From IMG/VR virus record IMGVR_UViG_3300031519_006967, positions 36,828 to 100,827 of that record: DNA of 64,000 nucleotides; one strand, 5' to 3'. This stretch comes from a virus. Both the position numbers and the translations under genes were made by a program. Positions 1 through 64,000 of the stretch are shown here, one piece after another (position 1 is the stretch's first letter; the number at the start of each line of letters is the position of its first letter). Under the pieces are notes generated by a model, which saw only the letters and a list, made by a program, of their open reading frames with translations, was not told the origin of the DNA and did no database searches.

Positions 1-590
1 AGAATCCATTTGAAGCTAGTATCGATACTAGGGACGATGAGATTTCTACCAAGACTGATTTAGTTTCTGCGTTGGAGGAAGAAGTTGAGATTTTAGATTA
101 CGTTAAATATCTGTGTTCACCCGAAGGCGTAAAGGCTCACATATTATCTAAGATAGTGGAGCTATTCAACGCTAAGCTGAATTATTATTTGAGTGTTTTA
201 ACCACCCCCTTCACGATTAAATTCGATCAATATTTTGACGAGACTATTACTAATGATAATGGTGCAGAGGTATCATATCACTCATTATCTGGTGGTGAGA
301 GGAAGCGTGTAGATTTATCTATGTTGTTTGCTTTCAAAGACTTACGTAGAATGCAATCTAATATCAACGTTAATGTTACTATGTTTGATGAGATTCTAGA
401 CTCGGCAATATGCAATGTCGGAATTAATAAAGCTCTAGATATTTTACAGGAACACTCCGATGAAAATGACGAATCTATTTTTATTATTACTCATAAATTA
501 AGCCAAGTTGATGATCGAGGAGATGTTATTTATCTTGAAAAGGAAGATAGGTTAACTAAGAAAGTTGACGCACTGGACTATCGCGGATAA
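1..590 (+). CDS. Recombination endonuclease ATPase subunit (T4 gp46/Rad50/SbcC-like), C-terminal part, 5' truncated
   Basis: ABC signature LSGGE, Walker B MFDEILD, H-loop FIITH; the frame is open back to the window start. Confidence 0.9.
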   Translation, partial: NPFEASIDTRDDEISTKTDLVSALEEEVEILDYVKYLCSPEGVKAHILSKIVELFNAKLNYYLSVLTTPFTIKFDQYFDETITNDNGAEVSYHSLSGGERKRVDLSMLFAFKDLRRMQSNINVNVTMFDEILDSAICNVGINKALDILQEHSDENDESIFIITHKLSQVDDRGDVIYLEKEDRLTKKVDALDYRG

Positions 591-598
591 GTAAAGCC

Positions 599-1882
599 AT
601 GGCTAATTTTAGAAAAGCGGGTAGTAATCCCAGCATAGATGATATTAAGGGGGGAGTAGGAAGTCTTGGTAATTTACCAGTAGCCAAAAAGAGTGATAAA
701 TTACCATTACCTGGTGAAGGGTTATCTAGATATATTCACTTTAATGCTGACCAAAGTGGTTGTGGGTTTTGGCGAATGATTTGGCCATCAGAGCAATTAT
801 TAGTTCATAATCGCGCAGTGGTTTCTACCTGTTACCAAATGGTGTTAAATCCTCATTTCTATATGGGAGTAGACGCCGTTAGATTACAACGACAATGCAC
901 GGAGCATCAATATGAATTCGTTAAGGCGTTGAGGCATTTTTCCACAATTAAAAAGGAGAAGACTGGAAAAGGATTTAAATTAATTTGGGAGGTGGATGAT
1001 GTCGTTGCACCAGTGGCAGACATACCAGAATACAATCGGTGTAGGGATGCTTTTACCAATCCCCAAATTGGAGACACGGTAAAGAGAATTGTGCATCTTT
1101 GTGATGAGGTCTCCGTTGTATCTGAGAGAATGAGGAAACACTATTCTGATTTTTTGTCGTATGATAATATTAGTGTGCTTCCAAACTATTTCCCGCGTAA
1201 TTGGGCGGATAGATTATATGATCCTGAGAAAATAGCCAAAAGGTTTGATCGGCAGAAAAATAAACCAACTATTGGATATGCTGGGTCTGCCACTCACTTT
1301 GATATTGCAAATAAAACTAAACAACGAGACGATTTTCATCACGTAATTCATGACATAATTAAATATGTTGATGATTATAATTTTGTTTTCTTTGGTGGAT
1401 ATCCTTCTAACTTAACACCATACGTTAAGGACGGAAGGATTAAACATGTCCCTTGGGGAAACCTTGATAAATATCCAACTATTTTGGAGAGTTTGGGGGT
1501 AGATGTTATGATAGCCCCATTAATGCAGAATTCGTTTTCCGATTCTAAATCAAGTATTAAATTTTTGGAAGGCGCTGCCATTGGAGTTCCTGTGGTGTGC
1601 CAAGACCTTCCGCCATATGAAATGTCACCTTGGAAGTTTAATACATCCGATGAGATGTTTGATCATATTAAAATGATTACATATGATGAGTCAACTTATG
1701 AGTATGCATCTAAATTAGCACGTTCATTCATTGAAGATTTTTGGTTGGATGATCACCTAGACGAATTACAGTTAGTGTACGATACGCCATATGCGGACGA
1801 ATCCCGTAAGAAAAATAAGGTCTTCTATGCCAATAATAAATCTCAGTTTGACAAAAAGAAAATTCCAGTGTATAGTGTGTAA
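599..1882 (+). CDS. GT-B fold glycosyltransferase
   Basis: GCGFWRM N-terminus, WEVDD, IGYAGSATH and KSSIKFLE...GVPVV motifs typical of phage GT4-like enzymes. Confidence 0.75.
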   Translation: MANFRKAGSNPSIDDIKGGVGSLGNLPVAKKSDKLPLPGEGLSRYIHFNADQSGCGFWRMIWPSEQLLVHNRAVVSTCYQMVLNPHFYMGVDAVRLQRQCTEHQYEFVKALRHFSTIKKEKTGKGFKLIWEVDDVVAPVADIPEYNRCRDAFTNPQIGDTVKRIVHLCDEVSVVSERMRKHYSDFLSYDNISVLPNYFPRNWADRLYDPEKIAKRFDRQKNKPTIGYAGSATHFDIANKTKQRDDFHHVIHDIIKYVDDYNFVFFGGYPSNLTPYVKDGRIKHVPWGNLDKYPTILESLGVDVMIAPLMQNSFSDSKSSIKFLEGAAIGVPVVCQDLPPYEMSPWKFNTSDEMFDHIKMITYDESTYEYASKLARSFIEDFWLDDHLDELQLVYDTPYADESRKKNKVFYANNKSQFDKKKIPVYSV

Positions 1883-1889
1883 TTGAGAT

Positions 1890-4454
1890 ATGTATAGAAA
1901 CATTCATTACAACAACCGAGAGAGTATAATAACTGAGTGGACGTGGGACGACGTAGGAAACCATGTGGAAAGACGTGAGACCTTCTTACCCTTCTTATAT
2001 GTAGAAACTTCTGAACCAGACCCTGATGCTATGAGTATTTTTGATACTCCATTGCGTAAATTGGAGTTTGATAAAGAGTGGGAGCGCCGTAAGTTCGCAG
2101 AGAAAACAAACAAGCGCGTCTTCTTTAATATTCCCGTTAAGCAGCAATATCTATTGGAGAAGTATGCAAATACATCTATGGATGATATGGTGCAATTTCC
2201 ACTTAAGACTTACTATATTGACATTGAGGTATATTCACATGATACCTTCCCTGAAGCCGATGAAGCCGATTTCCCTATTAATGTCATCACATTTTTTGAC
2301 ACGGACTCCCAGTTGTTTTACTCTTGGGGATTGGAGAAAGAGTATGACCCATCCCAGCTTGATGAAATCGGGTTAGAGCCAGATCAGGTTAAATACGTAT
2401 CTTGTAGTAGCGAGGTTGACCTCTTAGAGTGTTTCCTTAACTATTGGAGCAACAACTACCCTGATGTTGTAACGGGATGGAACACTTCTACATTCGATAT
2501 TCCTTACATCGTAAATAGAATTAGAAAACTTCTAGGCGAATCTGAAGTTAAGAAACTTTCTCCAGTGGGAAACATATATTCTAGACCAAGAAAAAATTAC
2601 TGGGATCGTTACTATACACATTGGATTTTGGATGGGGTCGCAGATATTGATTACCTTGAACTATACGCTAAATCAGAGATGAATGACAAGGAGTCACATA
2701 CTCTAGATTACATTGCGAAGTTGGAAGGGGTTGATGGCAAGGTGGCATTCGAATCGGCAAACCTAGCAACGTTGGCAGATGAAGATTGGGACACGTTTGT
2801 CACATATAACATCCAAGATGTTAACATTATGGTTAAGCTTGAGGCTAAGAAGCGTTATTTGCGGGTTGCCCGTGGTAAGGCATATAGAGGGTTCTCTCCA
2901 TTAGAGAAGGCACTAGACTCTGTACCAATTGTTACTGGCATGATTGCTAAGGCTGGATTAGACGATAATCAAATTATTGTATCAGCTAAACCACCTGAAG
3001 AAAGCGCAGACTTTGTTGGTGGGTATGTGTTTAAGCCATCTGGTAAGGTACATAGAGGCATCGTATCATTTGATGTGAACTCATTGTACCCAAATACAAT
3101 GATTACGCTTAACACGTCACCAGAAACTAAGGTGGGTAGAGTCCACAGGATTAGTGATGATCAAGTTAGGCTTGAGTTAGTGTCAGGTAAAAGTAAAATT
3201 ATATCTACGTCTGAGCTTAAAGCTACAATCAAAAAACATAATTTAATTATAACTAAGTCTAATGTATTATTCCATCAGCGAAAGATGGGAATTTGTGCAA
3301 AGTTCTTGGACGATATGTATAAGGATCGTAAAGCCATACAGAAGCAGATGAGGGAAACTGATGATGAGGTTCTTAAGGATAAACTCGATATTGAGCAATA
3401 TCTTTTAAAGATTCTTCTCAACTCAGTGTATGGAGTATTTGGTAATAAATATTTCCCACTATATGATTTAGACATTGCGGAGTCTGTTACTAAAACTGGT
3501 CAAGCCATGATTAGGAAGTCTACAGATATCATGAAGGATGAGGCATTGAAACGCGCTAACGTAACGGATGAAATTACTGTTTATGGAGACACCGATTCAA
3601 ACTTCTTTGATTTTGATAAAATATTAAAAAATATGGGAGTTGAGTTCTTTCGGGAAATTGATGGTGAAATGAAAGTTACTCCAGAAGCTCTTGTAGTTAT
3701 TGATGAGTTTGAGGATAACTTAAATGATGAAATTAATGATTGGGCGATATCACAGTTAAATACCAACGATCCAAGATATCATTTCTCCCGAGAGAAGATA
3801 TGTTTAATTGGCACGTTCTTAACTAAGAAGAATTATATTCTTAGGGTATTGAATAACGAGGGCGAGGATTGCGATAAATTAGCAATGGCTGGTGTAGAAC
3901 TTAAGAAATCTTCTCACTCAGACCCAGTTAAAGAGTTAATACTTAAGGTGTTGAAGTGTATTTTCTATGAGACTGGTAAAGGCGAGGCTAATAAATTTTA
4001 CAATGAAGCTCTTGATAATTTTAAGGGTTTGCCAGCACCCGATATTGCTTTACGTAAAAATATTAAAAATCATGAGAAGTGGCTTGCCATGGCCAAAGGT
4101 AATGATTGCGGTAAGGGAACACCCCAACACCATAAGGGTGCCATCTATTATAATAGCTTGATTGATGAGCTTGGATTGGGGGGAAAATACCCGAAAATTT
4201 CTTCTGGACAAAAGGTAAAAATGGTGTATCTTGAGAAGAATAAGAGAGGAATGCGGTTCATTGCGTTCATTGACGCGCTACCACCAGAGTTTGAATTGTC
4301 TCCAGATTACGACATTCAGTTCAAAAAAATGGTAACTCCTTTAATACAAAGGTGTTACATTGGTAGCGATTGGCGATTACCCAACATTGATAAACCTGTA
4401 ACCTTAGACTTATTTGAATTTTTAGGAATTGAAGAAAATGATGAAACAAGTTAA
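1890..4454 (+). CDS. Family B DNA polymerase (T4 gp43-like)
   Basis: ExoI DIEV, ExoII GWNTSTFD, ExoIII YNIQD; DVNSLYP, KILLNSVYG and YGDTDS motifs; C-terminal LDLFEF clamp-binding-like tail. Confidence 0.97.
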   Translation: MYRNIHYNNRESIITEWTWDDVGNHVERRETFLPFLYVETSEPDPDAMSIFDTPLRKLEFDKEWERRKFAEKTNKRVFFNIPVKQQYLLEKYANTSMDDMVQFPLKTYYIDIEVYSHDTFPEADEADFPINVITFFDTDSQLFYSWGLEKEYDPSQLDEIGLEPDQVKYVSCSSEVDLLECFLNYWSNNYPDVVTGWNTSTFDIPYIVNRIRKLLGESEVKKLSPVGNIYSRPRKNYWDRYYTHWILDGVADIDYLELYAKSEMNDKESHTLDYIAKLEGVDGKVAFESANLATLADEDWDTFVTYNIQDVNIMVKLEAKKRYLRVARGKAYRGFSPLEKALDSVPIVTGMIAKAGLDDNQIIVSAKPPEESADFVGGYVFKPSGKVHRGIVSFDVNSLYPNTMITLNTSPETKVGRVHRISDDQVRLELVSGKSKIISTSELKATIKKHNLIITKSNVLFHQRKMGICAKFLDDMYKDRKAIQKQMRETDDEVLKDKLDIEQYLLKILLNSVYGVFGNKYFPLYDLDIAESVTKTGQAMIRKSTDIMKDEALKRANVTDEITVYGDTDSNFFDFDKILKNMGVEFFREIDGEMKVTPEALVVIDEFEDNLNDEINDWAISQLNTNDPRYHFSREKICLIGTFLTKKNYILRVLNNEGEDCDKLAMAGVELKKSSHSDPVKELILKVLKCIFYETGKGEANKFYNEALDNFKGLPAPDIALRKNIKNHEKWLAMAKGNDCGKGTPQHHKGAIYYNSLIDELGLGGKYPKISSGQKVKMVYLEKNKRGMRFIAFIDALPPEFELSPDYDIQFKKMVTPLIQRCYIGSDWRLPNIDKPVTLDLFEFLGIEENDETS

Positions 4455-4848
4455 ACAAGTAATAGTAGTTCGCCGAGATTTAAACATGACCACGGGTAAG
4501 TCCATCTCACAGGGATGTCATGCGTCCTTGTCGTTTCTAACTAAACCCTTCCATGTTTTTGGCTTTGGGGGGGTGTGGGTATATTATAATTTAATTCGAA
4601 CCCTCCTCTCAAAACCAGTCCGATCTTGGATTGAGAATGGGTTTACTAAAATTTGCTTGGCGGCAGATACTGAGGATCAGATATATTTGATTGCTGCACA
4701 TGCCAAACATTTAGGAATTGAGTGTAACGTAATTAAGGATTCGGGTAAAACTGAGTTTAAAGGTAAGCCCACTGTTACATGTCTGGCCTTGGGACCAGAT
4801 TATTCTGATAGGATTGATGTGATTACAGGAAATTTAAAATTATTATGA
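4438..4848 (+). CDS. Peptidyl-tRNA hydrolase, PTH2 family
   Basis: KQVIVVRRDL.MTTGK...QGCHAS, DSGKTEF and TCLALGP motifs. Confidence 0.9.
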   Translation: MMKQVKQVIVVRRDLNMTTGKSISQGCHASLSFLTKPFHVFGFGGVWVYYNLIRTLLSKPVRSWIENGFTKICLAADTEDQIYLIAAHAKHLGIECNVIKDSGKTEFKGKPTVTCLALGPDYSDRIDVITGNLKLL

Positions 4849-4913
4849 GTCAAGTATAATTTTAGTAGACAAAAAACTGGAATGAGTCGTTTCCATGGTG
4901 TATATTATATACT

Positions 4914-5579
4914 ATGAAAGATGATTATACACATATTGCAATAATTCTAGATCGTTCTGGTTCTATGAAACAGATTAAAGACGATACCATTGGAGGATTT
5001 AACCAGTTTCTTGAAGACCAACAAAAGGAAGAGGGATATGCTACTGTAACATTAGCACAATTCGACAGTAGTTATGAACTGCTAGAAGATTTTACTGATA
5101 TTGGAGAAGTCCCTCTACTGACAGAAGAGACATTCATACCACGAAGCATGACTGCTCTACAAGACGCCATTGGCCTGACGGTTAATAGTGTTGGACAGAA
5201 GTTAGCGGCTCTCGACGAGAAAGACAGACCATCAAAGGTCTTAATTTGCGTTATGACGGACGGTGATGAAAACGCATCTAGAGAGTTTTCCCCTAGCGAT
5301 ATTAAAGAATTAGTTAAACTCCAAACGGAAGAATATAAGTGGGAATTTGTATTTATTGGAGCTAATCAAGACGCAGTTATTACTTCTGGAACGCTTGGGT
5401 TCGATGCAGGAAAAACAATGACATATGCTGCGAATTCTAGAGGAACTACAAGCGCATATCAAACTCTTAGTGATAATGTTAAAACCTTACGTAATTCTAA
5501 AGGGGCTGACACATCAGAAGCCATGCTATTCTCTGATGATCAGAAGAAAGAACAAAAAGACGCTGGTGCAGTTGCATAA
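4914..5579 (+). CDS. von Willebrand factor A (vWA) domain protein
   Basis: MIDAS DRSGSM, TALQDAIG, MTDGDENAS, FVFIGAN. Confidence 0.85.
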   Translation: MKDDYTHIAIILDRSGSMKQIKDDTIGGFNQFLEDQQKEEGYATVTLAQFDSSYELLEDFTDIGEVPLLTEETFIPRSMTALQDAIGLTVNSVGQKLAALDEKDRPSKVLICVMTDGDENASREFSPSDIKELVKLQTEEYKWEFVFIGANQDAVITSGTLGFDAGKTMTYAANSRGTTSAYQTLSDNVKTLRNSKGADTSEAMLFSDDQKKEQKDAGAVA

Positions 5580-5605
5580 CCCATATTAAATTACTAAATT
5601 ATATT

Positions 5606-6022
5606 ATGTCAGAAGAAATTCAATATAGAGCAATTTTACGAGATGTTGCCCAAGTCGTTATTGGCGAGTTGGTGAGCGAAGATGAAGATAAGGTGGTTCT
5701 TAAAAACCCATCCATTCTACATGTTCAAGCGCAGGGACAAAGCATTAGTTTACAATACATCCCATTAGGTTTAGTTAGCATGAATCCCCCAATTACCCTG
5801 AAGGTGTTGTGTAAGGAAGGCGCTGATCTAGATTTCGGGATTCCCTTTAGTAAACATGAGGTGCTTGTTGCGGACGTGCCACTTAATGATGAAGTCCTTA
5901 ATGGGTATAAGGAAGCACAAAACCCAAGTCCAATAGCCACGCCTAGCGGTGCTGGAGCATTGGTTGGGCCTGATGGATCGGTGCTACCGACCACCACACC
6001 AAAAGCACAAAATCTATTTTAA
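5606..6022 (+). CDS. Hypothetical protein, possible Sm-like fold
   Basis: 138-aa ORF with VIGEL...VVLKNP pattern. Confidence 0.5.
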   Translation: MSEEIQYRAILRDVAQVVIGELVSEDEDKVVLKNPSILHVQAQGQSISLQYIPLGLVSMNPPITLKVLCKEGADLDFGIPFSKHEVLVADVPLNDEVLNGYKEAQNPSPIATPSGAGALVGPDGSVLPTTTPKAQNLF

Positions 6023-6050
6023 TAGACTCATAAAATAATAAAAAACTTTG

Positions 6051-6080
6051 AAGCCGCCCTTGAAATGGGGCGGCTTTTTT
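6051..6080 (+). terminator. Rho-independent terminator
   Basis: AAGCCGCCC-loop-GGGCGGCTT followed by a T tract. Confidence 0.8.
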
Positions 6081-6093
6081 GTTATATTATATT

Positions 6094-7179
6094 ATGAGTA
6101 AACTATTAGAACGACTAAAGAAAAATTCTACGCTTGAATGCGAGATAATGAGCGATAGCAGATTTTACGGAAACGATGTGTTTTATGATACTGGATACCC
6201 CCATTTAAATTTAGCATTGAGCGGAAGGCTTAACGGGGGTCTTAGTACTGGGGTGACCATGATTGCTGCTCCCTCCAAGCACTTCAAATCAAACTATTTA
6301 TGTATTTGCATGAAGGCATTCCAAAGGGAAAAGCCAGATGGTGTTATTCTGTTCTATGATACTGAGGGCGGCACTAAGCCTAGTTATCTGGAAACATTTG
6401 GGGTAGATGCTAGTAGACTACTACACATCCCTGTCATGAACTTAGAGGAGCTAAAATTTGATTTAGCTAAACAGTTGAACGATATGGATGCCGCCGACGA
6501 TATTTTTGTTGCAGTAGATTCTTTAGGTAACATTGCATCTAAGAAAGAGGTGGTAGATGCTCAAACCGGAAATGAGGCAGCAGATATGACTAGAGCTAAA
6601 CAAATGAAGTCTTTAGGTAGAATTATAACTCCATATATTAATAAATTCAAAATATCGTTTGTTGGGATTGGTCATACGTATCAGACTCAAGATAGATTTC
6701 CCACTACTGTTATGAGTGGTGGAACGGGTGTTATGTATATTAGTGACACTGTTTTATTAGTTGGTAAATCTCAGGAGAAGACCGGAAAGGTGTTGGATGG
6801 TTTTGATTTTAAATTAAATATTGATAAATCAAGATTTATCAAAGAAAAACTAACTATCCCGTTTCCTGTAATGTATAGTGGCGGACCTGACAAGTATGGA
6901 GCATTGTTTGATCTTTGTATGGCACATACTGATATTATTGAACAAAAGGGTGCTTGGTATGTTTACCCAGAATCTGATAAAAATAAGAGAAAATCGGAAA
7001 TTGTGCAGGACACAAAATGGATGGATTCTTTGTTGGAAAATGATGAATTTGTGGATGCAGTTGAGGGTTATTATCGTCTCCCAGACCCCATTGACACGTC
7101 TCAGCCTTATGTTGCCCATGAGGAAGACCCTGATGAGGTAGATTTTGAGGCTATGGTTGCGGAAAATTCAGGGGAATAA
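6094..7179 (+). CDS. uvsX: RecA-like recombinase UvsX
   Basis: LNLALSG, Walker A variant APSKHFKS, FYDTEGG, DSLGN, ADMTRAK, SGGTG. Confidence 0.93.
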   Translation: MSKLLERLKKNSTLECEIMSDSRFYGNDVFYDTGYPHLNLALSGRLNGGLSTGVTMIAAPSKHFKSNYLCICMKAFQREKPDGVILFYDTEGGTKPSYLETFGVDASRLLHIPVMNLEELKFDLAKQLNDMDAADDIFVAVDSLGNIASKKEVVDAQTGNEAADMTRAKQMKSLGRIITPYINKFKISFVGIGHTYQTQDRFPTTVMSGGTGVMYISDTVLLVGKSQEKTGKVLDGFDFKLNIDKSRFIKEKLTIPFPVMYSGGPDKYGALFDLCMAHTDIIEQKGAWYVYPESDKNKRKSEIVQDTKWMDSLLENDEFVDAVEGYYRLPDPIDTSQPYVAHEEDPDEVDFEAMVAENSGE

Positions 7180-7195
7180 AACATTCAATTTATTC

Positions 7196-7224
7196 TTGAC
7201 AATACTAAAGTCATGGGGTAATAT
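7196..7224 (+). promoter_or_regulatory. Sigma70-type early promoter
   Basis: TTGACA (7196-7201), 17-nt spacer, TAATAT (7219-7224). Confidence 0.7.
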
Positions 7225-7234
7225 AAGTCTCACA

Positions 7235-7363
7235 GTTCAGAGATTACATTCAGCAACTAAAAATTGTAACGTAAACACAAAAAACACGTAATCTGAGTCT
7301 GAACACCATAATAGATTGAATACAGCAAACGTATTTTAAAATAAACAAATAAACAAATCAATC
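7235..7363 (+). ncRNA. Candidate structured leader RNA: two tandem hairpins sharing ATWCAGCAA
   Basis: GTTCAG-AGATTAC pairs with GTAATCT..CTGAAC and GATTGA pairs with TCAATC; the 5' arms are followed by ATTCAGCAA and ATACAGCAA. Confidence 0.55.
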
Positions 7364-7371
7364 AGAAAATT

Positions 7372-8823
7372 ATGAACACCCATAACGGAGCAAACGCAAA
7401 TTATAGCACAGGACACCCACTAGTGGAGTTCTTCGGAAAAGCAGGATCACTCTTTGATAAAAAGAAGGCTAACCAATCATATTACGGGAATGAGGCAACA
7501 GCCTTAGACTTGTTTTTAAACGCATGGGAAGTAGACAAGGAGAAGGCATTTAAACTCCTTCTTTGGTGTCGTGACGTTCGTGGTGGTGCCGGAAATCGAA
7601 GTGGATCACGATCTATTCTAACTTGGCTCGCAGGAGTTGACGCGGATTGGATCAATCTTAATATTTCTAAAATCCCTGAACTTGGTCGTTGGGATGACCT
7701 TATCGCATTGGTGGGAACTCCATGTGAGTCGTCTGCCCTTGAATTATGGGCATCTGCCATTAATAATAAAGATGGTCTTGCATGTAAGTGGTCTCCTAGA
7801 GAGAATAAGGCAGGACGCACCGTAGCTAAGAAACTTCGTAAGCTTTTGGGGTTTACCCCAAAGGAATATCGTAAGTGGTTGACTGCTAATACCCAAGTTG
7901 TTGAGACTGCAATGTGCAACAAAAACTGGAACGAAATCAAGTTTGGGGCAGTTCCATCCGTGGCTATGTCACGGTATGGTAAGTCTTTCCGAAAGCATGA
8001 TGAAACTCGGTTCACGCAGTATTTGGAAGATGTTAAGAACCCAGAATCTAAAGAGAAAATCAACGCGGGAGCATTGTTTCCTCATGACATTATGAAGGCA
8101 CTACCATCTACAGGTCGCGGTTGGTCCGACATTAAGTATGGTAAGTCTGACGTAGCTGACGCTCAATTTGAGGCTATGCCAGATTTTTTCGACACTGATA
8201 TGCGGGTTATGCCTATTATCGATACTTCTGGTTCGATGTGTGTTAACGTTGCGGGGGATACCTCAGCATCCGATGTTGCTATTTCACTAGCAATGTATGC
8301 ATCAGATCGCCTTGGTGAGGACAACCCATTCTACAGAAAGTTTATTCCATTCTCCACTAAGGCTCAGTTCTTTGATTGGAAGAATGCTGATGGATTTTCT
8401 GACGGCGTGGGGCAATTCGCCGAATCTACTGGTTACGGTTGGATTGGATCAACTAACGTTGCTTCTGCTTTTCGCCTATTGCTAGATACTGGAAGCTTCC
8501 TAAATGTTACTTCTGAGCAGATGCCTAATACGCTTCTAATTATCTCTGACATGCAGTTTAATTCTGGAACTAGTGGAGATGGAACGGAGGTTAGAAATCT
8601 TATTAAAGAGTGGACAGATCGCGGCTTTGACGAGCCAAATGTAGTATATTGGAACACTTCAGGTTATGCTGGTGCGCCTGACTCCGCGTATAGTGATAAG
8701 ACGGGCATGGTCTCAGGATTCAGCCCATCTATTTTGAACGCAGTATTTAATGGAACTGATTTCACCCCACTGGGGATTATGGAACAGGCTATCGAGAAGT
8801 ATGAGGTAGTTATTCCTGATTAA
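7372..8823 (+). CDS. DUF2828-family TROVE-like/vWA protein (Ro60-like architecture)
   Basis: RDVRGGAGNR, GRWDDL, KWSPRE, VPSVAM, INAGALFPHDI, MIDAS DTSGSM, ISDMQF, VYWN, VSGFSP. Confidence 0.85.
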   Translation: MNTHNGANANYSTGHPLVEFFGKAGSLFDKKKANQSYYGNEATALDLFLNAWEVDKEKAFKLLLWCRDVRGGAGNRSGSRSILTWLAGVDADWINLNISKIPELGRWDDLIALVGTPCESSALELWASAINNKDGLACKWSPRENKAGRTVAKKLRKLLGFTPKEYRKWLTANTQVVETAMCNKNWNEIKFGAVPSVAMSRYGKSFRKHDETRFTQYLEDVKNPESKEKINAGALFPHDIMKALPSTGRGWSDIKYGKSDVADAQFEAMPDFFDTDMRVMPIIDTSGSMCVNVAGDTSASDVAISLAMYASDRLGEDNPFYRKFIPFSTKAQFFDWKNADGFSDGVGQFAESTGYGWIGSTNVASAFRLLLDTGSFLNVTSEQMPNTLLIISDMQFNSGTSGDGTEVRNLIKEWTDRGFDEPNVVYWNTSGYAGAPDSAYSDKTGMVSGFSPSILNAVFNGTDFTPLGIMEQAIEKYEVVIPD

Positions 8824-8846
8824 TTTATCGTTGTATTTTTCATAAT

Positions 8847-8945
8847 AATCAACGCTAAAATCCAGCCATGACTACCGCGCTTAAGAACTCCGATCTCGCC
8901 ACTGACTCCGACGCGGTAGGCGTTGGCTGCGATGCCTTGTTCGGC
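8847..8945 (-). mobile_element. attC-like integron recombination site
   Basis: Minus strand: R'' GCCGAAC, 5-nt spacer, L'' ATCGCAGC (extra base at position 4), inner stem CTACCGCG/CGCGGTAG, L' GCTGGAT, 6-nt spacer, R' GTTGATT. Confidence 0.75.
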
Positions 8946-9251
8946 TTCTTATCTGGGACTACTAGCGAGCAGCGATGTGGGATAATGCCGCAACCCTCTC
9001 CTGTGTGCCTCGCTATCACGCCACCGCAAGAAAGAGTGATCGAGGCTCTAGCAATACTGGAACAACTTAAAGAATGCACGTCTCCGATCTCATCCGTGCA
9101 ACTAATGAATCAGATTACGGAGTGCCTTCGTCCTGTTGAATCTGAACTAGAGGAAGTGCGGCTCCAATGCTCTAAACTCCGCCAATGGGGTGAAGCGTGG
9201 AAAAAACGAACCAAGCTCGAAATAGAATTAAATTCTCTGCCGAACAGATAA
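8868..9251 (+). CDS. Hypothetical coiled-coil protein on an integron-like cassette
   Basis: 127-aa ORF, visibly more GC-rich than its flanks, starting inside the attC-like site. Confidence 0.6.
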   Translation: MTTALKNSDLATDSDAVGVGCDALFGFLSGTTSEQRCGIMPQPSPVCLAITPPQERVIEALAILEQLKECTSPISSVQLMNQITECLRPVESELEEVRLQCSKLRQWGEAWKKRTKLEIELNSLPNR

Positions 9252-9255
9252 AAGA

Positions 9256-9291
9256 AAAACCCGCCCCTCTTAATTGAGTTGCGGGTTTTTT
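9256..9291 (+). terminator. Rho-independent terminator
   Basis: AAAACCCGC...GCGGGTTTTTT. Confidence 0.75.
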
Positions 9292-9307
9292 GCGTATAAG
9301 TATTACC

Positions 9308-9671
9308 ATGATAGTTAAATTTAAATTAGCAGGATTTTTCGTGGATAAACCAAAATACGCGACTATAGAAATAGACGCTGAGGCTGATGCTGTTCAGTTG
9401 GCGGACGGTAATATATTAAAAGTTAAACAGTTGGATGGACCTGCCCTAGACCAATATGTATTCGAAAAATATGTAGCCAACACTGGAATGGATGGTAGAG
9501 TGTTGGAAATGGTGATAAGTAGCTAGTGAGGAATATGAGGAATATGATTTCGAATTTGATAGAGACGATTGGGTTGAATTATCAGGCTACATCAATATAA
9601 GCCTACATGATGCCTATTATCATGCGGAATATGATAGAGACGCAGCAGAAGAACGATTTAACAATTCCTAG
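9308..9671 (+). pseudogene. Hypothetical gene with an apparent frameshift near 9518
   Basis: ORF 9308-9526 stops at TAG; an overlapping frame without its own start continues VASEEYEEYDFEFDRDDW... to 9671. Confidence 0.4.
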
Positions 9672-9706
9672 TTGAACTGATGGGTTGGCTGTGATACATT
9701 TATTTA

Positions 9707-11053
9707 ATGTCACAACTTAATCTAGACCTATATGAGAAAGTAATTGTATACAACTGCCTAAAAACAGGTAATGAGGAATACCTATCCTCAGTTGTAGAAC
9801 ATATAGACCCTGAACTATTCAACAATAGAGATGCTGCTTGCGTGGTGGAAGTCATACGAGATTTCTATCTGGAAAACGACACAATCCCAAATAGAACGGA
9901 AATCCGCGCTAGGATCAACAACAAGACACTATTAGAGTCGTTTAAACGCCTTTTAACGGACTTTAAAGACTTAGATAAGGATTATACCATATCGGAACTA
10001 GTTAAGAACACTGAGAACTTTATCAAGCAACGCTCCCTGCTTAAAAATATTGAGAGGTCGTTGGAAGAACACTCTTCAGAGAAAAGAATTGATGAGGAGC
10101 GAGTTCTTAAAGAGTTTGATAAAATTCAAAGCTTATCTCTAATAGATAATTTAGGTTTAGATTTACTTGCAGATTCCCAACAATTTGTGGATAGACTTTT
10201 ACAGGCGGATGAGTATATATCAACTGGTTATATTTGGTTAGATCGAGAATTGGGAGGTGGATTACATAAAGAAGGTAAAGCGATCTACGGCATTGCGGGT
10301 GAAACCAATGTTGGTAAATCAATTGTTTTAGGTAATATTGGTACTAATATTTTATTGCAAGGCTACAACGTAGTAGTTATATCATTGGAGATGTCTGAAT
10401 TTAGATATGCTAAGCGATTAGCTTCTATGTTATCTGACATTAAGCAGGTGGATTTGGCGAATAAGACTGATGAATATTTGGAGTTTGTTACCACGTTCCA
10501 AAGCAAAAATAATGGGCGACTAATAATTAAAGAATTCCCAACGAAACAGGTTAGTGCAAAACACGTTGCAGGTTATATCAAAAGGTTGAAGAGAAAGAAG
10601 AACTTTGAACCAGATGTTATTGTTTTAGATTACCATACACTTCTTAAGCCATCAATATCACAAGGTTCTAAACATGCTGATATGCAGTTTACCACACAAG
10701 AAAGTAGAGCATTGTCATATCTATTTGATGCTCCTGTGTTGTCTGCTGCTCAGCTTAATAGAGGTGAGGGGGCAGCTAGTGGGCCATCCCTAGATAGAAT
10801 TGCAGGATCGTGGGATATGTTATCAGACATGGACTATCTTGTAAATATTTGGCAGTCTGATGAGGATCGGGAAGCTGAATTACTTCGCTGGGCAATTAAA
10901 AAGGCTAGAGATTCGGAGAGAAATAATGAACATTTTTGGCCTGTAGATTACTCAACGTTAAGACTATTAGATGATGACGCGGGTGGTGAGGTTCAAGCAG
11001 TTGCCAACGCTAGTGTAATGACAGATATTGTTGGAGATTTATTTGGAGATTAA
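9707..11053 (+). CDS. Replicative DnaB-like helicase (T4 gp41-like)
   Basis: ISTG..WLD..LGGG, Walker A GETNVGKS, ISLEMSE, LIIKEFPT, IVLDY, AAQLNR. Confidence 0.95.
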   Translation: MSQLNLDLYEKVIVYNCLKTGNEEYLSSVVEHIDPELFNNRDAACVVEVIRDFYLENDTIPNRTEIRARINNKTLLESFKRLLTDFKDLDKDYTISELVKNTENFIKQRSLLKNIERSLEEHSSEKRIDEERVLKEFDKIQSLSLIDNLGLDLLADSQQFVDRLLQADEYISTGYIWLDRELGGGLHKEGKAIYGIAGETNVGKSIVLGNIGTNILLQGYNVVVISLEMSEFRYAKRLASMLSDIKQVDLANKTDEYLEFVTTFQSKNNGRLIIKEFPTKQVSAKHVAGYIKRLKRKKNFEPDVIVLDYHTLLKPSISQGSKHADMQFTTQESRALSYLFDAPVLSAAQLNRGEGAASGPSLDRIAGSWDMLSDMDYLVNIWQSDEDREAELLRWAIKKARDSERNNEHFWPVDYSTLRLLDDDAGGEVQAVANASVMTDIVGDLFGD

Positions 11054-11060
11054 TAAAATT

Positions 11061-11390
11061 ATGAAATATGTAAAATTAACTGTTAACGCCGATCCAGATG
11101 GTTGGTACGTTAAGGGAACTGAGGTTTGGTCATAGGATACCAATGTTAGACTAACTGAACGTGAATTTAAAGAGTGGTTAGATAAAGACGGTAATCTGTT
11201 TCAAATTTGCGTACAGGGAATTCGTAAATGTAATCCTCATTTTAAGTATGAAGAGGATTATATGGAGAAACACGGCACACTATATAGGGTAGATGGTGAG
11301 TGTTGCTCTGGTTCAGAATTTGATGTGGAATATGTTGATGATGACGGAACGGAAGAAATTTTAAAATTATTAGAAAATTATGTCATATAG
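11061..11390 (+). pseudogene. Hypothetical gene interrupted by one in-frame TAG at 11133-11135
   Basis: MKYVKLTVNADPDGWYVKGTEVWS*DTNVRLTE...DGECCSGSEF...YVI*; otherwise a continuous 110-codon frame filling the gap. Confidence 0.6.
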
Positions 11391-11526
11391 AGCTATTAAA
11401 TGTTATTTTGGATTCCACATATGGAAATGGGACATTATTGTCCATGGTAAGTGTAGTTACGGGCATGATATATGTATCGGCCACTGTAAACATTGCGGAG
11501 CGCGTACTAAAAAATTCGAGATTTGA
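11380..11526 (+). CDS. Small Cys/His-rich protein (48 aa, not in ORF track)
   Basis: MSYRAIKCYFGFHIW...CKHCG; overlaps the preceding stop. Confidence 0.55.
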   Translation: MSYRAIKCYFGFHIWKWDIIVHGKCSYGHDICIGHCKHCGARTKKFEI

Positions 11527-11550
11527 ATTATGGAAATTATAAATAAGTGT

Positions 11551-12036
11551 ATGACTCCTAGATTTAACAGAAGATCACGAATATTATTAGAACAGTTGGA
11601 AGATAAGGATGAGCTAAATCCAGAATTTGACGGCAAAAAGATTGAAGATTATCTAATTTGGGAGCCAGAGGGTGACTTACGAGTTTATGCTGACTTCGTT
11701 AATGAGATTCCATCTAAATCTAATGAGACATATCGTGGTCTTTCCACTAAGGAATTTTCCCAATTACATACTCAGGGACACTTGAAATCAGATAGTCGAG
11801 ATGTTGGTAAGGGACGAGAGGGAACCTACTCAGCAGGAGACTCCAAATTGGCAGGGCGGTTCGCCTTACGAAATGCGAGAGATTTAGGGGCATCAGTATT
11901 TCTTGTGTTGGATAAAGACGCCTTGCCGAATTTAACATGGCGAAATGATTGGGATTTCTCCTCTGAGACCATTCCGAGGGACGCTATAAAACATGCATAT
12001 CTGTTCCGAAATGGAAAGGTTAAGAAACTAATATAA
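11551..12036 (+). CDS. Hypothetical protein, possible ADP-ribosyltransferase-like fold, CTS-like N-terminus
   Basis: YRGLS..EF...GTYS pattern and IPRDAI near the C-terminus; TAAATA 5 nt before ATG 11551; flanked by a 20-bp direct repeat. Confidence 0.5.
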   Translation: MTPRFNRRSRILLEQLEDKDELNPEFDGKKIEDYLIWEPEGDLRVYADFVNEIPSKSNETYRGLSTKEFSQLHTQGHLKSDSRDVGKGREGTYSAGDSKLAGRFALRNARDLGASVFLVLDKDALPNLTWRNDWDFSSETIPRDAIKHAYLFRNGKVKKLI

Positions 12037-12073
12037 ACTTGAATTATGGAAATTATAATTATAAATAATTTTC

Positions 12074-12331
12074 ATGGCTGATTACGAATTAGAAGACGAT
12101 ATATACACTAGAGAATTAGATGATCTAGTAAACAAATATGGAGCATTTTGCGGAATACTCTTGAACAAGAACATTTCATGTGTTACTTTCTTTTCACAAC
12201 TACTACATGATGAAAAGCTGAGAAACAGTATGGCAAGCATTGGGCATTGCTCATGGTTTGATCTAGTGAAACATATGACGTATAGATATCCCATATTACA
12301 TAAATCTAAGAAAATTAACAAAATATTATAA
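12074..12331 (+). CDS. Hypothetical protein
   Basis: 85-aa ORF, TAAATA 6 nt upstream, stop overlaps the next start. Confidence 0.65.
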   Translation: MADYELEDDIYTRELDDLVNKYGAFCGILLNKNISCVTFFSQLLHDEKLRNSMASIGHCSWFDLVKHMTYRYPILHKSKKINKIL

Positions 12332-12981
12332 TGGAAATAACAGAGTTTGATAAGCGAGTTTACAATCTATACCTTAGTTCGGTTAGATCTTGTCAAAATA
12401 AGCCATATACATTACGTAAAAATTTTGATGGGTTTGTGGACGATGATAAATTTGCCTACTTGAAAGCTTTGTCATCAAGGTTCAGTAAAACGCCACATCT
12501 AATGTGTAAGGAATATTTCTCCGCGCCATTTACGCTGGGAGATGAAGGACATTTCGATTTAAAATATTATTCTTCCATGCGAGCAGTTGGTGCATTCTCG
12601 CGACTATCTAAGAGTTCCGAGAATAGACCACCTGATGAGCAGTTGGATTATTTAAAACAATCCTTCCTCTTTATCTATAAGTTCTGTAAGGACCATGAGT
12701 TGAAGTTAAATGATTATGCATACCACAAGTCCGTAGCATTGGAAGATTGTTTGAGACATATTAAAGATCATAAAGTGTCTATATATGTTGCATTCTCCAT
12801 TCCGTCAGTTTATACTGTGTTAGTGAATTTAGAGGCAGATGTATTCCACCTATATTTCGGTGATATTAGTATAGTCGAATTACAGAGGAAATATGAACGT
12901 AGTAAAGTAGCTAAACAATTTTGTCAAAATACAAGTGCGAAAATCGCAACTAGAGTTGACGAATTCCTTGCAAACCTGTGA
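12331..12981 (+). CDS. Probable helicase loader (T4 gp59-like)
   Basis: 216 aa, basic and aromatic, directly upstream of the gp32-like gene as in T4; YNLYL...FDLKYY pattern. Confidence 0.5.
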   Translation: MEITEFDKRVYNLYLSSVRSCQNKPYTLRKNFDGFVDDDKFAYLKALSSRFSKTPHLMCKEYFSAPFTLGDEGHFDLKYYSSMRAVGAFSRLSKSSENRPPDEQLDYLKQSFLFIYKFCKDHELKLNDYAYHKSVALEDCLRHIKDHKVSIYVAFSIPSVYTVLVNLEADVFHLYFGDISIVELQRKYERSKVAKQFCQNTSAKIATRVDEFLANL

Positions 12982-13089
12982 GGAAAACGATAAGTTATAT
13001 TGCATAGATTCGAAAGGATTGTTGCATTATAAAAAGTAATAGAGATTGTAAAATCTGAATAAAATAGTAAAAATAGTAAAAATAATAAT

Positions 13090-14013
13090 ATGAGTAATAC
13101 ACTAATCGATCTCGATTCGTTGATGAACACCGTCACCGAAAGCGAGATTAAGAAAAAAGAAAGAGAGAGTTCATCATCATCATCGGATGAGAACTTTCTA
13201 TCACTAAAAAAAGGAAACACTTACTTGGTAAGATTACTTCCTAATCGTGCTAACCCCGCAACCACCTTTGCAGATTACGAGGAATACGGATTCACGTCTG
13301 TGACTGGTTCTGGTTACATCTATGCTGGTAGAACACCATCAAGTATGGGCCGCAAGGATATGGTTAAAGACCTTCAGTGGGCAACTTACTCTAAGGGTAA
13401 GGAAGCAAACGATGAAGCGTTGATGAAGCGTTCCTATACTCTCTTCCCACAGAAGAAAGAAATGGTAAATGTATACGTCATTGACGATCCAACTAATCCA
13501 GATAATAATGGAACCGTTAAGGTTCTTCGTTATTCATCTAAAGTCAATAAAGATGGCGTTCCAACTTCTCCGCTATATGCGAAGATTCAGGATTCTATCT
13601 TCGGCGATGAGAAGGGTGACATTGGTAAGAAAGCGTTTGACCTTACGGGTAATGGCGTGAACTTCGCAATTAAGGTTGAGGAGAATCAGGGAGGGTGGAA
13701 TGACTATTCTAAGTCTAACTTCAAATTCCCAAATGATATTGGTCTTAGCGAAGCAGAGATTTCTGAAATCTACGAGTCCACCTTGGACTTGGAAACGTTC
13801 ATCCCCGAGGCGCTTTCTGATGAAAAGCTTAAAGCCCTATTGGATCAACATTGGTATGGAAATGCCTCTGCGTCCGTGAACGAAGAAGTAGAATTGTCTG
13901 ATGACACTGATGATATCCCTATGGATTTCGCCGACCCTGACGCTAAAGTTGAAGAGTTGAGCGATGATATGGATGATTTTCTCGGAGAACTTGACGATCT
14001 AGATTCTAAGTAA
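13090..14013 (+). CDS. Single-stranded DNA-binding protein (T4 gp32-like)
   Basis: VRLLP, NVYVIDDPTNPDNNGTVKV, FDL...G.NF.IKV, NDYSKSNF, acidic C-terminal tail. Confidence 0.92.
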   Translation: MSNTLIDLDSLMNTVTESEIKKKERESSSSSSDENFLSLKKGNTYLVRLLPNRANPATTFADYEEYGFTSVTGSGYIYAGRTPSSMGRKDMVKDLQWATYSKGKEANDEALMKRSYTLFPQKKEMVNVYVIDDPTNPDNNGTVKVLRYSSKVNKDGVPTSPLYAKIQDSIFGDEKGDIGKKAFDLTGNGVNFAIKVEENQGGWNDYSKSNFKFPNDIGLSEAEISEIYESTLDLETFIPEALSDEKLKALLDQHWYGNASASVNEEVELSDDTDDIPMDFADPDAKVEELSDDMDDFLGELDDLDSK

Positions 14014-14024
14014 TAAGTAAGTGT

Positions 14025-14673
<649 letters not shown>

Positions 14674-14681
<8 letters not shown>

Positions 14682-15417
14682 CTTCGTAGTATCAAAAGAT
14701 AAGTTCGTTAATAATTTTGTAACCCCTTTAAGCCGATTCGATTTGACGGATAAACCTGCTCAGGTATTTATCAATGATAATAATTTGACAGGTGTTACGC
14801 ATTCTGACGATAGGTCCGTAATTTTAGAAGCAACTTTGAAGGACATTAAAGGCGACGACACCGACCCATTTGTTTTGAAAGATTTGAATAGACTTCTATC
14901 TGCTCTTGGGTTCGTTCAAGAAACTATGATGACATTTGACGTAGAACCAAATCATTTATTATATAAAGACGATGCGATTCGCTTTAAGTCATTCTTCTTA
15001 GATAACAGATTCTTCGATGATAAGATCCCACTAAAGTTGGAAAAAATTAAAGAGCAAACATATGACCATAGCTTTACCCTGTCTCAAGATTCTTTAGCTA
15101 AGATACGAAAGTCCGCTCAATTTGTGGGGGCAGACACTAGTAAAGTTTATTTGTCGGGCAATTCAAAGGATGGTGTAGTTGCCAGCCGACACGACGCATC
15201 CAAGACCAGCATTGACACCATATCATTTAATATTGTTCCTGAGTATACTGGAACAGATTTTACCCCAATACCTTTACATATTGACCTGTTCTCCTTGATT
15301 TCAGAGAAGGATTGTGATATACTAGTAGAGATAAACGATAAGTTTGGTCTGTTTCTTCTAACAGTTGAAACCGACGAATATAAGCTTCAATACATAACAA
15401 CAGCACTGAGAAAATAA
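14674..15417 (+). CDS. Sliding clamp (T4 gp45-like)
   Basis: 247 aa; LKDLNRLLSAL and FTLSQDSLAKIRKSA patterns; replication-module position. Confidence 0.7.
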
Positions 15418-15418
15418 T

Positions 15419-15697
15419 ATGAGATACGATGAATTTAGTAGCCAATTGAGGACAGAGTGTGGATTAACATCAGCAAAGTTAGACATTCATTATAATGAGT
15501 CTGACCACAGATGTTGGACTGCTCTAATAGGAAGGGACACTGCGAATGTGTTTGTGACCTTCAACGTAAATAGAGGAGATAGAGGTATTAAAAATTACGA
15601 TATTTTGGGCGATGGAAGACAACTGGTGGAAGTTCACCCGTCTGACATTTTCGAGATTTTATCTGACATTTTACCACCAGAGGAGGCATCAGAATAA
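15419..15697 (+). CDS. Hypothetical protein (paralog of next ORF)
   Basis: LDIHYNESDHRCWTALI aligns with LPISFTKEDTRRWVALV of the next gene. Confidence 0.6.
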   Translation: MRYDEFSSQLRTECGLTSAKLDIHYNESDHRCWTALIGRDTANVFVTFNVNRGDRGIKNYDILGDGRQLVEVHPSDIFEILSDILPPEEASE

Positions 15698-15698
15698 T

Positions 15699-16010
15699 AT
15701 GGCAAACAATAAAATTACAACAAAATCATACTTCATCAAGAGACTACGAGACGGTGGTTACATTGTTGATAAACTTCCAATCTCCTTCACTAAGGAGGAT
15801 ACCCGTAGATGGGTAGCACTAGTTGATAACGGGTGTGCATCAGTGTTAGTAACTTGCTACAATGATTCTAGCTTTTCTTTTTATGACGGCGAGCGATTCA
15901 TTCCATGTAACCTGAAATTGGCTACAGATTCGATTGAAATAGTTGCAACCCATTTAAATAGTCGAGGTATCATTAATAAGCACCCTCGCTACGGGAAAAC
16001 TGATAAATAG
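15699..16010 (+). CDS. Hypothetical protein
   Basis: ATG 1 nt after the preceding stop (MANNKITTKSYFIKRLRDGGY). Confidence 0.7.
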   Translation: MANNKITTKSYFIKRLRDGGYIVDKLPISFTKEDTRRWVALVDNGCASVLVTCYNDSSFSFYDGERFIPCNLKLATDSIEIVATHLNSRGIINKHPRYGKTDK

Positions 16011-16014
16011 TCGC

Positions 16015-16323
16015 ATGGACCCAGACGAAGAAGAGAAAGTAGATGGGATTCCTTCACTATCCAGTGAGGAGTTAGAAGAATTAACTGAAGAACTTAAGCA
16101 TACTGAAGAGTCTGCTATATTAGAGCCTTCCAAGAAGAAAAACTTTGATATGTTGAGCAATATACTATCCGAATATTTAGATTCATTTATAATTTTAGGA
16201 TATACTGCTGAAGGTGATGAGGTAGTGTTCAATAAAATGATTACACCTAGAGATTCCCGATCTTTACAATCATTGTTGGATGAAATTTCACATTCTCCAT
16301 TTCTCGATGATCCTGACGAGTAA
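16015..16323 (+). CDS. Hypothetical acidic protein
   Basis: 102-aa ORF, TAAATA 5 nt upstream. Confidence 0.7.
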   Translation: MDPDEEEKVDGIPSLSSEELEELTEELKHTEESAILEPSKKKNFDMLSNILSEYLDSFIILGYTAEGDEVVFNKMITPRDSRSLQSLLDEISHSPFLDDPDE

Positions 16324-16329
16324 GAGTAA

Positions 16330-16356
16330 AAATACCTCGCAATAGCGAGGTGTTTT
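16330..16356 (+). terminator. Probable terminator hairpin
   Basis: AAAATACCTCGC-AATA-GCGAGGTGTTTT. Confidence 0.6.
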
Positions 16357-16379
16357 CATTTACACTGGTAAGTAATTAT

Positions 16380-17141
16380 ATGGAACTTATCAAGTATGGA
16401 TCACGCGGGAAGAATGTAATCACCATTCAATATTTTTTAAATGGTGAGGGATATCCTGTTGGCTCTGCTGACGGGATATTTGGCAATAACTCAGTATCAG
16501 CAACCAAACAGTATCAGCGCGATAAAGGACTCCTACCTGATGGGATTATAGGTAATGGGACATTATCAGTGATGCTTAAAGACGGATTGGCGTTGATGCC
16601 AGAAGTTTCAGAGTTCCCCCCTAAGCCGACATTTAGCCCATTGGTCGGAAACGCCCAAAGAGAGGCTATATTTGGCAAATTTAAATATTCTAACGCCCCC
16701 ACAAGCAATAACCCTGAAGGTATTAAAATTCACGGTAACTGGGAATCCCAAAATATTGTAAGTGTTGATCTGCCTCAGTTGTCTAAGGCTACTAGTGGTC
16801 AGTTTACTCGTATGCGCTTCCATAAGAAGGCAGCAGACCAGTTGCGGGAGTTGTGGCAAGCATGGGAGGATGAGGGGCTGTTAGAGCGCGTTATAAGCTA
16901 TGAGGGTGCATTTTACCCTCGTTACGTGAGAGGCTCTAGGCGCACACTATCCAACCACTCTTGGGGAACTGCATTCGATATCTGTTACTGGTACAACAAA
17001 TTAGGGCGAGTTCCAGCAGCAAAGGGAACAAAGGGAAGTGTTAGGGAACTAATACCCTTAGCTAATAAATTCGGCTTTTATTGGGGAGGACATTTCAGTA
17101 GAAAAGATGGAATGCACATGGAAATAGCGAAGATTCTTTAA
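16380..17141 (+). CDS. Endolysin: peptidoglycan-binding domain plus M15 metallopeptidase
   Basis: ADGIFG...YQRDKGL.PDGIIG repeats; catalytic SNHSWGTAFDI and DGMHME. Confidence 0.9.
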   Translation: MELIKYGSRGKNVITIQYFLNGEGYPVGSADGIFGNNSVSATKQYQRDKGLLPDGIIGNGTLSVMLKDGLALMPEVSEFPPKPTFSPLVGNAQREAIFGKFKYSNAPTSNNPEGIKIHGNWESQNIVSVDLPQLSKATSGQFTRMRFHKKAADQLRELWQAWEDEGLLERVISYEGAFYPRYVRGSRRTLSNHSWGTAFDICYWYNKLGRVPAAKGTKGSVRELIPLANKFGFYWGGHFSRKDGMHMEIAKIL

Positions 17142-17244
17142 TTTGATTTGAATTATTGATATAAATTACTAAATGGAGATACATTGACAATCATACTGTT
17201 CATGAGAGAGTTGCATTGTAACCCACGATTCCATAATTATAAAT

Positions 17245-17811
17245 ATGAAATTAACATTAGAAGACTTTAATATTTTAGTAAACCAAGGAAGTGCCGAACT
17301 AGCAACAGATTTAGCTAATATGGGTAAACCGTCTTGTGAAGCGGATTCGGGGATGATTAGAAGCACTTTATTAGCAAACTCTGCGAGATATTGTGAGGCG
17401 AATGACCACCTAACACTAGAACAGAATTTAGATGTTATGACGCAAACTGTCAAGTGCCTATACAGTGAAGAGTTTGAGGAAATCTTAAACGATGACACAA
17501 TATCTATACAACCAATGACTGGTCCAGTTGGTCTAGCTATTGGCGTCTACATTACTGCGTATGAAACAGCTATCCAGAAAACTGCTGTAGAATCAGGAAC
17601 TCGCCGATTTGAAAACGATTTCGATTTTGGGGAGATTGTTGATGAATTGCGATTACGCCAAAAACAAAAAGAAGAAAACGGCGAAAACTCCCATATTATT
17701 TACTGCCCATACATCATGGTTATGTATGTGGAGACAAGGGGTGATTCTTATTTTTCTAGATATGGGGTGATTGATCACCTTATGGGTGAGAATATAATTA
17801 TTGAAGGATAA
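17245..17811 (+). CDS. Truncated paralog of a T4 gp23-type major capsid protein
   Basis: IQPMTGPVGL, KTAVESGTRR, IIYCPYI and SRYG motifs within only 188 aa. Confidence 0.65.
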   Translation: MKLTLEDFNILVNQGSAELATDLANMGKPSCEADSGMIRSTLLANSARYCEANDHLTLEQNLDVMTQTVKCLYSEEFEEILNDDTISIQPMTGPVGLAIGVYITAYETAIQKTAVESGTRRFENDFDFGEIVDELRLRQKQKEENGENSHIIYCPYIMVMYVETRGDSYFSRYGVIDHLMGENIIIEG

Positions 17812-17828
17812 TAGCATAAATATACCAG

Positions 17829-18512
17829 ATGAGATCATTTAAACAATTTATAATAACCGAATCTGTAGATGGGTTCTTCGACGATTTAGAAAATTGGGGA
17901 GTTTTACACTTTGATGGCAGACTGTATTATAAGGCATATGCCAATTCCACGGTTACTGTCGAATTAGGTGGCTGGTCTGGAGGTCTGCGATTATCATACA
18001 TTAAAGCAACCCCACATGGATCGGGTGCTGGGTCTATGTTCATGTCCGAGTTAGTTAAAAAGGCGGATGAACATAATATCAAGATTACTGGATCGGTTCA
18101 GTCGGAGGAGGGTGGACCATCCGACCAAAAATTACGCGAATTTTATCGAAAATTCGATTTTGAAATAGATGGTGAAGATATAGAAAGAACTCCAAACGCT
18201 ACCTCACCAGTTATTGTTTTACGTGGTTCAGGTTCACCCAAAAAGGCTAGAAGCCATATAGCAGAGTTATCTGAAAAATACGATTGGGTTGTTCATGGAG
18301 AACACGAATCTGGGTGGGAAAATTGGGAAGATGCTTTAGATTCGATTTGGGACAATGCCGAATTAGATGATGATGTTGAGGATTTCAAAAATATGGTATA
18401 TGGTGAATCTGGTGATGATTCCGATTTAGCCGAATTTATCAACGACGAATTAGAGAAGTTAAACTCACCATATAGTGTATCATTTACTGGCGAAAGTGAA
18501 GATGATTATTAA
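17829..18512 (+). CDS. GNAT-like protein with CTS-like N-terminus
   Basis: GSGAGSMFMSELVKKAD acetyl-CoA-loop-like motif, LREFYRKFDF; begins MRSFKQFIITE. Confidence 0.6.
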   Translation: MRSFKQFIITESVDGFFDDLENWGVLHFDGRLYYKAYANSTVTVELGGWSGGLRLSYIKATPHGSGAGSMFMSELVKKADEHNIKITGSVQSEEGGPSDQKLREFYRKFDFEIDGEDIERTPNATSPVIVLRGSGSPKKARSHIAELSEKYDWVVHGEHESGWENWEDALDSIWDNAELDDDVEDFKNMVYGESGDDSDLAEFINDELEKLNSPYSVSFTGESEDDY

Positions 18513-18554
18513 TAGCCTTAAAGGTGAGAATATAATTATTGAAGGATAATAATA

Positions 18555-19343
18555 TTAGCTTCTTAATTCATCTAAGAACTTTTTAACTTCGGGTATTCTA
18601 TCAGTTATTCTTTGTTTCTCAGTGTTTTTAGTCATTCCGCCATGTTCCAATAGCGCGAATGATTCGTCACCACCCCAAGCTAAGTCATCAATTTTATCAA
18701 CCTCTAAGTCTAAATAGTCCGCTTGCTCCCGTGTATTCACCACTATAGCAGTTTTAAGTTTGTGTTTAAGTATTAGTTTTTTCCCATATTCATTAGTATC
18801 ATAACTAGCAGTTATAACGAAGTTTGATGGAAGTTTATCTAAGCGTTTAACCCATAATGGAATTGATGTGGTATATGTGTAAAACAGTTTATTTGGCATT
18901 CTATTAGCTACTTCAATCCAAGCATCAAAATATGTCCCTGAGAAGAAATCCCCACCATTATGAAGGCGGAATATTGAACTCCGTGCGGCTCGCCTCTCTG
19001 CCAATATGGACCGTTGTAGAAGATCAGCCATCTTTTTAGTAGTTTTCTCAGCTTCTACTAACTCCATATTATTTTTAGTTTTCTCGGCAACTCCTTCGGG
19101 GAATCTTGTTTCTATTTGGTTCTTAAAACAACTCTTTTTACAATCCCCTGAAAATGGGCAAGAGTCTATTGTTGCTAGAGACATTCCCCAATTTCCATGT
19201 TTGCTGGTTTTAGTCGGTTGGTCTAATTTTATTACTGTTTCACAGTCTTGTAGGTCGTCTGCGTTCTCCCCACCATTCATCATAGCCTTAATATCGGCTG
19301 GAGATATTGCTTCTAATATCGTGTAAAGCTTACTGAACTTCAT
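18555..19343 (-). CDS. Phage gp88-like Cys-cluster (radical-SAM-like) protein with CTS-like N-terminus
   Basis: CPFSGDCKKSC, FRLHNGGDFFS, FYTYT, NFVITAS. Confidence 0.65.
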   Translation of the reverse strand: MKFSKLYTILEAISPADIKAMMNGGENADDLQDCETVIKLDQPTKTSKHGNWGMSLATIDSCPFSGDCKKSCFKNQIETRFPEGVAEKTKNNMELVEAEKTTKKMADLLQRSILAERRAARSSIFRLHNGGDFFSGTYFDAWIEVANRMPNKLFYTYTTSIPLWVKRLDKLPSNFVITASYDTNEYGKKLILKHKLKTAIVVNTREQADYLDLEVDKIDDLAWGGDESFALLEHGGMTKNTEKQRITDRIPEVKKFLDELRS

Positions 19344-19387
19344 AATATTATTTATTGTTTAACCGTTAATATAGTATAAATACCAAT

Positions 19388-19930
19388 ATCGCAAGTTTTA
19401 AATTATTTTTAGAAGGAAAGAAAAAGGGAACTGGGTTTGGTTGCCTGATGTTATACTTCCCGTCAGAATTAAAGAAGGAGTTCATGAAACTCACTACGAA
19501 GATTGACGAGAATGATCTATACAAACCAGAAGATGGATTTGGGGTAGAGACTGACCCACACGTAACGGTTAAATACGGACTACATGAGAACGACCACGAT
19601 AAGGTGTTTACGACTTTGGGTAAAATATCCCCAGTCACAGTTAAATTTAAAACTAAAGTTAGTCTGTTTGAGAATGAGAAATATGATGTTATTAAGATCA
19701 ATCTATCAGGTCCAGATATCCGAGCATTAAACAAACGAGTTAGTGACATTTTTGAATGCACTGATGGCTACCCAGTGTATACTCCCCACTCAACCATTGC
19801 ATACGTTAAACCAGGAACAGGTCATAAATATTTAAATTTAGATTCTGATTTTATGGGTAGTGAGTTTGACCTTACTAGGCTAATATATTCCGATTCTAAG
19901 TCAGACAAGAAGTATAAATATTTAAAATAA
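19388..19930 (+). CDS. 2H phosphoesterase, T4 57B/Acb1-like
   Basis: Two HxT motifs, PHVTVKYG and YTPHSTIAY; first ATG at 19448, but the frame extends to an ATC at 19388. Confidence 0.75.
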   Translation: MASFKLFLEGKKKGTGFGCLMLYFPSELKKEFMKLTTKIDENDLYKPEDGFGVETDPHVTVKYGLHENDHDKVFTTLGKISPVTVKFKTKVSLFENEKYDVIKINLSGPDIRALNKRVSDIFECTDGYPVYTPHSTIAYVKPGTGHKYLNLDSDFMGSEFDLTRLIYSDSKSDKKYKYLK

Positions 19931-19933
19931 ATT

Positions 19934-20521
19934 ATGAATACTTTTAACGACTATATACATATATTGGAAAATGAAATTAAAAATAATCTTCCCATTGATG
20001 AGATTATGAAATTTGCGGATTCACGGGGTGAAGTGTTTGCGGATACTGACACACATTTAGTTGTTCGCCCATCAAACCACAAATCATCTTGCAATTACGG
20101 GCAATATACTAGGTCCAATTTCTGCTTAGCGGAAGAGGATAATCCATCAGAGTGGGATCAAATAGATATGATTACCCAGCAAATGGGTTCACCCGCCCAC
20201 TTTTACTACGCATTTTCTAAGAAACTATCCCAGAAAAACAAGAATTCTATTTTTGGAATTATGGTATATCCCCGAGCGTGGAGCGATATGGCAGTTAATA
20301 TGAGCGATGAAGAGTTAGTAGCGACTGGTAGACAACGATTCACAGATCAAGTGGGGGGAGAATTGGCATATTCGGATGAATTTCTTTTAGATTGGGTTAA
20401 ACAGGTTAAACACCATAACAATTTATTTGAATCATACAACAGCAATAATAAAATTATTCTACCCAATGATTTGGAATCTCAGCTAGGGGTAAATCTTTTT
20501 AATATAATAATTAACGCTTAA
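19934..20521 (+). CDS. Hypothetical protein with CTS-like N-terminus
   Basis: MNTFNDYIHILE; SSCNYG...FCLA motif. Confidence 0.7.
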   Translation: MNTFNDYIHILENEIKNNLPIDEIMKFADSRGEVFADTDTHLVVRPSNHKSSCNYGQYTRSNFCLAEEDNPSEWDQIDMITQQMGSPAHFYYAFSKKLSQKNKNSIFGIMVYPRAWSDMAVNMSDEELVATGRQRFTDQVGGELAYSDEFLLDWVKQVKHHNNLFESYNSNNKIILPNDLESQLGVNLFNIIINA

Positions 20522-20538
20522 GTGGATAAATATTTTAA

Positions 20539-21429
20539 ATGATTTCTTTTAAGCGTTTCTTGTTTGAAGAGGGGATGACCCCATCTGATATATTGTTCAA
20601 TCCTGAGAACAATGATACTACTTGGCGGGAGTTAGTTGAAAAATTTAAGGAGAGTGGTGGAACTATGGCAGACGGTGGTAGAGCGCCAGTAATGATGCAT
20701 CCCGATTGGGATCATGTGGTGAAGTTGTTTAACGACGATATGTCATATTTAAAATTTGTGAGGTGGGTAATGAAAAAGTCCAATCCAAATTCAGCTTTCC
20801 CGATTTTTAAGGATAAGCCCAGAAGCATAGTCCCCAACTACAAACGAGGGTATGAAGATGAGAAAATGTATGCTGCTAGAATTGAGGAACTATCCCCAAT
20901 ATCTAAAGAAGATTATTTAGACTTACTGGAGTTTTGTGACACGGTAGACGCAGACGGTAATAATAGGTGGTATGAAATGAAAGATAAGCGAACGTTAGAA
21001 TATGAGGAAGAACATGGCCCCAACCCCAGAACTGTATCACAAGACAAAATGATAGAGAGAGTTAAAAAACGTCATCCAAACTGGAAAGATATAAAACCTG
21101 CAAAAACCGAGTTGGTTATGGCAGGATTGTGGAATGACGAAAAACAAACTAACGTTATGCTGAGAGACAATGGTGAAGTTGTATACATTGATCCAGTTTG
21201 GGATGGAGTGTCATTTGCAGAAATGCAGAGGGATGCTATGCGAGATCGTGACGGAGAATACCACGATTATGATCCTGGTTATGATGACCCTGATTACAGT
21301 CCCCCTGAACCACCATCTTTACAAGGCGGCGAGAAAATAAAACGCAAAAGAATTAAAAAGAAGATGCCTACCCCTAAACCAGAAGCAAGTCCAACATGGG
21401 ACGACACTGAATCGGAAATACCATTCTAA
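20539..21429 (+). CDS. Protein kinase-like protein with CTS-like N-terminus
   Basis: VVKLF (ATP-binding Lys), catalytic loop DEKQTN (DxKxxN), YIDP metal-binding loop. Confidence 0.6.
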   Translation: MISFKRFLFEEGMTPSDILFNPENNDTTWRELVEKFKESGGTMADGGRAPVMMHPDWDHVVKLFNDDMSYLKFVRWVMKKSNPNSAFPIFKDKPRSIVPNYKRGYEDEKMYAARIEELSPISKEDYLDLLEFCDTVDADGNNRWYEMKDKRTLEYEEEHGPNPRTVSQDKMIERVKKRHPNWKDIKPAKTELVMAGLWNDEKQTNVMLRDNGEVVYIDPVWDGVSFAEMQRDAMRDRDGEYHDYDPGYDDPDYSPPEPPSLQGGEKIKRKRIKKKMPTPKPEASPTWDDTESEIPF

Positions 21430-21443
21430 GGATAAATATCCAT

Positions 21444-22031
21444 ATGGATACCAGCACTGAAATGGCACAATTCATCATGGAGATGGAAGGAAGACGAGAC
21501 GAAAACGGATGTTTAGAAGTTTATTATTTACCTGAAGGTGATGGCGGCGGTGACTATGAAGTTGCTGGAATTAATAATAAATATCACCCCAAGCAAGCAC
21601 TACATCTTAAAACTTTAGTTGAAAATGGTAATTGTGTCGCGTCGGAATTATACGCTATTAATTATATTAAGGATTACACCTCTGTTGATCCTGAATGGCA
21701 TTACGATGACCGAGTTAATGCCTACCTAATGGACTGTAGATTCAATCGCGGACCTACTGGAGCAGCATACATCTTCCAACACTCGTTAGAGGTCGCAGGG
21801 ACGTATACGGGCGGATTAGATGGCGTGGTGGGGTCAGGAACTCGCGCAGCAGCAGCAAAGCACACAGCAGAAGACCTATTACTAAGATTACACTTGTCTC
21901 GACAATGGTATGAGCGGGAAAGAGTTGGTAGAGATGAATCTAGCGACTTTTGGAGTGGCCTTACAAATAGGTGGGTAAATGCCATGCAAATTTGTCTATC
22001 TGTAGGTGACCCATACGAAGATTTAGTATAA
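21444..22031 (+). CDS. GH108-like lysozyme/peptidoglycan hydrolase
   Basis: EMEG...DGGG.YEVAGIN, DCRFNRGP, DGVVGSGT, FWSGLTNRW. Confidence 0.7.
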   Translation: MDTSTEMAQFIMEMEGRRDENGCLEVYYLPEGDGGGDYEVAGINNKYHPKQALHLKTLVENGNCVASELYAINYIKDYTSVDPEWHYDDRVNAYLMDCRFNRGPTGAAYIFQHSLEVAGTYTGGLDGVVGSGTRAAAAKHTAEDLLLRLHLSRQWYERERVGRDESSDFWSGLTNRWVNAMQICLSVGDPYEDLV

Positions 22032-22039
22032 GTAGACTT

Positions 22040-23800
22040 ATGAGTTTTGATACCCGCTTGCAAAAGATATTAGATGCTAATTCTATAGTATTAGAATCTA
22101 ATAAAGACAAATACGCCGCCATGTTCACTTGGTTGGATAAATTCGATGATGAACTTAATTCTGATGTGTATAAAGATCGGGCATCTAAAGAAATTTCTAG
22201 GGCTAGGCAAGACTTAAAAAAAGAAAGAGTAATTACTTGGTGGTTGAAGCATGTTAGGATTGCTTTGGTTAAGGCGATATTTGGTTGGATTGACATGGAG
22301 GATAACCCCGACACCCCAGAATTATTAGCCAAAAAGAAGACACTCAACAAGATGATGTCTAAGTATGGTAGTGAATTTGGGAGTACTGATGATGTATATT
22401 ATGATGGGTTAGATAACATGTACACTAAATTACAACATAGTATTTCAATGGCTAACGTTGTTACTGGTATTGATAATTATGACTATAGTGGACAGGAGTT
22501 GACACCGACGTTGCGGGAGTTTTCCGAATTGGAGGATGAATGGGCTGAGTCCATTGGTGAGGGTATGGTGGACACTGCGGAGGATGATGAGGTTCTTATT
22601 GACCTTGGAGATGGGTGGAAATGGATAGATTTAAAAAAATATAAATGTACGAGGGAGGGTGGCTCTATGGGCCATTGTGGTAATACCGCTGACGGTAAAC
22701 CAGGACAAACCATATTATCGTTAAGGAAGGAGAAAGATGTGGGATCGGAGAGTCGCCCTAGAATTATGCAAAGACCATCAGTAACCTTTATATATAATAT
22801 TGCCGATAAAACTTTAGGGGAGATGAAAGGTAGGGCTAATAAAAAACCCAATAAAATCTATCACGATAGCATTATTAAATTATTAACACATAAAGAAGAT
22901 GGTGAGTTCTTCATTAAAGAGGTGGTTGGTGGTGGGTATGCTCCCAGTGGTAATTTCGCCCTGACCGATTTGTCCGACGAAGATAAGGACGCACTACTTA
23001 AAATCAGACCAGAGTGGAGATCAATATCAGACATATATAGAACTGACGGATTTACTGAGGACGTTAAAGAAAAATTAATGAAGGCACACGGTAATGGATT
23101 GAAATTTGTGGATAAGGATGGGGAGGATTTCATCCATTATCAAATTGCAGACACTATGGAAGAGTTGATTGAGTTAGATAGCGGCAATCTTACTAATTTA
23201 AATAATTACCTTGGCTATATTCAGGGCGACAAAATTTTACTAACTAGGGATTTTGATGTGGAGCAAGATGTAAATGGTTATTATGCAGACGACATATTAC
23301 AACCAGAACTATCTAAAATTAAAAAATATATAAAAAAATCATATGATTATTATGATGGGACCGTGGAAGATTTTATTAAAAATGAGGAAGATGGCGTCGA
23401 ATTTAAAAATGCATTAAGACGGTCTATGGCAGAGGGATATTCTCAGGGAGCAGAAAGAGAGATGACTGCTGCATATAAATATGCAGTAGAAAATCTGCAT
23501 GTCAATTTTGAAGTGGAGAATGGAGGCGGTTACCTGGAAAATGATAGCATTATTACTGATATGTATAAAACGGTGGCGGGGTATGGTTATTGGGGGGGTG
23601 CTGCGTATTCTGTGGAGATGTCCCTTAAAGAATTATTAAGATTGATGGAGGCAGCAGGAAGTGAATACGAGATGTATGTATTTGATAATGTATCAGAAGC
23701 AGAAGAGGACATGGAAGTTCCCTATAATGGTTGGAGTGGGTTCAATGAATACTCCGCAAAAGAACTATTCGCTGATCTAGTTCACGACATTATTAACTAA
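22040..23800 (+). CDS. Large acidic protein with PcfJ-like domain
   Basis: EGGSMGHCG...ILSLR...EMKGRANKKP; paralogous segment in 39788-41794. Confidence 0.6.
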   Translation: MSFDTRLQKILDANSIVLESNKDKYAAMFTWLDKFDDELNSDVYKDRASKEISRARQDLKKERVITWWLKHVRIALVKAIFGWIDMEDNPDTPELLAKKKTLNKMMSKYGSEFGSTDDVYYDGLDNMYTKLQHSISMANVVTGIDNYDYSGQELTPTLREFSELEDEWAESIGEGMVDTAEDDEVLIDLGDGWKWIDLKKYKCTREGGSMGHCGNTADGKPGQTILSLRKEKDVGSESRPRIMQRPSVTFIYNIADKTLGEMKGRANKKPNKIYHDSIIKLLTHKEDGEFFIKEVVGGGYAPSGNFALTDLSDEDKDALLKIRPEWRSISDIYRTDGFTEDVKEKLMKAHGNGLKFVDKDGEDFIHYQIADTMEELIELDSGNLTNLNNYLGYIQGDKILLTRDFDVEQDVNGYYADDILQPELSKIKKYIKKSYDYYDGTVEDFIKNEEDGVEFKNALRRSMAEGYSQGAEREMTAAYKYAVENLHVNFEVENGGGYLENDSIITDMYKTVAGYGYWGGAAYSVEMSLKELLRLMEAAGSEYEMYVFDNVSEAEEDMEVPYNGWSGFNEYSAKELFADLVHDIIN

Positions 23801-23808
23801 ATAACATT

Positions 23809-24669
23809 ATGGATTTTGATACACTGAGCCGTTTATTGGTAGAAATGCCCATCGCCAATTTTCAAAAAATAGGAGACGACTCTTCATGGGAAAAACGGGG
23901 CGCATATGATAAGAAATCGGCGGCAATGTTGCAAGATGAAAAATATGAATCAAGGGTTACGAACGCTTTCAAGGGTGTTGATTCTGATTTAAACTTCTAT
24001 TTTTTAAATAATAAAGAAGTTGGTGATATTGACGGAGAGGAGTTTAATGGTGAAAACGGAAACGTCGGACCAACGCATTCGTTTTGGGATGCAACGGGAT
24101 TAGACTATGAAGACTATGAAGATAGTATGTCGATTTCGATTATATTTGTTGGAAATTTCGGAGACAAATTAGTTCCTCTAACACCATGGATTCTTGCCCA
24201 TAGAATTTCTCACGTATTTGCATCTAGTAGGAAGATATATGGAATACAGCATAACTATAATGCTATGATAGACTCAGTTGTAGAACTCCTAAATTTAGTG
24301 TCTGAGGGATATGGAATGCCAGTTGATCAATTTAATACTAGAAATTGGATAGGTGCTAACGATGCAGAGGCCACAGCACTATTAAATAAAATTGGAACCT
24401 TCAAATCTGCCCGAGATGGCAATATTACGCGCCCATATGAATTCATCCATGAGATTTTTGCTCAGCAGGTAATTAACGGAGAAGTAAAATTTAACACTGA
24501 ACTCACTCCACTAATTATAGATGATCCTGACGAGCCATGGGAAGAACCATGGGAACGAAAATTCACCATGCCCGAAGGCTACGATGATTTTGGATCATAT
24601 GAGAGAACCTTTGAATACTACCTAGATGAACTCTGGGGGCAAGCTGAGGGCAGCGTATTTATTATGTAA
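23809..24669 (+). CDS. Hypothetical protein with zincin-like motif and CTS-like N-terminus
   Basis: WILAHRISH...HEIFAQ; begins MDFDTLSRLLVE. Confidence 0.55.
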   Translation: MDFDTLSRLLVEMPIANFQKIGDDSSWEKRGAYDKKSAAMLQDEKYESRVTNAFKGVDSDLNFYFLNNKEVGDIDGEEFNGENGNVGPTHSFWDATGLDYEDYEDSMSISIIFVGNFGDKLVPLTPWILAHRISHVFASSRKIYGIQHNYNAMIDSVVELLNLVSEGYGMPVDQFNTRNWIGANDAEATALLNKIGTFKSARDGNITRPYEFIHEIFAQQVINGEVKFNTELTPLIIDDPDEPWEEPWERKFTMPEGYDDFGSYERTFEYYLDELWGQAEGSVFIM

Positions 24670-25089
24670 TTAGCAATTATTATTTTCAGTTTGATTATTA
24701 TCCCGTTCCTCTTTTTTTAGAGCTTCTATTTGTTCAGAAAGTTCCAACGCGTCTTTATCGGGTAGACCTACAAAAATATTAGATTTTCCCGCATACCCAT
24801 CCCCAATTCCATCCCCAATAACACCTGGTCCAAATCTAGACCCAATAGTGTCTGCACCATCGTTAGGTGCGTTCATATCTACGGGTGGAGATTTCCTATT
24901 CGACTCATTTCCCAGTTGTTCCTTAAAGCATTTATATTTATTTTGTAGAAACGCCTCAATAAGTCCTTGGATTTTACGTAGTAGGTCGGGGTTATAGTTC
25001 TCCGTGTTACACCCCTCACCCCTATGCTTGGTATTGTTCTTGTTTTTGACGGCATTCCAATCACCGTTTTCTATTTTTAATTTTCCCAT
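24670..25089 (-). CDS. Hypothetical protein
   Basis: ATG 1 nt after the stop of the upstream baseplate gene. Confidence 0.65.
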   Translation of the reverse strand: MGKLKIENGDWNAVKNKNNTKHRGEGCNTENYNPDLLRKIQGLIEAFLQNKYKCFKEQLGNESNRKSPPVDMNAPNDGADTIGSRFGPGVIGDGIGDGYAGKSNIFVGLPDKDALELSEQIEALKKEERDNNQTENNNC

Positions 25090-25090
25090 A

Positions 25091-26959
25091 TTAACATTCC
25101 TCAAATTTTTCAATAACTGTATTATTAGTTTTGGAGTTCTTCACTGGCATTGGTAAGTTCTTAATAGCGAAGTTGTTTCTTGCTCCCACTGATCTAACCA
25201 CTGAATGTGGATCAACGGGAGTTGATGTTTCTACTCTATCCCCAACAGTTATTTCCAATTCAGTGTTATCTCTAATTAATTTAAGAGGTATATTTTTAAA
25301 CCAGTGATGGTGAGGGTGGACTTGTACTGAATTTGGGGCGCAAATAGAAAACACATCCAATGCGTGGGAATCTCCATTTGAGTCAGTGCCAATCGCTACA
25401 CCAATTTTACAATTTGGTAATATGTCAGCATATGTTGGACCCTTTTCAACATCTTCAATGCATTTTATTTCATCTCCTGTGGGGTCTCCGCAGGGTGTTT
25501 GTATATTAACTTCAAAGTCGGTTTCAGTTATTTGGTATTCACAAGGAGCGGTTATATGTTGCACTGATAACTCACCCTCTACGTGCGCACCACCAGCAAT
25601 AATGACGTTCATACCAACATTCAAATTACCATCCACCAATACTTGTTGTTCGGGTTCAGTTGTAGTCTTTCCGTTCGCTTGGAATTCTTTATCATCCCCG
25701 TTACCATCCTCAATAGTTCTCTCCACTTTTTTAGGTCGTAATGTTATAACTTCTCCTGTTATGTCCACCCTTTCCCCGCCAATTATAACTTCAGATGTTC
25801 CATGAATCGTGGTTCTCTCAGATAAAATATTAGCTTGAATACCAAATAAATTAACATCACCGTTAGTCTTCATGGAAATCCCGTTTGCGCCAACAGTTAG
25901 CGTGTATTTATCCGCAACGGTTTTATGGTATGATCCACCTGGAACGGGATCGACGTGAACCTTCTCTATCAATGGGGTTTCTCTAAATTGTGGGTATATT
26001 CCAGCACCAAATGGGTCTATTTTTAATCCACTTGGAACTAATTTTCCTTTGGGGTCTTTTCGATAGGACTCCATGGAGTTAAATACATTTCCCACATGCT
26101 CTACTACATTTTTATTACTGGTTCTGACTTCGGTTCCCCCCGCTGGGTGTTGATTGGTTCCAAAGTGTTTTTCTGACTCTGCTAGAGGGTCAGTAAGTTC
26201 CGCAATTTTTGCTTCAATTTCCTTTTTAATTTCATCCTTATTCCACTCACCATCTTGTGACGATGGGGATAGTCCATCACCCCAACATGTCATACATTCC
26301 CAACCTCCTTTGATTGCTTTTCCTTTTTCGCTCCCACGGGACTCATATTCATACTCACTATCTTTAAGTTCTGCTATAGTATGTCCGCATTTAGCCTTAA
26401 TCGAAGGTGTCCAGTAGTCCTTCACGATTTTACCATAAATGTGTTTAGTTTTTATTTGTTCAGTGGGGCAATCTGCTGGTGTTCCATCCTTCTCTTGCCC
26501 TTCCGCCTGATCAATATCATTATGTTGTTTACATCTCTTCACCTCGAAACGTCGTTTCATATTATGCAATTCTTGCATATCTTTCAACCACTTCTCGCCG
26601 TGCTTCTGACATTTATCAACATCACCAGTGGTGGACATTTTATCCCCCAAGTGGGTTTCATCTATGGTTCCATCTACATGGGTTACCTTGTCTTTGTTCA
26701 CGGTCTCAAATGACGATCCATATACATGGGTTTGGTATGATGTGGGAACGAATAAATCCGTTGCAAATTTTTCAAAACGTAGGAATGCACCACCAGTATA
26801 ATAAAAAGTGACCTGTTCTTCGTTTTTAGTATTAATAAACTCTATGCCACCAGAAGGTTGTCTTATATCAGATTTACCTCTATAATTTTCCCCCGATGGT
26901 CCTTTAGGTAGGTCGTTCTGCCACGCCCCTGGGTCAGTTGTTGTATGTTGTCTTGGCAT
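25091..26959 (-). CDS. Baseplate central spike, gp5 C-terminal-like
   Basis: Beta-helix-like VxG repeats (VDGNLNVG, HVEGEL), His cluster HPHHHW; follows the gp5 OB-fold gene. Confidence 0.6.
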   Translation of the reverse strand: MPRQHTTTDPGAWQNDLPKGPSGENYRGKSDIRQPSGGIEFINTKNEEQVTFYYTGGAFLRFEKFATDLFVPTSYQTHVYGSSFETVNKDKVTHVDGTIDETHLGDKMSTTGDVDKCQKHGEKWLKDMQELHNMKRRFEVKRCKQHNDIDQAEGQEKDGTPADCPTEQIKTKHIYGKIVKDYWTPSIKAKCGHTIAELKDSEYEYESRGSEKGKAIKGGWECMTCWGDGLSPSSQDGEWNKDEIKKEIEAKIAELTDPLAESEKHFGTNQHPAGGTEVRTSNKNVVEHVGNVFNSMESYRKDPKGKLVPSGLKIDPFGAGIYPQFRETPLIEKVHVDPVPGGSYHKTVADKYTLTVGANGISMKTNGDVNLFGIQANILSERTTIHGTSEVIIGGERVDITGEVITLRPKKVERTIEDGNGDDKEFQANGKTTTEPEQQVLVDGNLNVGMNVIIAGGAHVEGELSVQHITAPCEYQITETDFEVNIQTPCGDPTGDEIKCIEDVEKGPTYADILPNCKIGVAIGTDSNGDSHALDVFSICAPNSVQVHPHHHWFKNIPLKLIRDNTELEITVGDRVETSTPVDPHSVVRSVGARNNFAIKNLPMPVKNSKTNNTVIEKFEEC

Positions 26960-26972
26960 CAGTTATATTTAT

Positions 26973-28580
26973 TTATGCATTAGCTTGTCCACTATTCAAG
27001 AGGTGTGACTCTCTGCTGATAGCAACTGCCCCAGTTATTATCGGGCTAAGGGGGTGTCCACCCTCAAATCTTACCCAAACGTGTCCACCCACGTCAGGAA
27101 TTGATATAAATCCATTTGGTAGGTTTCCCTTAATTGCTCGCATCACTGGGTTAGTGTTAGCAATCATAGTATTCCCTCCTTTAATTTTATTTGGATCGCT
27201 GTTAGGTTCTCCTGAGCCATTCCCCAATCTAGTCCCACTTTCTGGTCCAGTAGATAGTGCTTCTATTCCGTTTTCTGTTTTAGAGTGTGAGTTTCCTTCA
27301 GATGATCCGATATCTCCTTGTACATTTGGGAATTCGGGTGGTAGTATTGGTTCTTTTTTAGAAGCACTAACCCCAGTCGCAGATTCCGCATTGGTGGGTC
27401 CACTAGCAAATGCACTGGTTAGAGGGTCGTTACTAGGGAACAACGCCGAGCTTGGTCCACTATTATCGCCAACATCTCTGGTAGGTCCGCTAGTTCCATC
27501 TGGGAGTGTAAACGTTTCGGTTTGTCCACTATTTGTAGCTCTAATTGTTTTGGTTCCATTCCTAGTGGACGCTACTGTTATTTCTTGAAAATCTTCTGTT
27601 ATTGTTCTTGGGTCAACACTAGTTGGAGTTAGTTTTGAATTTTTAATTGTATTAGTATAAAAGGTCTCTTTAGTTGCACTAGGTAATTTTGACCAAGTTG
27701 GTCCCTTGTATGGGTAAACTATAACAGTTTGGCTACCACCAGCATGAGTTTTGTTCCACTCTTTTACTGGTAGATGCACGTCAACTACAGGAGAGTTAGA
27801 ACCATTGGCTCTAGCTGCTGTCTTAGCCACCACAGCACTCCCAGTATCTGCCGCGACATAGCGTCTAGTAAATCCATCAGAGTCCGCCACGTCCACATAC
27901 GAACCATATGGTATCTTGTTGGGATCAACTGCCACATTCCCAATGACATCAATCCCTCCATTTCGAAATGAACCACTCTCAGTTCCACCTTCCTTGTTGG
28001 CGAAATAATCAGGTGAGTTGTGTACAGTTTTTCCTACTGCGGAAAACGGATCACCAACTGCCTCATCCGCGTGATAAAATGTAGTGTATACTTCTGTCTT
28101 CTCGGGTGGACCGTGTTGGTCACTGGGAGCATCCTCCTGTATTTGTGGCTGGGTCTTACTACCAGTATCAGGACTCTCCGAAGACTCCTTTTGTGGCGCT
28201 GTAGACTCTTCCCCCACTGGTTCTGTGTCTTCTGGCGCTGGCGGGTTGGGTGTCTCAATGGTTCCGCTTTGCTCAATGGTTCCGTGGTCAGCTTCAGCCC
28301 AATAATATCCGGTTCCCACTGGACCAAATAAGGGTTGCTCAACTTCCCCCCAAGGTAGACTCTCTTTAAGTCTTTTTAATATATTTGCATCTAAGTTCGA
28401 ATCTAAATTACTACCTAAGAATTTGAAGAATTTATCATCTTTCAGATTATCATTCCAATCATCATATAGAGTCATGCTTATATGCGGAACATATACTTTC
28501 ACTCTCCCCATATTTTCAGGATCATTATTTTGAATAATAATACCTTTATATGTTCCAGAATATCTTTGGCCTGTTTTCAT
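26973..28580 (-). CDS. gp5/VgrG N-terminal OB-fold protein with inserted 3D domain
   Basis: YKGIIIQNNDPENMGRVKV...IPDVGGHVWVRFEGG enclosing VAVDPNKIPYGS...AADTGSAV...VVDV. Confidence 0.8.
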   Translation of the reverse strand: MKTGQRYSGTYKGIIIQNNDPENMGRVKVYVPHISMTLYDDWNDNLKDDKFFKFLGSNLDSNLDANILKRLKESLPWGEVEQPLFGPVGTGYYWAEADHGTIEQSGTIETPNPPAPEDTEPVGEESTAPQKESSESPDTGSKTQPQIQEDAPSDQHGPPEKTEVYTTFYHADEAVGDPFSAVGKTVHNSPDYFANKEGGTESGSFRNGGIDVIGNVAVDPNKIPYGSYVDVADSDGFTRRYVAADTGSAVVAKTAARANGSNSPVVDVHLPVKEWNKTHAGGSQTVIVYPYKGPTWSKLPSATKETFYTNTIKNSKLTPTSVDPRTITEDFQEITVASTRNGTKTIRATNSGQTETFTLPDGTSGPTRDVGDNSGPSSALFPSNDPLTSAFASGPTNAESATGVSASKKEPILPPEFPNVQGDIGSSEGNSHSKTENGIEALSTGPESGTRLGNGSGEPNSDPNKIKGGNTMIANTNPVMRAIKGNLPNGFISIPDVGGHVWVRFEGGHPLSPIITGAVAISRESHLLNSGQANA

Positions 28581-29581
28581 TATGATCCCTCCCCATCAGT
28601 AGTTTTTCCTTCCTCTGTAGCTTTCAGATCTTCTATTTTAGATTCTCTCCCTAAGCTACGGTTGAGCCTATCAACAGTTTGTGACTCTCCCTCAACCATA
28701 ATGTCGTATGATTTTTCCTCATGTTTTATTCGATATTCCACGGGAAATATTTGGTTTAATAATCTTAATTTATCCCCAAATATATTCATTAAATTTTCTA
28801 AAACTTTTGGGATTGCGTTCTCAGCGCGTTTTTGGTGAAATACATCCATGCAGCAATTATGACCATGTGCCATTGCTTCCCCTTGAGCGTAGTTGGGATT
28901 TAAAAACCCAAAGTTTTCCTCATATGGCATATTTCTCATAGACATAGTATCTAAGAAATTTTGGGAGTCTTCCATGTTTCCTGCCGTAGCTTTAAACATC
29001 TTGGATGATAGTAATCTAACCATCCTAGAAGCAGTTTTTAAATTATTAATGGGTAGTTGCCCACACTCAATGCTGAATAATTGGCTAATCATATTAACAT
29101 CGGAAATTATAGTAAAATGGCTTCCAATCTGCTCTGACACTTGCTGGAAGTATGGGAATTGATTAATATTATTTTGAATGAATGCGTTTACGTCTGGGTG
29201 TAAGGACTGACACTCCGTTACGAAATGTCTCAAAAATGGAGTGGACATATTTGCACCAGTTACATCATTGATAAGACCTGCAATGTTTCTAACCTTTGCT
29301 ATTTCTTGGGTTACTATGTGTACGCCTTCATCCGCAGTCCGCGCTAACTTCTGTAGGGAGTTCTCTGCTCCTTTAACTGCGTTCAATACCTTTGATAATA
29401 TTGGTGACGATCCTGAATATGGACCATGAAATTGGGAAATAGTTTGGCATGTTCTATCAATTGGTCTCTTTTGCCATTGCATAGCCCAGTGTAGTTCATC
29501 CAGCACTGTCCCCTCTTCGCGGGTAGAATCTGGTCCTGCTCGTAACCCGTGATAGAAATTATTATATACTATTTCAGACAT
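28580..29581 (-). CDS. Hypothetical protein in the baseplate module
   Basis: 333-aa ORF, TATAAATA 5 nt upstream. Confidence 0.7.
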   Translation of the reverse strand: MSEIVYNNFYHGLRAGPDSTREEGTVLDELHWAMQWQKRPIDRTCQTISQFHGPYSGSSPILSKVLNAVKGAENSLQKLARTADEGVHIVTQEIAKVRNIAGLINDVTGANMSTPFLRHFVTECQSLHPDVNAFIQNNINQFPYFQQVSEQIGSHFTIISDVNMISQLFSIECGQLPINNLKTASRMVRLLSSKMFKATAGNMEDSQNFLDTMSMRNMPYEENFGFLNPNYAQGEAMAHGHNCCMDVFHQKRAENAIPKVLENLMNIFGDKLRLLNQIFPVEYRIKHEEKSYDIMVEGESQTVDRLNRSLGRESKIEDLKATEEGKTTDGEGS

Positions 29582-29618
29582 GTTATTATTTATAGGAATT
29601 TACCTATGTAGCAACTGT

Positions 29619-31169
29619 TTACGCCAAAAGTTCTTCATCATTTTCTGGCAATGGCCCCTTTCTATGTCTGTGTAGCTTTGTCCCTAATATTGTATTATCA
29701 TATTCCTTACTTTGGAAGTAGAATTTGTGGGTTACGCTCATCATCAAATATTGCCCCTCTAATCTATCATCAAAGTCTGTATCATTACTATTTTCTTTTC
29801 TGATAGACATAAATCTCCCAGCCTGTCTTGAGGTTGACCCTTTTGCATCAAATGTTATAGCGGCACCATTCAACAGGCATGATTTAATAATTCTATTACG
29901 ACCAAAGGCGTAACACGATTCCCTGCCCCCAGAACTAAACACGTTTTGTAAATTAGTTCCGTTAGTTTTCCATGTGTTTAGTTGTAATCTAGTGTGGGAG
30001 TCCGGCCCAATCTTTCTAACATATTGTTTATCCTGAAATTCTTTAGCTTTTTGTGGAGTATTATTAATTACGTGGACATTAAACTGACCATATTGGTTAT
30101 TGTATGTATGTACGGGAAATACCGCTATTAAATCTGCGCTATCTACCCCAGACATCTCATTAAATTGATATTGAGCTATTTCGTTTGTTGTGAGTGATCT
30201 AATATTAGTTTCAGCCGGGATCGTTCCTCCCTGGGGGGTTTTTCCAATTGGTATAATATTAGTGGCCGTTTCACTCATATCCATTAGCGTGAATACTTCA
30301 GTTTGATACTTATTCGCCGAAACGGTTCCCGCCTTTTCAAAAAACGATGACAGGGACTCAAACGAAAACAATTTTGTTTTATTTGCTTTTCTTCTATTAT
30401 ATTTTAAGAAACATATGTCATAGTCATCTTCTTTGGAATTTGTATGCGCCATTAGAATATCGTTAGCATCATCAATTAGTTTATAATTAGAGGGAGATGT
30501 GTACATTATAGTATTCTTCTCGTCTCCCGCTGCCCAATCTGGCCCAACCTTTGCTGGGACTTTTTTGGCTAGTTCAGGAGTGGCTTTAAATAATTCTAAT
30601 AGTGCTTCTCCAGTTCTTAAGCTTCGTTCATCGTTGCTTAGTTTGTGGATATCTTCAGCGCCTTCATTGGCACCAACGTTAGCTGTAGTAAATTCTACGT
30701 TCTTCTCAGACATGAGGTGATATTCCTTTTCCCAAAAGTAAAATCTTTTCTTTTTAGTATCAACCGTATACCCCTCTAATTCCTCCACGTCATATAACAC
30801 CCCTTCAAAATATATTTCCCAAACTTCTGGCTTTAGCTCTAGTTGCGGTAATTCAGAATCACCCTGATCGGAAACCTTGGGTATTATTTTAACTCTAATT
30901 ATGTCTCTACCGTCCCCGCGATATTTATAATCTAAATCAATTTCAGGAAGTGGGGTATCATCAAAATTAGGCAATCTTTCGAAGTGGTCATATGCATTAT
31001 CAATGGTTATCCACCCTGATATAAACCAATCCATGAAGGATTCGGTTATAACTAGTTCGGTTATAGCGTTTGATGTTAAGTTTACTTGGGTCTCTCCGTT
31101 GTCGAATTGAACGACCACGTAATGGTCCTGCCCATTAAAATTAATTACCTGTGAGTTATTCTCTTCCAT
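29619..31169 (-). CDS. Baseplate hub protein (gp27-like)
   Basis: LVITESF...ISGWITIDN N-terminus and GSTSRQAGRF...LEGQYLMMSVTHKF C-terminus. Confidence 0.65.
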   Translation of the reverse strand: MEENNSQVINFNGQDHYVVVQFDNGETQVNLTSNAITELVITESFMDWFISGWITIDNAYDHFERLPNFDDTPLPEIDLDYKYRGDGRDIIRVKIIPKVSDQGDSELPQLELKPEVWEIYFEGVLYDVEELEGYTVDTKKKRFYFWEKEYHLMSEKNVEFTTANVGANEGAEDIHKLSNDERSLRTGEALLELFKATPELAKKVPAKVGPDWAAGDEKNTIMYTSPSNYKLIDDANDILMAHTNSKEDDYDICFLKYNRRKANKTKLFSFESLSSFFEKAGTVSANKYQTEVFTLMDMSETATNIIPIGKTPQGGTIPAETNIRSLTTNEIAQYQFNEMSGVDSADLIAVFPVHTYNNQYGQFNVHVINNTPQKAKEFQDKQYVRKIGPDSHTRLQLNTWKTNGTNLQNVFSSGGRESCYAFGRNRIIKSCLLNGAAITFDAKGSTSRQAGRFMSIRKENSNDTDFDDRLEGQYLMMSVTHKFYFQSKEYDNTILGTKLHRHRKGPLPENDEELLA

Positions 31170-31506
31170 TTAAAATTTCACTTAAAATATCGGACACAAC
31201 AAAGTCTTTTAATATTTTTAACTTTGTTCCTGGTTCTGGTAGGGTTAGGGGGTTTTGGATTTCATTTGCAATTACAATCATCCACCATAACTTAGGTTCC
31301 CCGTAGTATTTCTTAGCTAAACTAGTCCAAAACTCCCCCACACTAAAATCATGTAAAGTGTATAGTCCTGCGTCCACATCCCCCACAAAAATACTATTAT
31401 AAAGATTATAATAGTATAGACCATCCTCCGACAATTCTACGGTAAAAATGTTCTCGTAGTTGTATGAGGAAATCCTCTTGAGTTCCGTGATGTCTTTGCG
31501 CTTCAT
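31156..31506 (-). CDS. Baseplate wedge protein (gp53-like, LysM-type)
   Basis: LAKKYYGEPKLWWMIVIANEIQNP...PGTKLKI. Confidence 0.85.
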   Translation of the reverse strand: MKRKDITELKRISSYNYENIFTVELSEDGLYYYNLYNSIFVGDVDAGLYTLHDFSVGEFWTSLAKKYYGEPKLWWMIVIANEIQNPLTLPEPGTKLKILKDFVVSDILSEILNGRE

Positions 31507-31514
31507 ATTGTTAT

Positions 31515-33425
31515 TTACCCACCAACTGCCACCCTTCCAGCGTTTCTTTGAGCTACTGTTGGAACATCACGGGATGTATAGTATGTGTTATTAGTAACAA
31601 CTGTTTCGCCCCCCACTGGAATTCCGTTCACGGCGTTAACAACGTTTGCCATGACTACTCCCGCTCCGGTATTAATCTGATTTCCAAGCGCAAATAGAAG
31701 TTCACTCAAGTCATCCTTCAAGTCTTGTCTTCTCTTATTGTATTGCACATCTGCCTCCTTAAGTTTATTATTATTAATTTCGGATGAACTGGATGCTTCA
31801 ACATTGTCAGGGTTAATTGATGATCGCCCTAAAACAAAGTTCATCTTATCAATTATTTTAACCATGTTACCTAAGTCTCCATCTTCCTCAAGTCCTTTCA
31901 GACCCTTCCCAAAGTTGGTTGCTCCCATTTTGCCGCCAAACCATCCATCTTCGGCTGGACCACCATTATATAACGCTTCAAAAAATGGTATTGCATCGCC
32001 CATATTCTTAGCCATCTTCTCAAAGTTAAAATCATCCATCCCTCCCCCAATTGCCGCTCCAAACGAACCTAATGAGTCACCAATAAGTGCGATGGCATCT
32101 GCCCCTTCTTTTAACTTGGGGCCATTCTCAGCAAGTTCTAAGAGTGCTGCCATTGGTGTGTTCTCGCCACTCATCCATGATATTATAGATGTTCCTACAT
32201 TCGTTAGTGAAGACCAAAGGTTTTGTTTTGCGATCTTACCCAATCCACTCGATATTTTGCCCATCACCTTTTCAAATGCTACCGCCGATTCCATATTAGC
32301 ATTATCACCAATAGTTAATAATATACCAACCTCTCTCACAATTCGTTCTACTTGACTCTCCTTAGTGAAGAATGAAATTGCTCCAGTTATTCCCGCTACC
32401 ATACCCTCCGCTGCCTTACCCCCTCCAAATATAGCTAAGCCAGCACCAATACCCATCATCATAGTGAAGAATGTTCCAGTCTTGGAAAACGTCTCTTCCT
32501 TACCTCCCAGCAGCTCACTAATACTTAATAGTGTTACAACGCTCTTCACAATACTTTCGGCCCATTTTGGATTGGCCATTTTCGTTATACCATCTGCTAA
32601 CCCGGCAACACCCGAAGCAACACTAAATACCGCTAAGCCAGCACTAATACCCACCATGCTAAGGTAAAATGCTCCAGTCTCTTTAAGCAGTTCCCCTTTA
32701 CCCCCAACTTCCTCTGATATTGATAGTAGTGTTACAACGCTATCCACAATACTTTTGGCCCATTTTGGATTGCCCATTTTTAATAGACCATCTGCTAACC
32801 CAGCAACACCCGAACCAATACCAAATACCGCTAACCCCAATCCAATACCCGCCATGCTAAGGACAAATGCTCCACCCTCTTTAAGCATTTCCCCTTTACC
32901 CCCAACTTCATCTGATATTGATAGTAGTGTTACAACGTTATCTTTAATTTTATCTGCGTCAAATTCGCCAAATTTACTAAAAATCGATATAATCCCGCCA
33001 ATAGCTGCTCCTGCAATACCTAGCCCTGCTGCTGCTTTACCTACTCCTCCCCCTATGCTAGATATTTTACCTTGGTTTTTCCCGCCCATCGCATCCAGCA
33101 CATTTTTATCAATACTTTTAATATTTACGTTGATTACTTTAGCACTTAACCCTGATTCTCTTGGTGCGGCACTCCGAGCTACTGCCGCAGATGCACCACC
33201 AGTTCCAGTTCCACTAAGTTCAGGTAGTTTAAGTTTGCCTAGAGCCTTTTGAAATTTGGTCGTGTCTATATCTCCAAAGATACTTTCAATAATATCTCCA
33301 CTGGTTATATCCTCTAGTGCATCGTGAAGAGGCTGAATAGAGTCTTCCAATAAAGTCTTAAAGAAGTGCTTCTCTCCGTAGTTTTTACGTACGTATTCCT
33401 CAAATTCAAAGAAAAAGTCTTGCAT
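31515..33425 (-). CDS. Tape-measure-like protein with 66-aa repeats
   Basis: Ala/Gly-rich amphipathic repeats; lies among baseplate genes. Confidence 0.6.
   Translation of the reverse strand: MQDFFFEFEEYVRKNYGEKHFFKTLLEDSIQPLHDALEDITSGDIIESIFGDIDTTKFQKALGKLKLPELSGTGTGGASAAVARSAAPRESGLSAKVINVNIKSIDKNVLDAMGGKNQGKISSIGGGVGKAAAGLGIAGAAIGGIISIFSKFGEFDADKIKDNVVTLLSISDEVGGKGEMLKEGGAFVLSMAGIGLGLAVFGIGSGVAGLADGLLKMGNPKWAKSIVDSVVTLLSISEEVGGKGELLKETGAFYLSMVGISAGLAVFSVASGVAGLADGITKMANPKWAESIVKSVVTLLSISELLGGKEETFSKTGTFFTMMMGIGAGLAIFGGGKAAEGMVAGITGAISFFTKESQVERIVREVGILLTIGDNANMESAVAFEKVMGKISSGLGKIAKQNLWSSLTNVGTSIISWMSGENTPMAALLELAENGPKLKEGADAIALIGDSLGSFGAAIGGGMDDFNFEKMAKNMGDAIPFFEALYNGGPAEDGWFGGKMGATNFGKGLKGLEEDGDLGNMVKIIDKMNFVLGRSSINPDNVEASSSSEINNNKLKEADVQYNKRRQDLKDDLSELLFALGNQINTGAGVVMANVVNAVNGIPVGGETVVTNNTYYTSRDVPTVAQRNAGRVAVGG
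32420..32940 (-). repeat. Intragenic tandem repeat, 198-bp period, about 2.5 copies
   Basis: TAGTGTTACAACG recurs at 32529, 32727 and 32925. Confidence 0.85.
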
Positions 33426-33451
33426 ATAGACTACTTATTATAAATCTAAGT

Positions 33452-34255
33452 TTAAGATGCCATGAAAAATGTGTTATCTATTGATATCGCCTCTTCATAC
33501 TCTTCACCATCCTTAGTGAATTTGAATGTAATAACATCCATTGCCTCTTTACCAAAATGTGAATCAATAGTAGATACCACTTCCCTTGTGAACTTAGATA
33601 ATAGAGACTGTCCAATTTGAATTTTCTCTGCTAGTGGGAGAGTTCTGAATGGAATTTCCGTCTCTTTTATTGTTACAGTCTCAATGTAACGTAAAATATT
33701 AATCATATAGAATGTACTGATCATTCCCCGTAGTCCCTTCTCATCATTATTTTTGATTTGGGAAGCTGCTTGAGCCAGATACATTTCAAATTCTAGGTCT
33801 TGAGCAATGGAAGGAACACTTAATGTTGATTTATATTCACCCACTTCGATTTCTTTTGGCGTGGGGTGTTTCACCTTCCCGATTTTCTCCATATGCTTAG
33901 ATAGGGATATAGTTTTTTCGAATTTGTTGTCATCCGCATCCTTCAATTGAACTGTATAGTCATCTTGAATATTTTCAATGCGAACTGCAAGGGCAATTAA
34001 CATTTTATCAAATGTGGTTAATTCATTAATGTTCAACTCAGGGGGCAGGATGGTTGGAATCATCTGCCCAAACTTCACATTTGTCTCATTTGAATAAATT
34101 GGACTGTCCACCAAGGCTTTAACCAAGTTCTTTTGGTCGTTGGCATTTAGGGGCAGTAGTTGATATGTTTCACTCTTTGACGGAATGTATACATCATACT
34201 TGGCATCTTGTTTAGTTTCTTCAATTAAAGTTAAAATCTCGTTTACGTTGGACAT
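33452..34255 (-). CDS. Baseplate hub assembly protein (gp26-like)
   Basis: YDVYIPS...PLNANDQKNL, LTTFDKMLIALAVR. Confidence 0.65.
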   Translation of the reverse strand: MSNVNEILTLIEETKQDAKYDVYIPSKSETYQLLPLNANDQKNLVKALVDSPIYSNETNVKFGQMIPTILPPELNINELTTFDKMLIALAVRIENIQDDYTVQLKDADDNKFEKTISLSKHMEKIGKVKHPTPKEIEVGEYKSTLSVPSIAQDLEFEMYLAQAASQIKNNDEKGLRGMISTFYMINILRYIETVTIKETEIPFRTLPLAEKIQIGQSLLSKFTREVVSTIDSHFGKEAMDVITFKFTKDGEEYEEAISIDNTFFMAS

Positions 34256-34290
34256 ACAGGTATTTACACGCTATATCATTTATAGGCAAG

Positions 34291-35274
34291 TTAAAATCCA
34301 AATTCTTTACTAGGTGATTCCACTCCATCAAACCCATGCTCTGACCCAATTGCAGTCATTTCTTGACCACTTTGACTTCTCTCGCTTTGTTCTTTCTCTG
34401 TTTTCTTTTCTTCAATAATAAATTTAAGCATGGTGGTTCGTTCTTTGGGTGTTAGGTCTTCCACGTAGTATGAGTCTACGTGACCGTAACGCGCAAGGTA
34501 GAAAATCTCCCTCAGAATCTCAACTGGAGATTCTTGGAACATCAACTTAACCAAATCATTAACATTTATTAGAGATAAGTTTAATTCGAATGGGTTGCAT
34601 GTTTCTCCTGTGGGGCAGGGAATGTTCATTATACTAGGACTAAGAGTTTCAGCCGTGGGTGTAACAAACTTATTCTGAACTTCCTTAATAATTTTTAATG
34701 GAATTTTAGATAGAATTAATCCCGCAGAATCCGCAGGAATTTCTTTTAATTTACATTCAACCCCCCGTAGTGATAATGTGTCTATGTGCGCAAGGGTGTG
34801 GTATGAGTACACGTTCTCCATAGAGTTCTGTTGGATGTGTTTATCTTGCAACACCCGCAAAAGCTCATACTCATTTTGCAGTGTGGGCATACTACAACTA
34901 AATATGTAATCACCAACGGATATAATTGCTTTATATTCCTTATCCAACACATCAATATTATTTTCAATAACTTCATTTAAATCAATATTTCCTTTGAATG
35001 TGGCTCCGCATGTAGGACATTCCATAGACAAGTCAATACTAGTATCAATACATCGCATCCGAAGATAGGTGCAAATAATATACTTGTCTATCAATGTTAA
35101 ATTTTTGAAATCTAATTCATCTACACATAACTCCTCAATAATATTATTTAGGGTGAATAGAAATTCTAGGGGTTCATCCGTCAACTTTGATAGTTGCTTT
35201 TGGTGGGAGGTTTTAAACTCACCAAATCTTTTATAATCCTGTAGAGACGGTATCCATATTAAATAAGATGTCAT
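34291..35274 (-). CDS. Baseplate hub assembly protein (gp26/gp51-like), Zn-binding
   Basis: LTLIDKYIICTYLR, CPTC, C-terminal VEDLTPKER. Confidence 0.65.
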   Translation of the reverse strand: MTSYLIWIPSLQDYKRFGEFKTSHQKQLSKLTDEPLEFLFTLNNIIEELCVDELDFKNLTLIDKYIICTYLRMRCIDTSIDLSMECPTCGATFKGNIDLNEVIENNIDVLDKEYKAIISVGDYIFSCSMPTLQNEYELLRVLQDKHIQQNSMENVYSYHTLAHIDTLSLRGVECKLKEIPADSAGLILSKIPLKIIKEVQNKFVTPTAETLSPSIMNIPCPTGETCNPFELNLSLINVNDLVKLMFQESPVEILREIFYLARYGHVDSYYVEDLTPKERTTMLKFIIEEKKTEKEQSERSQSGQEMTAIGSEHGFDGVESPSKEFGF

Positions 35275-35289
35275 ATATTTAATTACCAC

Positions 35290-36066
35290 TTAGGCGTTAC
35301 CAGATCCAACAGTATAATAATTATAGGTAAATGTTACTTGTCTTTTATTGATTCCCGATCCACCATCACTAACTAGATCATCAGAACTAATTGAAGTTGG
35401 TACAGCATCAAAGAAGTGAAATTCTTTTCTTACCACTGATGGTGCGCAGTCTCCATACCCATTCCCATCTTTAGCTAATTGGTATAGGTGGATGTTAGAT
35501 TTTATACTTCCACCCCAATAGTTTGCATTCGATGGTGAGGATAGTCCACCATCATCTGCGATTAATCCTTTATAACCAGATACAATATTCCACGGTCTCA
35601 ATAGAAAATCAGTAAATGATAAATTAGTCTCTCTAAATCCGAGTTCTAAATCTCCCAACTCCGCTCGCATACCCATGCTTTTTCCTTTTAGGTGACCGCC
35701 TCTACCGCCACCTACGCCTTCTACCGAAACGGTTTCACCTGGAACCCTAACACTATCAGCAAAAATACAACCAATAGTATCTTGCGTCTGTTCGTTGAAT
35801 AGAGCATTCAATTCACGATCAGACACTTTCCATTTTCCTTTAGTTTCTGGTTCGATGTTCCCCACCTCTAATACGGATTTCATTAGGTGGTTTTTATCCT
35901 GCGCATCAATTACAACTACCCAGAAAAATGACATAGCAACACCATACGCCCACTCACACAACATGGAGTGAAAATAGGGAATGTGTTGACCCGTTATTGA
36001 TGGTCTTATATTCGGGCAATTTGTATCATACCATCTTGGTAGCATTAATCCACAGTTACTAATCAT
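35290..36066 (-). CDS. Tail-tube-like baseplate/tube junction protein (gp54/gp48-like)
   Basis: SVRVPGE, LELGFRET, FFDAVPTSI, VTFTYNYY tube-fold pattern. Confidence 0.65.
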   Translation of the reverse strand: MISNCGLMLPRWYDTNCPNIRPSITGQHIPYFHSMLCEWAYGVAMSFFWVVVIDAQDKNHLMKSVLEVGNIEPETKGKWKVSDRELNALFNEQTQDTIGCIFADSVRVPGETVSVEGVGGGRGGHLKGKSMGMRAELGDLELGFRETNLSFTDFLLRPWNIVSGYKGLIADDGGLSSPSNANYWGGSIKSNIHLYQLAKDGNGYGDCAPSVVRKEFHFFDAVPTSISSDDLVSDGGSGINKRQVTFTYNYYTVGSGNA

Positions 36067-36078
36067 AATAGTATTTAC

Positions 36079-36477
36079 TTAGTTTCCGTTTTCTAAGTCC
36101 CTCATGATTTTCTCTCGGTCGTCCTTAAGCTTTCGAGTTACACCTCGATCAGTGTGATTTGAACTATATGGTCGTTTTCCTTTAGGTAAAGTTCTTTGAG
36201 AGGTATTGGTCATTGGTTTAATTCCATTTTTATTGGCATACACTGGTTTCGAGTCGGGTCTCTTAGAATGAACACCAGTTTCGTTACCTGTTACCTTATT
36301 TGATGGTCTAATATGAGCAGCGTGTTTTTTGAGTTGTCTAGCCTGTGCGCGAGCGTGGGCAAGGTCTCGTTGCTTGCCGCCCTTTCTACCCATACCAGGA
36401 AGCTTATTTCTTTTCTTGCTTCCCACTAAGGTTTCGTGTAGTATATTCTCATACACCTGATTAAACTTTCTGGTCAT
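36079..36477 (-). CDS. Highly basic protein with CTS-like N-terminus (possible internal head protein)
   Basis: MTRKFNQVYENILHE followed by a K/R-rich body. Confidence 0.55.
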   Translation of the reverse strand: MTRKFNQVYENILHETLVGSKKRNKLPGMGRKGGKQRDLAHARAQARQLKKHAAHIRPSNKVTGNETGVHSKRPDSKPVYANKNGIKPMTNTSQRTLPKGKRPYSSNHTDRGVTRKLKDDREKIMRDLENGN

Positions 36478-36487
36478 ACAATTACTT

Positions 36488-37492
36488 ATGATTCAACTAC
36501 CAATAGAATATACGACTTCATACTTTTTTGAATACGCGGGATATCCTGATAAAACCGCTACTGGGTATAGGGCATCATGCCCAATGTGCATGGAAGGAAA
36601 ATCATGGGGAGAGAAGAAACGATTATATTACTTCCCAAATGATAGGTATTTCTTCTGCCATAATGGGTGTGGGTCTTTTTCTGATTATTATTGGGTAAAG
36701 ACAGTATCGGGTAAACAATTCTCCGAAATTAAAGAAGAGATTGAAGTTGGGTATGATACTTCTGAATTTCAATACGAACATGTTACCATAGATAATGAGA
36801 AATCTCTGATTGCGCCTCAACCACTGCCAAAAGATTCAATAAATCTTATGGATAAGACCCAATTATTATTTTATAAGGATAACTACTGGGTGAAGCAAGC
36901 AGTCGCGTTTTTGCGTAGGCGACAGATATTAAAGGCTGAATATAGGCCCAAGGCGTTTTACTTGTCCCTCAATGACTATGTACATAAGAATCGGCTGACC
37001 ATCCCCTTCTACGACGAAAATGGACAAGTGGAATTCTACCAGAGTAGAGCGTTGTCCGCCAAACAAGAGGGCTTTGCTAAATTTTTATCTAAGCTAAATT
37101 CTGATAAATCTATTTTTAATTTAGACCGAATTGATTATGAGTTAGATTATATCTTTATAATGGAGGGCGCTATTGACGCGATGTTCCTTCCTAACGCTGT
37201 GGCTATTTCTGGTGTATATTTGACCGATTACCAAGACGAATTGTTGAGGAGGCACTGCCCATTCTTAAAGAAGGTTTGGGTCTTCGACAATCCTAAAATA
37301 GACGATACTGGCCGAGAGAAGATGGTAGAGATGGCTATAAACTCCACGGATTTATTTTTCACATGGAGCGACATATTTGAGAACTATAAAGATTTGAATG
37401 ACTATTGTGTAAACGAAAACGTCTGGAGTATTAATCCAGACGAAATCATAAATCGATCCTTTGTAGGTTCAAAGGCACTTGTAAAAATCTAA
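36488..37492 (+). CDS. DNA primase (T4 gp61-like)
   Basis: Zn finger CPMC...CHNGC, TOPRIM MEGAIDAMF, VFDN, KDLND. Confidence 0.92.
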   Translation: MIQLPIEYTTSYFFEYAGYPDKTATGYRASCPMCMEGKSWGEKKRLYYFPNDRYFFCHNGCGSFSDYYWVKTVSGKQFSEIKEEIEVGYDTSEFQYEHVTIDNEKSLIAPQPLPKDSINLMDKTQLLFYKDNYWVKQAVAFLRRRQILKAEYRPKAFYLSLNDYVHKNRLTIPFYDENGQVEFYQSRALSAKQEGFAKFLSKLNSDKSIFNLDRIDYELDYIFIMEGAIDAMFLPNAVAISGVYLTDYQDELLRRHCPFLKKVWVFDNPKIDDTGREKMVEMAINSTDLFFTWSDIFENYKDLNDYCVNENVWSINPDEIINRSFVGSKALVKI

Positions 37493-37495
37493 TTC

Positions 37496-38095
37496 TTACA
37501 TTTCATCGTATACTGGTAATTCATCGTTATCTACCCCATCACGTCCAAATTTCTCAACTTCAGCGTCTTCCATGTCCTTACTAACCACTTCTTCGACGAA
37601 ATCGTTGATTCCTTCTTTCATGTCATCCAACGCCCCTTCCGTTTTTTTGAATGTGTCTGCAAAGTTTTCCAAGTTGGATACTAAGGTCTTGAATGCTGAG
37701 CTTTTAACGGGGTCAGCCGCAATAAATCCAGCAATAATTGCTTTAGGATTGTCTGCCCCAACTTCGTTTTTAGCACCTATAAATACTTCAATACCTTTAA
37801 CGTATTTATAAACAGAGTTAACATCGTCTTTAATTTCTGATAGTGTTTTCGCTTCTAGAGAAGCATCATCTAAAGTGTCTGCAAACTCTGACATTTTTTT
37901 ATTAAATGATTCTTTGACTGCTGCAATAGCATCTTTCAATCCGTTAACTTCAAATTCTTCGGGATCGGTGTCAACCTCTAACCCATTGTCAAATTCTTCG
38001 GAGTCTGCCATTCCATCATATTGTGGATTTCCGTAAGAACTTGTATCTTCTTCTGTAAGTAATAGTGTGTTAAATCTGTTTTTAAACGATTTCAT
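37496..38095 (-). CDS. Acidic helical protein with CTS-like N-terminus
   Basis: MKSFKNRFNTLLLTE; TAAATA 5 nt upstream. Confidence 0.65.
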   Translation of the reverse strand: MKSFKNRFNTLLLTEEDTSSYGNPQYDGMADSEEFDNGLEVDTDPEEFEVNGLKDAIAAVKESFNKKMSEFADTLDDASLEAKTLSEIKDDVNSVYKYVKGIEVFIGAKNEVGADNPKAIIAGFIAADPVKSSAFKTLVSNLENFADTFKKTEGALDDMKEGINDFVEEVVSKDMEDAEVEKFGRDGVDNDELPVYDEM

Positions 38096-38141
38096 AATCT
38101 TATTTATTGATTTATGTGTTCTTTTCTGGTAAATTGTCAGT

Positions 38142-39101
38142 ATGGATGTAAATTTTCAACGGGCGAGAAAAACATATAAGGGCGATATTATCGTTACGAC
38201 GACGTTAACTAATTCATCAGGAGAAAAGACGCAAGACTTTATCAGTGTCGATGGCGCGTGGGCATTCTACCCATCGGGAGTTGTGTTAGCAAAAACCACG
38301 GAAGATATGGTGTTGGTATCTCAACTAGATGCAATTGTTATATCTGAACGGTTAGAGATGTTGGCGGATAATTCGCCTATAATTATTGCTGAGACGAAAC
38401 CAGTTGAAGCGGTGAGTTACCACATACAAGGTAAGCCAGTAGTGTTTGTGGCTTGTTCATCAGACGAATCTCCCATGGGAATTGATGCAGCATTCGACAA
38501 GTTGTCCAACATCACAACTGAATATAATGGATCAGTTAAACCCGTTGAAGTTATACGTGTTCATAATAATAGGACTGGATTGAGCGAGGTGTATAATACA
38601 TATTTAACAGAGGAATATAGAGATCACTTAGTGGTGTTTGTCCACGACGATGTTCATTTAGATGATGGGTTTGTAGTGGAAAAACTACATGAGGCTCACG
38701 AAAAATTTGATGTGGTGGGTCTAGCAGGTGGAAATAATCCAAATTTCGCTCCAACTGGACCACCCCTATGGCACCTTATGACTACGGACCATACTGGATT
38801 TGTTTCTCATATATTCCCTGACGGTAGGACCAATATGTCAGTATTTGGGGACTCTAAAAAACCTGCTGACCTTTTAGATGGTTTACTTATTAGCGTTGAT
38901 GTTACCTCTGTATTAGACGCTGGTGTGACGTTTGATGAAGACTTCGACTTTCATTTTTATGATTTGGCGTTCTGTTTTCGAGCCAAGAGAGCGGGATTGA
39001 CATTAGGAACTTGGCCTATTTTTGTTAGACATGAAGGATTGGGTCAACCAGATGCTAGATGGCATGAACTAGCTCCAACATTTATTGAGAGGTATAAATA
39101 A
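38142..39101 (+). CDS. GT-A (family 2-like) glycosyltransferase
   Basis: GLSEVYN, VFVHDDV, VVGLAG, LDGLL, FDEDFDFHFYD. Confidence 0.8.
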   Translation: MDVNFQRARKTYKGDIIVTTTLTNSSGEKTQDFISVDGAWAFYPSGVVLAKTTEDMVLVSQLDAIVISERLEMLADNSPIIIAETKPVEAVSYHIQGKPVVFVACSSDESPMGIDAAFDKLSNITTEYNGSVKPVEVIRVHNNRTGLSEVYNTYLTEEYRDHLVVFVHDDVHLDDGFVVEKLHEAHEKFDVVGLAGGNNPNFAPTGPPLWHLMTTDHTGFVSHIFPDGRTNMSVFGDSKKPADLLDGLLISVDVTSVLDAGVTFDEDFDFHFYDLAFCFRAKRAGLTLGTWPIFVRHEGLGQPDARWHELAPTFIERYK

Positions 39102-39105
39102 TATT

Positions 39106-39318
39106 ATGAAATCATTTACAGAATCTACAAAGCCAGCACAAATAGCAAACGACCTAGCAACTCTAGATAATGAAACAATCGCAAAGATTTTCCTATCAGT
39201 GTTGAAAACTCGACCAGATAGTATTATATTGAAAGGTATAGATAAAACCCTACAAGATAGGCTATCTTTGTTGGATGTTGATAATGTTAGTGATGATGGA
39301 CAACAAGAAATGTTTTAA
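39106..39318 (+). CDS. Hypothetical protein
   Basis: TATAAATA 5 nt upstream; ends QQEMF. Confidence 0.6.
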   Translation: MKSFTESTKPAQIANDLATLDNETIAKIFLSVLKTRPDSIILKGIDKTLQDRLSLLDVDNVSDDGQQEMF

Positions 39319-39752
39319 TGAATTTAGACGAATTATTAAGCCAAAGATTACACGCATTAGCAGATACTCCCAGCCCATTAGGTAATGTGTTATTTGCCGA
39401 GAACCCATCGCTGGATCAGGTTCAGTGTATTTGGGATATACCATTTGCCACGGGAACTGAGGCAGTATTATTTCAGAAAATATATTTAACCATAATTGCT
39501 TCCCTATTTTTCGATCATACCTCCATATCATCACAAGTTGATGGGTTGGATATTTTAGTGAACGTTAAGGATGGAGATGGGTATTTTAAATTAGTGGAGT
39601 CTCATTTATGGAGTTATGGAAACCATTACAAGGGTCAAATTATTATGAATTTATTGGTTCGCCCTACAAAATTGGAAGGATTTTTGGACCAATGTAAAAC
39701 TATGTTTTACAAAACATTAGAAGAGATAAACGAAGAGAATTTAAAAATATAA
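39318..39752 (+). CDS. Hypothetical protein
   Basis: 144-aa ORF whose start overlaps the previous stop. Confidence 0.65.
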   Translation: MNLDELLSQRLHALADTPSPLGNVLFAENPSLDQVQCIWDIPFATGTEAVLFQKIYLTIIASLFFDHTSISSQVDGLDILVNVKDGDGYFKLVESHLWSYGNHYKGQIIMNLLVRPTKLEGFLDQCKTMFYKTLEEINEENLKI

Positions 39753-39787
39753 AATATAGAAAGACGTAAAAAGGTATAAATAAAACT

Positions 39788-41794
39788 ATGCAAAGTTTCG
39801 CTGAGTATAAACTTCTATTAGAAAAAGATTTACGACCAAAAATTAAAAAATTTCTAACTACTAAATTTGGCGAAGACCCTGCCAACAAAATTGCAGATTT
39901 TGCGCATTCTATATCAGATAAGCAATCTATAGTAATAGCTAATATTATAGCCAATACTATTGTTGAGAAATATAAAACACGCGATGTTGATATAAGCTCT
40001 CCTACCCCGCCTACCGATTGGGAACAACACGTTTTAGATTATCTAGAGGTTCTTCCAGTTTCATTGAGTGCTGTTGCAACATTACTTAAAATTCAAAAAA
40101 AACCAACAGGAATAGATTTCAAAACATTAACATATGACAAAGCCAAAACCCTCGCCGTCCATACATATCCTCACATATCGAGATGGATTGAAGAATCTGG
40201 AGAATTTACTCCTGATGTGACTTGGGATGAGGCTATGGATAAGGCAGATGAATGGTATAGTAAGGAAGCAACAAATGTATCACTGAAAGAAGGTGAAGAA
40301 ATGGTATTGGGGGTATTTGACGGAGAAGATTATATTGATATTGAAGGCACTAAACATTTTTGGGCTGATTTAAATAAGAAGAGTTCTAGTACTGAGATAG
40401 CTTGCGGTACGTGCGATTTGGGGACACTATTCTCATTTAGAACTGCGTCAGGAGAAGTTAAAATGTCAGCAGATATTGATAAGGATGCACCAATATCTGG
40501 TCAAATCTATGCTCAAGCAAATACTAAACCAAAGAAAAAATACCATAGGGCAATTTTATATTTGTTGGGACATTTAGGAATTGAGAAAGTTAAGACTAGA
40601 AGTTATGGAGAGGAGTCCTTCAACCCAAATAATGATCTATCATATGAGGATAAAAAATGGTACAACGAGGAGTTTGATTTAGATATTAAAACTGGGGGAG
40701 TGTCAGATGCTGAAATAGCAGAAGCGGAAGAGGTGTTTGATGACTTTAATAACGAGGCGAAATACGTCAGGGTAGATTGTGAGTTTAATGAGGAATACTT
40801 TAGTCCTAATGTATCAGTTTGTTATGATTATAGTGATTACGAATTAGCAGATGATGGTTGGCAAGAAAGCAATAGAAAGAATCATGATGCATACAAAGAA
40901 ATATTTGGATATGATTTTCAGGAATCATATAATGGTAGTATTTGTGTAGATGTAAATGAAGGCATGGACTATGGCGCAAGCTACTTCAATCCTGAAACGG
41001 ATGATGATGTGGTAGAATGGGCAGGTAGAGTTGTGAGTGATGCAGAATATTATGAACGCGAAGCTGAAGGAGAATGGTCATCTAAACTAGGGGAAATGAT
41101 AGCGGCGGGATTAGTGGAAGAACCTATAGAAAATTTAACATTAACATATCTATCAGTAAGTATGGATGATGAAGATGAAGAAGATAAAGTTTGGAATAAA
41201 GTTTGGAATGAAGATGGATTATTAGTGGATGGGAGGCGAGTTGACTTTGGACATGTTAAATTTAGTAATCCTGAGTTTGTAACAAAATCGGGACAATCCC
41301 CAGAAAGAATTGTAACAATATGGGCAGATATTGATGTATCTAAAACGCTACCTAAGTTTTCTAAAAAAGTAAATACAAATAGAGCAAGACAAATTTATAC
41401 TAAACTATCTCAAGATTTAAATAAATCTAATTTTATAGATAAATGGATAGCGTCAAATGGTAAGAACGATGATGTAAATCAGCTTAAATTTGATTTTTAT
41501 GATGACGATTTGTCAATGGCAGAAGAGGCATCCGATCCTGCCGCAATGAAAAAGCAGGGTTGGGTATTCTACTTTGATTTTCCTCGGTTTGGGCATTATG
41601 ATACACATAACGCCGCCAGTTGGTCACCAGTGTTAAAATTAAAATGCTACACTGACCTAGATACTGATCCTAAAAATAAAAGACTTTTGGAGGCAGCAGT
41701 AGTTGAAGAGAATTACTATCATTTGGTTGGAACTATTAATACGGTTATTTATAGCTGGGTTGGACAGAGGCAAAGAGCAAAACAATCACGTTGA
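39788..41794 (+). CDS. Large acidic protein with CTS-like N-terminus, partly paralogous to 22040-23800
   Basis: MQSFAEYKLLLE; QANTKPKKKYHRAILYLL resembles RANKKPNKIYHDSIIKLL. Confidence 0.7.
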   Translation: MQSFAEYKLLLEKDLRPKIKKFLTTKFGEDPANKIADFAHSISDKQSIVIANIIANTIVEKYKTRDVDISSPTPPTDWEQHVLDYLEVLPVSLSAVATLLKIQKKPTGIDFKTLTYDKAKTLAVHTYPHISRWIEESGEFTPDVTWDEAMDKADEWYSKEATNVSLKEGEEMVLGVFDGEDYIDIEGTKHFWADLNKKSSSTEIACGTCDLGTLFSFRTASGEVKMSADIDKDAPISGQIYAQANTKPKKKYHRAILYLLGHLGIEKVKTRSYGEESFNPNNDLSYEDKKWYNEEFDLDIKTGGVSDAEIAEAEEVFDDFNNEAKYVRVDCEFNEEYFSPNVSVCYDYSDYELADDGWQESNRKNHDAYKEIFGYDFQESYNGSICVDVNEGMDYGASYFNPETDDDVVEWAGRVVSDAEYYEREAEGEWSSKLGEMIAAGLVEEPIENLTLTYLSVSMDDEDEEDKVWNKVWNEDGLLVDGRRVDFGHVKFSNPEFVTKSGQSPERIVTIWADIDVSKTLPKFSKKVNTNRARQIYTKLSQDLNKSNFIDKWIASNGKNDDVNQLKFDFYDDDLSMAEEASDPAAMKKQGWVFYFDFPRFGHYDTHNAASWSPVLKLKCYTDLDTDPKNKRLLEAAVVEENYYHLVGTINTVIYSWVGQRQRAKQSR

Positions 41795-41824
41795 ATCGTA
41801 TAAAATGGTGTGGTATAGTAAAAT

Positions 41825-42220
41825 ATGAAAGACACTTTTGGACACCTTAGAAATATACTTCAAAATAAAGAACAATATACCATTAAGGATGGTGAGGACT
41901 TCGTTCCATTTATGATACAGAGGTGGTGTTCGATGGTATCACCAGAACTTTGTTTTATTTTAAATGAAACTATAAACACACACGCTTCCGCCATGGAAGA
42001 TAAACAAATGTGGCATGATGGATTTTTAGCAATGGTTCCAGCCGTTGGATATAAGAGAATTTCCTATATGAAAAAGGCTAAAAAGGAACATGCAGATGAT
42101 GTTAAGCTTTTAGCTAGAAGATTAGAAATTTCTTGCAGGGAGGCAGCAGTAATGGTAGAGTTAGATAAAGATATGAACAAAAAGGAAAAATCAGTTGAAG
42201 TGTCCCGCAAGCGATCTTAA
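41825..42220 (+). CDS. Clamp loader small subunit (T4 gp62-like)
   Basis: FGHLRNI, FVPFMIQRWCSM, LARRLEISCREA. Confidence 0.75.
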   Translation: MKDTFGHLRNILQNKEQYTIKDGEDFVPFMIQRWCSMVSPELCFILNETINTHASAMEDKQMWHDGFLAMVPAVGYKRISYMKKAKKEHADDVKLLARRLEISCREAAVMVELDKDMNKKEKSVEVSRKRS

Positions 42221-42228
42221 ATACTGTC

Positions 42229-42636
42229 ATGGCATACGAAAAACCACAACCAGTTCATTTTGAAAACACCCAATTTAATCATAATTTTGATTTAGAAGAT
42301 TGGAATATTGATGCAGTATTTAAAGACACCATTTGGATGGAGTTTATTGATGGTGACGATGGAGATAAACAATCACGCGGAGGAGTTATAATTCCTGAGA
42401 ACGCAAGGTCACTAAAAGACTTCTACCGCATTGGTAGGGTTCTTAAAGTTGGTCCAGATTGTTCGGACAGTGTTAGTGCTGGTTGCTTTGTAATTGTACC
42501 TCCAAACTTGGGGATGGTTGGCCTTAAGAAAGGTCCAAATGGCGGTAAATCATTATTCATTCGCGAGGAATTAGTAATGGCAGTAGTATCACCAAACGAT
42601 GATGAAACAGTCAGACGAAAAGAAGACGAGTTTTAA
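42229..42636 (+). CDS. GroES-like co-chaperonin
   Basis: SRGGVIIP mobile loop, GRVLKVGPDC, FIREELVMAVV. Confidence 0.8.
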   Translation: MAYEKPQPVHFENTQFNHNFDLEDWNIDAVFKDTIWMEFIDGDDGDKQSRGGVIIPENARSLKDFYRIGRVLKVGPDCSDSVSAGCFVIVPPNLGMVGLKKGPNGGKSLFIREELVMAVVSPNDDETVRRKEDEF

Positions 42637-42856
42637 TATTACAGACAAAATTACTAGGGAGAACTGGGCTAGGGCGATTCAGACAGAGATAGATTCAGAG
42701 ATTATAAAACGCTTAATGACCGTTGCAAAAAGAACCATTATGAGAGACGAATACGAATCTATTGCGCCTAGAGTGGTTTTAGAATTAATAATGCCTCAAT
42801 CAGTAATCGATTATTTTTATAATAATGGTCCACCCCCACTAGGCGGTCTGGTGTAA
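42599..42856 (+). CDS. Small protein with a gp23-like helix
   Basis: AIQTEIDSEIIKRL. Confidence 0.45.
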   Translation: MMKQSDEKKTSFNITDKITRENWARAIQTEIDSEIIKRLMTVAKRTIMRDEYESIAPRVVLELIMPQSVIDYFYNNGPPPLGGLV

Positions 42857-42889
42857 ATAGTCAGAGCCGTTAATACTTTATAATATTTT

Positions 42890-43561
42890 ATGAACCTACT
42901 ATACAACGTACCAATGGGAACTACTAAGGAATTCAACACAGTCATTGAAATACCCAAAGAGTCCAATCACAAATATGAATATAACCCAGAACTAGAAACG
43001 TTTGAATTGGATCGAATTCTTTTACCCGCGATGAGATATCCTGGTAATTATGGATTTATACCCCAAACAATAGCAATGGATGGTGACGCATTAGATGTGT
43101 TGGTAGTGAACGCTGGAACCATTAATTTGGGAGCAGTGGTTAAGTGTTATCCAATCGCGGGGTTAGACATGTATGATGATGGTAAGCGAGACGTTAAAAT
43201 TATTTGTATGCCGACATTCCACCACCGTAAGGAGAAATTCACTAAAATAGATGATTTTGATCCATACTTTGTTGATCAATTACATCACTTCTTTTCTCAT
43301 TATAAAGATTTTGATAAAAAAGAAGTAGAGATTAAAGGATGGCTAACTAGTGAAGAATGTGAGGAAGTAATTGAGGACTCTACAAAAAGGTTTGGGGATT
43401 ATCAAGAGTCTTTACTATTATCTGCACTGGGTTTTGGTGATATTCAAGGCTCCCTGCTAAATACCAATACTGAGGCTCCTAGCGGATCGCCATTTGATGA
43501 TTTTTTGGGCGACGTATTTAACGACGATTTTTTGGGCGATATGTTTGGTGGATTGAATTAA
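42890..43561 (+). CDS. ppa: Family I soluble inorganic pyrophosphatase
   Basis: IEIPK, KYE, YPGNYGFIPQT, DGDALDVLV, D.KII, HFFSHYK. Confidence 0.93.
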   Translation: MNLLYNVPMGTTKEFNTVIEIPKESNHKYEYNPELETFELDRILLPAMRYPGNYGFIPQTIAMDGDALDVLVVNAGTINLGAVVKCYPIAGLDMYDDGKRDVKIICMPTFHHRKEKFTKIDDFDPYFVDQLHHFFSHYKDFDKKEVEIKGWLTSEECEEVIEDSTKRFGDYQESLLLSALGFGDIQGSLLNTNTEAPSGSPFDDFLGDVFNDDFLGDMFGGLN

Positions 43562-43570
43562 GTATTATAT

Positions 43571-43990
43571 ATGGGTGATACTTTTGGTTATGATATGAAT
43601 AGCCTCCAAACGTTGATGAAAAGCAATGTCGTGGAGGCTAGATTTATGAGACGACATAACAAACCTGGTTGGTCAGGCGTTAGGGGAGCATTTGTAACCA
43701 CAAATTTTGAATTACTTAATGGGGATTTGGGGTTTAGTGCATTACACTTCAAACCACCTAAAGGCGCTGGTATGGGGTATAATCACCGTAAGTATAATTT
43801 AGTGGTTGGTTGGGATATTTTCCGACAAGAATACCGAGTTTTTGCAGCAGAGGGTTCAATTGTTAGAAATTTCTATGATGTGTCCAGCCCCGAAGAACGA
43901 GCCGCATACTGGTTGATGTTTAGGGAGCGAGTTCTACAGTTGACTAGTCGCGAGAAGTTAATATATATGGGCTATACTGGACGTAAATAA
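43571..43990 (+). CDS. Hypothetical protein (SH3/WYL-like)
   Basis: NVVEARF...VVGWDIFRQEYRVF. Confidence 0.55.
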   Translation: MGDTFGYDMNSLQTLMKSNVVEARFMRRHNKPGWSGVRGAFVTTNFELLNGDLGFSALHFKPPKGAGMGYNHRKYNLVVGWDIFRQEYRVFAAEGSIVRNFYDVSSPEERAAYWLMFRERVLQLTSREKLIYMGYTGRK

Positions 43991-44028
43991 TAGTTGAATT
44001 CAATTTAACTATCCTGTAAATATAGCAG

Positions 44029-44400
44029 ATGATAGAAGATGTTTTGGAAAAAGTATTAAAAAGTCAACTTCAAAAGCAATTAGAATTTGAATTGAATGGC
44101 AGAATATATAAAAGAGGTCGGTTTTCCTTGTACCGGATTGAAACATATAATAATAATTACGAGATTACTTTTATGTTTGAAAAACCCAACACCGATAAGG
44201 TAGAACGATTTAAAATTCCTTATCCATTTTCATATGAGCATTATGAGGATGATGGGCATATTTTCTTTGACTACAGGTTAATCACGCTAACCAACAACGA
44301 TGCTGGTATAGCTGATAATTTAAGAGATTTGAGTGAAGATTACTCGAAGTCAAAATACTTTGATAAAATACTCAAGGTCCATTGTAAAATTCCAGAATAA
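44029..44400 (+). CDS. Hypothetical protein
   Basis: 123-aa ORF, TAAATA 6 nt upstream. Confidence 0.7.
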   Translation: MIEDVLEKVLKSQLQKQLEFELNGRIYKRGRFSLYRIETYNNNYEITFMFEKPNTDKVERFKIPYPFSYEHYEDDGHIFFDYRLITLTNNDAGIADNLRDLSEDYSKSKYFDKILKVHCKIPE

Positions 44401-44446
44401 TACCAATTGACCTCTAGTAATTCTGGGGTATATTAAGAGGAAGATT

Positions 44447-44716
44447 ATGAGTGATATAGAACATCGGTTGTTTCCGATTAAAACCCAAATGCAGAAGACT
44501 CTACGGGCGATTACTATGAGCGAAACAGATATTTTCATGGAGGATTATAGGGAGGCACACGCACGATGCCCTAAATGCGGTGGTAATAAAAACGAGCAAA
44601 CTCTTGCGGGTGGATGTGTGAACATGGACAACCCAGAAGAGTATAAAGATACCAACAGGTCGTATTGTCGCGACTGCGAACACATGTGTATTGTTCACGA
44701 TAGAGTTCCCCTATAA
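44447..44716 (+). CDS. Zn-ribbon protein
   Basis: CPKC...CRDC; TTGACC-16-TATATT promoter-like element upstream. Confidence 0.6.
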   Translation: MSDIEHRLFPIKTQMQKTLRAITMSETDIFMEDYREAHARCPKCGGNKNEQTLAGGCVNMDNPEEYKDTNRSYCRDCEHMCIVHDRVPL

Positions 44717-44784
44717 CTTGCATACGTGCATGTAATAGTATGGATAAATAAAATCCACCCAACGGGAATGATAAATACCCCTAT

Positions 44785-46053
44785 ATGATTGGGTTTAAAA
44801 ATTTCATTAATGAAAGCGCGGACATGCATATGCCTGAACTGTTCGACGCACTTGAGAATAAATACACTAATAAATTAGACGGGGTACACTTCTCCAATAT
44901 GCCGGAAGTTAGTTTTAACCCTAGCCCTAGCCACCATGATCCATTAGGTGTGTATGTCTTCCACCGATCATATTTGTTATCTAAGACTAACGTAAATGGT
45001 GGGTTTTATAGTAATAAGTATCAGCACATTATTCGCCCCACTGCTAAAGCAGTGATATTAGATTTGGATATGTCGGAAGATATGGCATCCGACATACTAA
45101 CCAAAATGGGGATACCCCCAGAATACCTACATGACGAAGGTACCTACCACAACAGCCGTGGAGAATATACTATAGGTCATAAATTTTGGGGAAGTATGGA
45201 GAGATTCAGGAACGAGAATAATTTAAGTAAAAATTCTAGTTGGAACACGCTTTTCAGGAAGGCGGGATATAATACTATAGTAGACAGCGGAAATGCAATA
45301 ATACATTCAAATGAACCATACCAAATAGCATATTTAGAGGCAGGAACATTTAAAGTGGTTGAGACGTTTACTAGAAACTCCAGTAAGAAATTAATCAAGG
45401 ATATAATAGATGCCTTTCCCGATTGGCGAGCGCGAACAGGCAAGAGTCATTACAGAGAACCATCATTAAATATGACTAAAACTACTGAGGATGGAAACGA
45501 GGTTAGTATTTTAGTTACTTGGCAATCACATGATAACGTTACCGTAAAAATATACGGCTACGACGAGGACTTTTTAGAACGATATGAGGACTACTCAAGT
45601 ATAGTAGATGACATCTCTGAATTTATTTCTGGAGCAGTGCCAGAAGATCGACCCACTAGGGAGCCTACTGATTCTATGATTAAATATAGTGCGGCGTTTG
45701 GGTTCAAGCGCCCCAAGAAAGAAGATGGGGAGTATGCCATAGTGCGAAAGTATAGAGATAAAACTGAGGGGGATTTACCCATTTTGGTAGCGGCTCATAT
45801 TTGGGATGGAGAATTAACAATTCGTATGTATAGTAATAGGTCATACTTTTGGAAAAACTACCACTACACTTCTGAGGAGATACCCGTAGATGAGAATTAT
45901 GTAGAGGCAACCAACAAGGCATTCGACTCCATACAGAATCTAATAGATAAAGATTTAGAGTCTAATGACTTCGAAAAAGAAGCGAAGGCGGAACTAGCAA
46001 ATAAACATTTAAAATTTTATAGAGATAAAGTATTTGATGCGGATAATGCTTGA
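44785..46053 (+). CDS. Hypothetical protein with CTS-like N-terminus, possible ART-like N-domain
   Basis: MIGFKNFINE; GVHFS...PLGVYVF...GYNTIVD...EPYQ. Confidence 0.55.
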   Translation: MIGFKNFINESADMHMPELFDALENKYTNKLDGVHFSNMPEVSFNPSPSHHDPLGVYVFHRSYLLSKTNVNGGFYSNKYQHIIRPTAKAVILDLDMSEDMASDILTKMGIPPEYLHDEGTYHNSRGEYTIGHKFWGSMERFRNENNLSKNSSWNTLFRKAGYNTIVDSGNAIIHSNEPYQIAYLEAGTFKVVETFTRNSSKKLIKDIIDAFPDWRARTGKSHYREPSLNMTKTTEDGNEVSILVTWQSHDNVTVKIYGYDEDFLERYEDYSSIVDDISEFISGAVPEDRPTREPTDSMIKYSAAFGFKRPKKEDGEYAIVRKYRDKTEGDLPILVAAHIWDGELTIRMYSNRSYFWKNYHYTSEEIPVDENYVEATNKAFDSIQNLIDKDLESNDFEKEAKAELANKHLKFYRDKVFDADNA

Positions 46054-46083
46054 TTCTTTAAGATGGGTAGTGTAAATTTAATT

Positions 46084-46350
46084 ATGCAGAAACACTTATA
46101 TTGGTCATTCCACACTGGGGAATATTACGAGGTATTAGAGGATGAAGTTGAGATGTTGGATAGCTTTCAAGTTAGGTTAAAACAGAGAGCAAAGTCGGAC
46201 TGCAAGAAGTGTTACGGTAGATTTTATATTGGGTTAAATGCATCCACTGGTCTCTACCTACCATGTCAAAAGTGTGGTAAGAAATGTTTAGATTTTGAAT
46301 GGCTGAAGCCAGATGATAACGACAACTCAGTTAATGTATTAGGATTATAA
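46084..46350 (+). CDS. Zn-binding hypothetical protein
   Basis: CKKCYGR...CQKC. Confidence 0.7.
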   Translation: MQKHLYWSFHTGEYYEVLEDEVEMLDSFQVRLKQRAKSDCKKCYGRFYIGLNASTGLYLPCQKCGKKCLDFEWLKPDDNDNSVNVLGL

Positions 46351-46565
46351 GTGGGTAATTTCCTTCTTCTCGTCATTAGTATGAGACACAAACTCGTTTA
46401 TGGCATCACATAATTTTTAAGTTTCCACTGGGAACTCTTCCCCGAAAGTCGATCTGAGCGTGTTTGGGAGACTCATAATATTATAATATTCTTTAACTCC
46501 CTCACTCCATGTATTATATTCTTCAGTAGTCATAAAAATACTTATACTGGTTTAATTTTGTACAC

Positions 46566-46600
46566 AAAAAAGCCGACTCATTTACGAGTCGGCTTTTTTT
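46566..46600. terminator. Bidirectional rho-independent terminator
   Basis: AAAAAAGCCGACTC-ATTTAC-GAGTCGGCTTTTTTT. Confidence 0.85.
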
Positions 46601-46614
46601 ATATTCTTTAGAGA

Positions 46615-47385
46615 TTAGTCAGTTCCGAATAGGTCTACTTCAGGCTTGGTCTTCTTGCCTTTAACTTTAGCTTGACCTTTGCTGTGGAGGTTAGATGTTT
46701 TACCACCTTTCGCCTTACCGCTATAATCGCCCTTCATTTTTCCGTCACCTTCAGAACCTTCAGTATCATCAGGCTTAAAACCTGTGTCTGCTTGGCCCTT
46801 GCTGTTTAGGTTGGACTCTTTACCGCCAGTAGCTTTACCAGAGTAGTTACCCTTCATACGTTGGTCTCCTGCTCCACCATCCCAAGATTCAGTTGGGAAC
46901 TCGTCTTCTAGACCGTCTTCTGCATAGTCATCTTCAAATTCTTCTTCACCGCCTCCAACAATTCCTTCTAGTTGGGAGATAATGTCACGAATCACAGACG
47001 CTGAAACTGAAACAGTTTCATCTCCTTCATCGTAATCCATTTCGTCGTCAGTTGCGTATTCACCTTCTCCTCCAAATTCATCCATGTTTTCTTCAACAAT
47101 GGACCTATAGAGAGCAGCAAACGATTCTTTCTTAACGCCTTTTTTAGCCCCTTTTTTAATTTTTGGTTTTGCGGAATTTCTGGAATCCCCTTCGTCACCA
47201 CCAGCGTAATAAGTTTCGTTACTAAGCTCATCGCCTAAGTCAAACTCCAAGTCGTCGTATTCCACAACGTCTTCTACACCTTCTGGAATTGGTGGGGTTT
47301 CTTGACCTGCATCAGCGCCCTCAAGAGGGGTTGCGGATTCTGTCAAATATTCTTGAACGTAAAATTCTGATAAGTCTCTACTCAT
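46615..47385 (-). CDS. Acidic low-complexity protein, possible prohead core/internal protein
   Basis: Cleavage-like LTE and VEE sites; duplicated MKG.YSGKA.GGK.SNL.SKGQA with a 120-bp period. Confidence 0.55.
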   Translation of the reverse strand: MSRDLSEFYVQEYLTESATPLEGADAGQETPPIPEGVEDVVEYDDLEFDLGDELSNETYYAGGDEGDSRNSAKPKIKKGAKKGVKKESFAALYRSIVEENMDEFGGEGEYATDDEMDYDEGDETVSVSASVIRDIISQLEGIVGGGEEEFEDDYAEDGLEDEFPTESWDGGAGDQRMKGNYSGKATGGKESNLNSKGQADTGFKPDDTEGSEGDGKMKGDYSGKAKGGKTSNLHSKGQAKVKGKKTKPEVDLFGTD

Positions 47386-47457
47386 GAAACTATTTATACT
47401 TTGACTGCTAATTTTTTTGTAAAATAGAAAGTTCTACTGGTTTTTATAATTATTAGT

Positions 47458-49197
47458 ATGTCTAACGAGAGAGTTTACTTATCTAGCAACGAGCAACTAC
47501 CCACCGTAAATTGGACAACGGAGTGGGAACCTTGGATGTTAGATGAGATGGAAAAATGTAATGATGATATTGTTCACTTTGCGGAAAATTACTTTTTTAT
47601 TGTTGACCCTGATTACGGTAAAGTTAAAATTAAACTATATGAGTGTCAAAAGGAAGCTTTAATTTCATTCAAAGAGAATAGATATAATGCTATTGTAGCA
47701 TCTAGACAGATTGGAAAAACCACCATCGTTACGATTTTCGCATTGTGGACGGCGCTATTTAAAAAAGATCAAAACATCTTCGTTCTAGCGAACAAAGAAG
47801 ATACTGCTAAGATGATCTTGTCCCGTATCCGCATGGCATACGAGCAGATGGATAACTGGATTAAATCTCCAATTAAAGAATTCACTAAAACTAAAATGGT
47901 GTTTGGTAACGACTCTTCCATTAATACAGCAGCTACTTCAGAGCAAGGTATTCGTGGACAGGCTTGTAATGTTTTGATTTTGGATGAGTTCGCCTTTATC
48001 AGACCTGAAATTGCACATGCATTCTACGAAGCAGTTTGGCCAACAATCTCACGCTCTAGAACTTCTAAGGTTATAATGTCGTCAACTCCAAACGGAACGA
48101 CTGGTAAATTTTATGAGATTTATTCTCAAGGGGAGTTGGGGGAAGATCATAAAGATTGGAATAATTTTCATACTTCTAAAATTATGTGGGATGAGATGCC
48201 ACGATTTAACGCCAAAGGCGAGATAGATTTCGCAGGATTTAAAAAAGAACAAATTGCGGGTTTCTCTGGTGACATGGATTCATGGTATCAGGAATTTTGT
48301 TGCGTGTTCCATGAGAGTGGAGCAGTTGCAGTTAATTTATCTGTATTGGAAGAACTTAAAAAAAGAATTAAAAAACCAATATACACATTCGATGAGGGCG
48401 ATTACCTTGTTTGGGAAGAACCCCAAGCGGGACACATATATACTATTGGTGTTGATACGGCGGAAGGGCTAGGGTTAGATTACAGCGTGGCCCAAATAAT
48501 GGATATAACCGATTTAACGGACATCCGACAAGTGGCACAATACCATTCTAATATGGTACAACCATATGTATACGCAGAGAAACTTAATAAAATTGCTAGA
48601 GCTTGGGGTAAACCATATATGAGCATTGAGCGTAATGGTTGTGGTGGTCAAGTTATTGATGCTTTATATAATGTACACAAATATGATAATATCGTTCACT
48701 ATGCCATGAATAATGACGCTAGAGGAATGTATCAGAAGATGGGTGTTTATTGCCATACTAATTCCAAATATACTGGAATTATGAATATGAAGTATTGGGT
48801 AGAGACGCTATTAGCAGTTACTATCTATGATAGAGCTACTTTGAAGGAGTATGAGACCTTTAGACGAAAGAATAATGGAACTTGGGCGGCTCAAGAGAAA
48901 TTCCATGATGATAGAATAATGGCGATGATTTGGGCATTATTGCCACTGGAAACGGAAATCGCGCAACGTTATTTTAATGTGTTACAATACGATGATGTGG
49001 GTAAGCCTAAAATGATTCAAGACCCTAATGGGGAATTTGAAAAATATTTAGGGCCACTTTGGGCGGACAACGATCACGCCATTCAAATTGGTGACCCTGC
49101 CCCAATGCTGTTGGGGGTATCTTCCAACGAATTCAACCATACGCCCCACCAAAAGGATATGATGGATATGGGAACGCAGGGTTGGACAATTTTATAA
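47458..49197 (+). CDS. Terminase large subunit (T4 gp17-like)
   Basis: ASRQIGKTT Walker A, LILDEFAF Walker B, SSTPNG, GVDTAEG.G.DYS, HDDRIMA. Confidence 0.97.
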   Translation: MSNERVYLSSNEQLPTVNWTTEWEPWMLDEMEKCNDDIVHFAENYFFIVDPDYGKVKIKLYECQKEALISFKENRYNAIVASRQIGKTTIVTIFALWTALFKKDQNIFVLANKEDTAKMILSRIRMAYEQMDNWIKSPIKEFTKTKMVFGNDSSINTAATSEQGIRGQACNVLILDEFAFIRPEIAHAFYEAVWPTISRSRTSKVIMSSTPNGTTGKFYEIYSQGELGEDHKDWNNFHTSKIMWDEMPRFNAKGEIDFAGFKKEQIAGFSGDMDSWYQEFCCVFHESGAVAVNLSVLEELKKRIKKPIYTFDEGDYLVWEEPQAGHIYTIGVDTAEGLGLDYSVAQIMDITDLTDIRQVAQYHSNMVQPYVYAEKLNKIARAWGKPYMSIERNGCGGQVIDALYNVHKYDNIVHYAMNNDARGMYQKMGVYCHTNSKYTGIMNMKYWVETLLAVTIYDRATLKEYETFRRKNNGTWAAQEKFHDDRIMAMIWALLPLETEIAQRYFNVLQYDDVGKPKMIQDPNGEFEKYLGPLWADNDHAIQIGDPAPMLLGVSSNEFNHTPHQKDMMDMGTQGWTIL

Positions 49198-49205
49198 GTA
49201 TCTAC

Positions 49206-49850
49206 ATGGCAAGAATCATTAAAGAATTTAAAGAAACAAAGCCTTGTGCGTTGGACCCAGAAGAGATTGAAGGGTTTAACCCAACTCAAGAATCTGATCT
49301 AAACGTTGCACGTACTAATAAATTTATACTTGTAATTGATCTCCCTAAATGTTTCCGAAAATTAGAAAATACTGGAGATGGTAGGTCATGCACCGTATTT
49401 AAAAAGGATAAACTACAAATGAATGTATTTGGTAATATTTTACCAGAGATGGAAATGGAGAGTTTAGCAGTTCCTGGGTGGGGACAAGTCCCTAAAGTAT
49501 CGTCCCTTGCCAGACCAGCATGGAAACCTATTAATATTAATTTTACAATTGATTCAAAATACGAAAATTACTACACGATTTATAAATGGATGGACCTTAT
49601 GAATGATACCTTGGATGGTGGGTTTGATCCACATGATCTGTTAGATGATCCTAGAGGACATCTAGCGGACTATTCTACTACGTTCTCTCTATACGCATTG
49701 GGAGAGTATAATGTCCCTAGAACTAGGTGGAATATGTATGGCGCGTTCCCAACATCGTTAGGTTCTTTAAATTTTAATAAAAGAGAGCCAAATGAGTTAG
49801 AGTGTGACTTCACCTATGAGTTCTCCTTTTTAAAAATGGAGTTACTCTAA
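49206..49850 (+). CDS. Tail completion/sheath stabilizer (gp3-like)
   Basis: INFTIDSKYENYYTIYKWM, YGAFPTSLGSLNF; TAAGTA 5 nt before ATG 49206. Confidence 0.75.
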   Translation: MARIIKEFKETKPCALDPEEIEGFNPTQESDLNVARTNKFILVIDLPKCFRKLENTGDGRSCTVFKKDKLQMNVFGNILPEMEMESLAVPGWGQVPKVSSLARPAWKPININFTIDSKYENYYTIYKWMDLMNDTLDGGFDPHDLLDDPRGHLADYSTTFSLYALGEYNVPRTRWNMYGAFPTSLGSLNFNKREPNELECDFTYEFSFLKMELL

Positions 49851-50507
49851 TTCGTCATCTTCATCAGCGTAATCTCGCATGATGTTGTTGAATTCTTCCT
49901 GATTATTACTTCTATTAAATAATCCTTTAACCGATGTTACATATCGAATTGGGATGTTTTTAGCATTAAGTTGCGTTTCCACCCTCTCAATATATTTAAT
50001 TTGGTCTAGATATTCCTCGTCGAACCTGTCCTTATAATTACCTTCTAAAAATTCCTTGGGTAAGAACATGATGGCGCTTTTCACAAAATGATCTAGTGGT
50101 TCAAATCTTTTGTTTTTAGGTTTAATGACATCTTCTAATTGCCCGTTGTCCTTTCCATGGAATTCCATATAATCTGGGTCTTGGCTAATTTCCTTCCACG
50201 ACATGCCATGTTCCTCCATCTCATCTGCCTCTAAATCGTCGTTGGGGTTCCCGTAGTAAGTAAAATTATCAGTTCCATGTGCGTGTCCTTTATATTTTTG
50301 ATTCACCTTATCTCCATCAAATTCAAAAATCACACCAATCAACCTATAATTTATGTGATACTTCCCAGTTAAGCTTCTGGTGGTACTAAGACCCCCATTA
50401 GCCTTTATGTAATTCCCTTCTAGTGCTTTGTGTGCGTTATCGAATGATATCATATGATACACAATGGATGATACTGATTCCATTAAAAATTCTTTGAACC
50501 TTAACAT
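49842..50507 (-). CDS. Hypothetical protein with CTS-like N-terminus, possible ART-like fold
   Basis: MLRFKEFLME; VYH...LSTTRS...VIFEFDG...EDVI. Confidence 0.55.
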   Translation of the reverse strand: MLRFKEFLMESVSSIVYHMISFDNAHKALEGNYIKANGGLSTTRSLTGKYHINYRLIGVIFEFDGDKVNQKYKGHAHGTDNFTYYGNPNDDLEADEMEEHGMSWKEISQDPDYMEFHGKDNGQLEDVIKPKNKRFEPLDHFVKSAIMFLPKEFLEGNYKDRFDEEYLDQIKYIERVETQLNAKNIPIRYVTSVKGLFNRSNNQEEFNNIMRDYADEDDELE

Positions 50508-50543
50508 AATATTATTTATATTATTTATATTATAAATAAATAT

Positions 50544-51236
50544 ATGACCACTAAATTCTCAAAATTATATAATGAGGCAGTTGAGAACTCTATGAAATCG
50601 TCGATTGAAACGATTGCCCAGTCCGATGTTGAGACTATTAAAAATTCAGATGTTGATGAACAAGACATTTCCGATATTAAAACTCTTCATAACAAACTAG
50701 CAGCAATGGGTAATGATATGAAGCAAATGCAAGAAGCATTGAAGGCGTCATCTAATATAGAGCAGAGACAGCAAAAAATACAAAAAGGGTCTGGTGGTGG
50801 TAAGGTTCTTAAGACTGCTGGGACTATTGGCGGGGCAACTGGAGCCAGCATTTCTGGTAATGCCATATATAAAATTTATAATAATTTAGAACAAAGTGTG
50901 GCGGAATTTCAACAATGGTTGAATACTTCTAAACAATTTATGGAATCTGGGTTAGTGCAAAAGGCTAATACGGTTGCAAGTAAGATTTCGGGGTTTTTCT
51001 CACCAAATACTGATGATGGTATGGGGAACATGGATTCAAATACTTCCCCCAGTTTAGGTGATATGCCCCTAGAACAAATGTTGGAAAATATAGATATGGC
51101 TAAATTTGGACTATATGTTATGGCCATAAGTTACATTGTCCATGCTCTTGGTAAAATCTTACAATGGATGGAAGGTAAATACCACACATCTAGACTTAAA
51201 TCTGATAGGAAATCATACATTAACCAGACTAAATAA
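50544..51236 (+). CDS. Hypothetical protein with CTS-like N-terminus and hydrophobic helices
   Basis: MTTKFSKLYNE; FGLYVMAISYIVHALG. Confidence 0.65.
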   Translation: MTTKFSKLYNEAVENSMKSSIETIAQSDVETIKNSDVDEQDISDIKTLHNKLAAMGNDMKQMQEALKASSNIEQRQQKIQKGSGGGKVLKTAGTIGGATGASISGNAIYKIYNNLEQSVAEFQQWLNTSKQFMESGLVQKANTVASKISGFFSPNTDDGMGNMDSNTSPSLGDMPLEQMLENIDMAKFGLYVMAISYIVHALGKILQWMEGKYHTSRLKSDRKSYINQTK

Positions 51237-51240
51237 TATT

Positions 51241-51519
51241 ATGGACAGAGACGCATTAGGAAAATTACAACAAATAGTGGAATCTATGGATTTTGAATCT
51301 AGTGTAGAGGATGGTTATGATATTAGCACTGCGGATAATGAGCATAAAAATAAGCAGAATAGGGCTATTATTGAGAAACAGATAAAGGGGCTTATAGCAT
51401 ATTATAGAACTCTCAAAGAATCGACCGAGAATAATAGAGATATGGCCGCGATTGAACGCTTAGACGAACTAAAAAAATATGTTACGATACATCTCAACCA
51501 ATTCTCGCAGTGGACATAA
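51241..51519 (+). CDS. Hypothetical protein
   Basis: TAAATA 5 nt before ATG 51241. Confidence 0.6.
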   Translation: MDRDALGKLQQIVESMDFESSVEDGYDISTADNEHKNKQNRAIIEKQIKGLIAYYRTLKESTENNRDMAAIERLDELKKYVTIHLNQFSQWT

Positions 51520-51584
51520 AAATTAACTATCATAATTAAATATATAAAGAATTAAAAGCCACCTAAAAAAATATAAGTATTGGT

Positions 51585-54500
51585 ATGCCACAATTAAATT
51601 TAACAATTGAATCACCAGGTGTAGAGATACGAGAAGTAGACCTATCATTAAATCCTGATATTCCCATCGGAACCAATGTTTATGTGGTCGGTTTTACCCC
51701 ACAAGGTCCAACCGATGAGCCAACAAACCTTTCCAGTCTAGTTGAATTCGAAGAGATTTTTGGTCTCCCAGAGTCAGCAGCAGAAAGATATGCACACAAC
51801 GCAGTTAAACAAATTATCACAACTTCGAATTCGAATGTGTTGTTTACTAGAATGCCTTACGGGTCTGCTTGTGGTATAGGCTACGCTAATTCATATTCTG
51901 CAATGGTATTCCCAACAGTGGGCCTATCCGCAACAGAAGTTGATGTGTGTACGTATTACCAAGGATTATCCGAGGCGGAAGTAAGTGAAAACTACCCATG
52001 GTTACATGGGGATTATTATGTGAAACCATCACTATGCATTGGATCAAATAAATTCGATTGCCCACAAACACCACTGACAGACAGTGGAGGGAGTTTTGTG
52101 GCTCACGACTTTAAATTCGAGTATGCTGGAAAACTTAAAAATATTAAATGGGTTGTTGATGATGATACATCATCTGAAACGTTCTCAGCGTTCCTACTTA
52201 GACCAGAAGCAGACTCATTGGATTGTACCTTTGATGTCGTAACAGCAATTAACCTACAGGATTACGCTACAGGCGATGAAGATACCGCAGGATTAAGTAT
52301 TGCTAATGGAGTAGCAGATTGGGATTTAACTACTGGACCTGATGGCGGATTGCCAGTTCAGGCAGGAGACTTAATCGCAACTTGGGACACTGCTGGAGTT
52401 TTTAAATATTATATCTCATCTAACGGTAGCTCTACTATCCTTTCGGGTAATAATCCAATCGTTGGAGATACCTTTTATGCAGCAGGTTCAGCAGATGGAA
52501 CTAATTGCCTAAGCGGTAGCCTAGATTATCTTATTGATTTCTGCTACAGCCCAACTAATTCAGGACTATCTTGCGATACCCTGACTTCTTTAGGAGTAAC
52601 AGTTCCAGAAAACGCAAAATATACCTACAACCCAGTTGGAGGTGATTGTCAGCTTAATGACGCTAACTACTACGTTCTGGGTCAACCAATTCACGTTACT
52701 CTAAGTGACGCAGAATACGAATTACTTAAAAATCAGCAGTTCAATTGGAAGTGCGGATGTTTCGAGAATAATGAAGCATTGCTAGACCTTGAAGGAAATG
52801 ATGTTCGCGCAGGACTAATCGTTGTAAACGAAGCTAAGACTGCTCAACTCGAAGACTTCAGTGGTTACTACCTTGCTATCAACGATAACTTGAATTTTAA
52901 CCCATCTACCGACTTCGACGAAGTTACTGGTATTTGCGGTAGATTCGATGAAGAATGTTTGGAAATTGAAGGTGCATGGACGCCATTACCAGAAGAGAGG
53001 CTTAATTTTGAAGTATCAGCCGCTTTTGATGGTAATGCGGGTTCTATATCAGAAATAATCGAACAGGGCGCAGGGCTTGATTTGGGGGCAGTGGAATACA
53101 ACGACTCGATTGTTGTATCACTCTTCAAATTGAGACCTACGCGATTCACTGAAGATATTACTAAGTTGGACCAAATCTTGGTTGAAAAATTCACAGGTTC
53201 ATTGAACTCTGAAAGAATGGTTCAGGATAGCTTTGGTGGACCACCTAGAACATCTTTCATTGAGGAAGTTGTTAATAGGGGATCAAACAATCTTACAATG
53301 TTTGTTAATCCATTCTTATCAGATAACAATTGCTGGAATGACGCAAAGGGAACTCCACAAAAATCCGTAAGGGTTTTCCGTGAAGCTACTGGTGGAGTAT
53401 TCGACAACTTCGATGCCGATGATGCACTTAAAGCGTTCGGTGATAACTTGTATGGTATTGGCCAATATACAGGCCATTGTCAAGATGCTACATATGAACT
53501 ATGTGTCCAGAAGGACGTTGGTTCATTGCCTTGTAAACTTGAGAGAGCCTTGGTATGCGCAGACAATCCACTTGAATATGATATCGACATTACTGTTGAT
53601 GCTGGTCTATCCACAATTTGGGGTACAAGACAAGCAACGTCAGATGATGATTGTAACAGTCCAGTAGCTACATGCTACCACTTCGATGATTCAGTATACA
53701 TTAATACAGATAGCCTATCTCCTAGAGATGGAACTACCTTGAATAGTGATCTTAAGGATGGTTGGGCTACGGTTAACAATGCTTTCATAAGCTTCGCTAA
53801 GCGTGATTCCGATCCAACTTACGCGGGTCACCTGCACATCTCCGATCCACAAAGACAAATCTTTATTAATGGTAAAGACTTTAAAGTTGTGAAGAGACAG
53901 AAGCAAGTATTACTAGACCCTGTGACTGGAAACATCTCTAAGAAGTATAGCACGTTCTCACGTAACATATATACATATCTTAAGAATCTATACGATGGTG
54001 TTAACTCATCATATGTAGCGGCTTATCCTAACTGGATTCGTGATTACGACACAAGTAGAGATAAATACTGTTGGTTCCCAGCTTCTTCCTACGCGGCAGC
54101 AGCAATGGCACGAACAGATCAAAACTTCTTCCCATGGTTCGCGCCAATGGGACCAACTAGAGGTGTCTTATCTAACGTTATTGATCTTGCAATCAATCCG
54201 AATCAAAAGGAAAGAGACTTGCTTTACAGAATCAATCTTAACCCAATCGTTAACCTACCAGGAGAAGGAAACTTAATCTGGGGTCAGAAGACGATGTTAA
54301 GAGCGCCTTCTGCACTTGATAGACTCAACGTAAGAAGAGGTCTCCTAGAGTGGGAGAAAGCTACACAGAGAACGTTATGGCAGTTCATTGGTGAGCCAAA
54401 CACAATCATTACTAGAACAAGAGTTGAGAATACTCTGAAGCCTATTTTTGAGAATGCTAAGCAGAATCAGGGACTTTATGACTACTTGGTCGTATGTGAC

Positions 54501-54641
54501 GAGAGAAATAACAATTTTTCAACTATTGACCAAAATGTTCTAAATGTTGACATTTATCTGAAGCCAGTTAAGGCGATGGAATTCATAAAAGCGAACTTTA
54601 TTGTTACTAGAACTGGAATTGACTTCGGTGAGCTTCTCTAA
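51585..54641 (+). CDS. Contractile tail sheath protein (T4 gp18-like)
   Basis: SPGVEIREVDLS, GPTDEP, PWFAPMGPTRG, INLNPI, WGQKT, LDRLNVRR, VVCDERNN, YLKPVKAMEFI. Confidence 0.96.
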   Translation: MPQLNLTIESPGVEIREVDLSLNPDIPIGTNVYVVGFTPQGPTDEPTNLSSLVEFEEIFGLPESAAERYAHNAVKQIITTSNSNVLFTRMPYGSACGIGYANSYSAMVFPTVGLSATEVDVCTYYQGLSEAEVSENYPWLHGDYYVKPSLCIGSNKFDCPQTPLTDSGGSFVAHDFKFEYAGKLKNIKWVVDDDTSSETFSAFLLRPEADSLDCTFDVVTAINLQDYATGDEDTAGLSIANGVADWDLTTGPDGGLPVQAGDLIATWDTAGVFKYYISSNGSSTILSGNNPIVGDTFYAAGSADGTNCLSGSLDYLIDFCYSPTNSGLSCDTLTSLGVTVPENAKYTYNPVGGDCQLNDANYYVLGQPIHVTLSDAEYELLKNQQFNWKCGCFENNEALLDLEGNDVRAGLIVVNEAKTAQLEDFSGYYLAINDNLNFNPSTDFDEVTGICGRFDEECLEIEGAWTPLPEERLNFEVSAAFDGNAGSISEIIEQGAGLDLGAVEYNDSIVVSLFKLRPTRFTEDITKLDQILVEKFTGSLNSERMVQDSFGGPPRTSFIEEVVNRGSNNLTMFVNPFLSDNNCWNDAKGTPQKSVRVFREATGGVFDNFDADDALKAFGDNLYGIGQYTGHCQDATYELCVQKDVGSLPCKLERALVCADNPLEYDIDITVDAGLSTIWGTRQATSDDDCNSPVATCYHFDDSVYINTDSLSPRDGTTLNSDLKDGWATVNNAFISFAKRDSDPTYAGHLHISDPQRQIFINGKDFKVVKRQKQVLLDPVTGNISKKYSTFSRNIYTYLKNLYDGVNSSYVAAYPNWIRDYDTSRDKYCWFPASSYAAAAMARTDQNFFPWFAPMGPTRGVLSNVIDLAINPNQKERDLLYRINLNPIVNLPGEGNLIWGQKTMLRAPSALDRLNVRRGLLEWEKATQRTLWQFIGEPNTIITRTRVENTLKPIFENAKQNQGLYDYLVVCDERNNNFSTIDQNVLNVDIYLKPVKAMEFIKANFIVTRTGIDFGELL

Positions 54642-54663
54642 AATACATTAAATAAAATTGTAG

Positions 54664-54699
54664 AAAAGAACCAAGGATTAATTTCCTTGGTTCTTTTTT
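54664..54699 (+). terminator. Rho-independent terminator
   Basis: AAAAGAACCAAGGA-TTAATT-TCCTTGGTTCTTTTTT. Confidence 0.8.
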
Positions 54700-54754
54700 A
54701 TGTATATGTATTTGATATTTGACTTAAACCTATAGGTATGTTATAATTATAACT

Positions 54755-56440
54755 ATGGATAAATCTATATATTTGGAGGATTTTAGGGAGGCATATCCCA
54801 AACATTATGTTAGACTGATAATGAGGGATAATCCTGAGTATTATGAAGCCGCCGTGGAATATTGCCGTGAGTTGGGTTTAGATTCTAATGCTAAACTATT
54901 ATACCATTATGCCCACGATTTGGATGTTATTCCTGATTGTAAAACTTGCGGAGATCAAATAAAAGTATTTGGGGTTAACAATAATAGAGCATACAACTCC
55001 TTTTGTGGAAAGTCGTGTGCAGCATCAAACCCAGAAGTGATAAAACTAAGGGTGGCGAATAGAACTGAATCCGCTATAGATATTTTAAATAAAAAGAAAC
55101 AAACAATACTATCTAAAGATGTAGTAATAGATGAGAAAACATTCCGTCAGTTTATTAACAAGATGGAGGATACCAATATAACAAATATTGAGAAAACACT
55201 CATTGCACATCACCCCGATATTTATAATTACTATTATAAAATCCATGGAGATTTAAATCCAAATGAAGTGGTATATTTAATTAAAAATGATATGGATAAG
55301 CCACATTGTCCTGATTGTAATATACCTTTAAAATTTGAGACGTATATTAAAGGTTACGTATCGGGATGCTCCACCCCCGCATGTTATGGGAAAGCGTCAG
55401 GTAGAACTAAAAGAGCAAAACACTATCATATATGGGAACCTAGATTAAACGCAAAGAATATTAAAATCCTTTCTGATATTGATCAGTATGTTGATGATGG
55501 TGTCATTACTCTAAACTGCACAAAATGTGATCATACGTGGGATAGAAAGGTACACACTACTATTCATGGTGGTTGTCCTAATTGTAGGGTATCCAAACCT
55601 GAAATGGAAGTATTTGAATTTATAAATGAGGAATCTAAAGTATCGAACACTAGAAAAATAATACCACCTCTAGAATTAGATATATACATCCCAAATCACT
55701 CCTTGGCAATTGAGTTTAATGGAATCTACTGGCACTCCGAATTAAGTGGAAAGGATAAACAATACCATTTAAATAAAACCAAAGTATGTGAGTCTAAAAA
55801 TATCCAATTACTTCATATATTTGAAAGTGAGTGGAAATTTAAAGAAGATATTTGGAAATCTATTATAAACACAAAGCTGGGTAATAATATTAGAATATAT
55901 GGGCGTAAGTGTAAAATTAAAGAAATTGATACATCTATAAAGAATGAATTTCTGGACTATAACCACCTACAAGGACAAGACAAGGCATCCATAAAATTAG
56001 GACTATTTCACGAAGAAGAGTTAGTATCGGTCATGACGTTCTGTAAGTCTAGATTCGATAAGGGATACCAATGGGAGCTTAGTCGCTTTGCATCTAAATT
56101 AAACACTTCAATTATAGGGGGAGCATCAAAGCTTCTTAAATATTTTACTAGAAATTACAAACCCGAAAGTCTAATATCATATGCTAATAGACGACACAGT
56201 AATGGGAATTTATATAAACAACTGGGATTCTCTTTCCTTCGTGATAGTCCACCAAATTACTTTTATTTTAAAGGCAGTGATTGTTGGGATTTAAAATCTA
56301 GGCAACAGTTCCAGAAGCATAAGTTGGAAGATAAGTTGGAAGAATTCGACCGCAATCTATCTGAATGGGAGAACATGAAGATCAATGGATATGACAGAAT
56401 TTGGGATTGTGGTAATAGTGTTTGGTCTCTAATATTATAA
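54755..56440 (+). CDS. Free-standing Hef-like homing endonuclease (Zn fingers, PD-(D/E)xK domain, GNAT-like C-domain)
   Basis: Several CxxC motifs; ELDIYIP..LAIEFNGIYWH, LLHIFESEW; NHLQG, ELSRFA, GGASKLL, YDRIWDCG. Confidence 0.8.
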   Translation: MDKSIYLEDFREAYPKHYVRLIMRDNPEYYEAAVEYCRELGLDSNAKLLYHYAHDLDVIPDCKTCGDQIKVFGVNNNRAYNSFCGKSCAASNPEVIKLRVANRTESAIDILNKKKQTILSKDVVIDEKTFRQFINKMEDTNITNIEKTLIAHHPDIYNYYYKIHGDLNPNEVVYLIKNDMDKPHCPDCNIPLKFETYIKGYVSGCSTPACYGKASGRTKRAKHYHIWEPRLNAKNIKILSDIDQYVDDGVITLNCTKCDHTWDRKVHTTIHGGCPNCRVSKPEMEVFEFINEESKVSNTRKIIPPLELDIYIPNHSLAIEFNGIYWHSELSGKDKQYHLNKTKVCESKNIQLLHIFESEWKFKEDIWKSIINTKLGNNIRIYGRKCKIKEIDTSIKNEFLDYNHLQGQDKASIKLGLFHEEELVSVMTFCKSRFDKGYQWELSRFASKLNTSIIGGASKLLKYFTRNYKPESLISYANRRHSNGNLYKQLGFSFLRDSPPNYFYFKGSDCWDLKSRQQFQKHKLEDKLEEFDRNLSEWENMKINGYDRIWDCGNSVWSLIL

Positions 56441-56493
56441 ATAATAAAGTTAGTTAGTAATATTTTATTAGGATAATAAATATAAATAATATT

Positions 56494-56745
56494 ATGATAG
56501 TTTATCCACAAGCATTAGAAACAGACCTAACCACAGCTACAACAGTACAAGACGCACTTTACGTAAGCGTTATTAATACTGGAACAGTAGCATTAATAAC
56601 AATTAGAGCTAATCCAGATACAGCAGATAATCGACGCAGTATAACTCTTGACGCGGGGGAACGAGCAGTCATCCGAAAGGAAAGAACAGACACTTTAGAG
56701 GGTGGAGTGGCTTTTAAAGCAGTTCCAGTCATTCGTCAGCAGTAA
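56494..56745 (+). CDS. Hypothetical protein
   Basis: 83-aa ORF, TATAAATA 5 nt upstream. Confidence 0.65.
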   Translation: MIVYPQALETDLTTATTVQDALYVSVINTGTVALITIRANPDTADNRRSITLDAGERAVIRKERTDTLEGGVAFKAVPVIRQQ

Positions 56746-56772
56746 AATGTATCTTAAGGTATAAATATTACT

Positions 56773-57447
56773 ATGCCACTAGGATCAATTAGAAACGCTT
56801 ATGATGTATACCAACAACACGATTTCTCGCGTTCTTTTCAATTCCGTATCATTTCAATGTTCGGAGTACCTGACTATGTTCTACGAGAGGTCGTAGAAAA
56901 GCCAGTTGGGGAGGGAGGTGCGCTTTATTTAAAGACTGCATCTATACCAGGAAGAACCGTAAATGATATTACTGTACCATACCAGGGTTTTGAATTTCAC
57001 ACGCCCGGTTCTGTAAAATACGACGATAATCCATGGACTGTTACATTTAAAACGCCAGGTGATTATCTAGTAAGAAATGCTCTGGAAAGATGGCACTTTG
57101 AAATGTTTAGTGACGAGACATCATGCGGGAATTTTGGAATACCTTGTGCAGATACAGTAATCCGAATCGGTTTAACTGATGCAACTTCTTGTAGTATTAT
57201 TAGAACATATGACCTAGTGGGTGTATATCCATCTAAGTTAGGACCAATTGCTTATAATATTGAGTCTACTGACCTTACGGAGTTCTCAGTGGATTTCTTC
57301 TACCAGTATTGGAGATTAGTTCCGAACAACGACACGGGAAATGTGGATTCCACCACTTCTGAAGGCTCTAAAATTGATGAAACTTATGGAGATTACCATA
57401 CTTCAATTATTCAGACTGATGAAAATTGCGGAGTCCCTGCTGTTTAA
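56773..57447 (+). CDS. Tail tube protein (T4 gp19-like)
   Basis: KTASIPGR, VPYQG, WTVTF, RNALERW, YDLVGVYP, FSVDFFYQYW. Confidence 0.88.
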   Translation: MPLGSIRNAYDVYQQHDFSRSFQFRIISMFGVPDYVLREVVEKPVGEGGALYLKTASIPGRTVNDITVPYQGFEFHTPGSVKYDDNPWTVTFKTPGDYLVRNALERWHFEMFSDETSCGNFGIPCADTVIRIGLTDATSCSIIRTYDLVGVYPSKLGPIAYNIESTDLTEFSVDFFYQYWRLVPNNDTGNVDSTTSEGSKIDETYGDYHTSIIQTDENCGVPAV

Positions 57448-57460
57448 TTAAAATTTAATG

Positions 57461-57494
57461 AAAAAAGCCGACTCAATTAAGAGTCGGCTTTTTT
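57461..57494. terminator. Bidirectional terminator between convergent genes
   Basis: AAAAAAGCCGACTC-AATTAA-GAGTCGGCTTTTTT. Confidence 0.85.
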
Positions 57495-57498
57495 GTGT

Positions 57499-57720
57499 TT
57501 AAGTTAAAACTAATATAGAATTAATAAATTTATCAGCGTCTTCAATGGAGGGGAAGGGTATTGAAAATTGTTGACCTTCCGTTAAGTTCCTAAAATAATA
57601 AACAAACTCATCCTCTATTTTCCTCATAGTTGCAATATCATAGATGTTTCCTAATTTAAATTTAGGGTGTTGGCCATTATTTTTAATAATTTTAAATCTT
57701 TTACCTGGTATGTGGTTCAT
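57499..57720 (-). CDS. Hypothetical protein
   Basis: 73 aa, ATGA overlap with the upstream gene. Confidence 0.6.
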   Translation of the reverse strand: MNHIPGKRFKIIKNNGQHPKFKLGNIYDIATMRKIEDEFVYYFRNLTEGQQFSIPFPSIEDADKFINSILVLT

Positions 57721-57995
57721 AGAATGCCCTGTCTCACTAATCCATCATTATTACCCTTCCTAGCTTGTTGGATTTCGTATAGAATGTCACCGCTAATTGG
57801 GTCAACATATTCATCAATTATTTTTTTGGTATTTAAATTGATATTATCTGTGTCTACGTCGTATCGCTCTGCATGGTTGTAAATTACCTCTAGTCCCTGC
57901 ATTAATGCCCACCACCTAGAGAACTCTAGGTCGGACATTTCAGATGCCTTTTTCATAGGCGTTGTATTATTGTCTAGTATTGACTTAGCTATCAT
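57717..57995 (-). CDS. Hypothetical protein
   Basis: 92 aa, ATGA overlap with the upstream gene. Confidence 0.65.
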   Translation of the reverse strand: MIAKSILDNNTTPMKKASEMSDLEFSRWWALMQGLEVIYNHAERYDVDTDNINLNTKKIIDEYVDPISGDILYEIQQARKGNNDGLVRQGIL

Positions 57996-58432
57996 AGTAT
58001 TTCGATTTTGTATTTTCCGATGAACGGAATGCCCTTAATGGTTATTCCGCTAACGTAACGTCCAACGTCATCACTAGATTGAATGAATTCGATGTTATAT
58101 TTATTGATACCTGTGGCATCGCAAAGATTAAATGAATCATCTTGGAGTTTTGCAACTTGGATTGTGCCTCTATCTGAATTTCTATAATTGTTTAATATCA
58201 TAGTAATTAGGTGTTCGAAGTTTTTCATTTCTATACAATTAGAAAACCAAAACTCAAAAGTCGGAGTTTTGGTTTCTTTTTCTACTGTATATGATACGAA
58301 GTTCTTCTGGACTTTCTCTTCAGTTCCGTAATACTCTAACAATTTTTTATATTTGTCAGGTTTTACGATTATCTCTCTTCCAGTGACTTTACATGTCAAC
58401 GTTCGGTTGACCTTTTTAATTCCGTTACTCAT
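57992..58432 (-). CDS. Hypothetical protein
   Basis: 146 aa, part of the tightly packed minus-strand operon. Confidence 0.65.
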   Translation of the reverse strand: MSNGIKKVNRTLTCKVTGREIIVKPDKYKKLLEYYGTEEKVQKNFVSYTVEKETKTPTFEFWFSNCIEMKNFEHLITMILNNYRNSDRGTIQVAKLQDDSFNLCDATGINKYNIEFIQSSDDVGRYVSGITIKGIPFIGKYKIEIL

Positions 58433-58433
58433 C

Positions 58434-58871
58434 TTAGTGTAATATGTTTACCAGTAGTGCAGCTAACCCTGCTCTGAAGTAATCATTCTCTATCTTACTA
58501 CCATCTACAAAATTAGCAAGTAGTTTTTTAGTAGTTTCCATTGATTTAGTGATTTCTTCCAGTGCCTCAAACTCGCTGTCCTTAGTGATGGTTTGTTTCA
58601 TGGCCGATATGTATATTTCAAATACTTTACAGAATTGTTCTTTTGTATCTTTTTTAGATTTAGATACTCTACCATAGTGCCGAATCATCTTATAGAAGTC
58701 ATCGATTTTAGGATATTGGGAGAAGTGACTATTAATAGTCTCTGTAACTTCCCCTGCCGTTTTAGGTATAGGTGTGTCTAATTTCGTAGCGCCAATATCG
58801 CTACCCAATAGGTGTTCTTCGTTTACTTCTGTATTATCAACAAAAACGGAATCTGGTGTCATAATTCCCAT
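58434..58871 (-). CDS. Hypothetical protein
   Basis: 145 aa, part of the same operon. Confidence 0.65.
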   Translation of the reverse strand: MGIMTPDSVFVDNTEVNEEHLLGSDIGATKLDTPIPKTAGEVTETINSHFSQYPKIDDFYKMIRHYGRVSKSKKDTKEQFCKVFEIYISAMKQTITKDSEFEALEEITKSMETTKKLLANFVDGSKIENDYFRAGLAALLVNILH

Positions 58872-59290
58872 TATCCTACTGATATCCCATTTTGCTTAGC
58901 AAAGAAGTCTACAGCATCTGTAATTGGCTCCGTAGTAGTCGCTGTAGTGAAGTTAATCCAAATGGAGTTCTTGACTCCACATCCCACACACACAAACTCA
59001 GTTTCAGTTAAATCTAACTCTACATCATTTTCCATAGCGCAGCCCTGACAGGTTAAGGGGACTAGATATTGCTTGAATTCCAGTGCATCATATTTAACCA
59101 GAGACTCCTCAATTCTGTTATACTCTTTGTGGTGTTTATGCCAGTAGGTATAGAACCATTGTAGCCCTACGCCAATTGCCGTAATTCCCCACCAAGATAT
59201 ATCAAATAGAAGGAACAATCCTAACCCAACCAAAAATGATGGTAAGATCAGCAATGATAATGCTATTAGTAGTCGTAAAACCCCTTTCAT
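58871..59290 (-). CDS. Membrane protein with C-terminal Zn ribbon
   Basis: Two N-terminal hydrophobic helices; CQGC...CVGC. Confidence 0.7.
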   Translation of the reverse strand: MKGVLRLLIALSLLILPSFLVGLGLFLLFDISWWGITAIGVGLQWFYTYWHKHHKEYNRIEESLVKYDALEFKQYLVPLTCQGCAMENDVELDLTETEFVCVGCGVKNSIWINFTTATTTEPITDAVDFFAKQNGISVG

Positions 59291-59291
59291 A

Positions 59292-59462
59292 TTATTTATC
59301 TCTTTCTGCTGTGATGCCGTGTTTTACGAAAGTTCCACACCTACATCTCCAATGGCACTCTGTTATAATTTTGCTTTCCTGTAACCTTTCTGTTTCTTTA
59401 CCTCGAACGGATGATCCGCATCTAGGGCAGGTTATTGGTATGTTTCTGATAATGTTATTCAT
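59292..59462 (-). CDS. Small Zn-ribbon protein (56 aa, not in ORF track)
   Basis: MNNIIRNIPITCPRCG...WRCRCG; TAAGTA 5 nt upstream. Confidence 0.65.
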   Translation of the reverse strand: MNNIIRNIPITCPRCGSSVRGKETERLQESKIITECHWRCRCGTFVKHGITAERDK

Positions 59463-59470
59463 GATATTAC

Positions 59471-60364
59471 TTAGCTAAATGAAAACCACTCTTCTAGTAG
59501 ATTCTTGTTATTTAATAATGATCTCCAAGAGGTGATATCTCTAGTCACCGCAGTTAATCTATATGTATCACACATGGATCGAAGCTCAGACTCATTGAAC
59601 GTGTTGGTTTCTACTAATTCATCCAACTGAGTATCATATGACTCTATCTCCCCCTCTGATAATGCTATACTTTTAGTTAAATCCATAATTTTGCGGTTTC
59701 TTTTTAAAATATCCACTTGATCGGTAGTTAGGGTGTCCCACTCTTTTGATATTGCAAGACGCTTAGATTTAACTTCACCATATCGATCCAACCCAATCAC
59801 ATTGTCTGATTTGTCGCCTAAAATGGCTTTATAATCAACGAAGCATTCTTTTGGAACGCCTGTAAACTCCTCGAAGTTTTCTAAGGTGACTTTGACATTT
59901 TTGGTAGTGTTAAATACGACTGTATTTTCAGATGCTAGTTGTAATAAATCCCTATCGGATGATATCACGACCTTATCTCCTTCCAGTGTAGTTGTTAGGT
60001 ATGCTGCTACATCATCCGCTTCCAAATTCCATGGGTACATATTCTTGATACCTAAGTGTTGGGTGAGTTCAATGATAAGATCAATGGCATCAAATATTTC
60101 ATTTCGGACATCATCTTCTATGTTTCTGTGGCCTTTATAGTCCACAAGTTCTTTTCTGTAATTATCTCCTGTTGGGTTTAACCTTTTATCCCAGACTATA
60201 TATACGTGATTGGGTTTGAAGGATTCTATGTATCCTTTAACCATTCGAAGGAATTGAGTTACGACTGTTATATTAACGCCGTTCACCATCTGACTTCCTT
60301 TTGTTACGTGGTATGCTCTGAATATTGTGTTATTTCCGTCCAAGATTAAGTTTAGACTGTTCAT
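59471..60364 (-). CDS. rnh: 5'-3' exonuclease / T4 RNase H-like flap nuclease
   Basis: ILDGNN, YKGHR, LEADD, ISSDRDLLQL, GDKSDNV.G. Confidence 0.92.
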   Translation of the reverse strand: MNSLNLILDGNNTIFRAYHVTKGSQMVNGVNITVVTQFLRMVKGYIESFKPNHVYIVWDKRLNPTGDNYRKELVDYKGHRNIEDDVRNEIFDAIDLIIELTQHLGIKNMYPWNLEADDVAAYLTTTLEGDKVVISSDRDLLQLASENTVVFNTTKNVKVTLENFEEFTGVPKECFVDYKAILGDKSDNVIGLDRYGEVKSKRLAISKEWDTLTTDQVDILKRNRKIMDLTKSIALSEGEIESYDTQLDELVETNTFNESELRSMCDTYRLTAVTRDITSWRSLLNNKNLLEEWFSFS

Positions 60365-60373
60365 GTCAATAAC

Positions 60374-60655
60374 TTAATCCATGGAAGGAGTAGATTCCAC
60401 TTTTTTATCATTATTCTCCCAAGTTAGCCTAACATCTGCGTATACATCATCAGGCATTTCTTCAATGATTTCAAGGGTTTCCTCCAACACCATAGCATCG
60501 AATAAATCTTTAGGTATAGTCAAGTTAGTGTTTCCGCCAGCAAAGATTTTCAAACATTCTACTTGCTTTGCGCCATATTCTATGACTATAATACCATTAC
60601 CAGACTCTCCTGGTATACATAATGCCATGAAATGTTTTTCATAATTCATAAGCAT
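60374..60655 (-). CDS. Hypothetical protein
   Basis: 93-aa ORF. Confidence 0.6.
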   Translation of the reverse strand: MLMNYEKHFMALCIPGESGNGIIVIEYGAKQVECLKIFAGGNTNLTIPKDLFDAMVLEETLEIIEEMPDDVYADVRLTWENNDKKVESTPSMD

Positions 60656-60744
60656 ATTTAATTACTAAATTACTTTAAAGCAATTAAAATATTTATTAGG
60701 GCGAATGCCCGTGGGTGTGTTCGGCTTTAAAGTTATTATTAATA

Positions 60745-61023
60745 TTACTTAAATGGTCTAGGGCCAAAAGTCTTTCTATAATATTTTCTAAAGTCTTTTT
60801 GAATTTTACCAGTTGTTGGGATTAGTGGAAGAGAGTAAACGTGTCCGCCTTTTTGGAAAAATCCGATACGGCGAGGTAAAACCTTTTTCATTTCCTTTGG
60901 GGATAATTTACCTGGATATACTTTTCGGCCCTTCTGGTCCAACCACTTAGCGTAATGCCGTTCTTCGATGAGTTCCAAGGATTCGTTGATCTTACGTAGT
61001 TTTTCGTTAAAATTCGGGGTCAT
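60745..61023 (-). CDS. Basic protein with CTS-like N-terminus
   Basis: MTPNFNEKLRKINE; TAAATA 5 nt upstream. Confidence 0.6.
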   Translation of the reverse strand: MTPNFNEKLRKINESLELIEERHYAKWLDQKGRKVYPGKLSPKEMKKVLPRRIGFFQKGGHVYSLPLIPTTGKIQKDFRKYYRKTFGPRPFK

Positions 61024-61102
61024 GTCAATATTTATCCTCGACCGACTATATTTTTATGGTATCATACCAATATTTCGAATGAAAGGAGACTAATTAGTAA
61101 TT

Positions 61103-61723
61103 ATGAAGACTATAATGAACAAATTAGTGATTTTGGAATTGAACAAAAATTGGTTCCCAATCACACTAAAAACCCCAAAGAAGGTATTTGAAAGTTTCTC
61201 GACAGGAAACCTACTGGGACTTCATATGGATTGGTCAGAAGAAGATATTGAAAACGATGACTTTTCAAATCCAACTGAACTTAGTCCGTTGGGGTGGGAC
61301 GACTGGATCAAACTTCCAGTTCGTGACACGGATTTGTCTATTAGAACTTCCACGTTGGAAATTCGCGTCCCAAATATCGTAATTTGTTCTAAATTTAGCT
61401 CTATTCCAAACAATCCACCAAAAATGAGCAAGCGGAATATTATGGCTAGAGACAACATGACTTGTCAGTTCACGGGCGTTCAATACGCCAAGAAAGACTT
61501 AAACATTGATCACGTTATCCCAAAAAGCCGTGGTGGGGGAAACACATGGGAAAACCTTGTAACGTGCCATACTTCAATTAATACTTATAAGTCTAACCAA
61601 ACTCCAAAAGAGGCTGGATTGGAATTAATTCGTCCTCCTAAGAGACCGTCGCCTTCTTCATTATTCTTTGCGGATAAAATGAAAGACCCGAAGTGGGCAA
61701 TGTTTATGAAACATTTAAATTAA
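61103..61723 (+). CDS. HNH endonuclease
   Basis: RDNMTCQF, IDHVIPKSRGG.NTWENLVTC...N..K. Confidence 0.9.
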   Translation: MKTIMNKLVILELNKNWFPITLKTPKKVFESFSTGNLLGLHMDWSEEDIENDDFSNPTELSPLGWDDWIKLPVRDTDLSIRTSTLEIRVPNIVICSKFSSIPNNPPKMSKRNIMARDNMTCQFTGVQYAKKDLNIDHVIPKSRGGGNTWENLVTCHTSINTYKSNQTPKEAGLELIRPPKRPSPSSLFFADKMKDPKWAMFMKHLN

Positions 61724-61771
61724 CTTGACTTTGGTTGTGGAGGGGTTATGATTCTCTACAACCTAACCAAC

Positions 61772-62212
61772 ATGATCTTATTTATCATTCTACTATTAAT
61801 TCATATTACAATTACTGTTGTTATTTCCATGTCCGATGACCATGGAGACTGCGCCCATTTTTATTTTTTCGTCGTGGGTAGTATATTCTTAATGTTATTC
61901 CTAGTGATGAGTTATGTTAAATCTAGATCATCGCCGGTTTTTGATGTCACCCCGAGTGTTATGTATGCCTCATATGAGGGTAAAGGTTTTGTTTTATATG
62001 AAGAGGATGCTATGGGTATATTGATCCCAATATATACGGATGCTTCACCCGCAGAGGTGGAAACGGCCCAAAAGCACACAACGACTTATGATAATTCTCC
62101 CCGCTGGTGGAGATTTACTTTTGCTAAATCACCCATTACGGAATATGTATATCCATTAGATATTAAAATAATTCCTAAAGTTGCAGTAGAGTTGAATGTA
62201 GAAGTTGAGTAG
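61772..62212 (+). CDS. Hypothetical membrane protein
   Basis: Two N-terminal hydrophobic segments. Confidence 0.6.
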   Translation: MILFIILLLIHITITVVISMSDDHGDCAHFYFFVVGSIFLMLFLVMSYVKSRSSPVFDVTPSVMYASYEGKGFVLYEEDAMGILIPIYTDASPAEVETAQKHTTTYDNSPRWWRFTFAKSPITEYVYPLDIKIIPKVAVELNVEVE

Positions 62213-62226
62213 TGTATAGTATATAC

Positions 62227-62724
62227 ATGAGCAACATTATAACACTCACTAAAGAAGAACGCTTTGAAGCCAGAAAATGGGGCAACGCCCGAAGAGATAC
62301 TAATGTTAACGGTCAACTAATTGATTTAAGTCACTCTGGTAAACCCATGAAGGGATGTTGGAGAAAAAATGATGTGATTGGCGCAGGAGCAGAAATTGCA
62401 GTTGCAAGATTGTTGGGTGAGGAATTCACCGGAACAGTAAATTCATTTCACGATGTTGATGTAGCGGGTGGGTGGCAAGTTAGATGCACCGACTATTCCA
62501 CAGGTCGTTTAATTATACGTCCTCACAAAAAAGATAACCTAGAACACAAATACGTCTTAGTAGTATACGAACACAACGCCGTCTTTAATATTAAAGGATG
62601 GATTTTAGGATCAGATGCAATACAGGATAAATTTTTATTTAATCCTAATGGCGGGACACCCGCATATTTTGTCCCTCAACACGAACTGGCGGACTTCAAC
62701 TTAACAAATTTAAATAAAAAGTAA
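62227..62724 (+). CDS. Hypothetical protein, possible PD-(D/E)xK-like fold
   Basis: GAGAEIAVA...DVAGGWQVR...GW...YFVP. Confidence 0.55.
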   Translation: MSNIITLTKEERFEARKWGNARRDTNVNGQLIDLSHSGKPMKGCWRKNDVIGAGAEIAVARLLGEEFTGTVNSFHDVDVAGGWQVRCTDYSTGRLIIRPHKKDNLEHKYVLVVYEHNAVFNIKGWILGSDAIQDKFLFNPNGGTPAYFVPQHELADFNLTNLNKK

Positions 62725-62753
62725 AAAAAGATTTACATAAAGCTTGTTCATAG

Positions 62754-62885
62754 GCTATCTTTGGGATGCTGACTTGCAGAATAGGGAGATTCACAATCCC
62801 TGTTTTTTACGACTGGCGGGTGATGGGGTCGGTAGAGGAATGTGATATCGAATGGTTGCCGAATGTAAAATGATATCAGGATAGC
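62754..62885. ncRNA. Candidate structured RNA (multi-stem junction)
   Basis: Closing stem GCTATCT/GGATAGC enclosing three predicted hairpins in an intergenic gap. Confidence 0.35.
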
Positions 62886-62921
62886 GCCACTTGACGAAAC
62901 CAACCAAACTAAATAGGTCAT

Positions 62922-63281
62922 ATGAAGGATATAAGCCATTTGGTGGAAGAAATAATTCCAAAGGAATTATGGAAACTCAAAGTGACATATGTCGTTCTGA
63001 CTAAAAAGGGACCAATAGTGATCTCTTCTGGCTTTGAATTTGATCAAGCGTCAGTGGGAATTGCTAGACTACTTATAAGTAAAACTGAGTTGGGTATTTT
63101 ATCCACATTAACTCATGATTGGTTATATAGGAATAAGGGTGGTATCGGCGACCTAGTATTTACTAGGAAGGAAGCTGACCACATTTTTCTGGAACATATG
63201 AGAGTCTTAGGGATATCCAGATGGAAGAGATTAACTGCTTATCATGTAATAAGAGCAGTTTCTTGGATGTTTTGGGGTTGA
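62922..63281 (+). CDS. DUF1353-family protein
   Basis: GFEFDQASV, THDWLY, TRKEADHIFLE.M...G. Confidence 0.8.
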   Translation: MKDISHLVEEIIPKELWKLKVTYVVLTKKGPIVISSGFEFDQASVGIARLLISKTELGILSTLTHDWLYRNKGGIGDLVFTRKEADHIFLEHMRVLGISRWKRLTAYHVIRAVSWMFWG

Positions 63282-63337
63282 TAACAAATTTAAAGTATAT
63301 TACGCTATAGATTCTCACGATAATTTGAATTCAATAC

Positions 63338-63365
63338 TTGACATTGCTTCAATGTATTGTAAAAT
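63338..63365 (+). promoter_or_regulatory. Sigma70-type promoter for the tRNA cluster
   Basis: TTGACA (63338-63343), 16-nt spacer, TAAAAT. Confidence 0.55.
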
Positions 63366-63414
63366 GTGAAGTGCTTTGTGCAAATTGTCACTTTAAACAC
63401 CACTTTAACGAAAA

Positions 63415-63490
63415 GCAAGTGTAACTCAATTGGTAGAGTCTTTGATTTCCAATCAAAAGGTTGAGGGTTCGAGTCCCTTCGCTTGCTCCA
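63415..63490 (+). tRNA. tRNA-Gly(TCC)
   Basis: Acceptor GCAAGTG/CGCTTGC, anticodon arm TTTGA-TTTCCAA-TCAAA, GTTCGAG T-loop, encoded CCA. Confidence 0.93.
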
Positions 63491-63496
63491 TTTAAT

Positions 63497-63571
63497 GTTC
63501 CCATCGTCTACGGTAGGTTAGGATATGATCTTTTCACGGTCAGGAACTGAGTTCGACCCTCAGTGGGAATG
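63497..63571 (+). tRNA. tRNA-Glu(TTC)
   Basis: Acceptor GTTCCCA/TGGGAAT, anticodon arm TGATC-TTTTCAC-GGTCA, T arm CTGAG-TTCGACC-CTCAG; no encoded CCA. Confidence 0.88.
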
Positions 63572-63589
63572 CTTTACAAATAAATTTTT

Positions 63590-63805
63590 ATGAAATCCAA
63601 ATACGGACCTAGAAATACAAACTGCCCAATTATATATCCAGAGGATATTAAAGTTGGAGGGTTTACTTTTTCTAGGGAATTGATTGAAGACTTACGAGAA
63701 TTAAACGGAATAGACATTCCAGATGAATTATTCGATTATATGGATTTCTCAAACAGAAAAACGTCCAGAGAAAAAATAAATGATTATATTTATGAACGTG
63801 ATTAA
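63590..63805 (+). CDS. Small protein with a gp23-like segment
   Basis: FSRELIEDLRELNGIDIPDEL. Confidence 0.5.
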   Translation: MKSKYGPRNTNCPIIYPEDIKVGGFTFSRELIEDLRELNGIDIPDELFDYMDFSNRKTSREKINDYIYERD

Positions 63806-63814
63806 AAATTAAAA

Positions 63815-63912
63815 GGAAGTATGATCCGAAAGATTCTGGTTACGGATGCTGTCTTGAAAACAGTTGGTTATTGATAAAATGCGTGTGTGTTCGACTCCCA
63901 CCTGTGCTACCA
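63815..63912 (+). pseudogene. Chimeric or degenerate tRNA-Ser(TGA)
   Basis: Anticodon arm GCTGT-CTTGAAA-ACAGT, TTCGACT loop and CCA are present, but acceptor strands GGAAGTA and CTGTGCT do not pair. Confidence 0.65.
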
Positions 63913-64000
63913 ATAGAAACTTGATAAAAACAGTTGACCAATACTAAAACTTGTTGTAAGGTTACAACAGATGAGCGACAAACAATCCCGCAAAGTCAGA

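Follow-up and report, generated by a model that had tools for sequence, protein, structure and literature searches.

Introduction

Integrons and their gene cassettes have already been reported from phages. Qi, Rajabal, Ghaly, Tetu and Gillings (2023, PMC9892861) described integrons and 17 CALINs in phages, with attC sites and cassettes in temperate as well as virulent ones, and found that IntI1 recombines attC sites from virulent phages. Their survey covered sequenced phage genomes and called for at least two attC sites, and the terms 'antisense', 'opposite' and 'single attC' do not occur in the text of that paper (PMC9892861). For bacterial genomes, Loot et al. (bioRxiv 10.1101/2022.09.11.507474) defined SALINs and described attG insertion at GWT sites.

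The locus analyzed here lies in a stretch of 64,000 nucleotides (the window), which forms the final 64 kb of a 100.8-kb IMG/VR virus record with a completeness of 47%. The host of the cassette is the genome of an uncultured marine/brine phage. We consider it probable that 8853-9244 is a single integron-type cassette without a nearby integrase (a SALIN) in a phage, composed of a genuine attC and a small gene on the bottom strand of that site.

Results

Position and box structure of the candidate attC site

The candidate cassette lies among genes of the plus strand, which follow the order RecA-like gene, DUF2828/DUF7788 gene, ORF127, hairpin terminator, small ORF and DnaB-like helicase gene (Table 1). 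The terminator hairpin folds with -20.4 kcal/mol (z -5.2), a value that none of 200 shuffles equals, and was overlooked by a simple terminator scan owing to its long loop. A promoter-like site of the DUF2828 transcript was identified at 7196-7224. Since no promoter-like site was found on the plus strand within 8800-9250, ORF127 is probably read through from DUF2828.

Table 1 Features of the candidate cassette and its surroundings in the window.
Feature	Position	Strand	Basis or remark
DUF2828/DUF7788 gene	7372-8823	+	Stop at 8823
Left half of predicted target: spacer past the DUF2828 stop, ending ...AATCAA	8824..8852	+	Sequence and reconstructed empty site
attC site, 99 nt (top strand = minus)	8847..8945	-	Sequence and models R1, R2
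R'' GCCGAAC	8945-8939	-	GTTCGGC on plus at 8939-8945
Spacer AAGGC, 5 nt	8938-8934	-	Between R'' and L''
L'' ATCGCAGC, extra base G at 8930	8933-8926	-	Plus strand reads GCTGCGAT
Second unpaired base A	8923	-	Past L'', followed by the variable region
L' GCTGGAT	8866-8860	-	ATCCAGC on plus at 8860-8866
Spacer, 6 nt	8859-8854	-	Between L' and R'
Hybrid R' GTTGATT	8853-8847	-	AATCAAC on plus at 8847-8853
Predicted mobile cassette, 392 bp	8853..9244	-	G|TT at both ends on minus; on plus AA|C at 8852|8853 and 9244|9245
ORF127 (P0001), cargo gene, 127 aa	8868..9251	+	attC bottom strand
Far-end core GCCGAAC (minus G|TTCGGC)	9239..9245	+	TTCGGC is the cassette's half of R' (predicted); codes for Pro-Asn of SLPN
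Intrinsic terminator, now ending the DUF2828-ORF127 transcript	9254..9291	+	Fold; A-run before the stem, U-run after it

All motifs listed in an earlier, sequence-only reading of the locus, including the far-end core, were found in place on the sequence. The conserved end triplets of attC sites are present on the minus strand, as AAC in R'' and GTT in R'. Between the R boxes, ATC-G-CAGCCA-A pairs with TGGCTG-GAT, with the extra bases on the '' arm, and every column of this arrangement can be aligned to the consensus of 77 real sites. [quoted passage not shown]

The sequence-only reading had taken this geometry as canonical; the boxes are indeed there, but the geometry by itself is no signature. 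A scanner that required, in order, AAC, 5 nt, an 8-nt box containing a single bulge, a variable region, the complementary 7 nt, another 5-6 nt and GTT reported 4 sites in the window against 3.1 +/- 1.7 in dinucleotide shuffles, which is not above chance. When the reverse complement of R'' within 1.5 kb was added, 0.34 sites per shuffled window were found, and 30% of the shuffles had one. Folded as single-stranded DNA together with its flanks, the integrated site is also unremarkable (z -1.26). Furthermore, R'' and the far-end box double as conserved codons in the homologues (GTTCGGC as LFG, GCCGAAC as LPN), so that coding constraint and site constraint are inseparable at these boxes. On these three grounds (codons, fold and geometry) the site was initially read as a chance occurrence, a reading that was dropped after comparison with real attC sites. 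The significance of the site comes from its covariance-model match and the clean controls, not from box geometry.

Covariance models built from bacterial attC sites

A homologue of ORF127 with accessible DNA lies in a Phycisphaerales MAG, and Planctomycetota genomes were therefore sampled as a source of attC sites. TIGR02249, the integron-integrase model, scored above its cut-off in 77 of 401 sampled genomes (handles G006-G400), and 35 regions were taken from the cassette side of these integrase genes. The regularly spaced elements in the regions display the classical attC layout and strong folds; some arrays reach 18 or more attC sites per 12 kb (L186). RNAalifold on MAFFT alignments of short sites recovered the R box only, and the first model (R1) was consequently built with a hand-set structure on an alignment of 22 longer sites beside integrase genes. 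This structure is 89.5% paired, 15 of the 23 pairs covary with changes on both sides, and no shuffle or slid register comes near. R1 retrieved 77 sites in the Planctomycetota arrays, 76 of them on the strand predicted from the position of the integrase; the remaining one is a true, nearly palindromic site read in reverse. The second model (R2) was rebuilt from these 77 sites. Both models derive from one phylum, and the window sequence is in neither.

With R1, filters off and both strands of the window searched, 8945..8847 was the best match at 20.3 bits, followed by an unrelated hairpin at 18.1 bits. With the purpose-built R2, the same stretch scored 35.2 bits on the minus strand across model positions 1-88 of 88 (E ~2e-7, from a quick and rough calibration), with exactly the ends that had been proposed from the sequence. 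The runner-up in the window reached 13.2 bits, leaving a gap of 22 bits below the candidate, which also passes the default search filters. In the R2 alignment the spacer AAGGC is identical to that of some real sites, and the candidate thus resembles real attC sites at positions that the scanner ignored (AAGGC and GCAGCCAACGCC). Only the outer three R-box pairs are broken, as is expected because the neighbor of this cassette is not another cassette.

The controls were empty. Across 1.02 Mb of viral and metagenomic loci from elsewhere, R2 with default filters gave no match at E <= 10, and in the remaining 36.9 kb of the phage record it gave nothing above 12 bits. The E-values being rough, the weight rests on the score gap and these empty controls. 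Collectively, the comparison indicates that 8847-8945 is a genuine attC-type site, with predicted recognition by IntI.

The record thus holds one attC site (one in the window and none in the other 36.9 kb). The earlier statement that the window lacks an integrase extends to the entire record, as TIGR02249 has no match at E <= 0.001 across the 100.8 kb (47% complete). A complete integron would show intI and attI beside the cassette; what is found here is one attC with no integrase match nearby, as in a SALIN.

Two further hairpins of the window were considered and set aside. The stretch at 43654-43685 (13.2 bits, E 0.27) was taken as noise within the coding ORF 43571-43990; it is a 32-nt palindrome, ACATAACAAACC...TCAGGCGTTAGGG, that looks like attC R boxes and spacers minus the middle, probably by chance. 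The 38-nt hairpin at 42077-42114 (18.1 bits with R1, 13.1 with R2) has neither the AAC nor the GTT triplet and does not qualify as an attC.

Predicted cassette limits and insertion point

Read on the minus strand, the predicted unit starts at G|TTCGGC (9245|9244) and ends at ...TTTAGCG|TTGATT (8853|8852). When R' is rebuilt with TTCGGC from the far end, it becomes complementary to R'' GCCGAAC at 7 of 7 positions, and the fold improves from -34.6 to -39.9 kcal/mol, which is within the per-nucleotide range of real sites. The signature of a once-circular cassette that the sequence-only reading had pointed out is hence borne out by both box and fold. Deleting 8853-9244 in silico reproduces the junction predicted there, ...ataataatcaa|cagataaaag..., in which the DUF2828 stop is followed by a short spacer and the terminator. 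The core of this reconstructed target, CTG|TTGA, fits the 5'-GWT-3' consensus. The segment is also as GC-rich as had been noticed: it has 51.0% GC, compared with 38.1 +/- 3.5% in the window as a whole, and this value is unmatched among some 3,200 windows of the same length. The sole other stretch of the window nearing 50% GC is 27880-28380, inside a 535-aa minus-strand ORF (26973-28580).

The homologues of ORF127 provide a view of the far end at the protein level. Up to ...EINSLPN only two residues distinguish P0002 from P0006, after which their ends are unrelated; one of them stops one residue later and the other continues for 18 unrelated residues. P0003 and P0004 likewise diverge directly past SLPN. 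The Asn codon of SLPN (9243-9245) is the AA|C of the predicted junction, and a break at this point is what one cassette in several contexts would look like. The predicted cassette limits are thus supported by the 7/7 R box, the GC step and the divergence of homologues at the junction, while the target site and the G|TT crossover are reconstructions that we infer from these data.

The uninterrupted target was also sought in other sequences. No near match to the empty site was found in the phage collection. A single-protein query found no close DUF2828 relatives in IMG/VR, and an alignment query returned viral and JGI loci that are at most 50% identical at closest, not syntenic and without an empty site; DUF2828 relatives of 62-64% identity exist. 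Contigs from four runs of other studies are at least 99% identical to the locus and bridge both junctions, and within the contigs of those four runs, to which the conclusion is limited, no joint skipping 8853-9244 was found. All populations sampled carry the insertion, which is taken as fixed within them.

ORF127 and its protein family

The ATG of ORF127 adjoins L', and its first 26 codons are attC sequence; at the other end, the last two sense codons span the junction and the stop lies in phage DNA. In canonical cassettes a promoterless ORF lies on the attC top strand and the attC follows its stop, whereas ORF127 lies on the bottom strand and starts inside the attC, and the cassette is therefore an inverted one. 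Inverted cassettes, for example those with toxin-antitoxin genes, are known in chromosomal integrons as a minority. The placement of the ORF given in the sequence-only reading (start at 8868 inside attC, antisense to attC and co-oriented with the phage genes) is real, and the same layout recurs in viral arrays, as described below.

ORF127 has no match in Pfam or PHROG and nothing usable in the protein atlas. A profile search identified 61 representative relatives at E <= 1e-3, mostly of 85-130 aa, which start with MTSE..GI..QP..TCP.ID and share a conserved LE..R...IR.WGQEWK further on. Because most relatives begin at the position aligning with residue 32 of ORF127, its first ~30 residues are regarded as a subfamily extension. 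In the fold model, residues 1-29 have pLDDT below 50 (disordered) and residues 54-123 form a helical hairpin, so the attC-encoded part, the subfamily extension and the part modeled as disordered coincide. ORF127 is accordingly modeled as small and helical, and to date its family has been encountered chiefly on viral contigs.

Members of the family occur on ten IMG/VR contigs and in Vibrio phage vB_CoeS_P1, in the latter among small genes near RNase H and primase/helicase genes. The 114-aa member of this Vibrio phage (L003:3001-3345, PV206818.1) is annotated as 'tRNA-His guanylyltransferase', a label that looks wrong. The first scans of the viral and metagenome collections for the cargo family returned nothing, and that of the genome collection returned a single locus (L002), on the Phycisphaerales MAG contig JBAZUW010000001.1, where the homologue shows 67% identity. 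No member of the subfamily was detected in 400 sampled Planctomycetota genomes, the MAG holding this locus excepted.

R2 detected no attC in L002. The homologue there is flanked by a 21-nt direct repeat, CTCCTAACACCRATGCCCCAC (L002:63-90 and 441-468), which contains a core-like CCTAAC and the start codon; the gene that follows is an N6_N4 DNA methylase beginning with the same repeat. L002 may be a cassette that lost its attC.

attC arrays on other viral contigs

When R2 was applied to the loci holding members of the ORF127 family, five strong attC sites were detected in one of them (L006). This locus is part of IMGVR_UViG_3300050029_000207 (G402), a 58.7-kb genome with direct terminal repeats that is rated 100% complete and encodes a portal, a DNA polymerase, a primase-helicase and an exonuclease, with no integrase. 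G402 carries eight strong attC sites, all on one strand (L193:125-2703; L195:12663-13120 and 18228-18326). Its 127-aa family member (L006 2218-2601) starts inside the attC at 2185-2296, is antisense to it, and ends on the TAA of the next R box, GCCTAAC. Another attC of G402 encodes MTTARDSGLTTPIGVGS and the attC of the window encodes MTTALKNSDLATDSDAVGVG, and the N-terminal 'leader' is therefore attC sequence. Within the first 20 kb of G402 the motif AAAATCTATG is confined to the initial 2.7 kb, where it has five occurrences, located before cassette ORFs and inside two attC loops.

A narrow pattern drawn from the attC sites of the window and of G402 led to seven more viral contigs, and all seven carry arrays, with up to ~20 attC sites on a contig. 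The viral sites, that of the window included, score 35-55 bits against a model built from bacterial sites only, with both unpaired bases on the correct arm. Among these contigs, IMGVR_UViG_3300046484_000054 (G407) is 71.6 kb long, has terminal repeats, is rated complete and encodes virion structural and clamp genes. It bears 18 attC sites at E <= 0.01 in ~8 kb on one strand (L214:16219 to L215:4276), a large viral cassette array that lacks an integrase. On IMGVR_UViG_3300025162_000136 (G405; L211:11097-13421), an IntI-like gene scoring 263.6 bits against a cut-off of 265 lies divergent to three attC top strands, that is, in the canonical position, with the cargo ORFs pointing toward the integrase gene and not away from it; possibly, a complete integron is present on this viral contig. 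No match to the G402 portal protein was found in five other array-bearing contigs, which are therefore not close relatives of G402. For the array contigs other than G402 and G407, viral status is that assigned by IMG/VR alone.

The orientation of the ORFs separates the two groups of arrays. Of 31 intervals in bacterial arrays, 26 have their longest ORF on the attC top strand (antisense to sense 5:26), and of 33 intervals in viral arrays, 25 have it antisense to attC (25:8), 13 of these ORFs starting inside attC; the counts come from crude gene calling, with the longest ORF taken per interval, and the ratio is a lead and not a measurement. Antisense viral cargo with Pfam support comprises two N6_N4 DNA methylases, a PAPS-reductase domain protein and a weak radical-SAM match. 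We suggest tentatively, as an idea that we hold to be plausible but somewhat short of probable, that phages keep and exchange their own pool of 'inverted' cassettes. In such cassettes the gene would lie on the attC bottom strand, with a start codon and leader (MTTA...GVG...) encoded by attC and a stop often provided by the R-box TAA. The cassette of the window would have moved between unrelated phages, possibly via a phage-encoded integrase, and complete phage genomes would hold arrays of 8 to ~20 cassettes with methylases and other accessory genes.

Discussion

Proposed origin of the cassette and alternative explanations

The observations suggest the following route. An integron integrase, from the host or from a co-infecting integron-bearing phage, would excise the cassette from a donor cassette array as a circle with R' = GTTCGGC. 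The folded bottom strand of its attC would then recombine with duplex DNA at a secondary G|TT site of the attG type (consensus GWT), located in the spacer that separates the stop codon of DUF2828 from the terminator, and the product would be resolved by replication, as established for attC x attI. ORF127 would be expressed by read-through from the promoter-like site of the DUF2828 transcript, ending at the old terminator. Of the interpretation given in the sequence-only reading, the attC cassette is supported; that an integron integrase made the insertion at a GTT site, and that this integrase came from the host, are matters that we still infer, the former because no empty site was found. As G405, with the same attC type, carries an IntI-like gene, a co-infecting phage is as open a source of the integrase as the host.

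The attC might be genuine and the module nevertheless have entered without an integron integrase, by illegitimate or short-homology recombination with a cassette-bearing segment of a phage or host, the G|TT ends being coincidental. Phage mosaicism is common, ordinary phage morons offer a parallel, the homologue in L002 sits between direct repeats with a core-like motif, and Qi et al. raised off-target recombination at GTTRRRY-like motifs as a route (PMC9892861). We hold this entry to be unlikely, because AA|C lies precisely at both ends, a complete R box is restored by the far end, and the break point of the homologues coincides with that end; from 7-mer frequency, a 7-mer complement within ~400 nt is estimated to occur in only ~2-3% of cases.

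Still less likely, in our judgment, is that the viral repeats form a phage-specific hairpin family that is merely attC-like and serves another enzyme or another role, such as a 5' mRNA structure or a translation-start module. This would explain ORFs that lie on the 'wrong' strand and start inside the element, a layout that sets the viral arrays apart from the bacterial ones in the orientation counts above, and the cargo family does occur on viral contigs, while the bacterial integrons sampled yielded no member of it. The viral sites, however, match the bacterial-integron-only model and have their unpaired bases on the arm where they belong, an IntI-like gene just below the cut-off lies in the canonical divergent position on one viral contig, and attC sites of cultured virulent phages are recombined by IntI1 (PMC9892861). 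Finally, an imperfect hairpin in the 5' end of an ordinary phage gene that meets loose attC rules by chance would agree with the scanner counts, the shuffles with a far-end complement and the unremarkable fold, but is very improbable in view of the 22-bit gap, the empty 1 Mb of control DNA, the likeness to real sites at positions outside the scanner and the same gene family in the same layout in the attC array of another phage.

On the preferred reading, a single integron cassette in a phage, the machinery with which bacteria capture cassettes would also move genes into phage genomes. With both of its junctions legible and a donor-type R box that can be rebuilt, the cassette of the window may be the cleanest natural case so far of one integron cassette having entered a phage genome. 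It brings together two recent findings, that of attC sites on phages and that of insertions at GWT sites driven by an integrase, and offers a concrete substrate on which both could be tested jointly. The wider pattern may matter more: up to ~20 attC sites per phage genome, with genes opposite to the bacterial norm that often start inside attC. If it holds true, phages own a cassette pool, and integron integrases are a route of gene exchange among phages as they are among bacteria.

Comparison with known systems

Phage morons share with this unit an extra gene of foreign composition, placed between a gene and its terminator and co-expressed with its neighbors (here a predicted expression). Morons are usually described with their own promoter and terminator and without a defined recombination site; the unit of the window, in contrast, has an attC and no promoter-like site. 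Its site has the same organization as those of cassettes in sedentary chromosomal integrons (IntegronFinder definition, Cury et al. 2016, PMC4889954): the boxes R''/L''/L'/R', spacers that stay unpaired, a '' arm with unpaired bases, a terminal variable region and bounds at G|TT. No description of a systematic inverted layout of phage cassettes was found in the literature searched.

Like SALINs and attG insertions (Loot et al.), the unit is a single attC cassette outside an integron, its predicted G|TT target fits 5'-GWT-3', and its expression would depend on a resident promoter; those cases are in bacterial chromosomes, whereas the present one is in a phage genome and its insertion is deduced. 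Like the phage CALINs (PMC9892861), the locus presents attC and cassette in a phage with no integrase nearby, and methylases are shared cargo, with DNA methyltransferases in the phages of that survey and N6_N4 methylases in the viral arrays found here. What sets the window apart is a cassette that stands alone, has two readable junctions and belongs to an uncultured phage. In conclusion, the capture of cassettes by phages as such was already reported in 2023, and what is new here is a well-resolved single-cassette case in a phage.

Follow-up and report, generated by a model that had tools for sequence, protein, structure and literature searches.

The T-even internal proteins Ip1-3 inhibit GmrSD type IV restriction enzymes, and Alt of phage T4 is a 682-aa ADP-ribosyltransferase that is loaded into the head, cleaved by gp21 and then injected. 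The capsid-targeting sequence (CTS) of T4 IPI, IPII and IPIII is credited to Mullaney & Black 1996 in the reviews PMC9026906 and PMC3012670, and mapping of IPIII assigned targeting to residues 4 and 7 and processing to residues 8 and 10 (PMC9026906). In the T4 record, IPII and IPIII start with MKTYQEFIAE, IPI with MKTFKEF, gp24 with MAKINELLRE/S (the slash marking a known or candidate cleavage position) and Alt with MELITELFDE. The mechanism itself is known already from T4, and the CTS as a means for T4-like phages to load varied proteins has been published (PMC3012670, PMC9026906, PMC12373910), with the concept in print for the T-even phages, whose hypervariable internal-protein (ip) loci are attributed to Repoila et al. 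1994 in PMC12373910 and PMC9026906. In SPN3US and phiKZ-like giant phages, a T4-related prohead protease processes many head-internal proteins and removes the propeptides of ejection proteins (PMC5694885, PMC7411985); these propeptides have no common short N-terminal decapeptide.

The window analysed here is a stretch of 64,000 nucleotides (positions 36,828 to 100,827 of the IMG/VR record IMGVR_UViG_3300031519_006967) from a 100.8-kb contig that covers about half the genome (47% complete) of a deep-branching, widespread marine member of the T4 superfamily. With phmmer and PHROG, homologs were detected of the T4 core proteins gp43, gp41, gp61, UvsX, UvsW, Dda, gp46, gp47, gp55, gp17, gp18, gp19 and gp4, of the baseplate hub and of a gp25-like protein; in contrast to the giant phages, the present phage has replication and tail genes of the T4 type. 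The best tblastn matches were T4-like pelagiphages and cyanophages at ~30% identity, and the DNA polymerase shares no more than about 30% identity with those of cultured T4-like phages. Of the 132 genes on the contig, at least 11 and probably 16-20 (about one in seven) encode a T4-like N-terminal tag. This amounts to 16-20 tagged genes per 100 kb, where the entire T4 genome has 4 (IPI-III and gp61.1). It is likely that these tags are T4-type capsid-targeting propeptides on many genes of a T4-superfamily phage, predicted to be substrates of an S77 (gp21-type) prohead protease, with docking, cleavage and ejection proposed by analogy with T4.

A T4-like peptide at the N terminus of unrelated proteins

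An initial annotation had listed about 16 unrelated ORFs that share a T4-like tag. This was confirmed, as all 16 quoted N-termini translate at the coordinates and on the strands given in Table 1. The tagged proteins have no family in common in Pfam or PHROG and, as with the T4 CTS, the tag is the sole element common to otherwise unrelated products of late genes. Its consensus is a propeptide of 9-16 residues with an aromatic residue (usually Phe, often adjoining Lys) at position 3-5, a second aromatic residue or Leu three residues further, and (I/L/F/Y)-x-Glu at the end. It resembles the T4 CTS, an N-terminal propeptide of 10-19 residues in which positions 4 and 7 are aromatic, position 8 is I/L and position 10 is Glu, and differs from it in a variable aromatic-to-Glu spacing.

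Table 1. Tagged genes in the window, named in the text by the position of the first tag codon. A slash marks the candidate cleavage position; late expression is predicted from the promoter.
Coordinates	Strand	Length (aa)	pI	N-terminus	Tag	Expression	Remarks
11551..12036	+	161		MTPRFNRRSRILLE	loose	late	TATAAATA 5 nt upstream of ATG; no Pfam/PHROG match
17829..18512	+	227		MRSFKQFIITE/S	canonical, one extra residue	late	GNAT-like lead
18555..19343	-	262		MKFSKLYTILE/A	good	late	linker, then GP88 (PF17338) domain
19388..19930	+			(ATC)ASFKLFLE/G	canonical		2H phosphoesterase; next ATG at 19448
19934..20521	+	195		MNTFNDYIHILE/N	good		F4, Y7, I8; I-L-E at 10-12; no Pfam/PHROG family match
20539..21429	+	296		MISFKRFLFE/E	canonical, exact T4 shape	late	ORFan
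22040..23800	+	586		MSFDTRLQKILDANSIVLE/S	loose	late	19-residue candidate propeptide; no Pfam/PHROG family match
23809..24669	+	286	4.3	MDFDTLSRLLVE/M	loose to moderate
36079..36477	-	132	10.9	MTRKFNQVYENILHE/T	good	late	basic
37496..38095	-	199	4.1	MKSFKNRFNTLLLTE/E	good	late	acidic
39106..39318	+	70		MKSFTESTKPAQIANDLATLDNE		late	extra candidate, not in the initial list
39788..41794	+	668		MQSFAEYKLLLE/KDLR...	good	late	PcfJ lead only
44785..46053	+	422		MIGFKNFINE/S	canonical, exact T4 shape	late
46615..47385	-	256	4.2	MSRDLSEFYVQEYLTE/S	loose	late	acidic
49842..50507	-	221		MLRFKEFLME/S	canonical, exact T4 shape	late
50544..51236	+	230		MTTKFSKLYNE/A	canonical, moved one residue	late
60745..61023	-	92	10.4	MTPNFNEKLRKINE/S	loose	late	basic

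Six tags were classed as canonical and five as good. Five more (11551, 22040, 23809, 47385, 61023) are loose, do not have the aromatic pair at positions 4 and 7 and belong to a loose pattern for which ~3 chance matches are expected. Phe4 with Phe or Tyr at 7 is exact in 17829, 19388, 19934, 20539, 39788, 44785 and 50507, and the pair is moved by one residue in 19343, 36477 and 50544. (I/L)-x-Glu lies exactly at 8-10 in three tags, and hydrophobic-x-E occurs by residue 16 in 16 of 16. Three tags have the exact decapeptide shape of T4; the MLRFKEF of one of them is close to MKTFKEF of IPI. The start of the small extra candidate at 39106 resembles MKTFKEFTSTTTPVSTITE of IPI in the T4 record.

The pattern of the initial annotation, coded as ^M.{1,3}F.{2,9}[ILFYVM].E, was found at the N terminus of 15 of the 132 called proteins, where 3.5 +/- 1.8 were expected from shuffled N-termini and 3.3 from internal positions (a rate of 2.5%), and in none of 100 spurious ORFs of at least 50 aa. 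A stricter pattern set beforehand from T4 IPII/IPIII, ^M..[FY]..[FY][IL].E (aromatic at 4 and 7, I/L at 8, E at 10), matched three proteins (20539, 44785 and 50507) against 0.03 expected (p = 5e-6). The tag occupies the extreme N terminus only, with the ATG 5-7 nt 3' of the late box and a single ATC start as the exception. Codons inside the tags vary synonymously (TTT/TTC, AAA/AAG, GAA/GAG), so selection acts on the peptide.

An N-terminal peptide of this kind could also be a leader for a radical-SAM-type modifying enzyme, or for a secretion or membrane route, instead of a capsid address. We regard this as very improbable, since a radical-SAM domain is absent from the contig while the same search was positive in 14 of 14 control genomes, the tag is without a Sec- or Tat-type hydrophobic core, it shares with the T4 CTS all four residues to which experiments in T4 assigned a function, and its end is the gp21 cleavage motif.

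Late promoters and the specificity of the tag

The initial annotation had placed nearly all tagged genes behind a late-promoter-like motif. Among 18 tagged genes, 14 indeed have ATAA[AG]TA 3-8 nt upstream of the start, compared with 15 among the 114 that are untagged (Fisher p = 5e-8). The contig also encodes a gp55 homolog (phmmer E = 5e-7). As a promoter prediction, this points to late expression of the tagged genes. The gene at 11551 has an earlier in-frame ATG at 11530, which overlaps the late box; its tagged Met is the second.

The start at 19388 is ATC, 5 nt after TATAAATA; the other 15 of the 16 quoted starts are ATG. The same base is found in contigs from two other studies, so an assembly error is excluded. 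Either this gene has a non-ATG start, or its tag was lost through a start-codon change; translation from ATC is expected to be poor on a leaderless mRNA, a point against the capsid-targeting interpretation.

Almost all genes on the contig are leaderless, their ATG following a -10 or late box by 5-7 nt; the codons TTT and AAA are rich in A and T, and mobile promoter cassettes are described for T4-type phages in PMC2839356. The tag might in this light be a functionless by-product of chance, AT-rich composition, a leaderless first-codon constraint, or a cassette that recombines promoter and first codons together. This explanation is already largely refuted and we consider it exceedingly improbable. 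Among leaderless genes, the motif is missing from 15 that are late and from about 99 more, synonymous sites vary within the tags, the same peptide in T4 stands on Shine-Dalgarno-led mRNAs, and the site is retained in orthologs at 35-58% identity. In addition, a DNA scan of IMG/VR, a public viral-contig collection, for a late box followed by M-x-x-F-K-x-F recovered Glu10, which the search had left unspecified, in 30 of 76 ORFs (39%) and in 0 of 25 non-ORF controls, and the hydrophobic residue 8 was also enriched though unspecified.

The motif is not equally frequent on replication and tail proteins, the case that the initial annotation had named as a refutation: it is absent from the DNA polymerase, helicase, primase, ssDNA-binding protein, terminase, sheath, tubes, baseplate hub and gp25-like protein, and no protein that could be recognised as a replication, tail, baseplate or terminase component has a tag.

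Conservation of the tag on changing proteins

A scan of a related genome, suggested in the initial annotation, again gave enrichment on non-homologous cargo. In this 63-kb syntenic relative (G001), with core proteins 25-40% identical, the pattern was found on 8 of 71 proteins against 1.65 expected (p = 3e-4), with no homology between its tagged proteins and those of the present contig. The tag thus persists across distant relatives on unrelated proteins. This is reminiscent of the T-even ip loci, where the tag is likewise kept between relatives and the cargo is not, and where tagged genes are clustered as they are here (seven in 17.8-24.7 kb, as correctly noted before).

In three cargo families, hydrophobic-x-E is kept at the boundary of the conserved domain. 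GP88 orthologs of 19343 at 50-58% identity retain the tag. The N-terminal extension of roughly 35 residues is missing from over 45 distant GP88 members, and we conclude that the tag is modular. An AF2 model of the 19343 protein predicts a separate tag helix (residues 3-12), followed by a low-confidence, probably flexible linker and the domain from about residue 40. In the 422-aa family of 44785, hydrophobic-x-E is aligned 7 residues before a conserved P-[EK]-[LVI]-F in 7 of 8 members, and homologs in IMG/VR are located within clusters of MITF[KR]K[FY]ILxE genes. The 668-aa phage family of 39788 has variable propeptides, with hydrophobic-x-E directly before a conserved KD[LN]R in 17 of 32 representatives. 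The Glu adjoining KDLR in this family could be a domain residue rather than a cleavage site.

Candidate head cargo

Most of the cargo is 130-670 aa long and acidic (pI 4-5), in contrast to the small, basic T4 IPII/IPIII; the 36477 product looks like a classical small basic internal protein. Large cargo is shared with the giant-phage ejection proteins, and T4 Alt is a precedent for an enzyme-sized protein with a gp21-cleaved N-terminal propeptide, although the 668-aa tagged protein has no sequence similarity to Alt. No cargo is similar to Ip1-3, and the domains that can be recognised belong to enzymes (2H, GP88 and a GNAT-like lead), not to small inhibitors as in the T-even ip loci.

Six enzyme labels had been given to the tagged proteins. 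The 2H phosphoesterase at 19388 was upheld by PF13563 (E = 3e-8; Acb1 weak, 0.003), with two HxT/S motifs, and the Cys-cluster protein at 19343 proved to be GP88 (PF17338, E = 9e-32 in Pfam), with three invariant Cys in the domain. The GNAT-like label of 17829 stays a lead from the ESM Atlas (GNAT clusters 0.93-0.94 by features, TM 0.73-0.75 by row), as Pfam gave no match. The kinase, zincin-like and ART-like labels found no support, as Pfam and PHROG gave no match. In addition, HExxH is absent from 23809-24669, the zincin-like candidate, and 39788-41794 has no similarity to T4 Alt; an ART domain was found in none of the tagged proteins. For the 20539 protein, a search among 5.8 billion proteins returned no relative, the sole match being itself. 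The idea of a modular, late-made address tag is thus borne out in its modularity, its late box and its match to the T4 CTS residues and not in most of its enzyme labels, and the interpretation as a packaged effector set is partly supported.

The same prohead address could be carried mainly by head-core, scaffold and assembly parts that are degraded or retained, instead of by injected effectors. Most of the cargo is without a Pfam or PHROG match, three acidic tagged proteins (38095, 47385 and 23809) have no enzyme signature, and the T4 core proteins gp22, gp67 and gp68 have N-terminal hydrophobic-x-E sites too. The 38095 protein, which gave only weak helical or 'tail protein' matches in Pfam and PHROG, could be such a core or scaffold-like part. 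As a general explanation we hold this to be unlikely: at least three tagged proteins are enzyme-like, the GNAT-like lead included, and the cargo differs between relatives, which is unusual for a structural core but matches the hypervariable internal proteins of T-even phages (PMC3012670, PMC12373910). By the T4 analogy, the phage probably carries a large, quickly changing protein cargo in its head.

Proposed head assembly and processing

In the proposed mechanism, which is modelled on T4 IPI-III, the tagged genes would be transcribed late from gp55-type TATAAATA promoters, and the amphipathic N-terminal helix would dock on the scaffolding core during prohead assembly. The S77 (gp21-type) prohead protease would then cleave after the Glu and leave the mature protein free inside the head, from which the cargo would exit together with the DNA at the next infection. 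Docking on the core, cleavage after Glu and ejection are inferred from the T4 system, as are the protease itself and whatever effector role the cargo may have.

T4-related phages have gp21 among their core genes (PMC9026906). PF03420/PF07068 gave no match on the 47%-complete contig or a 13-kb TARA extension, and the S77 protease, scaffold and major capsid genes were not found on either, probably because the head module lies outside the contig. The protease profile does detect T4 gp21 and the proteases of two tag-bearing contigs, G004 and G002. G004, which is T4-like, encodes the S77 protease together with a scaffold protein in which hydrophobic-x-E sites occur 18 times, and its major capsid protein starts with ...WQPILE/S.

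Phage identity and setting

The window covers bases 36828-100827 of an IMG/VR virus contig of 100,827 bp (CheckV completeness approximately 47%). The contig comes from a T4-superfamily member that is distant from all phages in culture. PHROG and phmmer searches identified homologs of the T4 replication and recombination proteins gp43, gp41, gp61, UvsX, UvsW, Dda, gp46 and gp47, of the packaging and structural proteins gp17, gp18, gp19, gp4, the baseplate hub and a gp25-like wedge protein, and of the late sigma factor gp55. The DNA polymerase shares about 30% identity with its counterparts in T4-like pelagiphages, Methylophilales phages and cyanophages, and the last 290 residues of the tail sheath match cyanophage sheaths. 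Near-identical DNA is present in marine and brine metagenomes from at least 15 studies. Neither the 17-25 kb cluster nor the tagged proteins matched any of 50,697 phage records in megablast and tblastn searches. The population is near-clonal at 17800-24700, where four runs from four studies differ only at 22416 and 22418 over 6.9 kb. An HNH/homing-endonuclease-like gene lies between the sheath and tube genes, and a block of small minus-strand genes follows the tube gene, at the place taken in T4 by the portal and head genes.

Enrichment of the N-terminal tag

The initial annotation named 16 ORFs that start with a peptide resembling the T4 capsid targeting sequence (CTS), with aromatic residues followed by (I/L/F/Y)-x-Glu, and all 16 quoted N-termini agreed with the translated sequence (MTPNFNEKLRKINE is an example of a loose tag). 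For the ORF at 11551 the tagged Met comes after the late box, which overlaps an earlier in-frame ATG. Among the 132 genes called over the whole 100,827-bp contig, the annotation's pattern (^M.{1,3}F.{2,9}[ILFYVM].E) was found at 15 N-termini, in comparison to 3.5 ± 1.8 for shuffled N-termini and 3.3 for internal positions, and in none of 100 non-gene ORFs. As this pattern was written after the data had been seen, a second one was fixed from the T4 record alone, in which IPII and IPIII start with MKTYQEFIAE and IPI with MKTFKEFTSTTTPVSTITE. The resulting ^M..[FY]..[FY][IL].E matches the ORFs at 20539, 44785 and 50507, with 0.03 matches expected (p = 5e-6). The offset of the tag from the start is variable, and residue enrichment per position, calculated without offsets, is weak, with only K2, S2 and F5 standing out. 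Synonymous sites vary among the tag codons, so the peptide, rather than the DNA, is under selection. The tag set is a real and well-supported feature.

An ATAA[AG]TA motif, as in gp55-dependent late promoters, was located 3-8 nt 5' of the start in 14 of 18 tagged genes and in 15 of the 114 others (Fisher p = 5e-8); late genes without a tag encode sheath, tube and baseplate proteins. The expectation that the tag would not be equally common on replication and tail proteins was borne out, as all recognisable replication, packaging and tail proteins are untagged, including DNA polymerase, helicase, primase, ssDNA-binding protein, large terminase, sheath, two tube-like proteins, baseplate hub and the gp25-like protein.

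Shine-Dalgarno leaders are nearly absent throughout the window. Late boxes ([T/A]ATAA[A/G]TA) are found 5-7 nt 5' of the ATG (e.g. 39770-39790 and 50509-50545), and at many other genes TTGA-N17-TAtAAT ends directly 5' of the ATG, which implies that early and late mRNAs are both leaderless. A motif produced by leaderless mRNAs or by compositional bias fails as an explanation of the tags: leaderless genes here mostly do not have the motif, and T4 carries the same tag on Shine-Dalgarno-led mRNAs. Also against this explanation, an IMG/VR scan with ATAAATA-N4-7-ATG-x-x-F-K-x-F, which gave at least 76 distinct ORFs of at least 50 aa, showed enrichment at positions that the pattern leaves free: among the matches listed, Glu was present at position 10 in 30 of 76 ORFs and a hydrophobic residue at position 8 in 48 of 76, whereas Glu10 was found in 0 of 25 short non-ORF matches.

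The tag of the 2H phosphoesterase starts with ATC (19388-19390), 5 nt after TATAAATA, the same placing as the ATGs of its neighbours, and contigs of two further studies have the same codon. Either this is a rare non-AUG start on a leaderless mRNA, or a start-codon change has silenced the tag; the next ATG is at 19448.

Conservation in other contigs

Among IMG/VR contigs, only G001 (63 kb) has a polymerase of detectable relatedness; it is syntenic, with core proteins 25-40% identical. The annotation's pattern, applied unchanged, matched 8 of the 71 genes of G001, where 1.65 matches would be expected (p = 3e-4), and its tags (MISFKAFYEAVE, MIPFKKFYLKE, MVMFSKRFYSLLE, MMFEKRFIKLLE) are likewise located behind late boxes. 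No homology was detected between the tagged proteins of the two contigs.

Within families the tag can be followed directly. Orthologs of the GP88-like protein at 50-58% identity retain it (MNFSRLVTLLE, MYMRFSRLIHLLE, MKLDNVLSLILE), and more than 45 distant GP88 members begin at the domain, without the extension of about 35 residues. An AF2 model of this protein (pLDDT 89) predicts a separate tag helix at residues 3-12, followed by a low-confidence linker and the domain from about residue 40. In the 422-aa family, hydrophobic-x-E is aligned 7 residues before a conserved P-[EK]-[LVI]-F in 7 of 8 members, for example FINE/S, YITE/S, LIHE/S and LLKE/Y (slash, predicted cut). In 17 of 32 representatives of the 668-aa family it directly precedes a conserved KD[LN]R, ending a propeptide that varies from 7 to 31 residues. 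Four further IMG/VR loci (L164-L167) contain clusters of genes starting with MITF[KR]K[FY]IL(x)E, MIKFKEFILRE or MIRFKEYILLKE, with at least 7 such genes in 21 kb of L166, and these clusters include homologs of the 422-aa protein.

Another huge phage (L006, 5797-9472 and 12616-13086; L017, contig G002, 210 kb) has an S77 (gp21-type) protease and a run of small genes with tags of a different type ending in I/L-x-E (MKNLIKKILKEE, MKDRIRKILRES, MNLRKIIREE, MNLKKLIREE); a GP88 homolog (P0005) has a tag of this flavour, MKIKKLIQEEIEE.

Proposed mechanism and the prohead protease

For T4 IPIII, amber-suppressor mapping assigned targeting to CTS residues 4 and 7 and processing to residues 8 and 10, Asp10 blocked cleavage and kept targeting, and ten CTS residues were enough to load foreign proteins (Mullaney & Black 1996, as reviewed in PMC9026906). 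The residues conserved here correspond to these four positions, and the peptides are accordingly read as CTS-type propeptides. By analogy, the tags would attach late proteins to the core of the prohead, after which a gp21-type protease would remove them by cutting after the Glu; packaging, cleavage and ejection of the tagged proteins are all predicted on this basis. That the tag is a leader for another enzyme finds no support, as a radical-SAM (PF04055) search of the contig gave no match.

Profile searches of the approximately 47%-complete contig with PF03420 and PF07068 gave no match, and the same protease profile does detect T4 gp21. The protease is presumed to be present in this phage because gp21 is a core gene of T4-related phages (PMC9026906). 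A tag-bearing contig from the IMG/VR scan (G004) encodes an S77 protease, a scaffold protein with 18 hydrophobic-x-E sites and a capsid protein starting ...WQPILE/S. The end of the window, which resembles a tRNA 3' end, overlaps exactly over its last 1117 nt with a TARA scaffold extending 13.1 kb. This extension has no head genes and no S77 protease; it carries genes for a Glu-tRNA-synthetase-like protein, a PP-loop ATPase, thioredoxins and lipoproteins, and one further tag-like late gene (MSKFDDAVNEKLLEE). Scans of viral contigs for exact words taken at the contig start and at the outer end of the extension gave no match.

Outside the window, on the minus strand at contig bases 16908-18647 (window -19919 to -18180), three tandem ORFs contain four copies of (IPTF)KRWLKE/S, two of them N-terminal (MKTGIPTFKRWLKES, ...MKTVIPTFKRWLKNES) and two internal, one behind a poly-Lys run and the other SKRWLKES. 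The internal copies would be candidate protease sites within larger precursors. The homolog of the T4 head-completion protein gp4 (contig bases 3311-3778, window -33516 to -33049) starts with MAKKFKEFKQGIFK, the first half of the tag without the hydrophobic-x-E end.

The tagged proteins as putative cargo

Features of the window, with the evidence for their assignment
Feature	Position	Evidence or remark
DNA polymerase	1890-4454	
GNAT-like tagged protein	17829-18512	Lead only
GP88-like tagged protein	18555-19343	PF17338, E = 9e-32; three invariant Cys
2H phosphoesterase	19388-19930	PF13563, E = 3e-8; Acb1 match weak
Tagged protein	20539-21429	No homolog among 5.8 billion proteins
Small basic tagged protein	36079-36477	Like classical internal proteins
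PcfJ-like tagged protein (668-aa family)	39788-41794	Lead only
422-aa tagged protein	44785-46053	
Tail sheath	51585-54641	1018 aa
HNH/homing-endonuclease-like protein	54755-56440	561 aa; PHROG E = 1e-119
Small basic tagged protein	60745-61023	Like classical internal proteins
tRNA 3'-end-like sequence	63881-63915	GTTCGACTCCCACCTGTGCTACCA

Of the enzyme labels initially proposed, the 2H phosphoesterase and the GP88 protein stand, the GNAT-like label is only a lead, and kinase, ART-like and zincin-like lack support; simple scans for zincin, P-loop and ART motifs turned up nothing convincing. The 668-aa protein has no similarity to T4 Alt. Most tagged proteins had no match in Pfam and PHROG searches. 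With the GP88-like model as query, Foldseek retrieved no PDB structure at E <= 0.001 and listed just weak rows of TIM-barrel-like folds. Apart from the two small basic proteins, most tagged proteins are acidic, unlike classical internal proteins, and some of them could be parts of the head core instead of effectors.

Density and possible significance

A CTS joined to diverse internal-protein cargo is an already published concept: the T-even internal proteins are "a highly diverse set ... with only a conserved CTS" (PMC3012670), and at least 10 are known (PMC12373910). Our literature search found no description of the tag beyond Tequatrovirus or as an expanded set. Expressed as the excess of loose-pattern matches over expectation per 100 kb, the density is about 11.7 for this contig and 10 for G001, and about 3.2 for T4, 2.3 for G003 and 3.4 for G004 (both T4-like contigs), making the tag set here three to four times denser than that of T4; the density in L166, from another lineage, is of similar size. 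On the analogy with T4, the tag set represents an established mechanism in a new and enlarged form, and its cargo may have an effector role.

Proteins delivered together with phage DNA are active ahead of all phage gene expression. In T4, the three internal proteins of this kind all counteract restriction enzymes (PMC12373910). Should the tag hold at such a distance from T4, a pattern of 10 residues combined with a late promoter would mark candidate first-strike proteins of uncultured phages, mostly ORFans beyond naming by homology searches. Judged from this contig, G001 and L164-L167, some marine lineages would give 10-15% of their genes to putative cargo, several times the density in T4. A joint reading, which we hold to be possible and rather doubtful, is that M-x-x-F-K-x-F-(I/L)-x-E is an address label conserved throughout the T4 superfamily, from coliphage T4 to deep-branching marine lineages; that this lineage has perhaps 30-40 pre-packaged enzymes per genome, turning over fast; that the 2H (Acb1-like) phosphodiesterase enters with the DNA and destroys cyclic-nucleotide immune signals before phage gene expression; and that the tag is a handle to mine metagenomes for injected anti-defence proteins. 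These findings also suggest that foreign tags could be tried directly in the established T4 packaging system. In T4 itself, the hypothetical protein gp61.1 (NC_000866, 18966-19130, locus L160; 54 aa), which is not annotated as an internal protein, starts with MKTFKEFIKE, a perfect CTS shape.

Follow-up and report, generated by a model that had tools for sequence, protein, structure and literature searches.

The window analysed here covers 64 kb at the 3' end of a 100.8-kb contig from an uncultured marine/brine T4-like myovirus, whose DNA polymerase was ~30% identical to known T4-likes. Three short ORFs were located on its plus strand, all intact and as described in the original prediction: ORF1 at 17245..17811 (188 aa), ORF3 at 42599..42856 (85 aa), and ORF2 at 63590..63805 (71 aa). 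The prediction had also stated that the window holds no full capsid gene. This was borne out for the window and for the whole contig, which is ~47% complete: neither an HMM of 120 gp23 proteins nor Pfam PF07068, which gave no match when run over the whole contig, detected a full-length gp23. An ordinary gp23 gene probably lies in the unassembled half of the genome.

The gp23 profile, built from 120 marine gp23 proteins and spanning 481 positions, was searched against the 2643 six-frame ORFs of the whole contig. The four best matches were ORF1 (E 7e-10), fragN (0.0019), ORF2 (0.0071), and ORF3 (0.22), and the fifth-ranked ORF had an E value of 13. In the controls, the lowest E value was 3.1 for reversed ORFs and 0.36-10 across 20 shuffles. 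Among 80 other T4-like loci (712 kb), just two short ORFs fell below E 1, and none was comparable to the contig matches. The proposed gp23 likeness was strongly supported for ORF1, reasonably for ORF2, and weakly for ORF3. Scores against Pfam Gp23 were below the gathering cut-off of 24.4 bits (ORF1 15.1, ORF3 13.8, ORF2 no match). The lineage features of all fragments were marine and not those of T4 (YCPYI, KTAVE-GTRR, NGIDI, IQ-EID-E, and YAKGDAR-PKV), and codon usage was coding-like in all four ORFs.

ORF1, here termed mini-gp23, is an internally deleted paralogue of a gp23-type major capsid protein, judged by three colinear pieces that match the HMM. The first piece, residues 76-101 (EFEEILNDDTISIQPMTGPVGLAIGV; 17470..17547; hmm 103-128, i-E 0.0023), covers the end of the N-arm and the first E-loop/I-linker strand and corresponds to T4 gp23 ~100-127, the most conserved 'Gol' block. 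The T4 Gol peptide itself spans residues ~93-122. The second, residues 108-125 (IQKTAVESGTRR...; 17566..17619; hmm 220-237), is the returning E-loop/I-linker-2 strand (T4 gp23 ~254-265). The third, residues 149-184 (IIYCPYIMVM...SRYGVIDHLMG; 17689..17796; hmm 416-458, i-E 5e-4), comprises the C-terminal P-domain strands and the P-loop (T4 gp23 ~446-486). ORF1 thus retained the N-terminal region with the N-arm, the strands marked by QPM-GPVG and KTAVE-G-RR, and, at the C-terminus, those marked by CPYI and RYG; two of the retained strands are those that flank the insertion domain in gp23. Missing from it were hmm 129-219 and 238-415, with the insertion domain, the short P helix, the spine helix, and all of the A domain. 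These losses mean that ORF1 cannot act as a subunit of a capsomer. The AF2 model of ORF1 was poor (pLDDT 52.7).

An exhaustive phmmer search with ORF1 recovered one full-length gp23, P0005 (E 3e-4), and three further minis, P0003, P0004, and P0006 (E 2e-9 to 8e-4). These three are metagenomic proteins of 172-221 aa with 31-39% identity, and they share the deletions of ORF1 together with the motifs QPM-GPV, KT-VE, CPY, and R...D. A search of 5.8e9 clusters added no member to this group. Because three metagenomic proteins have the same architecture, the mini-gp23 family is old, conserved, and very rare. We propose it as a new family, based on the same deletions and motifs in independent, divergent homologues. 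The four minis as a family aligned with gp23 by hhalign at P 2.8e-8. When they were aligned with 35 gp23 proteins, 16 columns were invariant; K112, T113, V115, and E116 of ORF1 were identical in 39/39 sequences, and C154, P155, Y156, R172, and D177 were likewise invariant. As a separate observation, two of the three other minis begin with a signal-peptide-like sequence, which is at odds with a purely cytoplasmic assembly role.

A late-promoter-like box, TAATTA (17234..17239, plus strand), stood 5 nt 5' of the ORF1 start codon and overlapped TATAAATA at 17238-17245. The same box lay 5-7 nt upstream in 37 of 124 ORFs of at least 100 aa, the tail tube gene among them, and TATAAATA occurred 21 times against 9.2 expected. 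The codon-usage score of ORF1 was 0.39 per codon, as in typical coding sequence. Judged by its sequence, ORF1 is a genuine gene with a late box, and as a paralogue of the gp23-type major capsid protein it is old.

The Gol-region equivalent and the late box are compatible with a decoy or an assembly role and prove neither. Besides assembly modulators and interference factors against competing phages, the original prediction proposed as its leading idea a decoy, in which imitated capsid epitopes would soak up or block host sensors of the Lit/Gol-EF-Tu or CapRel type; such products would form a new anti-defence protein class. The T4 Gol region is described as binding EF-Tu, activating Lit, and being better conserved than any other part of gp23 (PMC3014915), and it is established that defence systems can sense capsid proteins directly (PMC9712102). 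ORF1 has the equivalent of this region along with the N-terminal quarter of gp23, in positional equivalence only. However, a protein with a Gol region should activate a Lit-type system, not block it, and the late-type box would make ORF1 appear together with gp23 instead of earlier. Furthermore, no defence-related neighbours were seen, and Pfam and PHROG scans returned no anti-defence family. We consider a decoy function unlikely.

ORF2 is a small ORF between tRNA genes, with tRNA-Gly(TCC) and tRNA-Glu(TTC) directly upstream (63415..63572, plus strand; ARAGORN; Rfam tRNA 68.8 bits). [quoted passage not shown] These 29 residues matched hmm 238-265 (HMMER Z=2643), with an hhalign P of 2.9e-5 and a probability of 74%. 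The codon score of 0.39 placed ORF2 in the top 2.5% of spurious ORFs, and an identical protein was present on 7 contigs. ORF2 is an otherwise unrelated small protein with one short stretch, the short P helix, from the same gp23 lineage.

A fourth capsid-like piece, fragN, had been missed by the original prediction. It lies outside the window on the minus strand (genome 18090-18647) and matched hmm 62-97 (hhalign P 9.3e-7), the mature N-terminus and N-arm of gp23. This gp23-like N-arm is fused ahead of a repeated capsid-targeting-like leader, IPTFKRWLKE|S, so that the leader is internal. A late box was found 5 nt before its ATG, as in ORF1 and the tail tube gene. The N-termini of ORF1, ORF2, and ORF3 do not fit a T4-type CTS, an N-terminal leader of ~10 residues that ends in (L/I)-x-E and is removed by the prohead protease. 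Like ORF2, fragN is an otherwise unrelated small protein with one short stretch from the same gp23 lineage.

ORF3 follows directly on a probable gp31/GroES-like co-chaperonin gene (42229..42636, plus strand), with a 38-nt overlap. This candidate matched PHROG co-chaperonin GroES (E 6.8e-4), PHROG head morphogenesis (E 3.6e-3), and Pfam Cpn10 (E 0.022, under the cut-off). The possible spine-helix segment of ORF3, residues 24-43 (ARAIQTEIDSEIIKRLMTVA; 42668..42727), corresponds to the start of the gp23 spine helix (P0005 309-328; T4 ~295-314). In most other contigs ORF3 encodes 90-91 aa, owing to a 1-nt difference in a C run that frameshifts the C-terminus. We regard ORF3 as a borderline case, probably an otherwise unrelated small protein carrying a gp23-derived spine-helix start.

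For ORF2, and above all for ORF3, the likeness to gp23 could be due to chance, with a capsid origin for ORF1 alone. The 20-residue ORF3 segment reached a HMMER E value of only 0.22 and an hhalign P of 6.2e-4 with a probability of 28%, and its codon score of 0.29 was equalled or exceeded by 13.6% of spurious ORFs. ORF2 had no match in the Pfam and PHROG scans. Long-gap pairwise alignments gave z values of only 1.5-3.9, and the flanks of the motifs held no signal. However, ORF2 and ORF3 ranked next after ORF1 and fragN among the 2643 ORFs, and their scores were not reached in any control set. Two independent libraries also agreed on where in the major head protein the ORF3 segment matches (PHROG 138 major head protein, E 0.0035; Pfam Gp23, E 0.039), and marine-lineage-specific residues were present in both segments. 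A chance resemblance is therefore an improbable explanation in our assessment.

According to the original prediction, ORF2 and ORF3 provide precisely the block that is missing from ORF1. The profile coordinates do not bear this out, since the gaps of ORF1 are hmm 129-219 and 238-415, and ORF2 and ORF3 fill 238-285 alone. Together they supply ~48 of ~270 missing positions, so the term 'complementary' was overstated. The middle segment of ORF1 and the segments of ORF2 and ORF3 do abut on P0005 (residues 268-279, 283-311, and 309-328). This contiguity, along with the lack of a full gp23 on the contig, would suit a split capsid protein whose pieces join non-covalently into a working HK97-fold subunit. 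However, no piece of the insertion or A domain (hmm 129-219 and 286-415) was found in any of the six-frame ORFs of the contig. All pieces together covered ~180-190 of the 481 profile positions and not the whole parent protein. Moreover, ORF1-type minis stand alone elsewhere, and the half of the genome that is unassembled probably contains a normal gp23 gene. A split capsid protein is hardly credible on this evidence. A complete HK97 fold (spine helix, A domain, E-loop/insertion domain, and P domain) was absent from all four ORFs, which are for that reason derivatives and not capsomer-forming members.

The same tiling of one continuous part of gp23 could point to a single source, namely a second gp23 copy broken by rearrangements. 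ORF1 would then have been exapted, and ORF2, ORF3, and the N-terminus of fragN would be functionless scraps within unrelated ORFs, leaving a record of the decay of a capsid gene copy. No late box was found upstream of ORF2 or ORF3, and neither had homologues outside the near-clonal phage population. The frameshift polymorphism in the tail of ORF3 and the homing/HNH endonuclease genes in the window, as possible drivers of rearrangement, are also consistent with relics. However, the pieces do not adjoin: they lie 18 to 82 kb from one another on both strands, and each is an intact ORF with genome-typical codon usage. In real gp23 the corresponding positions are invariant, and the fragment cores matched them at just 34-48% identity, which implies a long separation in which a neutral ORF ought to have disappeared. 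The deletion architecture of ORF1 is common to homologues of only 31-39% identity and is thus far older than any recent break-up. Relics are a rather doubtful explanation, though one to be taken seriously.

Since the retained parts are peripheral parts of gp23, we tentatively favor, at somewhat less than an even chance, that mini-gp23 and the peptides act as capsid-interface mimics in head assembly. The pieces would have been captured from a gp23 gene and then diverged. Lacking the A domain, the products of ORF1, ORF2, ORF3, and fragN would be unable to build capsomers, and jointly they would not rebuild the capsid protein. Made alongside gp23, they may bind its partners, that is, gp23 lattice edges, the core, or the chaperonin, and serve as accessory or targeting modules during head assembly. 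If such binding is true, it would show phages making new small genes out of pieces of an essential gene. Should the products attach to capsid lattices, scaffold, chaperonin, or EF-Tu, they would serve as natural probes of the contacts governing head size and folding in T4-type phages.

The positions of the fragments on T4 gp23 speak for such interface mimicry, as do the gp31/GroES-like gene directly ahead of ORF3 and the leader fused to the N-arm of fragN. fragN maps to the A66/A94/G97 head-length cluster, ORF2 to the A268/A275/D285/D287 cluster, the C-terminal segment of ORF1 to A455 and the T457/R460/G461 cluster, and ORF3 to the spine-helix gp31-bypass sites V306 and V307. In PMC9546572, these mutation-cluster regions are described as quasi-threefold, scaffold, or chaperonin-dependence sites. 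In a more specific form of this idea, the N-arm, short P helix, spine-helix start, and P-loop sheet might form a toolkit of capsid-derived interface peptides that modulates heads, acting at sites where head-length (ptg) and gp31-bypass mutations are located in T4. By docking onto gp23 lattices during their assembly or onto the gp31-GroEL chaperonin, the peptides could determine head geometry or the use of the chaperonin, load cargo, or poison the heads of T4-like phages that infect the same cell. The phage would in effect encode a dominant modulator made from pieces of its own capsid gene. We consider such a toolkit a long shot. The coincidence with the mutation clusters may arise because those parts of gp23 are the most conserved and hence the most detectable.

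Several known systems resemble parts of this arrangement. The T4 vertex protein gp24 is the classical full-length paralogue of gp23. Like ORF1, for which a late box was seen, it is an additional gp23 derivative encoded by a T4-type genome and expressed late, but it retains its full length, the entire HK97 fold, and the insertion domain, and it forms pentamers. With the T4 Gol peptide, ORF1 shares the same gp23 block, aligned at residues 76-101 after the N-terminal quarter of gp23; Gol, however, is part of a full capsid protein, and ORF1 is a separate gene. SaPI CpmB and P4 Sid redirect capsid size: these small proteins carry a short segment similar to a head-assembly protein and vie with that protein for its contact on the capsid, and Dearborn 2017 reportedly dealt with competing scaffolding proteins and capsid size in SaPI mobilisation. 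They offer a working analogy of partner mimicry only, since they are satellite-encoded scaffold mimics, not capsid mimics, with no sequence relation to the phage ORFs, for which no sign of size redirection was seen. In a limited literature search, we found no conserved stand-alone derivative with only the peripheral contact parts of an HK97-fold capsid protein, and no genome with several unrelated small genes each holding a different capsid-derived peptide. Family 4 'A-domain' encapsulins, which have a truncated HK97 fold, occur in archaeal enzyme operons, and keep the A domain alone (doi 10.1101/2021.03.18.436031), are likewise conserved, drastically shortened derivatives of an HK97-fold capsid protein. 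In contrast, mini-gp23 is phage-encoded and keeps the opposite parts (N-arm, E-loop base, and P-domain strands). Finally, the giant phage SPN3US has a truncated, presumably inactive prohead-protease paralogue (PMC5694885), which is also a shortened head-morphogenesis paralogue kept in a large myovirus, although it belongs to a protein family other than gp23.

The gp23 likeness of the ORFs was measured with an HMM built from 120 full-length relatives of P0005, a full-length metagenomic gp23, and run against the 2643 six-frame stop-to-stop ORFs of at least 20 aa on the whole contig. The top four were ORF1 (17245-17811, plus strand, 188 aa; E 7e-10, gp23 profile positions 103-128, 220-237 and 416-458), fragN (genome 18090-18647, minus strand; E 0.0019, positions 62-97), ORF2 (63590-63805, plus strand, 71 aa; E 0.0071, positions 238-265), and ORF3 (42599-42856, plus strand, 85 aa; E 0.22, positions 254-285). 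The fifth match had an E value of 13. The lowest E value among reversed ORFs was 3.1, and the best value per shuffle ranged from 0.36 to 10 in 20 shuffles. As a biological control, 80 other T4-like loci (712 kb) fetched around gp23 genes were searched with this HMM, with the database size kept equal; beyond the gp23 genes, only two short ORFs reached E < 1 (0.13 and 0.88). Profile-profile comparison with hhalign against 35 gp23 sequences gave P values of 2.8e-8 for the mini-gp23 family, to which ORF1 belongs, 9.3e-7 for fragN, 2.9e-5 for ORF2, and 6.2e-4 for ORF3.

Based on the HMM ranks, the controls, and these P values, the gp23 likeness of ORF1 at the sequence level is certain, that of fragN and ORF2 is good, and that of ORF3 is borderline. 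The original prediction had reported three intact gp23-like mini-genes. All three exist and are intact, and the likeness held for ORF1 and ORF2 but was weak for ORF3; there is also one fragment more than reported, fragN, outside the window. The observation as a whole is partly confirmed. Residues in all four ORFs were typical of the marine gp23 lineage, not of T4. The Pfam Gp23 model matched ORF1 (E 0.015) and ORF3 (E 0.039) below threshold and did not match ORF2, and the PHROG major head protein gave a sub-threshold hint for ORF3 (E 0.0035). The ORF2 and ORF3 matches grew no longer in pairwise alignments that allowed long gaps, and the motif flanks carried no gp23 signal. Weighed against the ranks and controls, the possibility that these two resemble gp23 by chance is quite unlikely. 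A second ORF3 motif, tempting by eye (IAPRVVLEL vs. IATPRVCA-LE), was not significant, and PDB sequence matches of ORF2 and ORF3 (poly(A) polymerase, designed helical repeats) were attributed to chance.

When 1.8 billion representatives were searched exhaustively with ORF1 (phmmer), four other proteins matched. Three were small metagenomic proteins, P0003, P0004, and P0006 (172-221 aa, E 2e-9 to 8e-4), and the fourth was P0005 (535 aa, E 3e-4), in which the motifs seen apart in ORF1, ORF2, and ORF3 form one continuous run. ORF1 and the other three minis showed 31-39% identity and a common architecture: an N-terminal region that faintly recalls the gp23 propeptide motif, the N-arm end with the QPM-GPVG strand, a short link to the KTAVE-G-RR strand, an AF2-predicted helix of ~17 residues, and the CPYI and RYG strands. 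An alignment of the four minis with 35 gp23 proteins has 16 invariant columns. The minis are devoid of the insertion domain, the short P helix, the spine helix, and the entire A domain. Their nearest precedents are full-length gp24 and, with the opposite half of the fold retained, the A-domain encapsulins.

No further mini turned up when 5.8 billion clusters were searched with a profile, and no relatives of the four were found in IMG/VR or in GTDB genomes. Neither tblastn of ORF1 against 50,697 phage records nor blastn of the ORF1 region gave a match. Full-length gp23 swamped the results when metagenomes were scanned with the mini-family alignment, and 21 of 21 "mini-like" candidates were ordinary gp23 genes. 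The mini-gp23 family is very rare and, as far as these searches went, undescribed.

The codon usage of ORF1 was typical of the genome. A TAATTA box lies 5 nt upstream of its ATG, overlapping TATAAATA; the same arrangement precedes the tail tube gene and 37 of the 124 long ORFs, from which we read ORF1 as a putative late gene. P0003 and P0004 have a start that resembles a Sec/Tat signal peptide: MNRR, a hydrophobic run, and a small-x-A site. Such a start is absent from ORF1 and P0006 and is unexpected in a capsid-protein derivative. The AF2 model of ORF1 (39 alignment rows) was poor (pLDDT 52.7), and Foldseek with this model returned nothing meaningful. A weak match of residues 48-172 to ribonucleotide reductase R2 (6qrz_A, phmmer E 0.0036) was judged to be chance, and the R2 reading was dropped because the gp23 evidence was far stronger and motif-exact.

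Residues 26-54 of ORF2 match the short P-domain helix region of gp23, and residues 24-43 of ORF3 match the beginning of the spine helix; the remainder of each is an unrelated small protein. Neither gene has a late box. The original prediction had named conservation in relatives as a check against neutral debris; neither ORF had homologues outside the near-clonal phage population, with no relatives in IMG/VR or GTDB. A DNA pattern from ORF2 had no match in IMG/VR, and the protein atlas gave no usable match for either ORF. It is possible, if doubtful, that at least ORF2 and ORF3 are relics of a broken gp23 copy, a reading ranked next after mimicry of capsid interfaces. One conservative ORF3 polymorphism, I27V, falls within the helix. 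Reads over 61000-64000 from four runs were identical in sequence where they covered it, with fragmentary cover of ORF2 and no polymorphism. In two further runs, window position 62783 is followed by an additional G, in an intergenic stretch between 62724 and 62922; apart from this G, the compared contigs equal the window sequence.

The ORF2 gene is flanked by tRNA-Glu on one side and by a weak tRNA-like element (63815-63911) on the other; this element scores 22.9 bits with the Rfam tRNA-Sec model, which is under the cut-off, and ARAGORN does not call it. A further ORF begins at 63972 and is cut short by the end of the contig. The ORF3 gene overlaps the 3' end of a gp31/GroES-like co-chaperonin gene (42229-42636, weak match) by 38 nt. 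The ORF3 allele in the window, 85 aa ending in PPPLGGLV, is in the minority. Most contigs carry one more C in a C run (42830-42875), and at least 12 of them encode 90-91 aa ending in PPPPRRSGVNSQSR; the difference reflects either genuine variation or an error in the homopolymer. Ile35-Ile36 of ORF3 (42701-42706) fall on V306 and V307 of T4 gp23, which are changed to Ile in a T4 mutant that no longer needs gp31. Their position on these bypass sites, directly behind the gp31/GroES-like gene, may be a coincidence.

On P0005, fragN corresponds to 66-107, ORF1 to 96-123, 268-279, and 465-505, ORF2 to 283-311, and ORF3 to 309-328. The ORF2 segment starts just past the middle piece of ORF1, and the ORF3 segment starts at the end of the ORF2 segment. 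The claim that the two short ORFs supply exactly what ORF1 lacks was overstated, since they cover only ~48 of the ~270 missing positions. The A-domain blocks, equally conserved in gp23, were detected by the gp23 HMM in none of the 2643 contig ORFs. Judged from these alignments, the pieces cannot rebuild a capsid protein. A capsid protein split among several genes, to which the adjoining segments would correspond, is very unlikely. Complex prediction of ORF1, ORF2, and ORF3, with ORF3 set as the partner, scored 0.00 without a verdict and carries no weight either way.

The window comprises bases 36828-100827 of a 100,827-bp IMG/VR viral contig with ~47% completeness (CheckV). As had been reported for the window, a full gp23 gene was absent there, and likewise from the rest of the 100.8-kb contig. 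A moderately related DNA polymerase (38% identity) was found in only one phage, L003, whose 63-kb contig lacks gp23. The window encodes a T4 gp43-type DNA polymerase (1890-4454; ~30% identity to T4-like polymerases of pelagiphages, Methylophilales phages, and cyanophages), a gp41-like helicase, a tail sheath (51585-54641), and a tail tube (56773-57447). Near-invariant copies of the contig sequence occur in marine, seawater, and brine metagenomes from at least 15 studies. A gene for a 561-aa protein (54755-56440; PHROG "homing/HNH endonuclease", E 1e-119, Pfam only faint) sits as an insertion between the genes for tail sheath and tail tube, and a second, separate HNH endonuclease gene lies at 61103-61723.

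The segments were placed on T4 gp23 by alignment and compared with the T4 mutation sites published in PMC9546572. FragN falls on residues 70-111, with length mutations at A94 and G97 and the portal-anchor site M98. ORF2 falls on 269-297 (length mutations A275, D285, and D287), the C-terminal piece of ORF1 on 446-486 (A455; T457, R460, and G461), and ORF3 on 295-314 (the gp31-bypass sites). The first ORF1 block is equivalent to the Gol region, the best-conserved block of gp23, which in T4 binds EF-Tu (PMC3014915). From the mutation sites and the Gol block, we infer that the retained parts represent the subunit periphery, with inter-capsomer, scaffold, chaperonin, and EF-Tu contacts, and that the lost parts represent the capsomer core. 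The overlap with the T4 mutation clusters may reflect conservation only. The best reading, held tentatively, is that the products of ORF1, ORF2, ORF3, and fragN would be capsid-interface mimics binding the partners of gp23 in head assembly. Defence decoys, also raised in the original prediction, rank third and are unlikely.

FragN lies ~18.2 kb before the window start, and a late box is located 5 nt upstream of its ATG at 18620 (genome coordinates). It opens with GDFYAKGDARVPKV, which copies the N-terminus and N-arm of mature gp23; next come a K6 run, the leader IPTFKRWLKES, and a YunG-like domain. This leader recurs in neighbouring genes. The capsid-targeting-like leaders of the phage may derive from, or mimic, the gp23 N-arm. 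The repeated leader IPTFKRWL (L001:16908-18647) was aligned by hhalign with the gp23 N-arm helix IPMIRRTF, and the gene after ORF1 has a leader, MRSFKQFIITES (window 17829-17864), that resembles gp23 RRTFPELITNE.
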